Shown: positions 1-64,000 of the stretch, one piece after another | Numbering within the stretch: the first letter of the stretch is position 1 | Layout of the letters: each line of letters opens with the position of its first letter | Assembly: GCA_043228905.1 (NCBI GenBank) | Contig: JBHGNT010000129.1 | Coordinates: 1-64,000, forward strand | Source: Azolla caroliniana | Lineage: Eukaryota; Plantae; Polypodiophyta | Length of the DNA stretch: 64,000 nt | Direction of reading: 5' to 3' | Notes under the pieces: generated by a model | What the model was told of the DNA's origin: nothing | Databases searched by the model: none | The model's input: only the letters and a program-made list of their open reading frames with translations | Position numbers and translations under genes: made by a program

Positions 1-197
1 AAGAGAGATAATTAAATAAGAAGAAAGAGAAAAGACACCAACAGAACTTTATATCAAATGCAAGGGCACAGAGAGAATTACAGAAAACATGATAAGAAGA
101 TATGAAACGAAGATAGACAAGAAATACCTTTACTGTCAATGGCAGATCAAGGGAAGAATTAAATAGGAGGGAGAGAGAGACATATAAAGAAGCTTAC

Positions 198-520
198 TAT
201 CAATGGAAGTGTTGACAAAGAGGGGAATGTCATCTTCAAGATCGATGCGGAAGACCTTGTGATGTTTGCAGTACTTTAGAATGAGCTCCTTCCATAGCTC
301 TATTTGTTTCTCTCTCGTATCCTTGACAGGTTGAAGCCTGGACAAAATAATTATATAATATAACTACGATCGATCTGAATTTACATGTAATTACGAGACG
401 CAAACCTTTGAAACAGGAGAGATAGATGTGTAAGAAAACGATGATGATGGCGAAGATGAAGACTTACGTGAAATAGGGTGGATACGTGAAGAAATAAGGC
501 CACTTGAAGTCCTCCTCCAT
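198..520 (-). CDS. VPS25: ESCRT-II subunit VPS25, first two exons (468-520, 198-337); gene continues off the left edge
   Basis: Spliced translation MEEDFKWPYFFTYPPYFT-LQPVKDTREKQIELWKELIL... matches the VPS25 N-terminal PPYFTLQP motif. GT-AG junctions keep the frame, and a CT-rich leader lies at ~600-620. Confidence 0.9.
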
Positions 521-1508
521 AGCTTTACAGATGCATCCTAGAGGTTTTTCAGATTCGAACTCCTGGCTTAGAAAACTATATGTCTGCAAAAACACAGCGA
601 GAGAGAGAGAGAGAGAGAAAGAAAGAAAGATATATTAACGTCTTTTAAGAGGCCAAAGTGGCCTATAAGACAAAATAAGAGAGAGAGAGATGCATAAAAG
701 AGCTCCTTCCTATAGAAAGAATAAGAAGAAGAAAGACATTTTCACTAAATTCACAAAATACCCCTCCGTTCTCCCAATCCTCAACACACCCACACACACC
801 CGGCATTGAGCACATTTTATCGCATGTGAAGAAACAATTGATATGAGTAAAATTACTTAAATACTTATTTGTTTCACGATATAGGAATGTACAATTGCTT
901 ATTTGCAAATTTATCAATACATGTTTGGGGTTCATAACTTAAGATTACTGATTTACTTGCATATTTTATTCATCTAACATGTACGTATTTATGTTACCTA
1001 AGGTTAAGAATTCAAACAACATGATGAACAGAACTCAAAACACCACATAGTTCAGCTTATAGCCTTTGTAAGCTTTATACAAGCTATTGCTCATTGGGAG
1101 TGCAAGAAACAACTTTATGTTTGACAAAATTCATGTGTGGAATTAGCTAAATTGTTAGCATGCCTTCCTTGTCTACCCACATTTAATGTGATAGAAAAGC
1201 AACAAAGCGGCCGAAATCATGCAGAAATTTCAGCTATATTAGAGACAAGTATTCCAAAAGAGATATTACATTACATTAAATCATGCATAGCATAATGATA
1301 TGTAAACTTAAGTGCTTGCATGGAAAAGAACCATAGGCAACCCCTGCAAAGGAATTTACATGTTTGTATCTTCTTTTACATGAATGGAAATGCATTTGGA
1401 ACATGGTGCTCATCTTCGTACACGAAGGGCATTTCTACTTTGGCAAATAGTCACAATCTTATCTTCTGCTATACGAACCATTTGATTGGGCTTGGTAGTT
1501 GAATTCTA

Positions 1509-4004
1509 TCAACCAGTATTCTTATGTAGGCCTGTTAATGATTGTCCAAGTGTTTGTGCAATGGCCATCGACATATTTTCTCCTTCCTTCTTATGAGGGA
1601 ACAACTCGGGAGGAAAATGCTGGCTCAGCCATAAATACAATGAAATCAATTTATACTTATCTTCGAGATCCATAAGTTGAAAATCGATCTCTGAAGAACT
1701 TGACGGTCTCCCTATCAATAGTTGAAGTGGGATCCTCTTACTATATGATCTAGCATACTGAAGAAGAGCTCCTACAGATTTTGGGTCTCTTGCACTCACT
1801 GGGGAGAAGCAAAAAGTGAACCTTTCTTCTAATGTTAAGTTCTCCACTGTATCGATTACAGATGCTATTTTCATTAGTTCTTTATTTTTGCAAAGAAAAT
1901 AGAATGCGTCTACCCGACTAGTTTCTATAAATTTTTCTAATAACTCCGAGAATTTCGCATTCGGCATATGATTAGCAAAAATCTGGAGTTGTTCACATGA
2001 AGGAAAAAGACCAGCATTACATGCATCGATAAAGGGTTGCGCTAAGCACAATTGTAGATGAGGTAGATCTGAAAGATGAAATGTGGTCACAAGTCCTTCT
2101 GGATAAAGGCTTCCTCGCCGCCCTGCTCTTCCAGCAATTTGCTTAATCAACGATGTAGGTATATTATTCATCAACTCTCCATTGAATTTCTCGAGAGTAT
2201 GAAATACTACTCTCCGGATGTTCAAATTAAGACCCATTCCGATTGCATCACTTGCAACCAATATATCATAACCACTTCCGGGTTCATTGAATAGTTTGGC
2301 TTGTTGTGCTCTTGTCTCTGGTGGTAAGGCTCCATAAACTACACAACATGGCTTTTGCGTGGCTCTTTCCACCGCTCTTTTGATCTCAAAAATGTCTCTT
2401 CGAGAAAAGGCAACGATGCAATCACCTGGCTCAACATTATTAAAGCTGCCATTCAAAGTATTTGTATCCACCCCTAACGGTTTAAATCGCTCATATGAAC
2501 ACTCACTCAATTCATCTCCTGTGGCTAAACAAATGTTTCTTACTACACCCAATGCACTAGGATCGCCACACAAGTGTATTTCCTCAGCTTGTAAGCCTAA
2601 TAATGCTCGGGTCCATGCCCACCCTCTATTTTCATCATTCAATAGTTGCACTTCATCGATCACCGCAACTTTCCAAACATTTTGTATTGATGCCATTTCT
2701 ACTGTACATGAAACATGGTTTGCAGAGGGCATTTCTTTCCTCTCTTGCCCTGTAATAAGACTACAAAGAACTCCTTTACTATTCGCATAATCATATACCT
2801 CCATAGCTAGAAGCCTTAGAGGGCTACAATAGATACCACTTGGCTCACATAGAAACCTTTGCAAGGCATTATAGGTCTTCCCACTATTTGTTGGTCCATA
2901 ATGATAGATAATCTTGCGCTTGATTGACCGAGCATATGGAAACACTGAATGTGGCTTAGTCATATTGGCTGATTCTAAAAGATCTGTAAATCTTCTTATT
3001 TCCTCGGGAAACTTCTCCTCACAGAATGCAACAAACATAGGAAATATGACTTTCTGTCTTATTTCTGAAGTATCCATACCTTGCAACTCTTTCTGCATTT
3101 CTAACGAAAATTTCTCAAGGAAATACATCTGAAAGGCAGGGGTGGCAAATGGAAAGAACTTTTCATTCACCAAAATTTCATCCTCCAAATCCTCATTAGA
3201 CTCAAAACATCCCTTTAGAAATGACATAATGTCATCTTTCTCAGAGCTCTGCTTTGGTGAATAGTGCATTGCTGACGCATTCACTGAGGAATCTTTATTA
3301 TTACCATTACATGAGAAAAATCCAATCTTCTCTGCCATTCCAACTTCATTTTCCCTTTCCCTTTCCCTTTCCTTGCCATTTCCATTTCCATTAAGAAGCC
3401 ATGGTGAGGCGCTGTCTTCCTTAGCATTTTCATTAAAAAACGGTGGTGGATTACATGAAAAGGAACCACTTTCATTACCATTTTCGTTACTATCTGATAA
3501 TGGCTTACATGAGGTGACATTCTTTCCCATACCATTATTTCCACTTGGAATACATGGTTTATCCCATGGAAAGCCATCATCTTTTTTACCTTTACTTTCA
3601 TGAAGCGTCAATGGAGGTTCACAGGACAATACATCATTTTCCTTACCACTGGTTCCACGAAGATTCCACGGCTTCTCACGTGAAAAGGAAACACTTCCAC
3701 CATTAGCTGAGGCATTGTTTCGCTCTAAAACTCTCCTGTTCAGAAGGCTTCTCAGAGTTTTACCGCTTATACTGATTGCCAGAGAGGAAGCATGAACAGT
3801 GGCATCTTCATCTTCAATCCATGACGATGAATTAAAACTGGAATAAAAGCATAAGGTACGAACTTGTAAATAAGCTTGATAGATACTGCGAAAACCATGG
3901 CTTGAGCTGTGGCAAGAACCTAAATCAATCAGAGAATATACCGGGCTTTGATTTCTGTATTGTTTTACTATATGTAAGGTCTTGGAAACCCTAAATTTGA
4001 GCAT
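1509..4004 (-). CDS. SUV3: SUV3-family mitochondrial DExH-box RNA helicase (DExH18/SUV3-like clade), single coding exon, 831 aa
   Basis: Motifs GPTNSGKT, PLRLLAME, DEVQ, ASDAIGMGLNL and QIAGRAGR. The basic/Ser-rich N-terminus resembles a transit peptide. Confidence 0.93.
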   Translation of the reverse strand: MLKFRVSKTLHIVKQYRNQSPVYSLIDLGSCHSSSHGFRSIYQAYLQVRTLCFYSSFNSSSWIEDEDATVHASSLAISISGKTLRSLLNRRVLERNNASANGGSVSFSREKPWNLRGTSGKENDVLSCEPPLTLHESKGKKDDGFPWDKPCIPSGNNGMGKNVTSCKPLSDSNENGNESGSFSCNPPPFFNENAKEDSASPWLLNGNGNGKERERERENEVGMAEKIGFFSCNGNNKDSSVNASAMHYSPKQSSEKDDIMSFLKGCFESNEDLEDEILVNEKFFPFATPAFQMYFLEKFSLEMQKELQGMDTSEIRQKVIFPMFVAFCEEKFPEEIRRFTDLLESANMTKPHSVFPYARSIKRKIIYHYGPTNSGKTYNALQRFLCEPSGIYCSPLRLLAMEVYDYANSKGVLCSLITGQERKEMPSANHVSCTVEMASIQNVWKVAVIDEVQLLNDENRGWAWTRALLGLQAEEIHLCGDPSALGVVRNICLATGDELSECSYERFKPLGVDTNTLNGSFNNVEPGDCIVAFSRRDIFEIKRAVERATQKPCCVVYGALPPETRAQQAKLFNEPGSGYDILVASDAIGMGLNLNIRRVVFHTLEKFNGELMNNIPTSLIKQIAGRAGRRGSLYPEGLVTTFHLSDLPHLQLCLAQPFIDACNAGLFPSCEQLQIFANHMPNAKFSELLEKFIETSRVDAFYFLCKNKELMKIASVIDTVENLTLEERFTFCFSPVSARDPKSVGALLQYARSYSKRIPLQLLIGRPSSSSEIDFQLMDLEDKYKLISLYLWLSQHFPPELFPHKKEGENMSMAIAQTLGQSLTGLHKNTG

Positions 4005-5150
4005 GATGCAGAGCTACTGACGTCTGCGCCATGTCTTGCCAGAGCTTTTCATAATCTCTCTGGATGCCCCTACAATTTTCATGATTTACACATTGCTCCA
4101 ATTAGAGAAAACAAACACGGTGAATCGTTAAAAGGTATTCTGGAGATTTTTATGACTTGTTGTTCATGTCTTGGTTTTTTCAAAGTTGATGTAGTGTAAA
4201 ACTCATTGGTACATCAGAAGATGCGGGCCACTTCTTCTCTAGACAAAGGGGTTGTTGGCACAAATATAAAAAATCCATGCCCTTTGATAGACATTACTCT
4301 GCCATGAAAATTTGGGGAAATTCCCTAATGACATAGAATTTGGGCATGGAAGTCCATAATAGAGTGGCACGAATCGATTGGCTTGCAGGATATATATTGA
4401 GATGAAAATCCATGGTAATGTAGGAGAAAATAAGTTGTTACAAAAAATAAATCCAATCTGCCTCATTAGTGCAAGTTACATAAGACATAATGCATGTTAT
4501 CCTAGCACCCATCCTCAAATCACTTCAGTTATTTGTAACTAAGGACAGCCGTACTTGCCTTGACCAGCATTCATAAACATCTTCATGTTCTTTCATCTTG
4601 TTTTGAGTTGTTTTCGATTCTCAATCACAGGTAAAAATCTCTATGGTTTTGCGTGGGTAAAGCATTTTGCCATAATGGTTGGTAATCACCACATTTTTTG
4701 TCTTGGTTTGTAAGTGTTGTAGTCATATGCTATTTTGTTGTTATATGAGTGGTTTTCTTCATCTAACGCTCTTATTGTGTGATACCACTTTCTTCAAAAA
4801 CCATACAAATAATTAACATTGCCAGAAATACCATATTGAAATAACACTGATGATGAAACTGCATCTTGCACAACAAAAAGGCAATCATTAACGAACCCAT
4901 ATGAGATATATTGTAATCAAGGCAAAAACCTCATCAACACTCTCCTATACATCGCTGGCAAGCTTGATGCAGAGATTACCAAATACTCCCAGCCCAACTA
5001 GGCCACATAAAACAAGATAAATTTGTTTTTTCTTTCTAAATGAGTATTTAGATGTACCCTGCTTAAGGTCAAAATTGAATACAACAAAACAAAATAACAA
5101 CTTGAAGCATACAACATCATAGCAGTGGATGGAATTGAGGAAACCATATA

Positions 5151-8100
5151 TTAGTCATCCTCATCAACAAACATTGAAGCCATCCTTAAAGCTAAGCTTG
5201 CTGCCATTTCTCTCCTCTGAAGATCTGACATCATGCGCCCCGTATCCCGCATTCGAGCCATTTCCGACATTAACCCTTCAAAGTCATTGAAAGAATGGTC
5301 TTGGTTTCTCCGCCCATGTTCATACACCCTTTCACGGCCTTCCAAATCTCTATTACGATTCTCACTTACTTGACCTCCGGAATACATTTCGGGAACAGAT
5401 TCGTTATCCATTTGAAGATTGTTAATAACTACTGTGTCTTCATACACTCTTTCATGGCCTTCCAAATCTCTATTATGATTATCACTTACTTGGCCTCCGG
5501 AATACCTTTCGAGAACAGATTCATTATCCATTTGAAGATTGTTAATAACTACCGTGCCTTCCGATGCTGTCATCAAGTCTTCTTCTTTGACATGTAGAAC
5601 TGCACCCGACACGTCAGGCCGTGTAACATTAGAAGATTCAAGACTCGTCGAAGTAGTAGTAGCATCGTTATCTATTTCATTCGATCTTTCATTTGATAGA
5701 TTGTTGCTCACTACTTGCTCTTGAATCTCCACAGACGCGCTTTCATAGAAGCTCCAAGGGCCCTCATCATTGTCCCAAAGGTCTATTGAGCCATTTGAGA
5801 GGAGCTCATATTCAATAACAATGGAACCTTCTTCACTACTTTCTTCTGTAAATGTAGATTTTAAAATAAATAGATTAGGAATGTGTTGGAGGGAGACGCA
5901 CAATTTGAAAACTTGAGTGAAAGAGAGGAACCTTCAGCATTAGGTGGAGATAGTGTGCCTTCCTCGGATTTTAGAATCATTCCTGGCCACATGTGCACTG
6001 AAAGGGCACCCCAAATTCGGCTCAATCCTTGGGAATCTCCATCAAGTGACATACCTGCCATCACTCATAATTGAAATTGAAGTAAGATACCCTCCATGAT
6101 ATCTGGACTTTCACATAATTGAACTAGCAAAGTGCTAAAACAAATAAGCAAAAATTGAAGCACAATAAGTCCTAAATCTATTTTGAACTTCAAGAAGCTT
6201 CTGTGTTATAAATGAATGATTAATATATTTTCAGACGTTGCCAAAATGAATTGAAAATAAGGTGCAAAATCTCCAACAAAATATAGAGCTACATACATTG
6301 ATCAAAGAGGAGATCAACAGCACAAGCCTCCAGATACTCGATGCCATGTTCCATGCACCATTCTACACGCTGGCTTCTCATATCATCCACAGGGTCTCCA
6401 TCATCTTGTAGCAAACTGCTTCCATCGCTTTGTTGGATACCAAAATCTGAGAATTCAGGATGTGGGTCACTCGATGATTCTCCTCGTTTTCGAAGCCTCC
6501 GTCGGTACTCCGAATGCCCAAAATGTCCGGGTAACCTATCCGCCTTATTTCCCACACAAAGTAATACCTCAGGTTGCGTGAGATCCATCTTCAACACCCA
6601 CTCTTGTATTTTCTTAAATGTTGAAGCCTGATACACCATTTATAATTTTTCAAAAGTGGAATATCGATCATTGAACTCCTTGAATCAAATATGTACACAA
6701 ACATTATTTTTTTTGAGTTTAATGTATCAACGATAGGGAATGTATGGTTGCCAAAAGTGCTCCTAAGTTGTTTCTATAAAACAAATAAAATTAGCCAGAA
6801 AATATCCCAAGTTCTTTGAGATTTTACTGGAATGGCTGCAACTTTCCCAAACACACCAAAATATTGTAAACACGTTATGGGTATTTTGGTATTTCGCCCT
6901 AAAATATATTTTGTTCATGCAACCTTAACTAATAAAAAAGAGCTCCAAATGACCAAATATAGTGTGCACTAAATGTTTGGACAATATAACATTTTTAGGA
7001 TCAAAAGAAGAAATAAAACTAAGCCTCTGGTATGTTCTGGCATTATACATGTAGGAATGCTTTTTCAAAATTATATTTCCAGCAATGTCAGATTTTTCTA
7101 TCAAGATTTCCTTAAATCCATCCAGTATTGCGCAATGACATTATAATAACAATATGTACCAGGTACAATATTTATCAAAGAATGGTATTTTGAAAATTGT
7201 TTCAGATATACCATTACTTGAATGAAATAGGAATTTCCCAAATAAGATATGAATGAACATTAAGTAGAATACTTACATCACTAAGGTCGAAAATGAGAAG
7301 GAGCGCTTGGCAATTAGAAGATTGAATATATTCTTTGACATTTTCATTTGATTCATCATCAGTAAAACTAGCGGTGGATATGCACACATCCACTGTGTAA
7401 TACTTTGTATCAATGGTCCAACTGCCAAAATGAAGAGGTTAGTAAGAAATTCAAATGTTTTCAATAATAACAGATCAAGCAAACAAAACAAATAGTTTAC
7501 ATGGACATCAAATGAATGATTTAATACCCATGACATAATAGTCCAGAATTAGAGAATGGCAATCCTCTTGACTTTCCCATTGCAAGTAATCCTGTCAGAA
7601 ACAGTTTCAAAACCTTCATGGATTTAACGTAAGGAACTTCCAAATGAAATAACGCAACTACTACCTAATCAAACAGAAAGAATGGGACAAATTTTCAGAA
7701 GTCAGAAAGAAATTATTGTACCACACTTTCAAATGAAAAGAAATCACAAAATCTTTCACATCATATAGACAATTTACAAATAAGTAAACAATCAACCAGC
7801 AACAATGATTGCAGAAGAAAAAAAAAACCTTCTCCAAAAGAGCAAAATTGAAAGACTTCGGAACAAATTTCAATTCATATCAAACATATACGAATAAGAA
7901 CTCAATTAACCAACCACATGCACATATAAAACTAATACTTCTTCTAAACATTAAAATCAAAAGACTTAGGAACGACATTCACATCATATAGAAAATGTAT
8001 GATATTAGAAAACACACATAAAAACTAACTCTTCTACTATTGCAAAAAATCAAAACGCCTTACATAAAAACTAAGAGCTATCTTGAGATTAAAAAAATTA

Positions 8101-8524
8101 AGTGAAAGAGTTTAATTAAATAGACCTAGCATAATAGGATGAAAGAAATGAATGTTTTTTTCTTCCAAAAATTTATTTGCAAATGAAAACCATTAAGACG
8201 AGAAAAAAAAAGATAAAAAAACAAACATCTCTTAAGGTATAGGGTAAAGGAGAAAGAACATGAACAAATAATGTCTAATGTTGGTGAAACATGATAAAAG
8301 AAAGAAAGACTTGATAAAAGCATCACGAACACATTTGATATATCCAAAACAGCGTTGAAATTTGAGGAATAAGAAGAAGAATGATTACTTTGAAGAATAG
8401 TCCGTTTTCCAACATTAGGGGGACCGATCAGAAGAATTCTCGACCAATTCTGGCTAAGAGGCGTCAAATCCTCTGCTTCTGCTTCTGCGTCTGCATCTGC
8501 ATCCACCGGAATTTGAATACCCAT
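5151..8524 (-). CDS. AAGAB: Alpha/gamma-adaptin-binding protein p34 (AAGAB)-like; six exons 8389-8524, 7528-7591, 7277-7421, 6297-6627, 5932-6054, 5151-5845
   Basis: P-loop-like GPPNVGKRT, then WTIDTKYYTVDV, LLCVGNKAD, IWGALSVHMWPGM and a C-terminal DLQRREMAASLALRMA. All junctions are GT-AG and phase-consistent. Confidence 0.88.
5320..5556 (-). repeat. In-frame 120-bp (40-aa) tandem duplication in the last AAGAB-like exon
   Basis: TVVINNLQMDNESV..YSGGQVS.N.NRDLEG.ERVYE occurs twice at 120-bp spacing. Confidence 0.9.
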
Positions 8525-9108
8525 CCTCGCTTATAATAGCGAATAGAATAGAACCGAACAGAGAGATCTACCAGAGAAGATGAAGGGGGGAGAGAGAGAG
8601 AGGGTTTTCGTCTTCAGTCGTGTGTGTAAGTAAGTAAGTTGTGGCATTATTATTGTTGGCTTCTAAGTTCTGAGGTTTGAGTGTACATACATACATACAT
8701 ACATACACTATTTTGGACCATGGCCCTGGCCTTAATACAAAGACCAGAAAACACTTAACATTCGCAAGGTTCCCAATCTATGTACATTTGGGCATGATAT
8801 TGTTCTTCTTCCAATCTTACACTAATCACACACGATTCATGGAAAGATTAAGGGAAAGAATGGATTAAGGGTGCCTCACTTCACCATACTGGCCGACCGC
8901 CCCTGAGCCATGACCAGGACACGAAAATAAACGAATCCCATTAGTGTCTCCTACCACCAATCATGTTATACCTCAAGAGTCAACCGATTACAACATCTTT
9001 CGATGTCGTCATTATATGACTAAACTCCTTTGGCACTCCGACCGTCACATGTCCTAGATCTCGATAGGGTTGTTCCAAGTCCAAGGAAAACCAATTTTCT
9101 ACTTATCC

Positions 9109-9730
9109 TTAGCAATGGGCCCGGTTCGGTTTCTTGGCCTTGAAACCAAACCATTTATTAATAAAAAAAACCGAACCAAACTGTTTTAAAATTTATGAAG
9201 CCATTTAAACCAAACCGTTTATGAAAAATTTCAAACCAAACCAAACCGTTTCCATTTACGAAAAATTTAAAACCAAACCAAACTAGTTTATCATAAATCA
9301 AAACCAACCAAACCAAACCATTTTTTATTGATATTAATCATTATACTTATTATAAATTTGTGTGAGAAAATCATCATAAATTTTGTCATCATACTTATTA
9401 TAAAATTTGTCATCATACTTATCATAAATTTGGTCATCATACTAATTATAAATTTGATCATCATACTAATCATAAATTTGATCATCATACTTATCATAAT
9501 TGATCATCATATAAAATTTAATAAGTTAAAACAAGAGTTTAAAATTAAAAGTTGAAAGTTATAGCTTATAGAAAATATTTATGAGTATTTTATAACCTAT
9601 AAACCTTTGAACCGAACCACATAAACAAAAACCGATAAGCCGCTAAGCCGGTCAATTCAAAACCGAACCGAAACCGATTAGTAACATTCGAAACCAAACC
9701 AAACTGTTTAGTTATCTTTGAACCTACATT
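9109..9730. mobile_element. Degenerate MITE-like element with AAACCG-type subterminal repeats and an internal ~24-bp minisatellite (~9330-9520)
   Basis: Clusters of aaaccg/aaccaaacc flank repeated atcatacttatcataaatttg units. The ends are not resolved. Confidence 0.5.
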
Positions 9731-12700
9731 GCACTCTTGTTGTAACAAATCAAATTTAGGGAAATTACATTACTCTAATAAAGGGAGGTATTGTTAACAT
9801 TTTGTAGGCTTCTTTTTTACATAAGTCGAAGCATAAGATGGTTTTTTACATAAGAAGATAATGAGAAAATAAGAAACATCTAAGATTGACATTGAATCAA
9901 AATGGTGTCACCTCACAGTAATGCATATGCATGCATGCCTTTTGGCGATCATGCATCCGACTATGCGAGGTGACAACATCTTGCAATATTTGTAGTGTAT
10001 GGCCTAGACAATCTATGAAAAGTTTAAACTTATCATTGAATTTAATTTGTTGAAATCCAGCTAATTCTATTAACTAATCAATAAGAACCCATGTAGAGTC
10101 ATCATCTTTGTATCACAATAGAGGTGAGATGAAATGTCTTCTCCTGTTTCCTCTATGTACATTTCTCAAGTAATATACTAAGGTGTATCTTTCTTTTAAA
10201 AAAGAAAAAAGAAAAAAAAGAACCCATGTAGAGTCATCATCTCTTTGTGTTTGAGGTAGATCAACAATAAAATTTAGAGATACTTGCAATTATTAGTAGG
10301 AATACTGAGTGATGTAAAAGACTTGCATTTTAAATTTGTTACACCTTATTGAATAGACACTGCAAACATTTGGTTACACAATTTTGTAAGTCATGAAGTA
10401 ATTCAAATCATAATTGTTTTTTGAGATTAGCATGAGTAAATGTATTCCTCGTACCCCAACTACACGTGTATCATGTCATTGAAAAATAGTTTTCCTTTTG
10501 ATCTCAAGAAAATCTAGAACACAAATCTTCCCATTTAAAAAAGTAAACCTTAGGAATGTGAAAGCTCAACTTTGAGGTCATAGTTATTTTAATTATATCT
10601 AAACTAGATTAAGCTTTCATATGTATCTTTGAAAAGAATTTTCATCAAGTTTTTTCCTCAACATTGATAAAAAAAAGAGAGAATTCCTTAGCTCAATGAA
10701 GGTAAGCATGTGAACTATGTGTATCAACAAACATTGGATTAAGGGAATTAATGATTTCCTATTCCTTAGTTTTAAGAAGCCTATACGACTTAATACTTCC
10801 AATCTAGAATATTGTTCATAGGCCAAATGTAGATAAGAAACATAACCATACTATAATTTGTGAAGAACTACACTTTATTAGATAGGAATGACTAATGGCC
10901 AATGGACTTGTAATGCAGAAAGGGATTCTTTAGGGTTCCAACTTGTATAAAAGGGTAAGAACTTTCACTTATAAAAGGGCCTTTGAATGCCCCAACTTTG
11001 GGGCTATTTTCCACTAACAAAACTTTCCAACATGTAGCTTTTCCATACAAAATAATCAAGATGTACATGTTTTTTTACTTAGCAATTATCTATTTAATTG
11101 AAAACTTCATATGTTTCTTACTCAATGATTATCTATTTAATTAAGACTAAAATATTTCTTGATTGTTGTGGTGATTGGGTGCATGTTAATTTTAGATTGA
11201 CTTAAGAAGCCTTCAAGGATTCAATGGTTACATGAAGTAGAGAATTTGAAATATATTGGACTTGTTAACTTCTCAAGATCTTCCAAGGACTTCATATTTT
11301 CATATTGCATACACATTCCATTTTAAACCACCAAATGGAGTTTTGGATGACCTTATACTGAAAGGCATTCTTGTCATGCACAATATTTTTTATGGTTTCT
11401 TGTTAATAAACATCGACAAACTATAGACGATGTAAAGCATGAGAGCTACATGTCCTCGCACAATAAAAGCAACATGGAAGAAAGAGAAGGTTGAGTAACT
11501 TATTAAACAACTAAATGCTTCCAAGATGAGCAATGATTAGCAAACATTTCAAGAAGATGGCTTCTTTAATGGTTAATGAGGAGTTTTCGAAGCCAAATCA
11601 ATTTCTACTTGATGGAATGAGTCATTTCACCTCCAACCCATACTTTTATGGAGAACTATTAGTGCATTGGAGTGCACGTCACTAGTCACTATGCTAGATG
11701 TTTCTTCTTTTTTCCAAAAAAAAAACTACTTCCATTAGTTAAGCAATGTACAAAGGATAAGTTACAACTCATATCTTACAAGACATCTTGCATGTCAAAG
11801 GAAAACAATATGTGTAGATGAAACAACAACAAAAAACAACTCCAAAGCACCACATCATTCGATGTGTATAACATTACTCGAACGCATATTCTCCACGTGA
11901 GCCTCATACAAACAGAATTCAGCATAGATGTCCTCCATTCACTCCTCATGGTAGCACCCATCTAGATGTTAGGTACACTTGGAGGGAACAACCACCGTGG
12001 TGCTAGATGTTTCTTCTATCTAGCCCTTTTCTAGTATGTGCTATACTCAACTGTGATTGATAATTGAGGTTACACATTCAAGGATGGGTTATCACATTTA
12101 TTACAAATAATAAATTCCATTATTGTAATGCTATCGTGAATGTCTAAACAAAATCCCCATTCTACAAGGTTTAAGCATCATTCATGAATGTAAATAGTTT
12201 TTTGAATATCGTTAATTTCTATTATTATTTATGTAATTAGACTATATAAATTAATTGGGATAAAGGTTGAATCTTTGCCATTTCCCTTTGCATGTGTGTA
12301 TGGATACATGCTCATGAAGATGAATCAAGAGGTACATGCACATGCTCATGCATATGCATCAAGAGGGTCCATACAATGTTTTGATGTTATTCGATATTGC
12401 CAATGACTTATGTTTGACATTTGGTGATGGGTGGGATTGCTTGTTTGTCTTACTAAGTGTATATGTGTTGGGATGATAGATCATGAGACCTAAATATGTC
12501 ATAGTGCACATAATAATAAAAGTAATGATATCTTGTTACTTCCATTATTATATCAATATTATGTACAATGATAACTTATGAGTGTATTTACAAAAAGAAC
12601 CATGCTCTATTTGTTGGGACTGTATTCAACACTATCCACTTTTGCTTTCTTACTTTTCACATGAACAAAATATATAAATGTGCTTATGGCAAGAGAGGCT

Positions 12701-14841
12701 CTCTATTCAGAGTATAACACTTGTCATATTGGTTCCAAAACTGTATGAAAGTATCAACAACCCTTTTTATTTAGAGTTTTTCGATCAATATAAATTGTCC
12801 AATGAGTATCGTGGCAACTCATGCATCCATAGAAATGAGATGAACGATGTTCAAAACAGGGTAGCTCCAAGCTTTCCCAATTGAAATGCGTGTTGGCATG
12901 GTGCTTTGCCAATCATGGCACCCAATATCTATCATTCATTTTCTAATGTAATTTTGTAGATCATGCTAAAAGGGAACCAAAAAACAAGAAACAAGCCCCC
13001 ACCCTTTAACTTTCTTGTATCGAAAAGATTGTCAAAGATTCACTAGAAAAATGAAGTATGTTTGTAGATTTACGAGGTAGATGCTAAATGTTTAATAATA
13101 AACACCCATAGAATGGGCATGAAGTTACAAAGAGGTAAGTTAGCTTTCCCTAAAAAGCTAAGTCTCATAACATCATCTTGCATGTGCCTTCCTTTTTCTT
13201 TAATATATAACTGATTTGCAACCAATTGACAATCTCGGTAGTTTATTAACGTAGCATTCAAACAACAATTTCTCTCCCAACTCTTGTTGAGATCATTATG
13301 ATGATAACAATTGACAAAGTTACAAATTCAACTTACAATAATAATGGCCTTCCATGAACCCAAATTTCATGATAGGAAAGTGAGAAGACACTAATTATTG
13401 AAACACTTTTCCTTGCTAAATAGCTTCACTAGATGGAACTAGGAACTACTACCAAGAAATCCTAACAAAATGACATCTTAGTTTGATTAGTCATCATCTA
13501 AATGTCATATCATTAGACTTTAGATTGTAGCAACCGTAAAATGAATGTCTACAAAAATACAATGAAATGACTATTGCCATGTCATATGAACATATTTGAT
13601 GATAGACCATGTATAATGACGCCTTTATCACAACTTTATTCATAAAAACATTACTGCAAACATTTGACTTTTTAATCTTATTCCAACACATTCCCATGTG
13701 CACAGTCATTGTCTTAGATCATACTGCCCAAGTTGTTATTATTTTTGTGTGTGCATGGTTTTGTCTTCACATAAGGAATCACAACAAAATTCCAACAACA
13801 TCAAGATAGTGCAATGTGAAAGCATAAATTCATTACAGATTGCCAAAAACTTTGATACAATGATTGATTACCACCAAACACATGGTTTTCAACAAGTATA
13901 TGAAATCATTGTAGTGTGCACATAATTGTGGTTTTTATTATAGATGAATGCTTGTCTTTAAGAGTTGGAAAAAAGGAAAAAAAGTGCTTCTAATAGAGCA
14001 ATTGCAGTTCTCAATGAAATTGGCAACATCACGACATTTAATTCTGTCCAATGAATTGTAGATTCACGAGGTTGTATTAGCAAACTTTTAGGATGTAAAT
14101 GAACACATGTGATAGTGTACTTGTGAATCAAGTTCACTACAACTTTAAGACAAAAATGCTTGAAGTTGGCATTTAGTAGGGATAACCTTCAAATTTTGTC
14201 ATGATATTTGAAACAATGTTGTCCTCAAATTGGTTTCTTTACAAAATCACTTGCAGCAACACAAAGATAAAAAAAACACCATCATTAGTCTTTAATACAA
14301 AACCAATACCAACACATTGAATTGCATTCATAAGTCTCGTACCAGTCTTGTCAACACACACACCCATAGCCTATGTACGTTTTCAGCATAACTACAATTG
14401 ATATACTCAATTTTGCCCATAAAAACCCATTACATCTCAACAAAGGGCCATACAATTGAGAATCTGAGATAATAATGATATCCAAAAATATGGAAGAAAA
14501 ACACAATTAAGTCAAATCAGCTGGTCGAAGTACACCCAAGTGAATGGGAAAAAAAACTCAATTCATTGAGAAACGCATGTCACCGCATTACATCATCGTG
14601 ATCCACCTCAATTTCTTGCCCATAGTGATCTTATAGAACAAGTATTTCTGATACTATGTATGCAGTATCTTGTCCGAATGCATACATGTGTTTTCAGCAA
14701 ATGTACATAAAAAAAACATGGAACCATCTGTAAGTGATCACATACATTGCAGTTCAAATAGCATAACAGTACAATATCATGATATATTCTCTCATGTGTG
14801 TGTGTTTGTGTAGGTAGGAACGACATCACGTAACACGTTCT

Positions 14842-17800
14842 CTAGTTTTGCCTAGCTGAAAGAGTACCATTGCTTAAGCTAGTCTTCCACGAGTAGTCAT
14901 TTGAAGCCTGGAAGCTAGCTGCCAAGCTAGCCTTACACTTCTCATTCAATCTTTGCAACCTTAACTTCACCATGCAAAGGTCACAACTTGAAGCCACGCT
15001 TCCGTGTCGGCAGACAATGGGTGGTGATTCAATAGCATCGGTGACCATTTCAGGTTCATTATGGGCAGTTATCTCAGCTTTATTATGAACTGGTTTTTCA
15101 ATATTAGCCTCAGGAATCTCGTCCCTATACATTTCAGGGCTTCCAAGCCAATTATTCACCCGAGAATCTTTCACCAGAGAAGAGAATGAATCGCCTTGGC
15201 TCGCTGGCGATGCAGATAATTTACTGCTCATACTTCCAAATTCGCCCATTATAAATTCTTCACCCAAATCACTACTTAGTTCTAGATCATGAGCTATATT
15301 TTTGTTGTTAATCATGCCATATTGCTCAAGACTCGTGTCATGAGTGGTGGGGCTATCGAGCTTAGTAGAGGTCACATAATTAGGTTGCGATGCAACCGCC
15401 CGGGTCCCAGGATAATGTGGTCGGATACTATAAAGGGATGAGGCTGGCACATTTGAGACAAGAGAATGCAACCCATTGGATGCACTTTGTCGAATATCCT
15501 GCCATATCAAAACCAAAAACCAACAATTAGGCAGCTAATTAGTTGCCAATGCTTAATAATTCGGCAACTTAATTGGTGTGCCAAAGCTTTTTATGATTAG
15601 GACACTTATTTAGTAATCAGGACATGTTATCTGTTCACTGAAAAGTTTTAAACAACCTCCCATGTGGGAAATTAGGTCGAACTTTCATTTTACCTGTGGG
15701 AAATAAGAGCCTACTTTCCTCATGTTTCCCTACAAGATTTCAACATTGCTAGCTTCTGCAGGCAAGGCTTCCCATACCTAGCTAGTTGGGGCATATGTGG
15801 GAAATTATATCCCGTCATCAATGACCAAGTGGTAAATGAGGGCCCGTTTGCCATAGCAATGTGTGGATGATCGAAGTGGGAAAATGTGTATAACTTCTTG
15901 TGATAGATATACTTTAAATATGATAATGACTACTGCTATAAATTACACTATATTAACCCCGTTCCACATAAAATCTGCTCCACATGTTTCCATACAAGAG
16001 TTAAACATTGGGCTTCTGCAGGCAAGGATTTACATACATAGCTAGGTGCAATAGGGGAATTTTCCCATGTTGGAAACTAGAGCTCATAAATTCTCGTGAT
16101 GCCTTCAATAAGATGATGATCATGATCATGACTACGACTATAAACTACACTACTAACCTTGTTCCAAGTAAAATCGATGGGTTTCCGCTGTGAGCTTCTC
16201 ATGAATCCAGCCGCATCTCGGCTACTGGCTGTCGGAGAAGCGGGCTTTCCCCCACCACTAGAAGCTTTCATTTGAGACATTGACCCAGCACGTGGCATTG
16301 TTTCAGGATAATTAAAGGACGAGGTTGAAGATACAGGTCTTCTAGATTGTATCAACTTGTCGACTGTCTTTGAGGTAGCATTCGGGCTTCTTTCAATCTT
16401 AAGACCACTAGCTCTACTCGTGAACAAAGAAGCGCTACCAGAGCTCGGCCTGTCTAGTATAGTAGAACCTGGCAGTACGGTACTAATGGATCGGATGCGT
16501 GCAGGGCTTGCAGAGGCGCGTCGAGATATGGGGTCGGGCCCATCTGACGTGCGCCGGGATGTCAGATCATGACTGTCGGAGGTGCGTTGGGATGTGAGCT
16601 CATGGCCATCAGAGGTGCGTCTAGATATCAAATCATGGCCATCAGTTGACCGTCGAGCCATCATATCATGGCCGTCGGATGCACGACGGGGTGTGATGTG
16701 ATGATTTTGACCATCAGGTACGCTACTTGTAGCTGCAATATGTATAGGGTGGTTTTCTATGGGTGATGAATAAGAGCTTCTCATGTTGGAGGAGGGGCGA
16801 GCGGCTGCAGTGGTTCGAAGGTTAGGCGGTGGCTCAAGTGCAAAACCAGGAATGGCAGAGAGTTGCTGCCAGGTGGCCGTCGAATTCTGAGCTGGCACCT
16901 TACTATTGGGCGACGTACTACGAGAAGAAGGCGTGCTACGCGATGGCAATGGCCTCCCCTTGGTCACTGAAGAGGATCGGATCATCTGGACTGTCGATTG
17001 TGGTGTGGATGGACGCTTGGATGGTGTTGATGAGCGGCTCGATGTATTAGTCATCGAAAAACTACCACTGATACTACTACTGTTTCCATTGGTAGTTCTG
17101 ACTAGAGATGAATCCATTGTTCTAGTTCTCATAGTGGGGGTTGTGGAGCGGGACGATATGATTGTTGCAGAGGGTGGTTGTTTCGAACTAGATCTACTTG
17201 TGGGCGTTGTCGGGCGAGATGGTAGTATAACCGTGTTAGGGTTAGGGTTTCTCTTAATCGGAGTTGAAGAGCGAGATGAAGGTCTAGTTCCTGATACTGA
17301 AGCTGAAGCCAATGTTGATGCTGAGGAAGAGGAAGAGGAGGAAGGTTTTTTGCTACTAATTGTAGAGAAATTAGCTCCATTACTGATAGATCTCGCTGCT
17401 GTATTCCATCCATTATTTCTTTGTGAAAATAGGGTTGAATCTTTGATTTTGCTAGTGATGAGGTCTGGTTTTGAGCCCACCACCTGTTGCTGCAAAATCT
17501 CGACCTTAGCATCCCACATATGGCTATGAAGAAATGGCTTGCATATCAAATTTTTTGGATTAAGTAAAAGATGAAGACGGGAACAAAAACATAATCCTTT
17601 TAAACACACATAATGCACATTTGGCTGATTTAGAGGAAGGTTAAAAGGGAAAACTAACCTTTTTAAAAACACACACACATTTGGCCACGGTGAATGAATT
17701 AACAGATTTATGGAAAGATTAAGAAGGAAAAAGAACCCTTTAGAAACACACATTTGGCTATCGTGAACCTAACTTTAGGGTAAACACACCACTTACCAGA

Positions 17801-18569
17801 TTTTAAGCCCGATTAAATGGAAAAAATAGTTATTTAGGGGAACTTTAAGCTATACGGAATTAACAAATTTTGAACAGGATTAAGAGGGGGAAAGGCATTA
17901 GAAAAAGCATAAATTTAGCTATGGATGTAACTTTAGGATAAGATTAACGACAGGGGAAACCCCTTTAAAGAGACACAAATTATGGTGAAATAATAGTTTC
18001 ATGGGGGAAATACCCTTAAAAAAGGATTTGGCTATGGTGAATTAGCAGATTTTGGGGGCCGAACACCCTTGCAAAATATGCATTTGGCTGCTATGTTGAA
18101 GTGTAATAGGTTGAAAGTAAGATTATCAGTGAGAAAAACACCCGAGAAAAACGCACAGGTTTTATATCTTTTTCTGCCTATTTCAGAATTATAACTTACT
18201 CGAGAGGTCTTGATTGTGGCAAGAGACCGAACCAAATTCGGCAAAGATGTGGGATCAGATAAGAAATTCTCTGCATTTTCTGATGAGTTATAATGGTAAA
18301 TTTGCGCAGGAGGAGATCCTGGAGGTGTCAAAAGCCTGCAAATACAGAATAAAAGAAGAAGACGCAGTGAGAGAAACAGTAAAAAGACGAAGAAGATAAC
18401 TGATCGGTTCTCTTATGAGACCAACAATATAAATACGATTTAAGAAGAAAGTAACCTAGACGATATTTGTTTGGTTATACCAGTCATAGTCATTTTTTCC
18501 TAGATCTCCTGTGAGAAGGTCATCCCCTCCATTGCTGTTGCTCTCTGCTACAGCAGAAGAAGACGCCAT
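14842..18569 (-). CDS. BPP-type (basic proline-rich, microtubule-associated) Ser/Thr/Pro-rich protein; exons 18481-18569, 18200-18335, 16158-~17483, 14842-15498
   Basis: The spliced motif GKNDYDW|LLTPPGSP, plus PGFALEPPPNLRTT and DIRQ...NVPASSLYSIR, are the conserved blocks I recall for this plant family. Junctions are GT-AG and in phase. Confidence 0.82.
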
Positions 18570-19817
18570 AGCTGTGAAGCTTCACTAACAGCAATATCTT
18601 CGATCTTCTTCTCTCACAGATCAATAAAAAATTACCACCCAAGAAGAGCTTCTTTTTAAGGCTAAATCCAGAAGGCAAAGCTAAACGTAGCGCAGAAGAG
18701 AGAGATGCTTTTTACACAGCGTTTCTGCGGACCCCTGAGCGAGCTTCAGAGAATCTGACGATGGCAGTCACGACCAAAGTAACTAATCGAAGACCCAACA
18801 CAGGAAATGAGGTCTGACGATAAAAGATAAACAATTAGGAAAGTTTAAGAAAATGCGGTCAGAGTAAGAGCAAAATCTGAGGAAAGGTCGCTTCGGCGAT
18901 ATAGAAGGAGAAGAAACAGGAGAAAAGCGTAAGGTTATGGCGAGATGTAAGAGAGGAAGAAAGAAAAAGGAAATGTTCAGATCTTTGAGAAAAGTTGAAG
19001 CAAAGGTCGGCTATGGCGGATGAAGAAGGTTTGCTCTAAATTAATAAATACACTTAATATGTATTTATATTTGTAAATAACGCGGATCACGTTCTGTTTT
19101 CTCAATTAAATTTTAAAATACCCCCCCCCCCCCCCCCCCACTTTAGAAACTTTTTTTTAGACCTTTGGTTGATTGATTTAGTTGAGATTAGTTAATATCT
19201 TGGAAAAAGCACTCTGGTGAAGTAATTGACGTCTTGATTATATCCATCTTAAAACTCAAGGGGCTTAATTTGTGGAGATTAAGGGCATATTTGTCGTGAA
19301 GGAAGAGATTAAGATGATGGGTTCTCGTGTTTCGGCTATTACTGACGTGTGTTTTTTATGAGGTTATGTCAAATCGGAGTCCTTTTCTGGTGGCCATACC
19401 CTATACATGTATTTTGACGTGTTTCCTAATAGGCATAGATGTATGTTCATGTCCATGCTACTTAGGCACATTGTCAGTGATGATCAAATGCCATTTCTCT
19501 CTACTTCACAAAACTTTACAAGAAGCATGATAACATATTAGCTCAGTATTTCTATACGACTTACTTACTCGGGTAGTTCAATTATTATTATAAACCCAAG
19601 AGAGAGTGATTGGGGGGTGGTTAAGCGCGTGTTTAGATTTGAATGAATTAAGATTAAGATGATGAATGCAACTTAACTTTTTAGCGACATAATGATGTGA
19701 TTAAAAAACCAAAGAGAGGAAAAATGAAGCATAAGGAGCTAATCATTAACCAAGTGAGGTTGTTATGAACCGTTGGATTCAATCCAACAACGAAGTTTCA
19801 TGGTCTTCATCTAGTCG

Positions 19818-20250
19818 ATTAAAGGACCATGAATAGAGAATCCCTTAAGTGCACAAGGTTGAGTGATAAAAGTGTCACCCTTTCGAATTTGATGGCTTTT
19901 TCTAGGGTGTGAGAGTTGGAACACCCACTTTGGGTGTTTAATCCAACTAATGAGTTTCATTGCCTTCATCCACTCAATTAAAGGACCATTAATAGAGAAT
20001 CGCATTAAGTGCACAAGGTTGAGTGATAAAAGTGTCACCCTTTCGAATTTGATGGCTTTTTCTAGGGTGTGAGAGTTGGAACACCCACTTTGGGTGTTTA
20101 ATCGAACAAATGAGTTTCATTGCCCTCATCCACTCAATTAAAGGACCATTAATAGATAATCGCATAAGTGCACAAGTTGAGCGATAAGTGTCACCCTTTC
20201 GGATTTGATGGCTTTTTCCAGGGTGTGAGAGTTGCAACACCCACTTTGGG
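19818..20250. repeat. ~160-bp tandem repeat, ~2.7 copies
   Basis: aaggaccat..aatagagaat..taagtgcacaag recurs at ~19822, 19981 and 20141. Confidence 0.9.
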
Positions 20251-20688
20251 TTCGGTCTACGTAGAGTAGACAAATGTCGTTATACACCAACTCAAAAAAC
20301 AACTTGCACAACTATAAGGGTTAGTAAAACTATCAAAAGGTGAAGGTGCTCATACAATCTATATATACACACACATGCAATTCATAAATGTAGACACATA
20401 CACCTAGAGAGAGAGAGAGAGAGAGAGATCTACATTGTGTTTTCCATTTGCTCACATTTCTAAGTCGGTTCTCTCAATGACGCCTTTTTTTTTTATAGTG
20501 GAAAGGCATCCATAGAGTCTACAACAATGTGCATATAGGTAAGAAACATGTCATGAGGATGCAAGTATGCAATCCATCATGTGGAATGGGTTTGACTCCC
20601 ATTCTACCACTCAAAAGAAAGTGTATTAGGACAATAGACAACTCACTGCCTACTTGATCATATTTACACTATTGAACCTTGTAGTTAC

Positions 20689-20968
20689 TAGGAGTCAGCA
20701 ACAACTCGGCTAAAGCCTAAACCGAGTTGGTAAACCGTTTTTAAACAGTTTGGCAGTTCGGCTCGACTCGGTTCAAGCATAAGCTTTGTAAACCGGTTTG
20801 AGCTCCATTTGGCAAGACTTGAGCCAAACCAAACTTGTTAAGGCTAAATGGTTTGTCCAAACCGGTTTGGTTCACGTTTGAAAACTTATAAACTAGTTAA
20901 GGCTTAACTAGTTTGGTTTGGACAAGGCCAAACCGGTTAAGCTTAAACCAAACCGTTGACAAATCCTA
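20689..20968. mobile_element. hAT-type MITE (TAGG...CCTA termini)
   Basis: Ends are TAGGAGTCAGCAAC / GTTGACAAATCCTA. Flanks gtagttac / ggagttat match 6/8. Internal aaccg/cggtt repeats. Confidence 0.7.
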
Positions 20969-22294
20969 GGAGTTATTGTATATGTTCTTATTCATCCATC
21001 GTCAATCTTGACACTCCATGATCTTTCACAAAAAACTTCCGTATATTTGCAAGGATAGACCCAGAATTTGTGCTCATTGCCTTGGAACCATGAAATGTTG
21101 GGGATAACTTGTCTCCCAAAACTAATGTTCCATCCATTACAATTGGGATTATCATAAATTTGTGAAATGGTTGGGATATTTTGAGCATTACCATATGTCT
21201 TACCATTTCAATACCCTAATATAATCAATGATCATTATGGATGCAACCTAAACTTTAGGGATTAATAAGCTATTGCAACTATATTAGGCACAAGGTACAA
21301 TCAAGTGGGGAAATGTATGTTGGTTATCATGACAAGCCCCAGTAGACAAGTACAAACATCAGAAGGAGGGGATGACGTTGGTGATAAAGGCAGAAGAGAT
21401 CTTGTTTTCCGCCATCGACAATATCCACTCAACTCTTATTAATGCCAAAGCTCAAGTTGTGTTTGAATTGGTCAGCCCGATAACCTTTTGGGTGCTCTAG
21501 AAACAATGGTGTAGATGGGTCTTTTTCAATGAAACCTTGCATCATCTAACATTAATGCAGGAGATATGGAGTGAAGTTGTAGCCATTCTAAAGAGCCAAT
21601 ACGATTGCCTCAGAGCGGATCCGATGGAGTTGAAAGACAACAATTAGCCTTCATCCAACAATGGTCGTCCTCTCCCATTCTTGAGTCAGTGGGCCTCCAC
21701 ATAAGATGGAACTATCGCGTTCCTATTGGGTTTGTATATAACATTCTCATCTCTAAAATTTTATAACTAATGGAAGGGATTAATTTCTTTTGTGTCTTCT
21801 AGAACACATGATGGGAAATGTTGTTAAAGTTGAATGTCATCCACATGAACCAACAGAAAAAAATATGTGACGAACACATCAATTTTCTAGCTCCTCAAAT
21901 TTCAAGTAGTGTCTTAAGTAAACACCAACCCAAAGTTTGTGGTTCTCTTGATCTATGGTAAGGTTCTTTTGGCTTTCAATAGATGATATTTGCATGTGGC
22001 TATGGGCCTTGATTTGGCTCAAATTAAATTGATCGATAAGCCATGATTTGATGGCTCAATGGTTTGAATTTAATTAAATGGTTCGCTTTGGTTTTCAAAT
22101 ATAATCAAAGCCATGATTTGATGGCTTAAAGGTTCGAATATAATTAAATAGGTTGATTTGGTTTCGAATCTCATTAAACAGTTCGGTCTCAATTTGGTAT
22201 GGTTCTAAAACGAAGGTTTATCGGTTTAAGCCCAATCTAGCTATTTATTATAGAACTAAACTTCCATCATTAAATGGATGTGTAGGTGATTCTT

Positions 22295-24310
22295 CCATCA
22301 AATATGAAAATGTTCACATAAGCACATGTGCCACTTATTCTTGGAAGCCATCATTATGTGATTAGGACTTTAGTTATGCAAAATACGTGCTTATCCATTA
22401 TTGTGTCTTCGTCATTCTAATTGTCAAGTGGCAACCATTTGGACTATACACCAAACACACCAATGACATTGGATGACACTTATTAAGAATTCCAAACTAC
22501 TCCATGGGCCACATAGTCTCAAATACATTCACCTTCCACGCACATTGATCACACAGACAACAACAATTTGCCAAACCATGAATTTCGTTTTCAACTAAGT
22601 TCTTTTACACGTCAACGTCGACATCCACCTTAGACAACTCTCACTTTCACTTAGTGTTGTGTGGTTCATAAAAATATATTTCCTATCTCATGAATTAGTA
22701 GTGCAATATGTCTTGTGTTTGACATATTGGATAATGTCTCGTTGATAAAAGCAAGCACATTAGGATATTATCGAGATTAATAGATCAATGCAAGGGCCGT
22801 GGGCATGTAGTAAGGGGTTAATTGGTCCCATGTATGTTATGTATCGGTCACATAAGTTGGGTAAGGGGGTTCCATTCAAAAGCATGTGTGTATTGGATGT
22901 TAGAACTTAGGGTGAAAATCAATGTCAGATCTTTCTTGCACAAGCAGTGACTAGGGGCTTATATGACTAGGTCTTGACAATATCCTTCCAGAAACCTTAT
23001 GGATACCAAGGTTCATATTTGGTTGGTGGCTAGTGTCAAGACAACAATTGCATTTGACATTTGCATGGTAATCAAGCAATTGAGAGAGTAAAAACAATGT
23101 TTAATTTTAAACGCCCACCTTAAGCATTGGTCATACTAGTCCCAACACAATGTTGTTCTAAGTTCTAACCTTGCTACTTTTTATATAATCTCCATCACAC
23201 TATTCATTTTGAGATTTATGTTCATCCATAAACCTTGCATAATTTGTCATTAGCTCATACACGAAACTAAAAAAAATTTAAGTTGGACCATGTGTATGTG
23301 TGTGTATGTATGTATGTATGTATACACACACACACACACATGAGCATGCAATTCATTTTAGTTTTTTTATCTACAATTCATCTTCCACCTTTGAAAGTGA
23401 AATGCAAGTGATTCTTTCAACGAATATAAAAATGTTCACATAAGCAAGTGTGATGCTTTTTCTTGGAAGCCATGATTACGTGGTCTTGACTTCAATTGTG
23501 CAAAATATGTTCTTATCCATAATTGCCTCTTAATCTTGCAATTGTAAAGTGGAGCAATTAGGACTTCGCAACAAACACACAAACATTGGAAGTAACATTA
23601 AGAGCTAAAAACGACTTTGTGGGCCACAATTCTCCAATACATTCACCTTCCACCCACATTTATCACAACGACAATAACAACACACCAAACCATGAATTTC
23701 GTTTTCAACTAAGTTCTTTTACACATTGATGTCAACATCTAATTTAGCCTACTCTCACTTTCATTTATAGTGTTGTGGGGTTCCTAAAAATATAGTTTAT
23801 TATTCATGAGAAAGTAGTCCAATGAGTCCTCTATTTGAACATGTTGTTTAATGTCTACTAGGTAATAGCTAGCACATTAGTATATTGTCTAGATTATTAA
23901 GTCAAAGTATAGCCATGTATATGGTATGGCTCATATGTTTGTGTAGGTTGGCTAGGGTTCCATGCACAACCATGGAAATATATTGAATGTTAGGGTGTAA
24001 GTCAACGCCATATCTCTTCCATGTAAGCAACAAATAAGGCATTATAGGGTCAAGTTCTTCCTCCTTACACAATCCTTATAGATTACCAAGGTCGCTATTA
24101 GTGGTCAATGTCAAGAAAATAACTGTCTTTTTTATCTTTGCATGGTAATAGACTAATCAAGGAGAGTAAGCAACAAGTAGGGCATTGTAGGGCCAAGTTC
24201 CTCCTCCTTACACAATCCTTATAGATTACCAAGATCTCTATTAGTGGTCAATGTCAAGACAATAAGAGTCTCTTTTATCTTGGCATGGTAATAGACTAAT
24301 TAAGGAGAGT
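22295..24310. repeat. Diverged ~1.1-kb-period tandem duplication (~22295-23080 vs ~23420-24170) plus a ~145-bp terminal tandem copy
   Basis: Shared blocks such as aaatgttcacataagca and aaaccatgaatttcgttttcaactaagttcttttacac appear in both copies. ttcctcctccttacacaatccttatagattacc-like text repeats at ~24055 and ~24198. Confidence 0.8.
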
Positions 24311-25105
24311 GTGCACGAGGGAAAACGGTTAAAATTTTGAAACATTAAGAAAATTGAACCTAACAACAAAACCTTTAAATCGAAACCATTCAAACCAACT
24401 TGTTTGAGGGATTTTGAAAGCTCAAACCAATGTTATAGTTTGAGAGATTTACAAACCGTTTAGTTGTTGCTTTTGCAATCTTGTTCTAGTGCAAACTAAA
24501 CCATTCAAGAGTTTGCCGTGATTCGAGAATCTCAAATCAAATCATTTAAAAAGATTGAAACTTGATGAATACCAAACCCAGTTGTGAAACCCTTAAACCG
24601 AAACTGTTCAAATCAAATTCATTTGAAGGATTTCCAAAGTCAAACCAGACAATTCAAGAGATTTATAAACCATTAAGTTATAGTTTTGGCAAATTTGTTT
24701 TAGTGCAAACCAAATTTTGTGTTAGTGCAAACCAAATTTGTTAACTTTTGCACAATTCTTTAACAAAGAGTTTTCCAACCAAAAGGTTTTTGCTTATAAA
24801 CTAAGGCAAGAAGAAAATATCGGATCAAATGCAATAACTTATTACGTGAATAGGCTATAGCTCTTAATTTTCTAAAGCTAATTCAAATTTATAAATATAT
24901 ACAAAATATCCTAACCCCAAACAATGAAGGTTCCAAACCAACAACTTAAAGCCGGTTAACCGGTAAATTGTTAAGCCAATAAAGGCTCAAACCTTGAGCC
25001 CCTAAGCCAAACCAACCCCTAAACAAATTACAAATATTATAAACCTAAACCGAATCGGTTAAACTAGTTCGTGCAATTCATTTTGGCTCAAACTGAACCA
25101 TTGCA
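24310..25105. mobile_element. Degenerate AAACC-repeat MITE-like region
   Basis: Dense aaaccg/aaacca motifs with tgcacga...tcgtgca inverted ends. No clear TSD. Confidence 0.4.
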
Positions 25106-25815
25106 TATTGTCAATTGAAAGTTCACCTTTTCGTATTTAGAGCTTGTATGTAAAATCCATGAACTATTCATACAAGTTTACAACATGTATGGTACTTACA
25201 TTGCAATTTGCCATGCATGATACATCTAGATTTGTTTTTTGGAATAATAATAAAAAACAAATTATTTCTTGGCCTTGCTAATTATTGTCAAATGAAATAC
25301 TTTTTTTCCAAAAAAAAAGTGAAATACTTTTATTTTCCAAATAATTAGGAATAACGAAATTGAGTCCAAACCTTACACTTTAAAGTTGAATACAATATTT
25401 TTTTTCTTCCTTTCATATCCAAAAAAATAAAGTAACATAATTTATCCATTTTTTTTGAAATACTACCAAAAACCAAAAGAAGGACATGAGTCAAATGCGA
25501 AGTTTTTTAGTAACAAATGCTTGTTTGGGCTCTCATTTTGTATGAGTAAGGGTTTCTAAAGTATTAAAACACGGTTCAATATTTTACTTGGGACTAAAAA
25601 ATAACACAAATGCTATTAAGTTTCCATTATTCCCTAAATGCCCACAATCTGGGAAAGTGAGAAGAAGGGTATGTTCCCAGTGTTGCCTTTTGACGGCCAA
25701 CATTGCCTGTCATGAGAACGGTATTCCAAAATTTTTGCCCGTCAAATTGACGGTTTACCAAAAAAAAAAGCCCTTCAAAAAGTAAATACATCGAATATTT
25801 GTACGAAACAATATA

Positions 25816-28056
25816 TTATACCCTTCTATCCTTTGCATCTTTCCAAATTTCATATACATGATCCCATTGTATCTCTTCAATGTGTGGCCCATTCAATGAG
25901 ACTCGCATTAAATCATCTAAATGCTCTATATTCAATAGATTTCTTTTCATCTCTTTGATGAGATTTTGCTTAGAAAACCCTCTCTCACACGAAACTGTGC
26001 TAGACGGAATAACCAAAGTAGCTTGCCATAATTTCATCAAATGAGGGAAACTATCTTGCCAATCCTTCATTTTGCAAAACATACGCCAAGCTTCATGCAT
26101 AGTATAGCCTTCACAATTTAAACGTAAAGTGTCAACAAACCTATAGAGTTCCATTTCACAAGCCTTTGCATCATGTAAAATTTGAGGACATGCATTGACA
26201 TCAACATTTGGCTGTAAGTGAGAAATCAAAATTCCCAACCATGTCTTTGCTTTACTATCCCTAATCACATCATCATCTGCGTAATGGCATGGGCTGAATA
26301 ATTTTGCTGCATTGAAGAGGCTTAAGTCAGGGAATCTTGCATTTAGTCCATCAATAACATTTTGCACATAATTTTGAGATAGTTTAATACAACTTTCAAG
26401 TGATCCATCTATAAATGGCCTCATTCCCTTAGATTTTGCAATATTGGGATTTGTATCATTTTGACTTGCTTTATCCATAGGAATTTGTTTGAAGTATAGT
26501 TCATGTCTATATGTAACGCCATCTTTATCCTCTATTTCCAAAAACCCAACTTTAGAGCATCTTAAGAACTTGGACAAATACATTGTTCCATCCGCAAATG
26601 TGTCATTTCTCAAGAAAGACCTTCGCAAATTAGAAATTGTAATATCAATTTCTGCACCAATTGAAGTTACATCCAAATTCTCTTTTTGAAGTTTCAAGCT
26701 CAAGATATTCATCAAATGCAACACATCAGCCATCATACAAAAGCAAAATTGCACACTATAGATACAAGCTTTATTATACCACTCGTTTAAGCTCTCTTTC
26801 TTCCAAATAGTAAGTATTGCAGGCATTATACTCACTAGTCTTTCCATGACTTGACCACGTGACAACCAACGAATATTATGAATTTGTAATGGTCTATGAG
26901 CATCCAATTGCATTTGTTCCAAGAGCTCTAAAATTTCATGTGTCCTTTTGGTACTATTGTTAGCCCATGCATATACCTTATTTGCAATTTTTTCTACAAG
27001 AATGAGCTCAGGGATATCTTTAGATACATCTGAAATAACCAATGCTTCTCTATGAGCAATACAATGTACACCAACCAAATTTGGGATATCATTTTTCATT
27101 AATGTTACTATTCCAATTTCACTACCAATCATTGATGACGCACCATCAGTTGCCAATCCAATCAACTTGTTCATGTTGAGGCATCGACCGCCTAATAGAT
27201 GCTTAACATGTTCATATATAGTTCTACCTTTACCATTGGGAATTTTCAGCAAACCCATATATTCAGTTTGCTTAGGCCCACAACCACCACATTGCAAGTA
27301 TGTAACATACATAATGAGATGCAACTCTAATCTATTGTCAGTACTTTCATCTAGCATCAAAGAGTAGTATGGGGAATTTATTAGGTTTGAGCTTTGAACT
27401 TCTAGAAGATATTTCCCGAAGGCAACCAAAAATTCATATCCCCCATATCAACTAGTATAAGATATATAATCATGTTGCTTAGGCATATTAGGCACCTCTA
27501 GTAGCATAGCTAAATCACATAATTCTTGGTATGTAGCAATAAACAAATCTTTTTTTGCAATAAAGTACATGAGTTTCATTGTTGTTATGACCTTATTTTT
27601 GTTAATATCATCCAATTGTGATACATGCTTTGGGATGGACATTGCTTTCCCTTCAACATCACATATCCACTTTGATGCACATAATTTATGACCACTTGAG
27701 TTAACATGGGTCAAAATTGCATCAAGTTGCAAAGTAATGCATCCAGAACCAAGACCCCAAGGCCCAAGACTAGCGTATTTCTCACACCATGCACATTTCA
27801 TTAATGTTTTGTCTCCTTGCATAATGCATCTTATCCATGGGAATTTATCCCTCCATGCTTCACGGAATTTTCTCTTAGGCTTTTCTTTAGTTATATTAGA
27901 GGAACAACTCTCTCGAGTTAAACTCTCTAAATCAGTCCCAAACATATCCATATCCTCATTTAAATCATTGTTTATATTTATGTCATTGGTATCGTTGGGT
28001 GGTTTCCATGCAAACATCGCACTAATGGTTCGTTGATTTTTTCTATTGGGAGCCAT
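25816..28056 (-). pseudogene. hAT (ZNF862/DUF4371-like) transposase with one in-frame stop at 27448-27450
   Basis: ORFs 27448-28101 and 25816-27429 are in the same frame. Motifs: N-terminal C2H2-type finger (CAWC...HVNSSGH), LMLDESTD, ATDGASSM, HCIAHRE, RWLS and CERGFS. Likely start MAPNRK at 28056 follows a 3' splice site. Confidence 0.92.
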
Positions 28057-28836
28057 AATTATTCTAAACAAGAAGAAATGGGTCATGTAAGAAAAGATCA
28101 TGCCATCAGTTCAAAACAATCACTAGCATCATTAAACCCATGCATATTAGTTCTGACCTATTGAGCAATGAGATTTTACATGAATATAATTCCCAAACTT
28201 TTGCCCTTAAAGAGGAGAGCAATACTAGTTTTGATGGACTAGTAAAAGAATTTGGTGGTATATCTAGTAAAAGCCATTGTAAATTTTCGTAGAGGGAAAT
28301 ATATAGGGTAAGTTGGACTTCGTCTAGATGCAGAATGCCAACCTAGATACACCACAACATAATGTTACTACGTAGCATGTTTTTCCAGTAAAACATGTAC
28401 GAGACAATGATGCCATAAATGCAAGGATAAGTCCAAAGATTAATTGGTTTGGTATTTAACACTATACAATAAAGTTAGATATGCAAGCCATATCCTATAG
28501 AGTTTTTGCTTTGGTCCTAGAGGAGTTCGCGACATGTTAACATGTTAACATCAACTGGCAACATGAACTAACATGATGAAACATGATTTTATTATTATTA
28601 ACTAGCCTCGCCGATGCATCCGCCACTCCATACACGATTCTATGTGCACATACGTATATGTGACACCTCGAAATATATGCATAGATATCTATCTATCAAC
28701 CTAACCTACACTTAGATGATGATGTATGGACATACACATATACATATATTATACAAGATGCATGTTGATGTATGTCTCGATGCATCAATGGGTGAGGACC
28801 TTGGCAATTTACTACTCCTCTGAGCTTCGATTGTAG

Positions 28837-29307
<471 letters not shown>

Positions 29308-32300
29308 GCTTCATATTTAGGGTTTGGACTTTCTATGATGGTGTAGGTTGCATGCATGAAATTAGAGTTTTTTGTGTCTGGTTTTTCTTGCGGACTAAAT
29401 GTATCCTGTTAGTTTTTCTAAATATTCAATTACTAGTGTTCTTTGCATTCCAGAGAGAGAGAGAGAGAGAGCTACCTTAGATGGGTGAGTAGGACTGTTG
29501 TAGGTGTTGCTGAAAGCCTAAATCTATGAGTAGACTGTAGCAGGAAACGAGCAACAAGCTTCGAGTAGGGATAGTTATTAGTGAGCATTGAGTTGCGAGC
29601 TTCCAGCAAGGTGCAGGGCCGAGGGAGCAACGAAGAAACAGGGGAAAAGGGGAGAAATGGGGGGAGATGGGGGAAAATGGGGGAAAGGGGGGGAAAGGGA
29701 AAGGAAGGTTTTAGATGGGGAAACGGGGCGGGGGAATTGGGAAGAAAAGATTCATAATTTAGAGTCTAGACTCTATTAGTTTTTTTACCTTTTCGTTACA
29801 CACATATGTGAGTCTTTCAAATTCATACACTCCCAATGCAACTTGAACAATTTGTTCCTACTACCTAGGACTATAATACTATTGTATTGGTCTTAGTAAA
29901 ATTTGACGGTATTAGGAAATTTTAAGCCTTCATTTTTATGTTTTCATAAAACATATGCCCGTCAAGATTGACGGTTTCATTTTTAAATTAACCTTCATAT
30001 ACGGTTAAATTTGCCAAAAACGTTCAAAACGGCCGTCAAAAGGCAACACTGTATGTTCCTATGAGTAGAGTATAACTATCAAACATATATAACCATGGAA
30101 ACGAGGGATGACTTGACCATGTGGTCACTCAAATATGTATGTACCACAATATGTAAGTAATGGAGAGAGAGAGAAATGATTAACCAAAGGTATTTCAGTA
30201 ATATCCAAATGTAATTAAATAAAATAAAATCATTGCCAAGTGTAGGAGTTTTTCTTATCCCAATACAATTATATTATGAATACACATTTGTGTTTGACAT
30301 GATGAGGTAATAATCCAATGTTTATAGCAATGAATATATTCCACTTTCATTTCTTTCTCAAAGTGGTACTCATGTTTCGTGTTCATAAAAACAAAATGCA
30401 TCACTTGCTTTTTCATCAAATGCCGAACTTATTGCTATGATTAGAAATGCATGTTTCAACATGGAATGTATCAAGATGTGAAGAATCCCACACTTAACAA
30501 TGGTATGACTAAGGGGTATGGTTAATGGACTTACAATGCAAGGATATAAATGTTCATGGGCATGCCATGGAAAAAAACTCTATTATGATTTAGAAAAAGC
30601 AAATGATTCATGGAAAGGAAAGCACACACATTTCATAGCTCATGATTTTTCATCAAAAGCTCAACATCATGGAAAAAAGCCCATCTCTCTATTTAAGAAG
30701 ATCACCAAATAAATACACATGGACAATGGCGGAGGATTGCTAGATAAAGTTATAATCTTTTTCTTAAAACTATAGCCCACAAAAGAGAACAAGAAGAATT
30801 TTTACATGGAGCAGAGAGCTAAGTACCTTTTTTACATGTTAAAGTGTGATATGGTCTTGGCCATTGGAAAGTGATGCCTAGACACTCATTGATCATTTCA
30901 AAGGACTTGGTATGTACATTCCTCAATCCAATAGAACTCCTTAAGCCACCCATAAAGGACCAGACTTTGTTGACGAATATATCAATGAAACAATAATAAT
31001 TTTATACACATACCCTAAAAAGTCTTGAAGTTGTTTCTAAATAGTCAATTGCGACCTCTCCATAGCTTCATATGTGGAGATGCAAGCTTTCAACACAACG
31101 TGGGCAAGTATCAAACTTTGTTTTACCTCAAATTGCCATTTGAGTGGGTTCAAAGACAATTGGTACTCACCCTATCTCTATGTCTCCTTATTAGGACGAA
31201 GAGGTTCATGCCCATACCAAATTCCAATGCATATCACCAAGTTGTCTTGTTGCATCTTATCAACAAAACTTGTTCAATTGTTTGAATCACTTGATTGATA
31301 ACGACTTTTCTTCAATTTGATTTTAAAGTTATTGTTAGAAAAGGGAAGAATCAAGTCTAAAACCACTTCTCATGTTGGCAAGTGGTGGTGTTGGCATAAA
31401 AGGTCGACTCCTTCCACTTTGTAACTGTAGTGTGAACACGTCCTCTAGTTAGGGCTTGAGTATATAAGCTCAACCCTAACATTGTAACGAAATCTTCTTC
31501 TTGAGTCTTGTAGTAGACAGAGAGTTACAAAATAACAAAGAACTTCCATTGAAGCTCGAACTGTGTGTGTGCTTCTATTTCATCACCTGTCATATTTTTT
31601 GTGTTGTTTGTTGAGCATAATACGACATTTCCTCATACACGCTTCCGCATATATGTTCACATACACCCCAACAAGTGGTATCAGAGCGACATGCTGTTCA
31701 GCGACAACAAACAACAGAAAAATCTGAAAGAAAAGCCTAGGTCAGTAAAATCTCACTTTCAAAAGAGAATGGCTTCAACATCCGGTACAGGGGTTGAAAT
31801 CAGAAAGTTCAATGACAAAAATTTTTCCCTATGGAAGGAGATGATGCAGGATGTACTTATCATCCGACGTAAAATCGAGGCAATCGATGACAACAATACG
31901 ACGCTCACTGGACGAAATAGCCAGGTCGACCATTCGTATGCATTTGGCCGAAAATGTCTATTTCAGCATGGCAAAAGAGACGACAACGTTCTCACTATGG
32001 GAGAAATTACAGGCTATATACGAGAAAAAATCCTCCTCATTAAAACTCATATTGTTTCGACAACTGTTCAATATGAAGATGAGAGAGTCGGACCTAGTGA
32101 CCTCCCACATCAACACCTTCAGTTAGGTGTTGTCTAAACTCTCCTCCCAAGGGATCAACTTCAAAGAAGAAGTTAAGGCTCTTGCCCTCCTTTCGAGCTT
32201 GTCGACGAGTTGGGAGGTATTCTGCTTGACATTTGCCAATAGTTATCCAAATCTGAACTTAGATGAGAAATAGGACAAGTCCTCACTGAGGACATTCGGC

Positions 32301-32687
32301 GAAAATCAATGGGACTCGCTATCGATGAGTTAGCAGAAGCCAACCACTTGATTGAGTCGATCGGCCGATCCAATCAATTGAGAGAATGAGCCGACGGAAC
32401 CGGCAGAAATACCAACCAACCGGGTAAGAGGGGAGACCAACAACGGTCGAAATCGAGAAATAGCCGACTAGGAGATTTTTGCACTCATTGCAAAAAAGCC
32501 GATCATAACGTTTTCGACTGTTGGTCGATCAAGAGAAGAGAGAGCGGTTGGCGATCCGGGCGGAACCCAGGAAGATCCGACTCGAACCGCTCTCCAGTTG
32601 GTAACCAAATCAATGTTGCACTCCTGATTAGGAGAAATCCTCTCTCTAGAGGACTCGATGATTAGAGAAGTCCTCTACATTGCACTA

Positions 32688-32803
<116 letters not shown>

Positions 32804-33206
32804 GTTACTGGACTCCGGTGCCACATTTCACGTGATCTCGAACATCGAATGGTTTTTGAATTATTCAGCCAACAACATTAGCACAATCCGACTAGGCAAT
32901 GGGGAGGAGTGAAGAATTGCAAGAATTAGCGAAGTACCAATCCGATTAGTTCAGCATGTACCCGCACTAAAAAGAAGTATGGTCTCCATTGGCATGTTAG
33001 CTGAAGACAGGTACAGAATGACTCTGAGTGGGTCGACATGGATGATTAGCTGAGGAAATCTAAAGATTGGAAATGGATACAAGTACAATAACTTGTATCC
33101 AATAATGGTGATCAATCCAGAAGGGGCCGTGAATGTAGCCGAATCGGCCGACCTAAACCTATGGCATGGCCGACTCGGCCATATGTCACAAGCTGGACTT
33201 GACCGA

Positions 33207-33712
33207 TGTCGTGAGGATTTTTGACTATGGTGAGAAAACCCGAGTAGGACAGACAAAATGGGATGTGCAACATTGCACATGCACTTAGGAAATTTGTAAA
33301 ATAAGAATAAGAAAACAAACGTAAAAAGAAGGGTAAAATGTAAGGTGCTAAAAGTGCACTACAAAGTTTGTGAAGTATAAATGTAGACTAAAGGGGCATG
33401 CATGGAAGTACGAGTGTAATAAGTAGAGGGCATGTTTGTGTGTGAAAATGAGGGGAGAGGGAGTTAAGGCCCCTATCAATCTCTCCTCCTAAGATCAAGG
33501 CAAATATTCACCCTTTGAAAGGAGTGCAAGATTTGGCCTCTCATTTTGTAATAAGCCTCGCCCCTTTCTACTATAAAAAGGGGTAAGGGGTCACCATTGA
33601 GAGGGTCACCATTTTGTTGTTACCTATTTCGTTTCTACTTCATCTTTACCTATTTCGTTTTAGGGTTTTCGTTTGGTCATCGTGGTAGTAGTTAGGAAGG
33701 TTTAGGGTTTCA

Positions 33713-33779
<67 letters not shown>

Positions 33780-33973
33780 TAGTCATTATTGTTTCTTCTA
33801 GTTGTGCGTGGGTTCGGTCTAATCGGTCGTGATTGTAATCATTTTGTGGCTTTTCTCCTACCCTTTTGAGCTCGAAGGCCGTAAGGGTTAAGCTCCCATT
33901 TCCCTGCTACTCCCTAGGCCAAGACCCCCGTGGTCCCGCCCAAGCCGACATGTACTTGCGGATTTCCGTGACA
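33207..33973 (+). mobile_element. Solo LTR of the TGTCGTGA-type gypsy group inserted in the copia GAG-pre-integrase region
   Basis: TGTCGTGA...CCGTGACA ends, a TATA-like tataaaaag, and flanks ccga / ccgg. The host frame ...LDR|LMAVNYIPKL resumes after removal. Confidence 0.88.
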
Positions 33974-36900
33974 CCGGCTAATGGCGGTCAACTACATTCC
34001 TAAACTCCTGGTGAAGACAGACTTTTGCGAGCATTGTCGTTATGGGAAACAGACTCGAGGTCCACATTCTTTCCATTATGAGATGGTACGACATCCCCTA
34101 GAGCTCGAGCATACAAATATATGTGGGCCTATGCCTGAGCGATCACTAGGCGGCTCCCGGTACTTCATCACATTTGTAGATGATTGAACACAGAAGGTTT
34201 GGGCCTACTCGATTAGGTCAAATGACAAAGTGCTCAAGCTCTTCAGTCAGTGGACAGTTGAAGTGGAGAATCGATCATGATACAGAGTAAAGACGCTCCA
34301 ATTCAACAACGGAGGTGAGTACATCTACCAAGCCATTCATCCCAAGGGAGAAAAGAACCAAGTTGGCACCCCATGCACTAAATGCATATTCCTCGGTTAT
34401 GGAACCGATGTGGAATTCGGCTATCGACTATGGGACCTAGAGAACCAGAAATTGATCCAGAGTAGTGACGTAGTCTTCAATGAAGACTCTATTATCTCTA
34501 AGAGGAACGAACAAAAAATAGTTGGTAAAAGGTATCCTTCAAAGTTGGCGAAGATGTCGTAGAAGGACCGACCCATCGGGCCGAATCAGAGATTCGACAA
34601 ACAGTCGAACTCGACCAAGCCGACAACACACTTGCCGACTTTGAATCGGCAAGAGGTCCATTGGTCGAAATGGATTCGACTAAGAGATTGACAAGATCAA
34701 CATTGGCCAACCAAGGCAAAGCCGAATCAGCTAGAGTTGAGAAAGGCAAAGCCACGAAGTGTCAAGCCAAAAAAGATAGAGTTGATTCGACTGACATACC
34801 CAAAAAGGCAAAAGGAAAAACCGACCCGAGTCGGTTAAGTCTCCTACCCCTAAGTCAATCAATCCCCCAAAAGGGGAGGATGATGTGACATCGTCAAACT
34901 CGTATTATAGGGGTGAGTCATCCAAGAGGACTCCTGGCATAAGTGGTTCAATAAATGCCGATTGACCGACAGAGCCGATCGAAGGATCCGAACTGATCAA
35001 TTTCGCACCTAGGAGATCTGCACGCATTTGAAGACTGACAAAGTTCTACCAATTGGGCCTTGACTACGTCAACTACATCGATGTAGGCGAATCGAGCACA
35101 TACGAAGAAGCTATAGCCACACCGGACGCAGATACATGGCTGCAAGCCATGAGATCTGAAATGGACTTGATCCATCAGAACAAAACATGGGAGCTGGTTG
35201 AACTACTAATAGGAAGGAAGTTGCTGCCCTGCAAATGGGTATTCACATACAAATATGTATCCGATTCGGAGAATCCCAAATACAAAGCTCGGCTTGTCCC
35301 GAAAGGGTTCAAACAAAAACATGGGGTCGACTACGATGAGATATTCTCGCCAGTAGTCAAGATGACCACCCTTCGGCTCCTACTTGGGGTCGTGGTTACA
35401 GAAGACCTAGAGCTTGAGCATTTAGACGTTAAAGCGACTTTCCGACATGAAGACTTGGAAGAAGACATCTATATGTCTTAACCAATAGAATTCACGACGA
35501 CGGGGGAGGAAGGTCACCTCGTATGTCGATTAAAGAAAAGCCTTTATGAGCTAAAACAATCGTCGAGGATGTGGTACAAGAAGTTTGACTCCCACATCAG
35601 GCAACTTGGCTATCACCGGTTCGACTTGGCAACTGGTTGACGAGTCCCTGATCTATCTGATCCTATTCGTCAACGACATGCTGATTGCAGGGAGCAATCA
35701 AGCTGAAACCGGAAAGCTAAAGTGGATCCTTCACAACAAGTTTGCGATGAAGGAACTCAGGCAAGCCTGACACATATTGGGAATGAGGATAGAGCAAAAT
35801 CGGACAACAAAAACCACTGACTCTCCCAATCCGACTATATTCGTAAGGTGCTAAAGCGCTTCAACATGGAGAATGCGAATCCAACATCAACTCTGCTACC
35901 GACGTCGATTTGACTATTGGACAAAGAATGTCCTTCAACGGATGAGGAGAGAGAGCTCAATAGGAAGATACCCTACGCATCGGCCGTAGGAAGCATCATG
36001 TATGCGATGGTGGGGATCTGACCTGACCTTGCCTATGCCGTAGGGGTCGTCAGCTGATACATGTTGAACCCATGACAAAAGCATTGGGAGGCCGTCAAGC
36101 ACATCTTCAGGTACCTAAGAGGGACCGAGGATGCATAACTGACTTTTAGATTGGCAAACCAATCTGAAGTTGAAGTCTATTCCGACTACGACTATGCTGG
36201 AAATACGGACAATCGGAAGTCAACATCAAGCTATATCTTCACCTATGGTGGTGGCAGGAAGCCATCTAGTTGCACTAACTGACAACCGACTTCTTGACTA
36301 CAAAAGAAATCGACCATTTAGCGCCGACCATCTATCACGACTCACAGAGCGCAATACACCTCATTCGGAATCTAGACTATCATGCGAAGACGAAACACAT
36401 TGAGGTATGGTTTCATCACATCCGAGAGCTCGTAAAAGAGAAGAAGCTCGAAGTTTGGAAGATCGGCACCGAGGTGAACATCATCGATTGCATTATGAAG
36501 CCACTCCCAGAAAAACGCTTTGGAGTACTACGGACAAGGATGGGACTACGACAAGCGACCGAGCCGAAGAGCACCGAGCAAGGAGTAGAAGGTAAGTGAA
36601 AGACCGAACGACTTGAGCAAGCCGGCCCTGATGATTAGCCGAATCAAGCTAGATACCGACTCTACCTTTGCCGACTGACTTGTAACTATAAATTTAGATT
36701 AAATTGTAATCTAGGTTTACGGGGGAGATAACCCCAAGCTACCATTCTATGTAGAAAGAGTAGTCCTTTTACGGGGGAATTTGTTGGCATAAAAGACCGA
36801 CTCCTTCCACTTTGTAACTGTAGTGTGAACACGTCCTCTAGTTAGCATGGCTTGAGTATATAAGCTCAACCCTAACATTGTAACTAAATCTTCTTCTTCA

Positions 36901-38635
36901 GTCTTGTAGAGAGAGAGTTATAGAATAACAGAGAACTTCCATTGAAGCTTGAACTGTGTCCACGCTTCTGTTTCTTCATCTCTCATATTTTCTGTTTTGT
37001 TTCCTGAGCATAATACACAGGTTCTCATACACGCTTCCGCATATCTGTTCACATATACCCGAATAGGTGGGACACCTATCACAATAGACAAAAAGGCACA
37101 TTACAATGCACAATTCACAGTATATATATACCATCCTTGAATGGGCATATTATATTGGGAAAGTTCTTCTTGAGGGTCTCTTTTCCATGGAATAGTTGAG
37201 CAAGCCCGATGGATGCTCGTTGTTAAAGAAATGTGAAACTTTTGCCATGATTTGCGGCAACTTTATAGATGACTAAAAATATATATCTAATTATGATGAT
37301 GTGGGCAAACGGATATAATACAATCTCAAGAATTGAATAAGCTCATTGTTGTAGTCGCCGTGAACATTTTACTTCAATAGTCATTGTTCACAAAGTACTA
37401 CATGCTAGATTGTGATGGTTGACATTGTTCAAGGACACATGAATACATAGAAAGCCACAAAAACCCACTCAAGGCTAGCCATAATCCTCTAGATACCTAA
37501 TCCTAACTTGGAAACCATTTGAAAAATGAGTATATCCAACCCACACCAAACGCAAAACGATATGATCATTTGCTAGATCAAATAACTGATTGAGTAGGCA
37601 TGTGTAACAAAAAAAAATCCTTTGGTATTTAAGTACTCAGGAATCCATAAGTCATGGTTCTTGAAGAGTTAAGCCTCTATTATTTCTATTGAATGCACCT
37701 CTAGAGTATTTTCATGTGATCATAACTTGTATAACTACCATATCATGAAAGCCCTAAAAAGTGCTAATGTTTTATCATTTAAATTGTTGATTGATCTAAA
37801 TGGAAAAATTCTATTGTGTGCCTCCCCCTTTACTTTTCTTTCATTGTCTATGGCTTTGCGGGATGAATCACATATTGTGAATGAGAAGACAATAAACATA
37901 GATCATAACAATGACACTTTGAAGATTGGTCGACTACCAAAAAACATGCATGTTGAGCCTTCAAGATGGGAAATGCACCATTTCAATGAAGCAAGTGAAA
38001 AAGGACAAGGTAGAGAAGAATAGGGATGATCAACATGGCTGTGAAGGAGGCAAGAAAGTTTTCTTTAAAGAGAGTGCATAACAAAGATGTGGCACATGAG
38101 TCGAACATTAGTAGTGAATTGAGTGATGATCAAATCAAGTTCAAATAATTTGGGTTGTTGATCAATGACCATTAGCCATCATTGAGCTGACATACACATA
38201 AGTGATTGCTAGTGGAGAGTTGAGTGATGATTTTGCAGAGACATAGCTCACCTAAAGCTTGTGTAAAGAACCCTTACATCTCAACCACAACCACATATAT
38301 TTGTATCAATACATAATAATAGTGCAAAATGGCTACACATTAGAACTTATGAATTTCGGTCACTCATCAGATTTCTTAAACAAAATAATGACTCGTTTGC
38401 TTGGGAGGTTCATAGAACTTGAAATTTGGACACAAATAATGGCAATGACAGTTAATGCCTACTTATGCTCGTTGGTTCTTCATTTGAGGTTTACATTTTA
38501 ATGAGAGAAAAGTAGATGCATTATTATTGCACCGAACTTACAATGGTATATTTCTGCACCTCAAAGGGTTTTGGGCCTTGGCTTCTTATATACACATATG
38601 TGGTGCAAGACCACTTGAACACACAACCACCTCAC

Positions 38636-39670
38636 TAGGAGTCAGCAAGGGCTTGGCTCAAGCTTGACCCGAGCCATGAAACTATTTTTAACGGTTCGAC
38701 TCGTTTCAGACTTGAGCCTCCTTAACTGGTTTGAGCTCAAACCAAACCGAACTGGTTAAGGAATTGGTTTGACCAAACTAGTTAAGCATTAACCGGTTTA
38801 GGAATTGGTTCGGTTCAAGTTTGAAAACTCTGAAACCGTCGTCAAACCATTTTTTAATGGCTTGGTAGTTCAGGCTTGAGCCTCCTTAATCAGTTTGAGC
38901 TCAGTCTGTCAAGGCTCAAGCCAAACCAAACCGTTTAGGGCCAAATTAGTTGAGCCTTAATCGGTTTAGGAACATGTTCAATTCAAGTTTGAAAACTCTC
39001 AAACTGGTTACGGCGTAACCCGTTTGGTTTGGATGAAGCCAAGCTGGTTAAGTCAAAACCAAACCGTCGGATTCCTAGTTAGGCTTAATAGAAGGTAAAA
39101 AGGCTTGAATGCATTCAATTGCATCTTACTACCCCCATAAGTGTTGGTTCTCGAAGAGCCATAACACTTCTTTGAACTTGCTTAGTCAAGTTAAGCGTTG
39201 AGGTGACATCATGGCATCATCACTAAAGTATGAAGATATGCAAGGATTACAATGAAAACCTAATGGAGGATGAATATCACTTCTTGCAAGCTCCATATAG
39301 GGTAAGTCATGAGAACTTTGATGACTTGCTAGATGGTAACCAACGGTTGGAAACCAATTTGGAAACCTCCCTCCCTCTCTCCCTCTCTCACTCACTCACT
39401 CGGACAATCCACTATGTAGTATACAAGCTCCCTCCCTCCCTCTCTCTCTCAAGTTTCTAACTAATTTCTAACCTTCAAGTTTTTCTCTAACCTAAGTAGT
39501 AAACCACATAAACAGCTTAAGTTGTTGAGCCGGTTTGGCAAGGCTCAAACCAAGCCGAATCAAACCGAGCTCAAACCGTTTAGTCAAGCTCAAGCCTAAG
39601 CCGACTCTAGCCAAGCCGTTAAGCCGTTAAAAACCGGTTTATGCTTGACCCAAGCTGTTGCTGATCCCTA
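38636..39670. mobile_element. Composite hAT-type MITE enclosing a LINE 3' fragment
   Basis: TIRs TAGGAGTCAGCAAGGGCTTGG / CCAAGCTGTTGCTGATCCCTA, with an additional internal end at ~39077. TSD matches only ~5/8. The internal frame reads ICKDYNENLMEDEYHFL. Confidence 0.6.
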
Positions 39671-39718
39671 GATCTTACCCCGGTCCCCACTTACCTACTT
39701 GCACCCACAATATCACTC

Positions 39719-39913
39719 TTTGGATGCCCATGAGAAAATCTTTCATGTTTAACACCTTGGATGCCCATGAGACAACTCATTATAGTATCCGTTGCTTGAT
39801 GCCCATGAGACAACTCACTCTCTTATAATTACTTTGGATGCCCATGAGAAAATCTTACATGTTTAACACCTTGGATGCCCATGAGTCAACTCATTATAGT
39901 ATTTGTTGCTTGA
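39719..39913. repeat. ~115-bp tandem repeat built from GATGCCCATGAG subunits
   Basis: Five gatgcccatgag units arranged in two higher-order copies. Confidence 0.85.
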
Positions 39914-40943
39914 TACATGTGTAGCAAAGTGCAATGAAAATGTGAGGAGTCATGTATCCATTTAAAGTTTAGATGAATTGGCAAATCTATAACACAAAAT
40001 GACACCATCTTTCTTGGCATAACACTACACACAAAAGAATAACAAAAACAAATACACACAAAAAAGGTATTGTAATATGCGTAAGTTGATGTTGCTTCAT
40101 CAAAATCATGTGCGAGGAATCATGATTTGTTGATTAGCTAAAATGACCAAACCAAACCAAACCAAATAAACAAAACTCTTCACAAATGCAAGTATTAATG
40201 ATAAGGAAGGGTGCATGATTGTGTATAGCCTATATGAGGCAAAATAATTTCATTCTTTTATGTTGCTGATTCGAACGATTGCAATGAAATAGTTCAATAA
40301 TCAAACTTCACCAATATAGCTAGGGAAAGAATTAGAGCCCATAAGTTATAACTTTATTAAGAGAAAATATATCTACCGTATTCAAACATATTTGTCGGTT
40401 GGTAAGGCACATTCAATGTAGATGAAAATACCCCTAATAAGTAGCAAGAAAGTGGGATAACACAACATGTAAACACAAGTTGGCAAGTAGGCTATATGTA
40501 TAAATACACAACTAGGCAAAGATTGTGCTTTTACGTCATACTCATGTTTTACACATCATCAAGATAATTGAAGGCACATTTGGGTTGGGTCCACAAAGAT
40601 TGACTTATTTGTTTTTCAATCAGACAACAGTAGAGATTGCACAAATTGGAATCAAACCTAAGTGGACTGCTCATTTTTGAGGCATCCACTTGGGCCTTTA
40701 ATTATAAACACATTAACATTTGGAACTATTTGACTAGGCTTTTTAACACAAACTAGGCTATGGGGAGTAGTGAAAGATATCAAACATGAAAAGTAGTAGA
40801 TGAGAAAAGCAAAGAGATAAAAGAAAACGAAAAGGAAAGAGAAATAAACAAAGGAGCACACAATGAAGAAAGGTAGAACAACCGGAAACCACAATAAAAA
40901 TGCCAACTCTACAATTTATACACAAGACAATTATGATTGGTAT

Positions 40944-41293
40944 TAACAGTCGGCAAGAGTTCGGTTTGAACTGAACCGAGCTGCGAAACTGCGACTTAAT
41001 GGTTTAAACGGTTCGGTTCGGTTCATGTTCAGGTTTTAACGGTTCAGTTTGGTTTCAACCGTTAGAAACTGTGGTTTAAGGAAAATCTTTTCAATTTTTA
41101 AAATTTACAATTTAAATTTAAAATTTTGACCGAAGTTGAAAACCAAAACCAAACCACAAAACCACAGTTTTAATGATTTGAATTTTTTTTACCTTTTCGG
41201 TTTAACGGTATCGTGGTTTGGTTCAAGTTTCCAAATTTTTGAACGGTTTGGTTTTGACACTCTCAAACCGAACTATCCCGTTGCCGATTGTTA
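40944..41293. mobile_element. hAT-type MITE (TAACA termini)
   Basis: TIR TAACAGTCGGCAA / TTGCCGATTGTTA. TSD attggtat / atgggtat matches 7/8. Confidence 0.85.
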
Positions 41294-41447
41294 ATGGGTA
41301 TGTCAATCTAAATTTTCTTGATTACTATTGGTGGTGCAACATTACTCTTCATAATTCAACCAAGTTTTTCTTCTTGTTTTGAGGCCTTGTCTTGCAAGCA
41401 TGCAATGAGAATTTTGTTCGATTGAAGCTCCTTCACTCCATTATAAT

Positions 41448-42686
41448 TAGGAATCGGCAACGGGTCGGTTTAGGCTTAACCAGTTTGGTTTTATCCAAGC
41501 CAAATTGGTTAAGCCTAAACCATTTTGGGGTTCTCAAACCTGAACCAAACCAAACCGATCCTTAAATTGGTTTACCAACCGGTTTGGGATGAAAAAGCTT
41601 TAGAGGTGTGAAGAAACCCAAAACACACCAGCGTCACTTCTACTCTTCTCCTCCTCCTCATAACTTCCACCCCCTTGGCCTTACCACCGATGAGTTTGAA
41701 TTCAACTCCAAGTCCCACCTCCACAACTCCCTCTCCGTAGACTACTACAATTGGTTGGTTGACATCCACGAATCCCCTGCCTCCCACCACCCAAACCATG
41801 AGCCCCGAGGATATGGTGACCTTTCACTCTTGGTGATCCAATCCTTCTCCAAATTTGACATGTCCACCCACCCCCACCCTCATCTTCCTTTGTAGATTGC
41901 TACCACCCGACCCTTTTTGGACCTCAATACGTCCATTCTCAATTGCTATTGCCCATTCCTCAACCACCTTCAGGTCGAGCTCGCCGCTAGGTCCTAGGTC
42001 AAACTCAAGAGAGAATAACTAAAATTTCATCTATATGTATAGAAATAATGTATATAACAACCAACAATCGGCAACGGTTCGGTTTGAACCAAACTGAACT
42101 GTGAAACCACGGCTTAATGGTTTCAACGGTTTGGTTTGGTTTAGGTTTAGGTTTTTAAAAATGGTTCAGTTCGGTTTCATCTATATGTATAGAAATAATG
42201 TATATAACAACTAACAATTGGCAATGGTTCGGTTTGAACCAAACCGAACTGCGAAACCACGGCTTAACGGTTTCAACGGTTTGTTTTGGTTTAGGTTTAG
42301 GTTTTAAAAAATGGTTCGGTTCGGTTTCAATAGTTAGAAACCACGGTTTAAACGGTTTAACGTTTTTTATTTTTTATTTTTTATTTTAAAATTTTAAATA
42401 TTTGTTTTAAAACAATATTTTCATTTTTAGACCTTATTCTTACATTTTAGGAACATCTTTAAAAATTTAAAAATGAAATATTATAAATTTTAAAATTTTA
42501 AAATTTTAAAATTGACCTAAGTTGAAAACCGAAACCGTAGTTTTAATAGTTTAATGGTTTGAAAAAAAATTCAACGGTTTCATGGTTCGGTTCGGGTTTC
42601 AAAAATTTAGGTAGGCTCAAGCCGAGCCGAGCCGCCAAACCATTTAAACCCGGTTTAGGCTTGAACCGAGCCGTTGCCGATCCCTA
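41448..42686. mobile_element. hAT-type non-autonomous element with captured C-rich sequence and nested MITE pieces
   Basis: TIR TAGGAATCGGCAACGG / CCGTTGCCGATCCCTA. TSD attataat / attgtaat matches 7/8. Internal ~150-bp tandem duplication at ~42025-42330. Confidence 0.85.
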
Positions 42687-43082
42687 ATTGTAATAAAATA
42701 TCATACTATACATATTGCTTCCTTGTATTTAACCTTCCCCTTTTCTTTTGGTCTAAGTAAGCATAAAAGCACATAAACTTCTATGTCATCAAAGTAATAT
42801 CCGAGAAAAACAATTCTAAGAAAAGGATAAATATTATTTAAATGATTGTTTAACCAATGTATCAATATTTGTAGGTTTTTTATTCGAAAGCCTTCATAAT
42901 TTAAAGATATTTGTGTATTTGAATTTCAAAATGTAAAGAATGAAGCAAATAAATTCAAACACATTTTGTTTTCCCCGAAAATTTAGATAGTGTTTTGGAA
43001 CATGTTTTTCATTTTCTGCATTTAGTTTCTTTAAATTGTAACTATTTGTTATTCCCAAAACTAATGGGATTTTCCAAAAAGA

Positions 43083-43375
43083 AGCTACTTTCCCATTAGT
43101 TAGGAGATATTATTACAAAAAGACTATATAAGGTGGCTTATACATAAATCAAGGAATCATCCTCCAACCGAGTTCAAGAATATGAGACTACGCACATATC
43201 ATTTCAAACTGACTACTTAATGTAAGTAGGCACTTATAGCTATAAACTAGTGCCCTTCATCACCAGCCAGTACGAGCTAGATCATATGGCCTACAACGAA
43301 GGGAGGGTGGGAGGTGAGTAGGAAACTATCAGCGTGGGGTTTGGTAGCTCCACCTCGGGCCGTTTCCTCCTTGCA
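43083..43375. repeat. Unclassified dispersed repeat; second copy at ~52794-53087
   Basis: aagctacttttcccattagttagga...agcgtggggg..tggtag.tccacctc is shared by both copies. Confidence 0.8.
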
Positions 43376-44176
43376 TCACCATCGGCATGTTCCGCCATTT
43401 CTACCCAATAATTTTATGATTATCTTCAGGTATTAAATATGTCTTATGTGGTCGAAAAGATAACATTTGCATGCAACGTAAAAGTGAGTAGTGACTCTCG
43501 ATGCCCAAGAAATCAATTACTATCTGTCATAATGGAGACAACACATTGTGACTATGATAGTAATTCATGCAAGCATTGGGTTTGGTGGTTGAAGATGTGT
43601 AGAAAACATAATTGAACGTGATCAACGACAAAGCATAACATCAAAGTGTGATACTCAAACTCCAAAATTTGTTTAACAAGATGTGCATAGTCAACTATTG
43701 ATGTGTATGTATGGAGCACAAATCTCCACATTTTCCCCATGTCTGATACATTAGTGTTGCAAAAATGTTTCATTCACTAAGGAATCTATTGATGCATCAT
43801 GAAGCAAGCAAGGTTTGTTTGCATCCCATTTCCAAACCATTTTTTGATGTCTTGCATCCAATGGAATCACAATTTTGCTTTCACGGATCTTTTAGATACT
43901 TCCCATTAAATTCTATGAAGTTGATATGAGGGAGTTTTTTTAACATTAAGCATGTATTGAACAACCTGTTCCATAGCCATCATCTCAATGGAAAGTCAAT
44001 CTGTCTCAAGGAGGGTGTATGACACGTGTTTCCTCACTTAGAGAAACTTTGTAAGGAAATGCTTATGGACATTTTCAAACTCTGTCTACATGGGCTTAGG
44101 GACACTACCGCCCTATCATTCCACCCTATAAAGAAACATCAGTGTCACCAAACCATCCAAAAGGTATTTCATGTGT

Positions 44177-44241
<65 letters not shown>

Positions 44242-45949
44242 AAAAACAATAAGGATGATAGATTGTGGGAACATTTGCAAGGTATGGTGAAGTTATGATG
44301 GAAGATTGTATGAAGGATAATGCTAAACTTGCAAAGGAGTTTGCCTAAGGTGATATTGTAAGGATGTAGGTTGATACTTATGTTATGTTGAGTTCTTTTG
44401 ACAATTTCTTTGATAGAGTTGTCATCCTATTTTAGAAAGATACCCTTTTTTTCCATAAAAACTATACTCCATTGGTATTAAAATTAACAATGCCAAAGGC
44501 AATCTACAAAAAAGAGGAATTGCTGAACAAATTGCCTTTTTTTGTTGACGTTTCCTGCTTTGAGGCCATTAGAGGATTGTCAATATATATTGAAGAGGGA
44601 TTGTCCTACATTGCTAGGGGTGGAATATAAATATTGAACAATATGGCCATTTTTACAATCCAAAATCGAGAGAATGGGTAGGATTTTGGTGCCACCTAAT
44701 GCTAATTGCCAAAATCTTTTTAGAATGTTTATTCTTCAGAATAATCTAGTAAAGAGACCAAATTGTTTGCAAATTGGATGTCTTGGTATGTCTCCTATGT
44801 CCTTCAAACTTTCAAGACGTAGATTTGCATGGCATTGTTTTAGGAAATATTTTGGCCAAGAGTCCACAAAGAGGCAAATATATATATATATATAAGAGAA
44901 CGTAAAATGATGGAGAATAGCGACGATAGTCTAGGAGGAGCCAATACAAAATGATAAGGATTTAGAGGTGCCAATCATAGAGAAAATAAGGGGGCAAAGG
45001 GTAGTGAATAAGAGATTGAGAAATCATTAGAGTTGCATAGGCAATGTGCAAAGTTACTAGAAAGATGTAGATAAATAATAAGGATGGGAGGAATAAACCA
45101 AATGACAAAAATGGTTGGGGAAGCACACCACGATACCACAATTCCACACAGAAACACCCCATCAAATAGGTAGTTCCAGGTTCCAACATGACAAGGTAAA
45201 TAGTATTGGGCTTTTCAAGGGAAGTATAAGAAATGTCTTTACTTTTGAACCTTGATTCACAATTTGGAAGTAGAGAAGTTTTAAAAGGATTTCTTTTGCT
45301 ATGATTTCAATTGTTGGAAAAGTCAAGGAATCTTTCAAATGATGAGTGATAGTTATGTAAGGCGATAAATCACCATTTTCGTCATCATAATTGGTTTCCA
45401 GGTTGGGAGTGAGTTTTTAGTATTTATATCCTAGGCAAATCCAATGTTTGTTGTGAATTAGTCTCAATGGAGTGAATCCAAATTCCATGATTCAAAATTT
45501 GGGTGAAGAAATACTACAAGGTTAAAATGATTACTTTTGTGGCAATTTTCATAATTGTTAAAGTTGAGGAATCTTTCACGTGGAGAGCAACAATTATTTA
45601 AGATGGCATGTCATCGCGTTAATCATCTAAAGGGGTTTGTAGGTTGGGAGTGATTTCTTAGTATTTGGGTCCTAAATAAATCCAAACTTGTGTCTAGGTT
45701 GGGTAGATCCAAATTCCCTTGCTTCACAAGTGTGGATCTAAATTCGATAATTATGTAATTTCACAAGTGATCATGTTTGTCATCTAGATTGGGTTGTAGG
45801 TTGGGAGTGAGTTCATAGTATTTGAATCCTAGATAAATCCAACATTGATTGTAATGGATCCAAAAAGGAGAGAGACACATGTGTAGGGGTTTTAGACCTA
45901 TGTTTGATGAAATTCAATTATCTTTAGGGAATTTTCTCTCAAATTGGTC

Positions 45950-47030
45950 ACCTTCTTTTGAACGTGTTTGATTTGGATATTTTACTCCAGTTGATGTTAT
46001 GATAGGAGCAAAAGGAACGTCTCAATGAGACTGTTACTATTTGGACGTAAATGAGGAAGGAAGATTATGGCAAATTGATGTGGAATCATCAATTTGGCAA
46101 ACGACATTGCAACATCCGGTGAGAGTGATTGGTAAGTCTGGTAAAAGGTGGATTTTAGATCCTTCTCCTTTTGATAATATGTTGTTTTGCCAACTCTAGG
46201 TTTTAAAAAAAAATCATTCTTGGGCTTGCATTGGGATCCATCAGATTATCTTTGGAAACATACAAATCCTTCGTCTCAATATTCTGTGAAGTTGGGACAA
46301 AAGATGCTCTTAAGTAGGAAATTGCATCCGCCATCGCTATGAAAGTGTGGTTGGCGAATGGGGCCTCTTTAATGGATGCATCTAAATATTGGAAGTAGTT
46401 ATGGAGTATGCAAATTCCAAGGAAGATTGTCCTTTTTCATTGGTTACTGATCCATTATGCACTACTAGTTCGGGCTTGGTTACGAGAACTAGACAGTAAG
46501 TCATGTGGATTTGGTTGTGGATGTATGATGGAATCAATTAAGCATGTATTGTGGTCTTGTCCTAAAATGATGAAATTATGGCAAAGAGTATTAAGGTTGT
46601 TGATATTGATTGATACATGTTAATTGTGTGATCACTTGGGGTGCGAGTTAGGTGGGGCATTTTAGAGGGACAACTCTTGCTATATGAAAAGGAGGGATAT
46701 AGTGGAAGCCTTTCACATAGTTCCTCCTCATATACAAATGGTTCAACCTTTTATAAGTGATAGTTTGCAATTTAGGTATAATATTATCTTGAAGACAATT
46801 TCATCTATTCTGATGTGGGTAATTTGGAAGGCATGATGCACATTAGTTTTTGACAATGCCACTCAGGATGTTTTTGTTATAATTGCCGAATTCTGGTTGC
46901 TACTTGTTCATACATTACGTGGTCAGTATGAAAGTTTTACAAGCAATGTTGATGCCATTTTCAGGAAGCAAACACATTTTAAAAGGTTATGGGACTCTGC
47001 TCATTTTTAGGGATGATGCAGATATGCTCA
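45950..47030 (+). pseudogene. LINE (L1-type) ORF2 C-terminal remnant with zf-RVT
   Basis: IPRKIVLFHWLLIH...CGFGCG..ESIKHVLWSC and W.IWKAR motifs, with stops. Confidence 0.75.
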
Positions 47031-48769
47031 TTTTGGAAAACAATGTCTACTAACTTTGTTTATGGACACTCTGTTGTTACAGATTTTGGTGGTATAGGTT
47101 ACATTGCATGCTCAATTGCAGTTTGGGAGGAGTAGACCATACAAATCTTGGAGATATGGTGTACAAATATGTGTAGTTCCGGTATATACACATCAAATCG
47201 GCTATGATGCGAGCACAATGGAGTCGGTTGGTATTCTCCTTTATCCAACACAACTTTTATATTGCTTCTAATTTTATAATACCAAGGCATATCTCTTTCT
47301 TTCTTTCTTTTTAAAAGGTTATGAGCACAAGCATTTGTAAACAATACGCTTCGCTAACACTTTTCTTCTTAGAAATGGCTTTTAGTCAATATCCATAAAC
47401 TAAGATTGAAAAAAATTAGATTTTTGAGTTAAGCACTAAGGTGTCATTGTTGACATCTTCATAGGATTGATATCTATTGCCTATTAAGCCCGAATCTACA
47501 TGTGAAGTTTTCGCAGTATACGAGGAAGTGTTTTATAGCTCATGACTACAACTCAACTTTAGAGATTAGGCACACTATGGATCTTTTTATCAAGGGGATT
47601 CGTACTAATTAAACCACCCAACAATTAGATGTTCCCAATTCATCTTAATGTGATTAATCTTCCAAACAGATATTGTGCCTAATCAAATTATTTGCTGATA
47701 TGGAACTATGGATGTCACCACATTCATAGGCAAAGATGTATTTGCATGCAACTTCTTGATGGCAGTTATTCATGTCAAAGATTTGCAACTTTGTTTGTAA
47801 TCATTCACATTCTAATGATTATGTTGTACATTTTGGAAGTGGTGGATAAAAACTATATGGGTTATGTGGACCAAGGGTAATGATCGATGGTGTCTATGTT
47901 TGGCTAAGAGAGGCAACCAACTTGTTTGTAGGTTTGGACTTTTTTGGAAATCTATCAAAAGACCTAGTGAATTGTCATTGGAGAACAAAACAAACATTAG
48001 TGTTGCATGTGAAAGGTTTACCGAATCATCTCAATGAGGATTCAAACATTCAACTTCTTCATATCCACATATGAGCATTTAAAGACACATTAATTTATCC
48101 TAATGTATCGTCTTTTAAGCCCAAAAACATGTAGAGGATGACGTGTAGGTGATGTTGGCCTTTGTCCGAATTGTGGGATTTGATCTTATCATTTGAGATA
48201 TAGAGCTTTATAGTATCATTCCTATTTCCGCTAATGTTGATTAGGCATAATTAGAGTTTCAACTTTGACCTTGGCATCATCTCCGTAAGCAATGAAAGAG
48301 ATAACTTCAAAAAGCTTGCATTATAGAATTCTCTATTTTTTGAAAGTGCAAATCCTATGCAAGGCTAACAATCATAATTGTTATGTCCATGCAATTTATA
48401 AACGACTAGCACATTACCTGTACAAATATAAACATAAAGCTTTTAGGTTACCAAAGCATTGTGGATCACTATTTTTGTTGTTCAACTTTAATGGCTTATT
48501 TATTGGGTTGCCTAATCAACTGTCTTCACCATCCTACAACTAGCCTAATGACCCAATTACTTGGATTCGATAAGAAGTAGTGCCCTTATTACCGTACTCT
48601 TCCATTTATTTGTGAATACAAGTTAAATGCATAACTAACAAGAAGGAAATGTGAATACATTGACATACATTATGTGGAAACTAGGTGCCCATTTAAGGAT
48701 AAAGTCAACTGCATGCAAATGCCCACCATTTAACGGCAAACAGAATATCATGGGGGTAATTTGGAATAA

Positions 48770-48952
48770 GTGGTTCAACCTTTTATAAGTGGTAGTTTGC
48801 AATTTAGGGATGATATTATATGGAAGACAATTTCATCTATTTTGATGTGGGTAATTTGGAAAGTGCGATGCACATCAATATTTGATCATGTCACTCAGGA
48901 TGTTGTTGTTATAATCGCTAAATTCTGGTTGTTACTTGTTCATACATTGCGT
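48770..48952 (+). pseudogene. Second LINE 3' fragment, paralogous to 46740-46920, cut by an LTR insertion
   Basis: Near-identical sequence up to ...HTLR, then TGTCGTAA begins. Confidence 0.8.
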
Positions 48953-49608
48953 TGTCGTAAAGAAAACCGGCCATAGGCGGAATCGAAGAAAAAGGTGCAT
49001 GAACCGGCTCTTACACGGGTGGACGCGAGGATTGATATATTGTACATAATTCGTAATTAGGGCAACTGGTGTAAATACTAGGTAGCACATTTATTAGGGG
49101 ATTTTGTGCGTATCTCTGTCGACAGGTACAGGGAATAAAGCAGTTTGGCTAAGGAAAAGGGGGGAACTATTTAAGGAGGGAGAGGAGGAAGGAACAGGTA
49201 TCGCGCGCTAGGGAGGACAAAGTGCTGCTGCAGATCTGAGTGCCGAGCTCTCTCTTCTCCTCCGACCGTCGGTCTTTGTGAATCAGAAGCTCGTTGCCTC
49301 TGCTTCGTGGACAACCCGTGCGCTTCCAGCAGAGGCTCTCCCCCTTTTGTTTGTTTCTGGGAGTCGAGCGAGTGCTGTCTGTGTGTGAGTAGGATCCCCA
49401 TGTCGGGCCCATCGCCGCCTTGCTGGTTGTAACCGTCAAAGTCGTATTCTCTTGTTATTGTATTCTCATGTGTTGTCTGTGTGTGTGAGTAGGATCCCCA
49501 TGTCGGGCCCATCGCCGCCTTGCCGGTTGTAACCATCAAAGTCGTATTCTCTTGTTATTGTATTCTCTTGTCATGGTAAACTCTTGTTATTGAAATCGAG
49601 TGTTACGT
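48953..49608 (+). mobile_element. Gypsy LTR (A), interrupted; contains a ~100-bp tandem duplication (~49377-49567)
   Basis: The start TGTCGTAAAGAAAACCG..C...GCGGAATCG resembles the LTRs at 52205 and 60124(rc). Confidence 0.75.
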
Positions 49609-51723
49609 TGTCGTGATGTGGCATGTCTAGTGCGAGAAAAAGTCAAAAATTGAGGATCCACACACATTTCACAAATACTTGTAAAAATGAAAATAAATAA
49701 ACCTAGGTCACAATGGCATTGAGTGCATGTAGAAGGTTGCAAGTAAGATTTGAACCTTGCACCTCTAAGATAAGAGGCAATTACCGTACCACTAAAGCTA
49801 CTACTAAGTGTTTTAGATGTTCTATATTTCTTTCTCATATTCAATATTCCATAGGAAACAAATGTACAAAACCGTGTACACAAAACCACGGTTTTAAGCC
49901 CATGGTTTTCTACATGTCACAAAGCAAAACTGTGTGCACAGAAACCATGGCTCCAAGCCCATGGTTTTGTGCATGGACAAACCTATATAACCCCTAGTAC
50001 GGCTTGTGTAAAGGGGGGGGCTCAATATAATATGACCATCATCATCACCATCAATAATATAAGCTTCTATTTCTTCTTCTACGCATCTATCTTGTAATTA
50101 TTTATCTACTTCTGAAAGTGTACAATCTTCAATCTTCTCAAGTGTAATAGGTCTTCCTCCAATCTTACATTCACATCGTCCTCTTCTCAATACCTTGACG
50201 GACATCCTCCTTGGTCCAAGACCCCGGTGGTCCCGCTCAAGCAAAGCACGCTTGCACGCGCATCTTCACGACATTTTTGGTGAACCCGACGTGAAGAGCG
50301 GTAGGGGAGGATGAAGCTAGACGAGGAATATCTAATGAAGGCAATGTCAAAGATGATGATGGAGTTTTCAAGAGAAGGGAAAACACGACATGCGGCCCAA
50401 CAAGCCGTCGAAAGCATGATGAAGCGAGTTGGGGTTTTCGATGGAGGCAAAGTCCAAAAATTTCTAAAGGCCTACAATGCCGAAATGGATTCAAGAGGAG
50501 TGGAGGAAGCAATGAGGCTGGAGTACTTTTGTCGAGTGGTGGCCGAACCGATCTTCGAAGAGATTAAAGAGATTCAAAAAACTCACGTTTCGTGGGTGTC
50601 CTTCAAAGAAGCTTTATGAGAATCATATGGTTACGAAGAGCAAAAGGGACGAGGTCTGTATGAGTTTCACGAATGGGTGTCATCGAGAAAGACCCACCAC
50701 AGTGCTATGCATGCATTCGTTGAGTTTGAGTATCGCTTCACTCAACTCTCGGACCAGGATCGAAGATTGGTGGGGGTGAATAAAGTTCTAATGTTTGTAA
50801 AGTCAATCGATCGGAATGAAAGGAAGGCCATTGGAATCCAACTCGAGGATGACAATGGTGAAAATGGCCTCACTGAGGATTGGGCCAAAGTGGAAAGGGT
50901 ATGCCGACAACACAATAAGAGGGAGATGAGATTCTCATCGACAACAACATGACCCACAAGGGATATTCAAAGGAGAATGGGATGTGGCAATAAAAACCCA
51001 CCGAAGGAAGAAAGCTCGAAGAGGGAAGCTTCGACAGAACTCAACATAGAAGCCTTGATGAGAGAGGCATTCATGAACTTAAAGGCGCAAGTCGAGGTTG
51101 AAGAGAAGCTGAAAACAAAACCGAGGAAAATGGTGATCGACGAAGAGGAGACCTCCCGACAAATGCAGACTAATGATGCGGCCAATACGAAGGCCCAGGT
51201 TCGGTATGACAGTACCATGGGAGAAGGTGTGAAACAAACCACCTTCTCGACTTATGGAGGAATGACGGTCGAGAGAAGGGCCGAAGACTCGAGAGCGGGA
51301 AATGTTGCTTTAAGAGTGGACGAGCATTTCGGAACACATGCTGTGTCCGAAATATCGAGTAATGAAGGTGCAAGCATGAGGGAAGCTTGCTGGATCAAGG
51401 GATGTAAAGAGTGCGAGGTCGACGTGATTGAGGCGGTAGCCACGAGGAACGAAATCGAGTCGCAGATGGCTAAGGAAGAGTCCACGACGAATGACCGTGT
51501 CGAGACTTTCCCAACACTTGATCTAGAGACTTGGGCAGTTGCGTCCGAGAGCCAACATGAGACCCAAGCGACGGAAAGTGGTGGGGAAGAAAATATTGAA
51601 GACAATGCGAATAACAACATTGAGCGAAAGATGGCTACGGATGAGAAGACGGTGATCGATGGTGTCGACGTTCTCCCCACAATTGTTCCTGAGACTTCGG
51701 CAGTTGTGCGCGAGTGTCAACGT
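49609..51723 (+). mobile_element. Gypsy-type element (B): 5' LTR 49609-50273, tRNA-Trp PBS 50278-50295, gag-like frame 50311-51723; right part missing
   Basis: TGTCGTGA...TCACGACA ends and PBS TGGTGAACCCGACGTGAA. Gag aligns by eye to the gag at 58900-59450. Three listed ORFs share one frame, split by two TGA codons. Confidence 0.85.
49690..49805 (-). other. tRNA-derived SINE-like / Pol III promoter cassette inside LTR B
   Basis: On the minus strand, A-box-like TAGCTTTAGTGG (49800-49789) and B-box GGTTCAAATC (49756-49747) at tRNA spacing are followed by a T-rich tail. No acceptor stem. Confidence 0.55.
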
Positions 51724-52204
51724 TGTCGTGAAGATTTTCGGCAATAGTGTGAAAATCCCATAAAACATACGAAATCGAGTATGAATCACATAATACAATA
51801 ACATTTTTAATATCTAAGTACAAATTGATGGAGGTTTCGAATGCACTTTATTACACGAGAAATGGACAACTAAATGTCAAGATATGAGGGTATAAAGTTT
51901 GTGAAAAGAAAAGAGAAAATTGTGAGATATCCTACATAGGCACGACAAATACGGCTCTCATCATATATAAGGTGGAGCAAAAGATATTATCTTTGTGTCT
52001 ATGTGTGGAGCATAGAGAGTTCAAGGTAACTTGAACTAAGAGTGGAGGTGGGCTAGCTACTCGTAAAGGGTTTTGGCCAACCAAAACCGAACCGGCGATG
52101 GAGACGGAGAACCGACGGCATCCGGCAACGGCACTGGCATCCGGTGACGGCAACCGACGGCATCCGGCGAGGCACCGGTAACCGACGGCATCCGGTGACG
52201 GCGT
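51724..52204 (+). mobile_element. Gypsy LTR (C) 5' portion, interrupted within a CpG-rich tandem array
   Basis: TGTCGTGAAGATTTTCGGC start, similar to 53088 and 33207. CCGACGGCATCCGG repeats at ~52112-52200. Confidence 0.65.
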
Positions 52205-52672
52205 TGTCGTGAAGAAAACCGTCCACAAGCGGAATCGGTGCACAGGAGCGTAGGAACCGGCTCTTCATACACGTGCGCCTTATGTTGTACATAGAAGATC
52301 CTCGGTAGGTAGGAAGTTAATAGGAAACGGCTCCTTCCTTGCCTATAAAAGGAGGGAGACAAGGAGGGGAGAGGGGATCGAAAAGTAAGGGAGGACGAAG
52401 TGCTGTTGGATTGTGGGCCGAAGGCTTCTCTCTCTTCCAAACTCCATAGCTTCTTTCTGTGCAGGTTTCGGGAGGTTCGCGCTGCTCTGAGGAATGCCCG
52501 AGTGCTTCCGGCAGCACCTCCAACCTACTTCTTCCTTTCTGTACGTTTACGAACAGGCATCGGCATCTGTTCGCCGGCCTGTTCGGTTGTAACCGACTTC
52601 GTGCCTGTTGTTTGTCTTGTTTATATATATTTCTACATACATTCGTGTCTCTCTGTGTCGCTGTCGCTCTCT
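52205..52672 (+). mobile_element. Truncated LTR (D), same family as the LTRs of element F but in opposite orientation
   Basis: Reverse-complement similarity to 53350-53839. Confidence 0.85.
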
Positions 52673-53912
52673 CATCAGCATGGAGGCTGCAAATAAGTAT
52701 TAAATCGAAAATGTTTTTAGGTCCCTTTCTCCTCATGAATGGATGGATGAATTTATGGTTAGCATTAGCTTCTTCTTTTTGTTTTCCAAAATAAAGCTAC
52801 TTTCCCATTAGTTAGGAAGCATTATTAAAAGGAGACTATACAAGGAAGCTTATACACAAAATGGGAAATCTCCCTCCGATCAAGATCAAGAAAATGAGAC
52901 TACTTACATAGTTTTCCAAACCGACTACCTAAAGTAAGTAGATACTTATACCTAAAAGCAATGGCCTTTAGTGACGGTCAGAATCAACTGACTCTCGGGG
53001 CCTACAAAGAAGGGAGGAAGGCATGAAAGAAGGAAACAACTAGCGTGGGGGCTGGTAGTTCCACCTCAGTCCACTTTCTCCTAGCGATGTCGTGAAGAAT
53101 TTCGGCCGAAGGCGGAAACCGGGAAATATTGTCTACATCGACGGGGTGCAACATGTGCGCTCACCCTTGTACATTTAGTGTGAATAACGAGGGCGCTTTT
53201 ATGACATTGTCGAGGTATTCCTCGCGGATGCGTGGAATGAGGCGGAACCTCGGGGGTCCTGTACCAAAGAGCGAGAGAGGAAGGGGAAGAAAGCCTCTAC
53301 GTGCGAGCGTAGATCCACAGGGACACGGCCCTTCGACGCAAAGACGCAAGTGGGACAGCGACACAGAAAGACACGAATGTATGTATGTATTAACAAAGAC
53401 AAACAACAAGAACACGAAGACAACAAAACACGAAGTCGGTTACAACTGAACAGGCCGGCGAACAGATGCCGATACCTATTCGTAAACGCACAGAAAGACA
53501 GGAACAGGTTGGAGGTGCTGCCGGAAGCACTCGGGCATTCCTCAGAGCAGCGCGAGCCTCCCGAAACCTGCACAGAAGGAAGCTATGGAGTTTGCGAACC
53601 AGAGAGAGAGAGAGAGAAGCCTTCACACGCAAACCGACAGCACTTCGTCCTTGACTCTCCGCGATCCCCCCCCCCTTCTCGTCTCCCTCCTTTTTATAGG
53701 CAAGGAAGGAGCCATTTCCCCTTTACTTCCGACCCACTAAATCTACCCGCCTAGGATCTTCTATGGACAACATTCGAGAAGAGCCGGTTCGTACGCTCCT
53801 GTGCACCGATTCTGCTTGTGGACGGTTTTCTTCACGACATCCGCCCCCACCTAACCGCGCATCCACCGGCATGCGCCAAATTGAGTCGGGCCGGAGAAAA
53901 CCGGTCCAGCCT

Positions 53913-56900
53913 TCATTCCCCGCCCGTCGGTTCTTCCTCGGTTTCGGATCGTTCGTCGTCGCGGTCCAGGCCCACTGGATCCGGCTCGTCGTCGTGACGC
54001 TTCTTGAACGCTTTGATCCGCTTTCCAGCTACCGGTATCGCCATTCTCATGCCGTCGAGCTCCGCCAGATGGTACGTCCCGTTGTCGTTGGCGCTTTGTA
54101 CCACGTAAGGCCCGAACCACCTTCTTGCGAACTTCCGTGTCGCTCGGTGCTGGTTGTCAAGGCTGCTGTCGTAGACTAGCACCCAGTCGCCTTCCTCGAT
54201 CTTCTTCGGCCGGAGCCGGTGCGTTCTGTCGAACCGGGCTTTGTTCCTCATCCTTGCTTCCCGAAGCCTTTCCGCAGCCTGCTCCACGTCCTCTGGTCTT
54301 CGCTCGAGCTGTCGTATACGCGCCGCCAGTAGTTCCTCCCGGCTCATCTCGTCTCTCCAATCCACGGTTGCCCACGAGGTGATCGTACGTTCCATCGGCA
54401 TGACCGGCTTCTGCCCAAACATGAGCTCTGCCGGCATGAATCCGGTTACCGAACTGTGCGTAGCTCGGTCCGCCCACAACGCGTAAGGCAACAGCCGCGG
54501 CCAGTTCCCGACTTGACCTCCGCATGCCCGAACTAACGCCTTGACGATCGGTCCGTGTCCGCGCTCCACCTTCCCATTCGCCTCCGGATTGTACGCAGTG
54601 GTAAGCGAGAGCTTGACTCCTAGCCGGTCGAACAGCTCCTCGGCCTCTTCGGCGTCCAACTCCCCGTGATCAGCCACGATCTTCCCGACGCACTCGTACC
54701 GGAATATCACGTCCTCGATCAGGAACCGACATACGGCCGCGGTCGTTTTGTTCTGAAGGGCTCGGCCTTCCACCTGGTTCGTCAGATCTTCCCGAGCCAG
54801 GACCAGATACCGCATCTGTCCTACTCCCATCGGCATCGTCACCAGGTCTACCATCCATTTGAAGTGGATGGTCGGAGGGTATGTAGGGTGAAGCTCGTCC
54901 CGATGTCGGACTACGGAGTGCATCTGACAGCTCTCGCAAGTCGTCACGAACCGATGTACATCGCGGTACAGTCCCGGCCACCAGTACTTCCCCTTTATCT
55001 TCTCGAACGTGGCCCACGTTCCACGGTGTCCGGCCCAAGGGCTGTCGTGGTAGCCCGTCAGCAGCTCCTCCTGTTCTTCCTTCATCGCCACCACCCGGAG
55101 CGGGACGCCGTTCCTCTTCTTCGGGTGCTTCCATAAGTATCCGTCCCGGAGAAAGAATCGGTAAGCTTTCTTTCGGATCCGGTTGGCCTCGTCCTTCGTC
55201 CACGACGCATCCGGCGTCATTGTCCTCAGAAACCTACCGATCTGCAGCCACTCGCCGTCGTACTTGCTCTCGTCGAAGCCGTTAAGTGTCGGAGTGCTCG
55301 CCCCATCGGTCGTCACGTACGCCGTCTCGAAGAAGTCCACGCTGACTTCTTCGTCCTCCGAAACCATGCCGCCCTCGTCATCAAACCTCGCCCTCGAAAG
55401 CATTTCGGCCATGGCGTTGTCCTTTCCGGAAATGTGTCGTATCTCCGGGTCCACGGACTTGATGTACGCTATCCACCTGAGCATCGCCAGGTCCGGTGTC
55501 GCGCATCCGGAAACCATGCCGAGAATCGGCAGGCAATCCGTTTCGATAATCACTTCTGTCCCAATCAGGTAGTCTTTGTCCGCCTTTACCGCCGAAACGA
55601 TACCCCAGAGTTCGCGTTTAACCTGGGCGTACCCTCGCTGTCGCTCACTGAGGACCTTAGCGCCGAATCGGATCGGGAACCGGGTGCCGTCCTCGTCTTC
55701 TTGGTTGACGACCCATCCGATCCCGGTCGGGCTCGTATCCACCGTTATGTATACCGGGGTATCCTTCTCGTAGACAGCCTTCCGGAGCGCCGGTGCTGCC
55801 GCAAGAGCTTCCTTGAGCTTCCGGACCGACTCCGTGTGCTCGTCTCGCCACTGGAATCTTTGCCCCTTCTTCAGCAACCCGTATAGTGGCTCCGCAACGT
55901 GGGCGTAATGCGGGATCCATATGTGGTAGAACGCGCATGCCCCCAGGAACCTCCGAACTTCCGTAACCGAGCTACAGTCGGTCTTCATCGCGGAGATGGC
56001 TTCTACCTTTGCCGGAGACGGCTTCCGGCCATATGGTCCACATAGGTGCCCGACCACCAGGATTTCTGATTGCCCGAAGGCCGATTTCTCCCCGGAGAAG
56101 GTGAGCCTCGCATCCTCTAGCCTTTGTAGCACCTTCTCGCAGTCGTCGATGTGTGTTGCTACAAATCGTCGCCATCCGTCCGGCCCGAGTGTCTCGTCCT
56201 TCTCTTCCACCGGGCACCCCTTGATAGGGATGTCGTCTAGAAACGACATGGTGATGTTCGGGATGCAATCCCTCAATACTTTGTTCATTGCATTCACCAT
56301 GTGGGCCACCGAGTTGGTCCCTCCTTGTGGCAGGGTACACATTCGCACTAGGCCGAGGGGAGTTCGCATCGTCGTAATGTCTCTGCTCTCCACGGCTAGC
56401 TGGAACTAGTCGTACCCCGAGTACAGATCACCGACCGAGTAAATCGACCTTCCGGCGAAGGCCTCCGCGAACTCGTCTATGGTCGGTCCGATTCCTGCGT
56501 TCCGGATGGTCACTCTGTTGACCAGCTACAGGTCCTGAATGAAGCGCAATGTTCCATTTTTCTTTGGTACGGTAAACCATCGGTTCGAGTATGGCGCGCT
56601 CGACGGTTCGAGAATACCCATATCGACTTTCTGCCTCAATAGCTCCATCAACTTCGGGATGTGAGCTCTCGGTACTGGAATCGGCTTGAGATTCCACGGT
56701 ACATGCGGTACCGTGAATATCACCATCGGCTCCACGATCGTCGGGTCCACGCACCCGATCTCTTCCAGTGAGAATGCGAAGGCTTTCCCGTGCCTTCCGA
56801 GCATTCTCCGAAACCGGTCTTCCTCCGCCCGCAGTAGGAACCCGCCCCCACCGATTTTGAGCTCCCGGAGCGTTCCGTCGGTGAAGGTGTGTCCTATGCA

Positions 56901-57257
56901 GGCCGGATCTCGTAAACTGGGGTCCGACGCCACCCCTCTGATTCGGGACTCGCTGCCCTCCGGCAAGGGTGCCGCGACCGGCCTTACCTTCCGATCCACA
57001 GTCTTGTACTTCGTGCTAACTCGGGCCATCCGATCCGACCCGAGCCCCCGACTGAAGTTCGCGATGACTTCGTACATCTCTTCGGAACATACCGGTATCG
57101 TCCGGTCTTCGTTAAGGTCTTCTCCGGCTACCTTCCTCAGCATCCCCAAGGTGTCGTCGAAGAAGACCGCCTCCACGGCTCCGCTGATTTTCCTCGTCCG
57201 GGCCGAGAACTCCGCACGCTCGAAGTCGCTCTTCCGCCCTTGTCTTTTCTCGGCCAA
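53913..57257 (-). pseudogene. RT-RNaseH-integrase of element F; two in-frame TAG stops near 56526 and 56407
   Basis: Motifs PKKNGTLRFIQDL, LPQGGTNS, FLDD, VDTSPTGIG, HDSPWAGH...CESC, NGKVERGH and WFGPY. Confidence 0.93.
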
Positions 57258-57320
57258 CGATGCCGACTATCATACACCCTCCGTTGTCGGAGAAGCAAAA
57301 TCTCCTACCTATCGTACAAT

Positions 57321-57387
57321 CGTGGGGTCTTTCCCGAGTGTCTGGACTGTCTCGGCCCCACGCCTTGGCAGCCCTCTCTAAAAATCC
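57321..57387 (-). promoter_or_regulatory. Candidate -1 ribosomal frameshift signal (G GAU UUU plus downstream pseudoknot)
   Basis: The heptamer abuts the gag-pro stop. After a 6-nt spacer, GGGCUG/CAGUCC and CGUGGGG/CCCCACG form interleaved pairings. Confidence 0.6.
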
Positions 57388-59449
57388 TCCCGGTTCTAGC
57401 CACCGAGGGATTCGCGGTTTCTCTCGTGGTTCGGCCGCACTGTCAGAAACTGAACCGAATGGCGCCCGTCCTGGCTTTTGACCCTCGCGTAGGCCGAACC
57501 GTTGTCTAGCACCTTGGTCTCCATTCGCGCCGCCGTGATGTACGGTTCCCCTAATATGACCGGGTGCGAGGACGTCTCCTGTACGAAGAAGTGCTGGTCA
57601 ATCTCGACGTCGCCGATCTTGACTCGCACGTTCGGGTAGGCCCCGTGTAGTTCCTCGGTGGCGCGCGTCGCCGCCCGTATCTTCCACCCGTGCTTGGTGT
57701 TGATCGGCCACTTTCCCTTCTTATAGAAGTCCATGGACATCAGGTTTATTTCCGAACCGTGGTCCACCAATGCCACCACCGGTTCCTGAACATCTCCGAT
57801 CTTTACCGGGGTCTCCGTGGTCGCTCGGGCCCAGTGAGGCCACGTCGTCGATGTGCGTCGTCCGCACCTCCACCGGTCTTTCCGGTTCCGTCTCCGTCGA
57901 CAGCCTCTTCCGTTTCACTAGGTCCACAATGGAGTCGTGGAACTCCTTCTTTGTGATCCCTAGCACCTCTCGCAATGACAACTCCACTTTGCTGTCGAGG
58001 ATCCGTTCTTCTAGGACCTTTCGTAGGTCCGTAGTCCTTTCTATTTCCGTCCCCAGTCGGTATCTGCCCTTCCTGGGGTTATCTTGCGCGTCGGACCCAC
58101 CGGCATTGTTCCGTCGTTGGCCGAATCGGGTCTCGTACCGTTGAGAGGGCCCGGCCGCTCCGGCTTTCCCCACTCGCTTGTCTTCAACCAGAGCCTCGTA
58201 GTTTCGGCAGGCGGTTTCTACAAAGCCCGTCTTCTCCTCGACCGGATCGCTCCACCCGGTTATTTCCCGGACCAGTCTCTCAGCACGGTCCGTTTCGTCT
58301 TTCCTTGGCCGTGCGCCGGCAAGACCTTCCAGCATTGCTGACCAGAATCCGTCTTTGCCCTCCTTACGGGCCTCGCTGCCCCCGACCCGAATGTCGGCCG
58401 ACGCCGAGTAGTGGATGGCCTCCACGTGTCGGGCCGCTGCCTCTTCCATCAGTCTCTTCATACCTCCTCGTCCGTCGTTTCGGTTTAGGGCCCTTCTGGT
58501 TTCGCCGGCGTGCACCCGGCCTTCCCACAGGTACACCACCCGGCGAAATCGCCGCAGTCCTTCCGGATGTGGCCGACCTCGTCGCACCACATGCACCTGT
58601 TCCCTACTGCCGGTCGTCGGTCACGAGCCGGTTCGCCGCCTTCCCTTCGAATCTGGGCGATCTGGAGATCCTTTATCGCCTGCGTCAACTCCTCCAGCGC
58701 TGCTCCTCCGGACGAGCCATTGACCATGCCGGTCGAAGCCGGACCGGTTTCGAGCCATTCCCGGGTTTCTTCCCTTCGTACTTGCGGCGCCGGTTCAAGC
58801 CTCCTTGCTGTAACAGAGCCCGCACCGGCCGCCCCGTTGTCAGCCCATTCTCGCCGTTTGTCGAAATGGCCACAAACTCTCTTAACCGCAGCCCAGTCGG
58901 TTGTCAACCCGTCTTCGGTTTCCAGCAAGGAGCCGACTTGATCCCGGTCCCGCTCGTCCACCGACTTGAAGAACAGTAGGACCCAGCTCGTATCCAGGAT
59001 AGTTCGATCAAGCGCCGAAAGGCGTGCAAAGCGTTCTTCGAACTCCCGGAGGAGTGCCGACGCGTTTCTTCCTTTGCCGGGGGACTCCACCCATTCCATG
59101 AAGTCCCGTTTCGAAAGCCGGAGCGCGTCATCCAGCCCATATTTCTCTAGGAGTCGAACTTCGAACTCCTCCCAGGTACGGCTCTCCGCCCGTACCTCGA
59201 GCACCTCCGCATGGATGCTCGGCATCACCACTCGAGGGAACCCGGCAAGACGCCTCTCTTCCGGAATGTCCCGCATCAGCATTTCCGCCCCGTAGGACGC
59301 CAAATACTTCGTAGCATCCTTTCCACTTAAACGGCCGATCGTACCGACCACCGCCTCAATGGCTCTGTCGAGGGCGCCGGTGCCCTCGCGTGTGCTCAAT
59401 ATCCGATCCACGGCCGAAGCCATGGCCTCCGCAAGATCCGACCCCCTCA
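57378..59449 (-). pseudogene. gag-protease of element F, with two frameshifts (~58540, ~57840) and a TAG at 57396
   Basis: Zinc knuckle CMWCDEVGHIRKDC and protease ALVDHGSEINLM. The frame ends ...REDF*. Confidence 0.85.
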
Positions 59450-60483
59450 TCTTCTGCTCTTCTGCCGCCTCTTTCACGTCGGGTTCACCAAAGATGTCGA
59501 GGTATTCCTCGCGGATGCGTGGAATGAGGCGGAACCTCGGGGGTCCTGTACCAAAGAGCGAGAGAGGAAGGGGAAGAAAGCCTCTACGTGCGAGCGTAGA
59601 TCCACAGGGACACGGCCCTTCGACGCAAAGACACAAGTGGGACAGCGACACAGAAAGACACGAATGTATGTATGTATTAACAAAGACAAACAACAAGAAC
59701 ATGAAGACAACAAAACACGAAGTCGGTTACAACCGAACAGGCCGGCGAACAGATGCCGATACCTATTCGTAAACGCACAGAAAGACAGGAACAGGTTGGA
59801 GGTGCTGCCGGAAGCACTCGGGCATTCCTCAAAGCAGCGCGAGCCTCCCGAAACCTGCACAGAAGGAAGCTATGGAGTTTGCGAACCAGAGAGAGAGAGA
59901 GAAGCCTTCACACGCAAACCGACAGCACTTCATACTCGACTCTCCGCGATCCCCCCCCCCTTCTCGTCTCCCTCCTTTTTATAGGCAAGGAAGGAGCCGT
60001 TTCCCCTTTACTTCCTACCCACTAAATCTACCCACCTAGGATCTTCTATGGACAACATTCGAGAAGAGCCGGTTCCTACGCTCCTGTGCACCGATTCTGC
60101 TTGTGGACGGTTTTCTTCACGACAACGCCAAAGAGTAATCAAGTCGGGACAAGAATCCCATGTAATAAGGGATTTATCCCACGATGCTACAGATCCCTCT
60201 CCTTGTTCTATAAAAGGGAGGGAGCGCCCTTGGTGAAGGGGTTGCCCATTTTTGCATTCGTAGGGTATATCGTTGGATTAAGAGACGTCATCTCTTTCTC
60301 TTTCTCTTCCTCTTGTTTAGGGTTTCGTTTCTTCTTCTTTCCTCTACTTCTTCCTGTTCGTCGTTCTGTGTATCGAGCCAGGGACATCTAGTGTTTTTGT
60401 TTTCTGCCCCGTCCTCTGTGCAAGACCCCGCTTGGCGCGACAAGGCCGAGAGCTCCCTGACCAGCGGCTTGGCAATAGACGAT

Positions 60484-63400
60484 TGTTGCAACCTAAGCTA
60501 CTTAGGTCGGGCTTGTTGGGATTACGGTCCCTCTGGATGGGATGGTCAGATGTCCGGGAATCGGGAATGAAGACCCGGATGATGAAGACCCGGTTTCGGA
60601 TCCGGATGATGAAGACCCGTTTTTACGGATCCGGATGATGAAGACCCCGGCTACGGAGCCGGATGACGAATGTACCGGAGAGAGATCCGGATGCGGGGAC
60701 ATATTTGTGAATATGTTTGCCAAGAGCCCTCTAGGCTATATTTGTAAATAGCCCGAAAGTCATATATGTATAAATATGACTTAGGGCAAACAGTTTTGGT
60801 TGTTGTTGCTCATTTTTCTGTTTTCCACTTAGAGGGAGCGAAGTGAGAGCAGCCGAGAGAGAGAGTGAGAGAGAGAGAAAGGAAGAGGTCGACGCCTCTG
60901 TGTAATACCGCCGCCTGTGGCGAGGAAAGCGAGCTCAAGGTCGTCGCCTTGCAGCTCGCCATTGTACATTCCCTGCGTATAGTGATAGTTGGAGTCTTGC
61001 ACTCCCGTGGTTTTTTTTCCGTCTAGGGTTTTCCACGCTAAACCCTGTGCATTCGAGTCTCTCTCTGTGTTTTCGATTTACTGTTGCATTGATCCGTGTT
61101 TCCTCGGTTGTGGCCGAGAGGTGAAGGTTTTGAAAGCGTCAATTCCTATCAATCTGGTATCAGAGCGACTGCAGTGCAGAAAATGGAAGGCGGCAGCAGC
61201 GGGCAGCCGGGGATGATGGTGCTGAATGCGCAGAACTACGCCGACTGGAAGATAAAGATGGAGGATCTGCTCATTGTTCGGGACCTGTATGAACCGATCG
61301 ACAGGTCGGAAATACCCAAGGGGGTACTTGAGACGGAATGGAGGCTTCTGAACCGGAAAGCCGTTGCAACCATTCGGCAATACGTCGACGTGAGCGTTCT
61401 ACAACATGTGGCGAACGACACCAACGCATATGAGATGTGGCAGAAGCTGTCGGGCCTCTACGAGAGGAAGAATGCGTTGAACCGGACCTCCCTGATGAGG
61501 AAGATAGTGAACCTCAAGTACCGGGACGGCGAGAATATGGTGGAACACGTAAGCACGTTCATGGGATTCGTGAACCAGCTTGCGGCGATCAAGTTCCCAT
61601 TGGAGGATGCAATGCAAGCCATCATTCTGATGTGTACATTGCCGGAAAGCTGGGAGAACTTGGTGGTGACTCTCAGCACCTCCTGCACCGAAGATAACTT
61701 GTCCCTACAAACAGTAAAGACAAGCATTTTGAACGAAGAAGCGCGTCGGAGAGATAAAGAACCGGCCTCCGATCCGAAGATGCTGCTTACCGAATCGGAT
61801 CGGGGAAGACAACGGAACCGGAGTCCGCAAAGACGGGAGAAGTCGGGGAGGAAGGCCCGGTCGTAGTCAAGAGGAAGGCCCACATGCTTCCACTGTGGGA
61901 AGCCGGGGCACTTCCGAAAGAATTGTCGGCATTACAGAAAAGACAACGGAGCCGACGACACCGATTCGAAGAAGTCTTCGGAACGGAACGGTGCTTACCG
62001 GGGAGCCACGGACCGGAATGGTTCGGATCGGCGAGGGCAGGACCAGAAAGGAACGACGGCACTCGCGGCAAGTGAAGAGGAGATCATGCTCATCACCGAA
62101 GAAGGTGAACTAAACATTGCCGGCGATGAGACTACCTGGGTGGTCGATTCCGGAGCGTCGTTCCACCTGACCCCGGAAAGAAGATACTTCTCATCCTACA
62201 CAGCCGGTGAGCATGGCTGTGTTCGGATGGGAAATGAAGGTACGTGCCGGATTGCCGGCATAGGAGATGTATGGTTGACAACCTCGACTGGATGCAAAAT
62301 GTTACTGAAGGATGTCCGACACGTTCCGGAGGTTCGATTGAACCTGATTTCGGCCGGGAGGCTAGACGATGAAGGCTACACAGGTAGCATCCGGAACTGC
62401 GTAATGAAGTTCAGCAAGGGGAGCCTGATAGTGGCTCGGGCCCGGAAAGTCAACACACTGTACCTTATGAATGCCTGGTTGTGTCCGGAGGAGTTGAACG
62501 TGGCAGCCGACACTACCGGTGAGCTGTGGCACAAGAGACTGTGCCACATGAGTGAGAAGGGGATGAAGAGGCTTGCAGAAGACAACCTTATTCCAGTGAA
62601 GCATGTGCACCTGGAGAAGTGCACCGATTGCCTGGCCGGTAAGCAGAACCGAACCTCCTTCCACTCAAGGCCACCGACGAGACGTAGCGCACCATTGGAG
62701 TTGGTGCACTCTGACGTGTGTCAAGTAGAAACGAAGTCACATGGCGGAGCCCAGTACTTCGTGACATTCATTGATGACCACAGCCGGAAGCTGTGGACGG
62801 CACCGTTGAAGACAAAGGACCAAGTGTTGTGCGTCTTCAAAGAACTCCACGCGAGAGTGGAAAGGGAATCCGGCAAGAAGCTGAAAGCGATACGAGCGGA
62901 TAACGGAGGGGAATACCGGGGGCAGTTCAAGGAGTACTGTCGCTCGAAGGGAATCCGGCTCGAGTTTACTGTGCCGAAGACGCCGGAACTGAACGGGCTG
63001 GCCGAGAGGATGAACCAGACCATAATGGAGAGGGTCCGGAGTATGCTGGCGCATGCGAAATTACCCAAGGGGTTTTGGGCTGAGGCAATGTCGACGGCGA
63101 CATACGTGATAAACAGATCACCCTCAGTACCTTTGGACGGAGACACGCCGCAGAGAGTGTGGACCGGTAGGGAAGTATCCTACCGGCACCTGAAGGTGTT
63201 CGGGTGTCTCGCATATGTGCATGTGGCAAAGGACCGGAGAGGAAAGCTAGATCCAAAGACCCAGCCATGCATATTCCTCGGTTACGGCGATGACGAGTTC
63301 GGCTACCGAGTATGGGACCCGGTCGACAAAAAGATATTCCGGAGTCGTGATATCATCTTCATGGAGGACAAGACACTCGCCGACTGGGAGTCGGAGAAGA

Positions 63401-64000
63401 AGATGAAGAGCTCCAAGTCGACCGGTGAGGATCAACTCTACGAGGACCAGTCCCGACCGGCAAGGGACCGGTTAGCACTCGAGGATCCGGCCGAAGACGG
63501 TGAAGAAACAGAACCGGCCGAGGAAGATGAAACTGATACCGGAACCGGCCCCTATCCCGAAATGGATTCGGATGAAGAGGAAACGGAGGAGCCGGTTGCC
63601 GAAGCTCCGGAACGGAGATATCCTCTAAGAGAGAGAAGGGCCCCCCGGAGATTTCCGGAACCAGAGCACGTGCTGCTAACCGACGAGGGGGAGCCGGAGA
63701 GTTTTGAAGAAGCAAAGCTTGACACCCATAGCCGCAGGTGGTTAAGTGCCATGCAGGAGGAGATGGATTCCCTGCATGAGAACCACACATATAAACTTGT
63801 GGAGTTGCCGAAAGGAAAGCGGGCACTTCGAAACAAGTGGGTGTTCAAGCTGAAACCGGGAGATGCCGGAAACCCCCCGAGATACAAAGCCAGGATCGTG
63901 GTGAAGGGGTTCCAGCAGAAGAAGGGCGTCGACTTCGACGAGATATTTGCCCCGGTAGTGAAGATGACCTCCATCCGGACGGTGCTGAGCATAGCGGCAA
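60484..64000 (+). mobile_element. Young Ty1/copia element (G), 5' part; LTR 60484-61151, Met PBS 61155-61166
   Basis: TGTTG...TATCA LTR with CCGGATGATGAAGAC repeats, followed by TGGTATCAGAGC. CpG-rich internal sequence. Confidence 0.93.
61183..64000 (+). CDS. Copia gag-pol polyprotein, open to the window edge apart from one in-frame TAG at 61864-61866
   Basis: CFHCGKPGHFRKNC, WVVDSGASFH, LWHKRLCH, ELVHSDVC, RADNGGEY, NGLAERMN and YKARIVVKGFQQ are all in the gag frame. Confidence 0.9.

Follow-up and report, generated by a model that had tools for sequence, protein, structure and literature searches.

Spliced mRNA copies, among them ubiquitin-RPS27a, as successive cargos in the predicted 5' intron of a hAT transposon family in Azolla caroliniana

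Results

The element and its transposase

The window, i.e. the whole stretch of 64,000 nucleotides of Azolla caroliniana DNA analysed here, contains a non-autonomous copy of a hAT transposon which carries a copy of a host messenger RNA as antisense cargo (Table 1). The perfect 21-bp terminal inverted repeats (TIRs) and the perfect 8-bp duplication of the target site (TSD) of the original prediction were both recovered. The exact TIR has 46 matches in a search of the whole genome while its reversed control has 0, thus it is not a product of chance. Short TIRs together with an 8-bp TSD, the latter seen in the window copy and in 10 further copies with the same cargo, are those of the hAT superfamily.

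Table 1. Features of the element, in positions of the window
Feature	Position	Strand	Basis
Left 8-bp TSD, TATGTTCC	25670-25677	none	identical copy at 30052-30059
Left TIR, 21 bp	25678-25698	+	perfect match to right TIR
hAT transposase CDS, DUF4371/ZNF862-like type, 746 codons, one nonsense codon	25816-28056	-	domains, reading frame
Premature stop at codon 203 of the transposase (the intact sister L078 has Arg)	27448-27450	-	frame comparison
Predicted 5'-UTR intron of the transposase transcript, houses variable cargo	28064-29475	-	splice signals, conservation
Relic left by an earlier capture, part of a host coding sequence of OTU-type deubiquitinase-like kind	28208-28266	+	whole in older sisters L096, L098, L100
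Second relic, from another earlier capture: part of G000:C11:20488060-20488981	28271-28303	+	whole in L099
Low-copy host-derived filler, two blocks, 85% to G000:C3:22455200-22455868	28324-28818	+	
Spliced ubiquitin-RPS27a mRNA copy: 21 nt of 5' UTR, CDS, about 145 nt of 3' UTR	28822-29452	+	exon junction 28864/28865
154-aa ubiquitin-RPS27a ORF	28843-29307	+	ubiquitin and Ribosomal_S27 domains
(AG)10 tract adjoining the cargo 3' end; on the transposase strand a (TC)n directly inside the splice donor	29452-29471	+	
Predicted first exon (non-coding) and region on the promoter side; at about 29641-29750 a long tract rich in G/A	29476-29760	-	
Right TIR, 21 bp	30031-30051	-	perfect match to left TIR
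Right 8-bp TSD, TATGTTCC	30052-30059	none	matches left copy

A transposase was indeed found on the minus strand, with the hAT dimerisation domain PF05699 (E 9e-6, 25.8 bits against a cut-off of 21.4), and its best match in the Atlas (0.98) carries PF05699 as well as DUF4371. The intact sister L078 has the D, D, CxxH, W and E motifs, which we take to be catalytic. The element had been described as near-autonomous, a view not tenable for the window copy because of the in-frame stop at codon 203. Across the family, an intact transposase ORF and a cargo occur together in 11 of the 32 rows; such ORFs are confined to the subfamilies with RPS7 and with a three-piece mosaic cargo, and are absent from all three full-length RPS27a copies. 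Indels in the transposase were seen in L061 and L062.

The cargo was suggested to sit in a 5'-UTR intron of the transposase, and the splice signals agree with this prediction: a donor-like GT lies at 29475 and an acceptor-like AG at 28065-28064 of the minus strand, with GT conserved in 40 of 41 donor motifs and AG in 30 of 32 acceptor matches. No read joining 29476 to 28063 was listed in the runs of relatives, where the poly(A) run holds almost no transposase reads. The name of the OTU-type deubiquitinase-like relic is one that we presume from its translation.

A spliced ubiquitin-RPS27a copy as cargo

The uninterrupted 154-aa ORF on the plus strand stood up to analysis, both of its domains being found. 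It differs from the host protein by five amino-acid changes, A28V, I30F, P37A, D58N and Q151K, four of which fall in ubiquitin. A search for the parental locus and its capture breakpoints, proposed with the original prediction, identified the host gene L063, whose positions 5142 to 6563 correspond to the copy. The host intron (790 bp, GT-AG) is exactly missing from the cargo at 28864/28865, and mRNA reads of a relative join the same exons. On the 5' side the relative's reads stop at 5109; on the 3' side their depth falls from 558 to 10 over 6462-6603, a range which spans the end of the copy, with the relative's divergence blurring this limit. The copied sequence is thus confined to the transcript and no host promoter was captured.

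With exact loss of the intron and transcript sequence only, the RPS27a cargo is a retrocopy of a spliced mRNA. The earlier description of a complete captured gene does not hold, and genomic capture of the whole gene is ruled out since the intron is absent. As had been noted, neither a poly(A) nor a TSD of its own surrounds the cargo: its 3' end passes directly into (AG)10 and its 5' junction has no duplication, so that the two marks of an L1-type processed pseudogene are both missing. Descent from an LTR-borne RPS27a piece (L064) was rejected, because this piece stops near codon 108 and shows 19 private against 4 shared differences.

Spread of the RPS27a cargo

Counting the copies bore out the idea of a mobilised cargo, as the RPS27a copy was found not once but in 12 elements with separate flanks. 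Both ends are present in 11 of them, all flanked by separate 8-bp TSDs, of which one has a mismatch, and the twelfth ends at a contig end. The cargo therefore moved with the element, and a single later insertion into a resident element is ruled out. Host sequence inside TIRs at several sites is what defines Pack-TYPE elements; a genomic piece with introns, the other mark of these elements, is lacking for the RPS27a, RPS7, RPL21 and Alba cargos and was seen only for a piece in L104/L106. The RPS27a cargo is thus of spliced origin and was amplified by transposition.

A series of cargos at one site

Foreign DNA occupies the predicted 5' intron in all 41 family copies with the donor motif: RPS27a in 12, a three-piece mosaic in 9, RPS7 in 7, RPL21 and an OTU-like sequence in 4 each, Alba in 1, and two other kinds in 2 each. 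No cargo-free sister was found among these 41; the degraded copies lacking the donor motif (L108-L115, L125-L135), which stand outside this number, were examined by BLAST only, and eight of these loci (L127-L134) match only a 130-bp repeat. RPS27a, RPS7, RPL21 and Alba are spliced mRNA cargos, all antisense to the transposase and mostly ending at a (GA)n beside the donor. GT-AG introns are exactly lost in RPS27a (1 of 1), RPL21 (1 of 1) and RPS7 (4 of 4), and Alba has 3 exact junctions, with 4 introns skipped in L110. The parent of a glycine-rich cargo was not found, its matches being hidden behind transposon copies.

The hAT family has thus made several captures at one site and in one orientation, and its cargo was overwritten again and again. 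In one case RPS7 replaces the middle of RPL21 through microhomologies of 9 nt and 6 nt, and in L104/L106 an unspliced genomic piece lies in the same predicted intron, both of which are as expected from gap repair. The free RPS7 retrocopy L123, about 97% to the host gene, was rejected as source of the hAT RPS7 cargo (22 and 12 private against 5 shared differences). A strict order with the newest cargo at the donor was rejected too, as a second TIR family has RPS8-A upstream of an older P-protein copy; the order in the hAT family, OTU-like, then the C11 segment, then RPL21, fits such a series.

Decay of the cargo

Cargos decay after capture. The full RPS27a ORF persists in 4 of the 12 copies, and the other 8 have stops, frameshifts or no ATG. 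An alternative reading holds that the cargo is a functional retrogene under purifying selection, an extra source of ubiquitin and RPS27a; the whole ORFs speak for it, as does the comparison with the assembled host gene, in which 20 synonymous sites and 1 non-synonymous site differ, the copies themselves differing by 1.5%. However, the same excess occurs in cargos which cannot be translated whole, namely RPS7 without its first five codons (10:5) and the 5'-truncated OTU-like sequence (18:3), thus it marks a diverged source gene. The source allele of RPS27a, as distinct from the assembled host gene, was not found. Among the RPS27a copies, 12 alleles are synonymous and 22 non-synonymous, a slight excess of synonymous ones over the neutral expectation (p=0.055); the ratios among copies are 3:18 for RPS7, 9:22 for RPL21 and 20:63 for OTU-like. 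Purifying selection after capture was therefore not found, and selection on the cargo ORF was rejected on these alleles, the eight broken ORFs and the excess shared with truncated cargos. The four ubiquitin changes in the window copy and the lack of a captured promoter further make the retrogene reading highly improbable. Most probably, the RPS27a cargo is a functionless passenger, and the earlier suggestion that it rides along harmlessly fits the decay of its ORF.

Cargo junctions and (GA)n tracts

Eleven spliced events were collected, an RPS8 fragment (L238) being excluded because evidence of splicing is absent. Seven of them end directly at a sense-strand (GA)n and 0 at a (TC)n, against a background of 0.24%; the four which do not are the hAT RPS7, RPS12, RPS8-B and the LTR-borne L064. 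Two independent RPS7 copies end on the same base of the 3' UTR, and extra A's are kept in Alba (3, L105) and RPS8-B (about 7). No poly(A) sites were obtained from the reads of relatives.

Spliced copies of RPS12, of a P-protein and, twice, of RPS8 lie at a (GA)n in the second TIR family. This family holds 4 of the 5 spliced events from four family searches blind to transposons, even though the window has 12 (GA/TC)6+ tracts in 64 kb and the host loci have 13 in 141 kb. The enrichment rests on five events and on searches that asked only for ribosomal families; the family is larger than the 58 hits of its motif indicate, one cargo giving 524 candidates at first look, and copies that were amplified turn up more readily. 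The KOW family search gave no retrocopy among 7 matches. Outside both TIR families, the retrocopies RPS7 L123 and RPL30 L175 also end at a (GA)n, so that excision is not required.

Discussion

The origin of the cargos

Probably, an ancestor of this hAT family took up a spliced RPS27a copy at the (GA)n of its predicted intron and spread it to 12 sites, the capture itself being primed by a broken (TC)n strand which started reverse transcription during gap repair. Excision of an element would leave a gap to be refilled from another element copy; synthesis may stall at the repeat and free a strand ending in (TC)n. No other strand could pair with the A residues at the start of a poly(A) tail, hence the mRNA would be copied from its 3' end without the tail and always antisense to the transposase. 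The new strand would then rejoin at the (GA)n or at a short microhomology, with possible deletion of an older cargo. An antisense insert in an intron would be spliced out at little cost to the element. The reverse transcriptase could come from an abundant LINE, or a repair polymerase could take its part.

A competing explanation, which we regard as unlikely, is that a LINE with a preference for microsatellites acts in trans on mRNAs and inserts them by target-primed reverse transcription wherever a (GA)n occurs; the tract in the transposon would then be a target like any other, and transposition would only multiply the insertions. A LINE with endonuclease and reverse transcriptase domains does sit between (GA)n tracts in the sister L100, and such a full insertion in the hAT tract indicates that the LINE machinery visits it. 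The 3' end of this LINE has 1281 matches; in 13 of 30 loci a (CT)3+ comes directly after it, where the background rate is 3%. The free retrocopies ending at (GA)n favour this explanation as well, and so do the (GA)n tracts on both sides of several cargos, as a duplicated target would give. For LINEs of the RTE type that have microsatellite tails, a pairing of tail and target has been proposed (Nishiyama and Ohshima 2018, PMC6007223), in which, as here, the RNA 3' end would pair with a simple-repeat target to start reverse transcription; that proposal deals with the RNAs of LINEs and SINEs, which bring repeat tails and TSDs of their own, whereas the cargos are host mRNAs and run opposite to the local LINE. 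In fact, (GA)5+ follows this LINE in 0 and (TC)5+ in 6 of the 30 loci, which makes its orientation opposite to that of the cargos, and no LINE ending at a sense (GA)n was found in 1.25 Mb of fetched loci. Moreover, the gathering of 4 of the 5 blind events in one TIR family, the swap at two microhomologies and the unspliced filler would be left unexplained.

It is also conceivable, although improbable, that captures are rare accidents and that elements with essential host sequence as cargo were favoured, either because silencing them harms the host gene or because the cargo blunts silencing, while cargo-free lineages died out. The absence of a cargo-free element among the 41, the prevalence of ribosomal-protein mRNAs among the cargos and the presence of cargo in the youngest, intact subfamilies agree with such selection, which would explain the TIR enrichment too. 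However, ribosomal mRNAs are the commonest source of retrocopies anyway and were the only families asked for in the blind searches. The subfamily with most intact transposases (8 copies) has the mosaic without a whole ORF, and the want of an intact transposase in full-length RPS27a copies, as well as the repeated overwriting of cargo, also count against it.

Returning to repair primed by (TC)n, a wider version may be advanced more tentatively: the (GA)n tracts of cut-and-paste transposons could, in Azolla caroliniana, be permanent traps for mRNA, with gaps left by transposition repaired by (TC)n-primed reverse transcription, and TIR elements rather than LINE insertion at random sites could be the chief source and vehicle of retrocopies in the genome, where whole mRNAs are stacked and replaced at one site in a fixed orientation.

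Relation to known captures and implications

The earlier statement that a whole housekeeping ORF in a near-autonomous hAT element is unusual has to be weakened, since a hAT with a captured histone H3 transcript was already published for fungi of the Dothideomycetes, among them Pseudocercospora fijiensis (Dhillon et al. 2019, PMC6710886). That element resembles ours in its TIRs, its 8-bp TSD and its intron-less housekeeping copy, amplified and then inactivated. However, it is fungal and has one cargo, whereas at least 4 spliced cargos and relics succeed each other here at one (GA)n of one predicted intron and in one orientation, in a land plant and with a second TIR family alike; the passages on the H3 element name no microsatellite site or priming rule.

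For Pack-TIRs, Pack-MULEs and Pack-CACTAs, the published descriptions speak of captured genomic DNA, for the most part fragments inside elements that are non-autonomous (Tan et al. 2021, PMC8277862; PMC13317346). The likeness consists in host sequence between TIRs, microhomology at junctions, and gap filling with a template switch at internal fragile sites. In contrast to them, spliced mRNA is the main template here, its copies often come close to full length, and the transposase is still intact in 11 copies with cargo. A 2026 review states that a further, undiscovered mechanism of gene capture by TIR transposons may exist (PMC13317346). At Cas9 cuts in mouse cells, double-strand breaks are repaired with products of reverse transcription, and copies of spliced mRNA, genomic DNA and retroelements are captured as in our case (Ono et al. 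2015, PMC4516963); unlike here, the parts of that report considered describe no microsatellite priming, strand rule or amplification. A search of listings and abstracts of the openly accessible literature found no report of repeated capture at a (GA)n.

The hAT family offers an ordered series of captures at one site, together with parents, junctions and intact transposases. Under the proposed mechanism, capture would be expected to cease or to change its orientation when the (GA)n is removed or flipped, or when reverse transcription is blocked. If the wider version is true, DNA transposons would have a separate, RNA-based way of capturing genes, and the cargos would show in which lineage each subfamily acquired them. 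The series also suggests that RNA-templated repair at microsatellites takes place naturally in a plant. For annotation it is a warning, as many ribosomal-protein "genes" in the Azolla caroliniana genome are transposon cargo.

The RPS27a cargo: spliced origin and mobility

The RPS27a cargo is a spliced mRNA copy, and not the complete gene of the original prediction, since a 790-bp host intron is gone and the promoter was not captured. The parental locus, for which a search had been proposed, was found in the 523 Mb plant genome assembly, whose repeats suggest a fern, as the nearest host gene, which is 92-98% alike and matches as two exon pieces. The sequence separating these pieces starts with GT, ends with AG, lies within codon 8 and is absent to the exact base from the cargo, and the same exon joint is seen in poly(A) reads of a relative. 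Because the start of those reads lies 33 nt upstream of where the cargo begins, the cargo represents most of the transcript without its promoter. At the 3' junction there is neither poly(A) nor a duplication, as had been noted, and the 3' UTR passes directly into (AG)10. Elsewhere in the genome, an LTR border carries a spliced RPS27a piece that is truncated and has an identical 18 nt on each side, as a template switch of an LTR element would leave.

TIRs, TSD and transposase all place the element in the window among the hATs. The features noted earlier are confirmed: the perfect TIRs, the duplication TATGTTCC on the left and right flanks, the minus-strand transposase and the plus-strand ORF of 154 aa. 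The transposase (ATG at 28056; domains PF05699 and zf-C17orf113) has a single in-frame stop at codon 203, and the ORF has ubiquitin and Ribosomal_S27 domains. Just right of it lies a broken Copia-like gag frame, and the window also holds a 143-bp tandem pair (see table).

The RPS27a cargo moved together with the hAT element. It is not confined to this copy, as its segment has 12 near-identical matches in the genome (98-100%; mean difference between copies 1.5%). The full-length elements number three (window, L061, L062), eight more are internal-deletion derivatives which keep the cargo, and one (L067) is cut by a contig end; 11 retain both TIRs, each with its own 8-bp TSD (1 mismatched), which bears out mobilisation.

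Locations of features, and cargo counts among the 41 donor-motif copies of the hAT family
Feature	Location	Copies	Remarks
hAT element	window 25678-30051		TIRs 21 bp, perfect match between ends
143-bp tandem pair	window 24023-24308
OTU-like capture relic	window 28208-28266
Relic of next capture	window 28271-28303
RPS27a segment compared with host gene	window 28843-29307
Copia-like gag frame, start	window 31691-32137
Host RPS27a gene (L063)	G000:C8:3210141-3211562
Truncated RPS27a piece	L064:5442-5787 (G000:C4:15117441-15117786)
RPS7 retrocopy outside hAT	L123:4291-5003		L124 is the same locus assembled twice
RPL30 free retrocopy	L175:1445-1975
LINE in sister hAT copy	L100:1300-6000
RPS27a cargo		12/41
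Three-piece mosaic cargo		9/41
RPS7 cargo		7/41	2 with common TSD, one insertion
RPL21 cargo		4/41
OTU-like coding piece and 3' UTR		4/41
Piece from C1		2/41
Unspliced genomic piece joined to RPL21 3' UTR	L104, L106	2/41
Alba cargo		1/41	2 more in motif-less copies L110, L114

Repeated capture in the hAT family

Capture is repeated and more general than the original prediction saw. The predicted splice donor contains a 20-nt motif for which the genome gives 41 matches, versus 3 for a reversed control; every match was fetched, and in all 41 foreign DNA lies between the predicted acceptor and donor. A parent was located for each kind of cargo. RPS7 and Alba are identified by Pfam matches, while the cargos called RPL21 and OTU-like are presumed to be so from their translations; four introns are missing from RPS7, one from RPL21 and four from Alba, and the OTU-like parent, having no intron across the matched part, gives no splicing signal either way. 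The genomic piece in two copies, which we take to be part of an Fcf1/PIN-like gene, keeps its introns and is fused, within the predicted hAT intron, to the 3'-terminal 92 nt of the RPL21 3' UTR. L081 and L085 share TSD or flanks, as do L123 and L124, being segmental duplicates or haplotype duplicates of the assembly.

All mRNA-type cargos run antisense to the transposase, being on the plus strand. The predicted intron of the window's element is a palimpsest with relics of an OTU-like capture and of the next one. In a midpoint-rooted tree of the transposase (30 rows, with L107 and L126 excluded as too short; bootstrap not settled), OTU-like carriers are basal, RPL21 carriers branch next, and RPS27a carriers are then the sister group of RPS7 and mosaic carriers together. 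The transposase is intact in 11 of 32 rows (RPS7 3, mosaic 8, RPS27a 0). Read runs of two related organisms (X1, X4) contain the same hAT: its transposase and its two ends are covered, and the longer pieces are about 90-96% alike. Over window 25600-30100 the runs leave 28318-28620 almost without coverage.

Capture junctions and a second TIR family

RPS27a, RPL21, Alba, OTU-like and two unassigned pieces stop right at (GA)n, usually behind one to a few A's. The middle of RPL21 is replaced by RPS7, with microhomology of 9 nt (5' side) and 6 nt (3' side). An RPS7 retrocopy outside the hAT, independent of the hAT cargo, has the identical 3' UTR stop base followed by (GA)n; it sits in an apparent intron, and a short stretch is duplicated in tandem at its 5' junction.

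A search of four Pfam families that ignored transposon context yielded RPS12, RPL30, an acidic P-protein and two RPS8 paralogues, each as a spliced copy; a further, only putatively spliced RPS8 fragment was kept out of the spliced set, and KOW, one of the four families, gave zero spliced copies. The RPL30 retrocopy, just 82-88% like its parent, also terminates at (GA)n. The other four of the five events (RPS12, P-protein, RPS8-A, RPS8-B) lie inside a second TIR family, at (GA)n preceding a common flank, and in locus L229 the RPS8-A and P-protein copies are stacked with (GA)n in between. This family has TIRs of about 14 bp beginning CCCGGGGG and 8-bp TSDs, and no transposase was seen in loci L193:1786-7966, L224, L227, L229-L232 and L256-L275. 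The list of 58 right ends was followed in order for another 20 copies, with 8 kb fetched each; among these the cargos were P-protein (3), putative TIC20-like (4), putative glycine-rich RNA-binding-like (3) and another piece (1); the common flank was not seen within the fetched 8 kb in 9. The family numbers several hundred copies or more, and one of its cargos has hundreds of candidate copies. Tracts of at least 6 units number 12 in the window; host loci have 13 of them over 141 kb, and scaling up suggests about 50,000-100,000 genome-wide, of which the family still accounts for a small share.

The junctions obey a rule: in 7 of 11 spliced events (RPS27a, RPL21, Alba, free RPS7, P-protein, RPS8-A and RPL30, whose 3' UTR is unaligned) the copy's end directly abuts (GA)n in the sense direction, the other 4 end elsewhere and no event ends at (TC)n, against a background in which (GA)5 comes next after a random point in 0.24% of cases.

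Mechanism of capture

The cargos combine mRNA origin, capture at one tract, a fixed strand, amplification and decay. We consider it probable that they arose by (TC)n-primed reverse transcription during break or excision-gap repair at the tract: repair would stall at (GA)n, the (TC)n end would prime reverse transcription from the mRNA 3' end, and the product would rejoin at a repeat or microhomology. In published work, Pack-TIRs are described with gap filling and microhomology (PMC8277862), spliced mRNA is captured at breaks in mouse cells (PMC4516963), and a fungal hAT, like this one, contains a spliced housekeeping transcript, that of histone H3 (PMC6710886); a 2026 review holds an unknown capture route still possible (PMC13317346). 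Searches of mostly open-access literature gave no report of mRNAs captured repeatedly, and in one orientation, at a microsatellite within TIR elements.

It appears unlikely that a microsatellite-seeking LINE retroposes mRNAs in trans, with transposition only amplifying them passively. A full LINE (RVT_1 and endonuclease) does occupy the tract in the predicted hAT intron of a sister copy, such insertion having occurred at least twice (L100; L110), and tail-target pairing is proposed for RTE elements (PMC6007223). The LINE 3' end has 1281 genome matches; in 30 sampled loci the tail is (CTAT)n or (CT)n, and the end is followed by (TC)5+ in 6, by (GA)5+ in none and by (CT)3+ in 13 versus 3% background.

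The LINE favours the same tracts as the mRNA cargos, in the opposite orientation, which would fit base-pair priming, with the LINE tail pairing to a (GA)n end and poly(A) to a (TC)n end.

Selection and source of the cargos

Since their capture, the cargos have evolved in a nearly neutral way. Synonymous to non-synonymous changes, summed over non-independent copies, are 3:18 in RPS7, 9:22 in RPL21 and 20:63 in OTU-like; distinct RPS27a alleles give 12:22 (p=0.055 vs 21% expected), and 8 of the 12 RPS27a copies have a broken ORF. That the cargo serves as a functional retrogene is highly improbable, and selection for camouflage is improbable. The cargo is a transposed retrocopy under all of these readings, the repair-primed and LINE-driven ones included.

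The differences from the assembled host gene common to the copies are of another kind: 20:1 for RPS27a (majority state), although its subfamily is young, 10:5 for RPS7, 10:6 for RPL21 and 18:3 for OTU-like. The synonymous difference between cargo and host far exceeds the distance that separates the subfamilies in the transposase (pS 0.04). As the synonymous excess is also present in cargos without a start codon, it points to a functional source gene already distinct from the assembled one, which may belong to a different haplotype, to a duplicate since lost or to a related species. If the source allele came from a different haplotype or from a related species, such an origin would put a date on an invasion by way of hybridisation. 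In the read-to-cargo comparison, the relative's reads match the cargo base and not the host base at at least 10 sites.

What the first reader, a model, noticed from the sequence alone, without database searches (positions are those of the whole stretch)
33203..60128. Trp-primed gypsy LTR group appears to integrate specifically at CpG dinucleotides (7 of 7 junctions are N-CG-N)
Seen in sequence: the 4 bases next to each outer TGTCGT.A LTR start are ccga (33207; other side ccgg), gcgt (48953), acgt (49609), acgt (51724), gcgt (52205), gcga (53088) and gcgt (element F on its own strand, 60125-60128). F's other flank is acat, explainable as acgc decayed by two transitions. CG is always at the two central positions, although the hosts differ: copia coding DNA, a LINE, other LTRs and a gag gene. 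The CG belongs to the target. The uninterrupted LINE paralogue reads tta-cgt-ggt at ~46915-46923, the copia frame restores GAC-CGG-CTA, and F's internal PPT/LTR junction (cgga) lacks the pattern. Inference: the integrase makes a 4-bp staggered cut centred on CpG, possibly methyl-CpG. In a CpG-depleted genome this would steer insertions into young CpG-rich transposons without a chromodomain, and would explain the nesting. I do not know of this being described for plant LTR elements, but cannot search.
Basis: partly seen in the sequence, partly recalled or inferred. Interest (0 to 1): 0.85.

Follow-up and report, generated by a model that had tools for sequence, protein, structure and literature searches.

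The report
CpG-targeting Phygy-like plant retrotransposons
These jumping-gene copies sit almost always on a CG base pair in the middle of a four-base duplicated target across this plant genome, which likely reflects a sequence preference of their integrase enzyme and matches a habit already published for the Phygy retrotransposons of moss.

Summary
All 7 window flanks read N-CG-N. Across six related LTR families in G000, 174 of 206 outer junctions have a central CG, 27 have TG/CA (its transition products) and 5 something else. A co-resident copia family gives 0 of 32, with 5-bp duplications. Internal PPT and PBS junctions give 0 of 137. Empty homologous sites carry one copy of the tetramer for B, C, D and F, so the CG belongs to the target. 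Neumann et al. 2019 (PMC6317226) report the same habit for the Phygy lineage: 4-bp TSD, NCGN, tRNA-Trp primer, no chromodomain. These elements meet those features; the tree-based membership test could not be run. Added here: the motif is narrower, V-CG-B (T before CG in 2 of 174 against 33% background). The methyl-CpG idea was not tested directly and gets no indirect support. Flanks are as CpG-rich and repetitive as random CpG sites or copia flanks, so CpG targeting is not needed to explain the nesting.

The parts
33207..33973 (+). Element A, solo LTR of the Trp-primed group, inserted in a decayed copia element; flanks CCGA (33203-33206) and CCGG (33974-33977)
48953..49608 (+). Element B, 5' part of an LTR; left flank GCGT (48949-48952); the empty site in the C5 homologue reads GCGT once
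49609..50273 (+). Element C, 5' LTR inserted in B's LTR at ACGT (49605-49608); 18 of 23 displayed B-family paralogues have a CG-centred tetramer there. Three C-family copies with both LTRs are about 3.67 kb, likely non-autonomous
50278..50294 (+). Primer-binding site of C, complementary to the 3' end of the host's tRNA-Trp(CCA)
51724..52204 (+). Element D, 5' part of an LTR inserted in C's internal (gag-like) region at ACGT (51720-51723); 20 of 23 displayed C-family rows read ACGT, the other 3 are a second repeat unit
52205..52667 (+). Element E, truncated LTR related to F's (81-82% identity), inside D's LTR; left flank GCGT (52201-52204); in-register paralogues read GCAT; cut off by the deletion near 52668
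53088..60513 (+). Element G, 5' LTR interrupted by F and by copia H; left flank GCGA (53084-53087). The element goes on beyond the window to C129:70433, right flank GCGT
53208..60124 (-). Element F, full-length 6.9-kb gypsy element; 5' LTR 60124-59495, 3' LTR 53839-53208 (98% identical); flanks ACAT (53204-53207) and ACGC (60125-60128); the empty C5 site reads ACGC once
53913..56405 (-). pol ORF of F (P0001): RT, one RNase H, H2C2 zinc finger, integrase core; no chromodomain and no second RNase H by Pfam
57721..58620 (-). ORF of F with a weak DUF4100 match (below the curated cut-off), in the gag region
   Evidence: the same family passes the cut-off in copy L122
46643..46646 (+). Empty target GCGA: the C5 homologue carries an F-family element here, flanked by GCGG and ACGG
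32508..32511 (+). Empty target ACGT: the C5 homologue carries an LTR with this group's termini here, flanked by ACGT on both sides
60514..64000 (+). Copia element H (control), 5-bp duplication GGGCT; runs on to C129:65910

Best explanation
These are tRNA-Trp-primed, chromodomain-less Ty3/gypsy LTR retrotransposons, likely of the Phygy lineage, that duplicate a 4-bp target centred on CG, likely because their integrase makes a 4-bp staggered cut and itself selects the sequence V-C-G-B (A preferred and T avoided before the CG). Shown: the 4-bp duplication, the central CG, its origin in the target, the T avoidance, the Trp primer site and the domain content. Inferred: the integrase reads the target as a two-fold symmetric complex and bends it at the central pyrimidine-purine step, as described for retroviral integrases with 4-bp duplications; the restriction to CG among such steps would need base-specific contacts. 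Inferred: the TG/CA variants and the mismatched flanks arise after insertion by deamination of methylated cytosines. The bias toward young, CpG-rich repeats would be a passive result of where CpGs lie and needs no methyl-reader.
For: 174 of 206 outer junctions CG and 27 TG/CA; copia 0 of 32. One count per insertion outside the window: 121 of 139. Of 62 two-sided events, 36 have identical 4-mers and 21 differ at one base; none of the 62 has a 5-bp match, while 10 of 10 copia events do. In the 60 pairs kept, 26 of 27 mismatches are transitions. TG/CA rises from 2 of 41 junctions in family F to 11 of 32 in the more diverged family A. Internal junctions 0 of 70 (PPT side) and 0 of 67 (PBS side). 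Empty/filled pairs for B, F and two C5 insertions and for C and D. T before CG in 2 of 174 outer positions against 33% of background CGs; 1 of 36 exact duplications contains TCG/CGA against about 20 expected. The PBS matches host tRNA-Trp(CCA) genes, 4 of 4 loci checked. Phygy: 186 elements, 4 bp (100%, NCGN), tRNA-Trp 81%, no extra domain, no extra ORF (PMC6317226, supplement 5). Central flexible YR steps at 4-bp sites: PMC4422553, abstract.
Against: No sequence labelled Phygy could be obtained, so lineage membership rests on features and not on a tree. F-family elements (6.1-7.0 kb) are shorter than the published Phygy range of 7.66-9.97 kb. 5 of 206 junctions are neither CG nor TG/CA, and E's paralogous sites read GCAT. 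Each genome search scored only 40 of 899-5099 candidates, best hits first, so the sample favours young copies. That the integrase alone sets the preference is untested; a host factor or a methyl mark is not excluded.
Confidence: 0.82

Rival explanations
1. The integrase, or a partner, prefers methylated CpG, and so steers insertions into silenced repeats without a chromodomain.
For: Targets are CG in 174 of 206 junctions and later decay by C>T/G>A, which suggests the sites are methylated at least after insertion. 116 of 144 flanks are repetitive against 328 of 600 random positions.
Against: Flank CpG density (0.049) is not above that of random CpG sites (0.053) and equals that of copia flanks (0.051). 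The repeat fraction is not significantly above random VCGB sites (448 of 600, p=0.16) or copia (17 of 22, p=0.77). No methyl-binding or chromo domain in Pfam scans of pol or of near full-length relatives. Decay after insertion says nothing about methylation before it. These proxies are weak: no methylation data were examined.
Confidence: 0.12
2. The group is a separate lineage from Phygy (for example TatI, or an unnamed clade shared with fungi) that reached the NCGN preference independently.
For: TatI also has a 4-bp TSD and a Trp primer (4 elements). The top language-model look-alike of the integrase is a cluster whose commonest known phylum is Basidiomycota (phylum known for 3 members). Element length lies below the Phygy range. 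CG-centred 4-bp targets also occur in Ginger1 (CCGG/CCGT) and the Drosophila ZAM subgroup (CGCG).
Against: TatI is defined by a second RNase H (aRH, 100%), which Pfam does not find in P0001 or in near full-length relatives. The combination Trp primer, 4 bp, NCGN and no extra domain is listed only for Phygy. The nearest named relatives are from liverworts and a fern at up to 61-69% identity over RT and integrase, and Phygy is reported in a liverwort.
Confidence: 0.12
3. The NCGN tetramer is an artefact: part of the element's end, a mis-set LTR boundary, or chance in CpG-rich DNA.
For: The group's DNA and its neighbourhoods are CpG-rich (flank CG frequency about 0.05).
Against: Internal LTR junctions 0 of 137. 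The outer bases vary from copy to copy and match across each element. Empty sites hold the tetramer once. Copia in equally CpG-rich DNA gives 0 of 32.
Confidence: 0.01

Closest known systems
Phygy lineage, non-chromovirus Ty3/gypsy (Neumann et al. 2019, PMC6317226; seen: passages, one section part, supplement 5)
   Same: 4-bp TSD with NCGN preference, tRNA-Trp PBS, no chromodomain, no aRH, polyprotein filling the internal region.
   Different: Defined there as a clade specific to Physcomitrella patens, 7.66-9.97 kb. Here a different genome (inferred: 523 Mb, 43% GC sampled; the moss figures are recalled), F family 6.1-7.0 kb, at least six families including a likely non-autonomous 3.7-kb one. 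The motif is resolved here as V-CG-B with T avoided.
Ginger1 DNA transposons (Bao et al. 2010, PMC2836005; seen: passages)
   Same: Gypsy-type integrase with a 4-bp, CG-centred TSD (CCGG 75%, CCGT/ACGG 24%) and TGTNR termini.
   Different: Cut-and-paste DNA transposons with inverted repeats, in animals. Here CCGG is a minor class (2 of 36 exact duplications) and ACGT, ACGG/CCGT and ACGC/GCGT dominate.
Drosophila errantiviruses, ZAM subgroup (PMC5408687; seen: passages)
   Same: Gypsy LTR elements with sequence-specific palindromic 4-bp targets (TATA, CGCG or ATAT by subgroup).
   Different: The target is CGCG, whose central step is GC; insect elements with three ORFs.
Retroviral intasomes with 4-bp duplications, such as prototype foamy virus (Serrao et al. 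2015, PMC4422553; seen: abstract)
   Same: Enrichment of a flexible pyrimidine-purine step at the centre of the site, strongest for short duplications. PFV integrase is the closest solved integrase to P0001 by sequence (E 6e-19).
   Different: A weak statistical bias over any YR step there; here almost only CG.
TatI lineage (PMC6317226, supplement 5)
   Same: 4-bp TSD, tRNA-Trp PBS.
   Different: TatI carries an extra aRH domain, not found here, and no NCGN preference is listed.

Membership tests
Phygy | Clusters with Phygy in RT/RH/INT phylogeny (the primary definition in REXdb) | not testable with these tools
   The REXdb FASTA supplement was too large to read; no Physcomitrium-labelled hit in three homologue searches or the cluster look-up.
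Phygy | Ty3/gypsy domain order RT-RH-INT | tested here: met
Phygy | 4-bp TSD | tested here: met
   36 of 62 two-sided events exact at 4 bp and 21 at 3 of 4; none matches at 5 bp
Phygy | NCGN target preference | tested here: met
   174 of 206 junctions; 121 of 139 events outside the window
Phygy | tRNA-Trp PBS (81% of members) | tested here: met
   PBS after 67 LTR ends, complementary to host tRNA-Trp(CCA) genes
Phygy | No chromodomain, no aRH | tested here: met
   Pfam scans of F's ORFs, two other copies and four relatives
Phygy | Length 7.66-9.97 kb (descriptive range from one moss, not a defining rule) | tested here: inconclusive
   F 6.1-7.0 kb and un-nested B about 7.0-7.1 kb fall below the range; D about 8.0 kb falls inside
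TatI | Additional aRH domain | tested here: not met
   Only one RNase H region in P0001, P0122, P0124, P0310 and P0311
Chromoviruses (Tcn1, Galadriel and others) | Chromodomain at the integrase C-terminus | tested here: not met
   No Pfam Chromo hit; the ORF ends about 220 residues after the integrase core match
Ginger1 | DNA transposon with terminal inverted repeats and no RT | tested here: not met
   Direct LTRs, PBS, PPT and RT are present

The most novel reading that the evidence does not exclude
The integrase of this seed-free-plant clade reads methylated CpG directly in its target-capture site, giving a chromodomain-free route into silenced DNA and a natural CpG-specific integrase.
Probability: 0.12. 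Interest if true: 0.75.

Novelty: new member of a known kind. Interest (0 to 1): 0.24.

Why it matters
The habit itself is published, though in the text seen only as one sentence and one table cell; 18 held papers mention Phygy at all. This genome adds a larger sample with controls, empty-site proof, a finer motif (V-CG-B) and signs that the clade spans liverworts and ferns. A plant integrase that is close to CpG-specific is a clean model for how integrases read target bases. For annotators it also means that CpG decay hides these 4-bp duplications: 26 of 62 two-sided events no longer match exactly. If methylation dependence were shown it would be a new targeting mechanism, but nothing here points to it.

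Tried and rejected
Element-end or boundary artefact: rejected. TatI, chromovirus and Ginger1 membership: rejected on domains. Tree-based Phygy test: no labelled reference was found. Cross-species TSD test from metagenome contigs (80 loci, mostly from one series of assemblies): most are short or collapsed contigs. Four showed an outer LTR junction by eye (L281 CCGT, L282 CCGC and ACGT, L286 GCGG, L313 ACGT); all are NCGN but too few, and likely from close hosts, so they were not counted. Preference beyond the tetramer: modest deviations at several outward positions (p 0.0004-0.006, uncorrected, paired flanks not independent), not pursued. Literature searches; in the listings and passages seen, none describes V-CG-B or methyl-CpG dependence for plant LTR integrases. 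The 'NCGN' search returned mostly kidney-disease papers (30 of 93 listed). The paper on CpG methylation and retroviral integration in vitro (PMC49326) is not held; only its title was seen in a reference list. PMC6911290, PMC7466625, PMC6839031 and PMC12477314 were searched by passages and added no CpG-targeting claim; PMC6911290 confirms 4-bp TSDs for Phygy and Phygy nesting into Tcn1. Earlier findings of this scan: none. No structure prediction was run, since it would not decide the question.
Full report
1. Observation. The seven flanking tetramers are in the window exactly as reported. The region is a nest of LTR elements. A is a solo LTR (33207-33973) in an old copia element. B (48953) contains C (49609), which contains D (51724), which contains E (52205). 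G (53088) contains the full-length F (53208-60124, minus strand) and a copia element H (60514 onward). Comparison with a collinear 89-98% identical region on contig C5 shows that B, C, D and E lost their right ends in a deletion near 52668. So only A, F and, beyond the window, G show both flanks: CCGA/CCGG, ACAT/ACGC and GCGA/GCGT.

2. Is the CG part of the target? Yes. The C5 region lacks F and B and reads ACGC and GCGT once at those places. The window in turn lacks two C5 insertions and reads GCGA (46643-46646) and ACGT (32508-32511) once. For C, 18 of 23 displayed B-family paralogues have a CG-centred tetramer at the site; for D, 20 of 23 rows read ACGT (display capped at 25 rows, self-matches removed). 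For E the in-register paralogues read GCAT, so that case is not confirmed. Internal LTR junctions never show a central CG: 0 of 70 on the PPT side and 0 of 67 on the PBS side.

3. Genome-wide test. I searched G000 (523 Mb) with the LTRs of F, A, B, G, D, C and, as a control, copia H. Each search scored the best 40 of 899-5099 candidates. I used 190 group loci and 30 copia loci. Of 380 group LTR ends, 32 failed an alignment or terminal filter and were dropped, 137 were internal, and 211 were outer; 5 duplicates were removed. Of 206 unique outer junctions, 174 have a central CG, 27 TG or CA, and 5 something else. By family the CG counts are F 39 of 41, D 37 of 39, G 26 of 28, C 31 of 36, B 22 of 30 and A 19 of 32; copia H gives 0 of 32. 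Counting once per insertion and leaving out the window and its homologue gives 121 of 139, against a local CG frequency of about 0.05. Of 62 two-sided events, 36 match at all four bases, 21 at three, 3 at two, and 2 at one or none (likely mis-paired). None matches at five bases, while 10 of 10 copia events do. In the 60 pairs kept, 26 of 27 mismatches are transitions, as expected from methyl-cytosine decay after insertion (inference).

4. The motif is narrower than NCGN. On 400 kb of evenly placed background (40 stretches), T precedes 33% of CGs. At the junction position away from the LTR, T precedes the CG in 2 of 174 cases and A in 95 of 174. Among 36 exact duplications, ACGG/CCGT 12, ACGT 10 and ACGC/GCGT 9 dominate, and only 1 contains TCG/CGA against about 20 expected. 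C-to-T decay would add T at that position, so the deficit is not a decay artefact. The target is best written V-CG-B.

5. What the elements are. F's pol has RT, one RNase H, an H2C2 finger and an integrase core, with no chromodomain and no second RNase H; the gag region has a DUF4100 match. The PBS is complementary to the host's own tRNA-Trp(CCA) genes (62 pattern matches, 4 of 4 checked by ARAGORN). Named relatives come from Riccia, Adiantum, Calypogeia and, more distantly, Chara. A language-model search puts first a cluster whose few known members are mostly Basidiomycota (a lead only). The host is a plant, likely a seed-free one (inference from these relatives).

6. Comparison with what is known. 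Neumann et al. [quoted passage not shown] Their supplement 5 lists Phygy as 186 elements, 4-bp TSD (100%, NCGN), tRNA-Trp 81%, no extra domain or ORF, 7.66-9.97 kb. Phygy is also reported in a liverwort genome (PMC12885004, passages). The group works like Phygy and meets the target, primer and domain features. F is shorter than the published range. The phylogenetic definition could not be tested, because the reference FASTA was too large to read and no labelled member turned up. TatI shares the primer and TSD length but needs an aRH domain, which is absent. CG-containing 4-bp targets are also known for Ginger1 transposons and the Drosophila ZAM subgroup.

7. Mechanism. The 4-bp stagger and the CG centre are shown. 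That the integrase selects them by bending at the central pyrimidine-purine step plus base contacts is inferred from retroviral work (PMC4422553, abstract; PFV integrase is the nearest solved integrase). Genome CpG o/e is 0.79. Flank CpG density is 0.049 for the group, 0.053 for random CpG sites, 0.051 for copia and 0.036 for random positions. Repetitive flanks number 116 of 144 for the group, 448 of 600 for random VCGB sites, 17 of 22 for copia and 328 of 600 for random positions (repeats judged against the fetched loci only). So picking CpGs does enrich for repeats passively, but there is no significant excess that would point to methyl-CpG reading, and copia nests as often without any CG preference. 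No methylation data were examined, so the methyl-CpG rival stays open at low odds.

8. Verdict. A sharp and correct observation of a real target preference, but a rediscovery of a published property of the Phygy lineage in another genome, with a modest refinement (V-CG-B). Novelty: new member of a known kind. Interest 0.24. Supplements 1 and 3 of PMC6317226 could not be read and may already hold the finer motif.

Noticed in passing
window 20174-60513 against G000:C5:2725001-2760000: The window's contig (71.5 kb) is collinear with a C5 region at about 89-98% identity, with many presence/absence differences of transposons: either a second haplotype or a duplicate.
   Followed up: partly
window about 52668: A deletion removed the right halves of four nested elements (B, C, D, E) and about 700 bp of host DNA; the junction has a short shared stretch (TCTCTCATCAGC region).
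   Followed up: partly
window 25678-30051: A 4.4-kb hAT DNA transposon (Dimer_Tnp_hAT and zf-C17orf113 hits, short inverted ends, 8-bp duplication), absent from the C5 homologue; it encloses an ORF for a ubiquitin-RPS27a fusion at 28837-29307, possibly a captured gene.
   Followed up: no
L208/L209, L210/L218, L217/L226 (C family): A young 3.67-kb family (LTRs 98.8-99.7% identical), likely a non-autonomous derivative that keeps the NCGN target.
   Followed up: partly
G000:C8:17.797-17.823 Mb, C16:4.99-5.11 Mb, C5:10.106-10.112 Mb: Tandem or clustered matches to the tRNA-Trp 3' end, about 1.2 kb apart on C8 (16 matches); probably tRNA gene arrays (these clusters were not scanned with ARAGORN).
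   Followed up: no
window 1509-4013 (-) and 5151-5933 (-): Host genes: a Suv3/DExH18 RNA helicase in one 834-codon open frame, and a weak p34 adaptin-binding match.
   Followed up: no
window 16077-17768 (-) and 14842-15534 (-): Open frames of 563 and 230 codons with no Pfam match.
   Followed up: no
3' ends of LTRs in families A, B, C, G: The LTR 3' ends are shared across otherwise different LTR families (a GGTCCC.CC motif, then ...GCGACA), while D and F have a different end; all begin TGTCGT and end CGACA, an inverted 5-bp terminus that itself contains CG.
   Followed up: no
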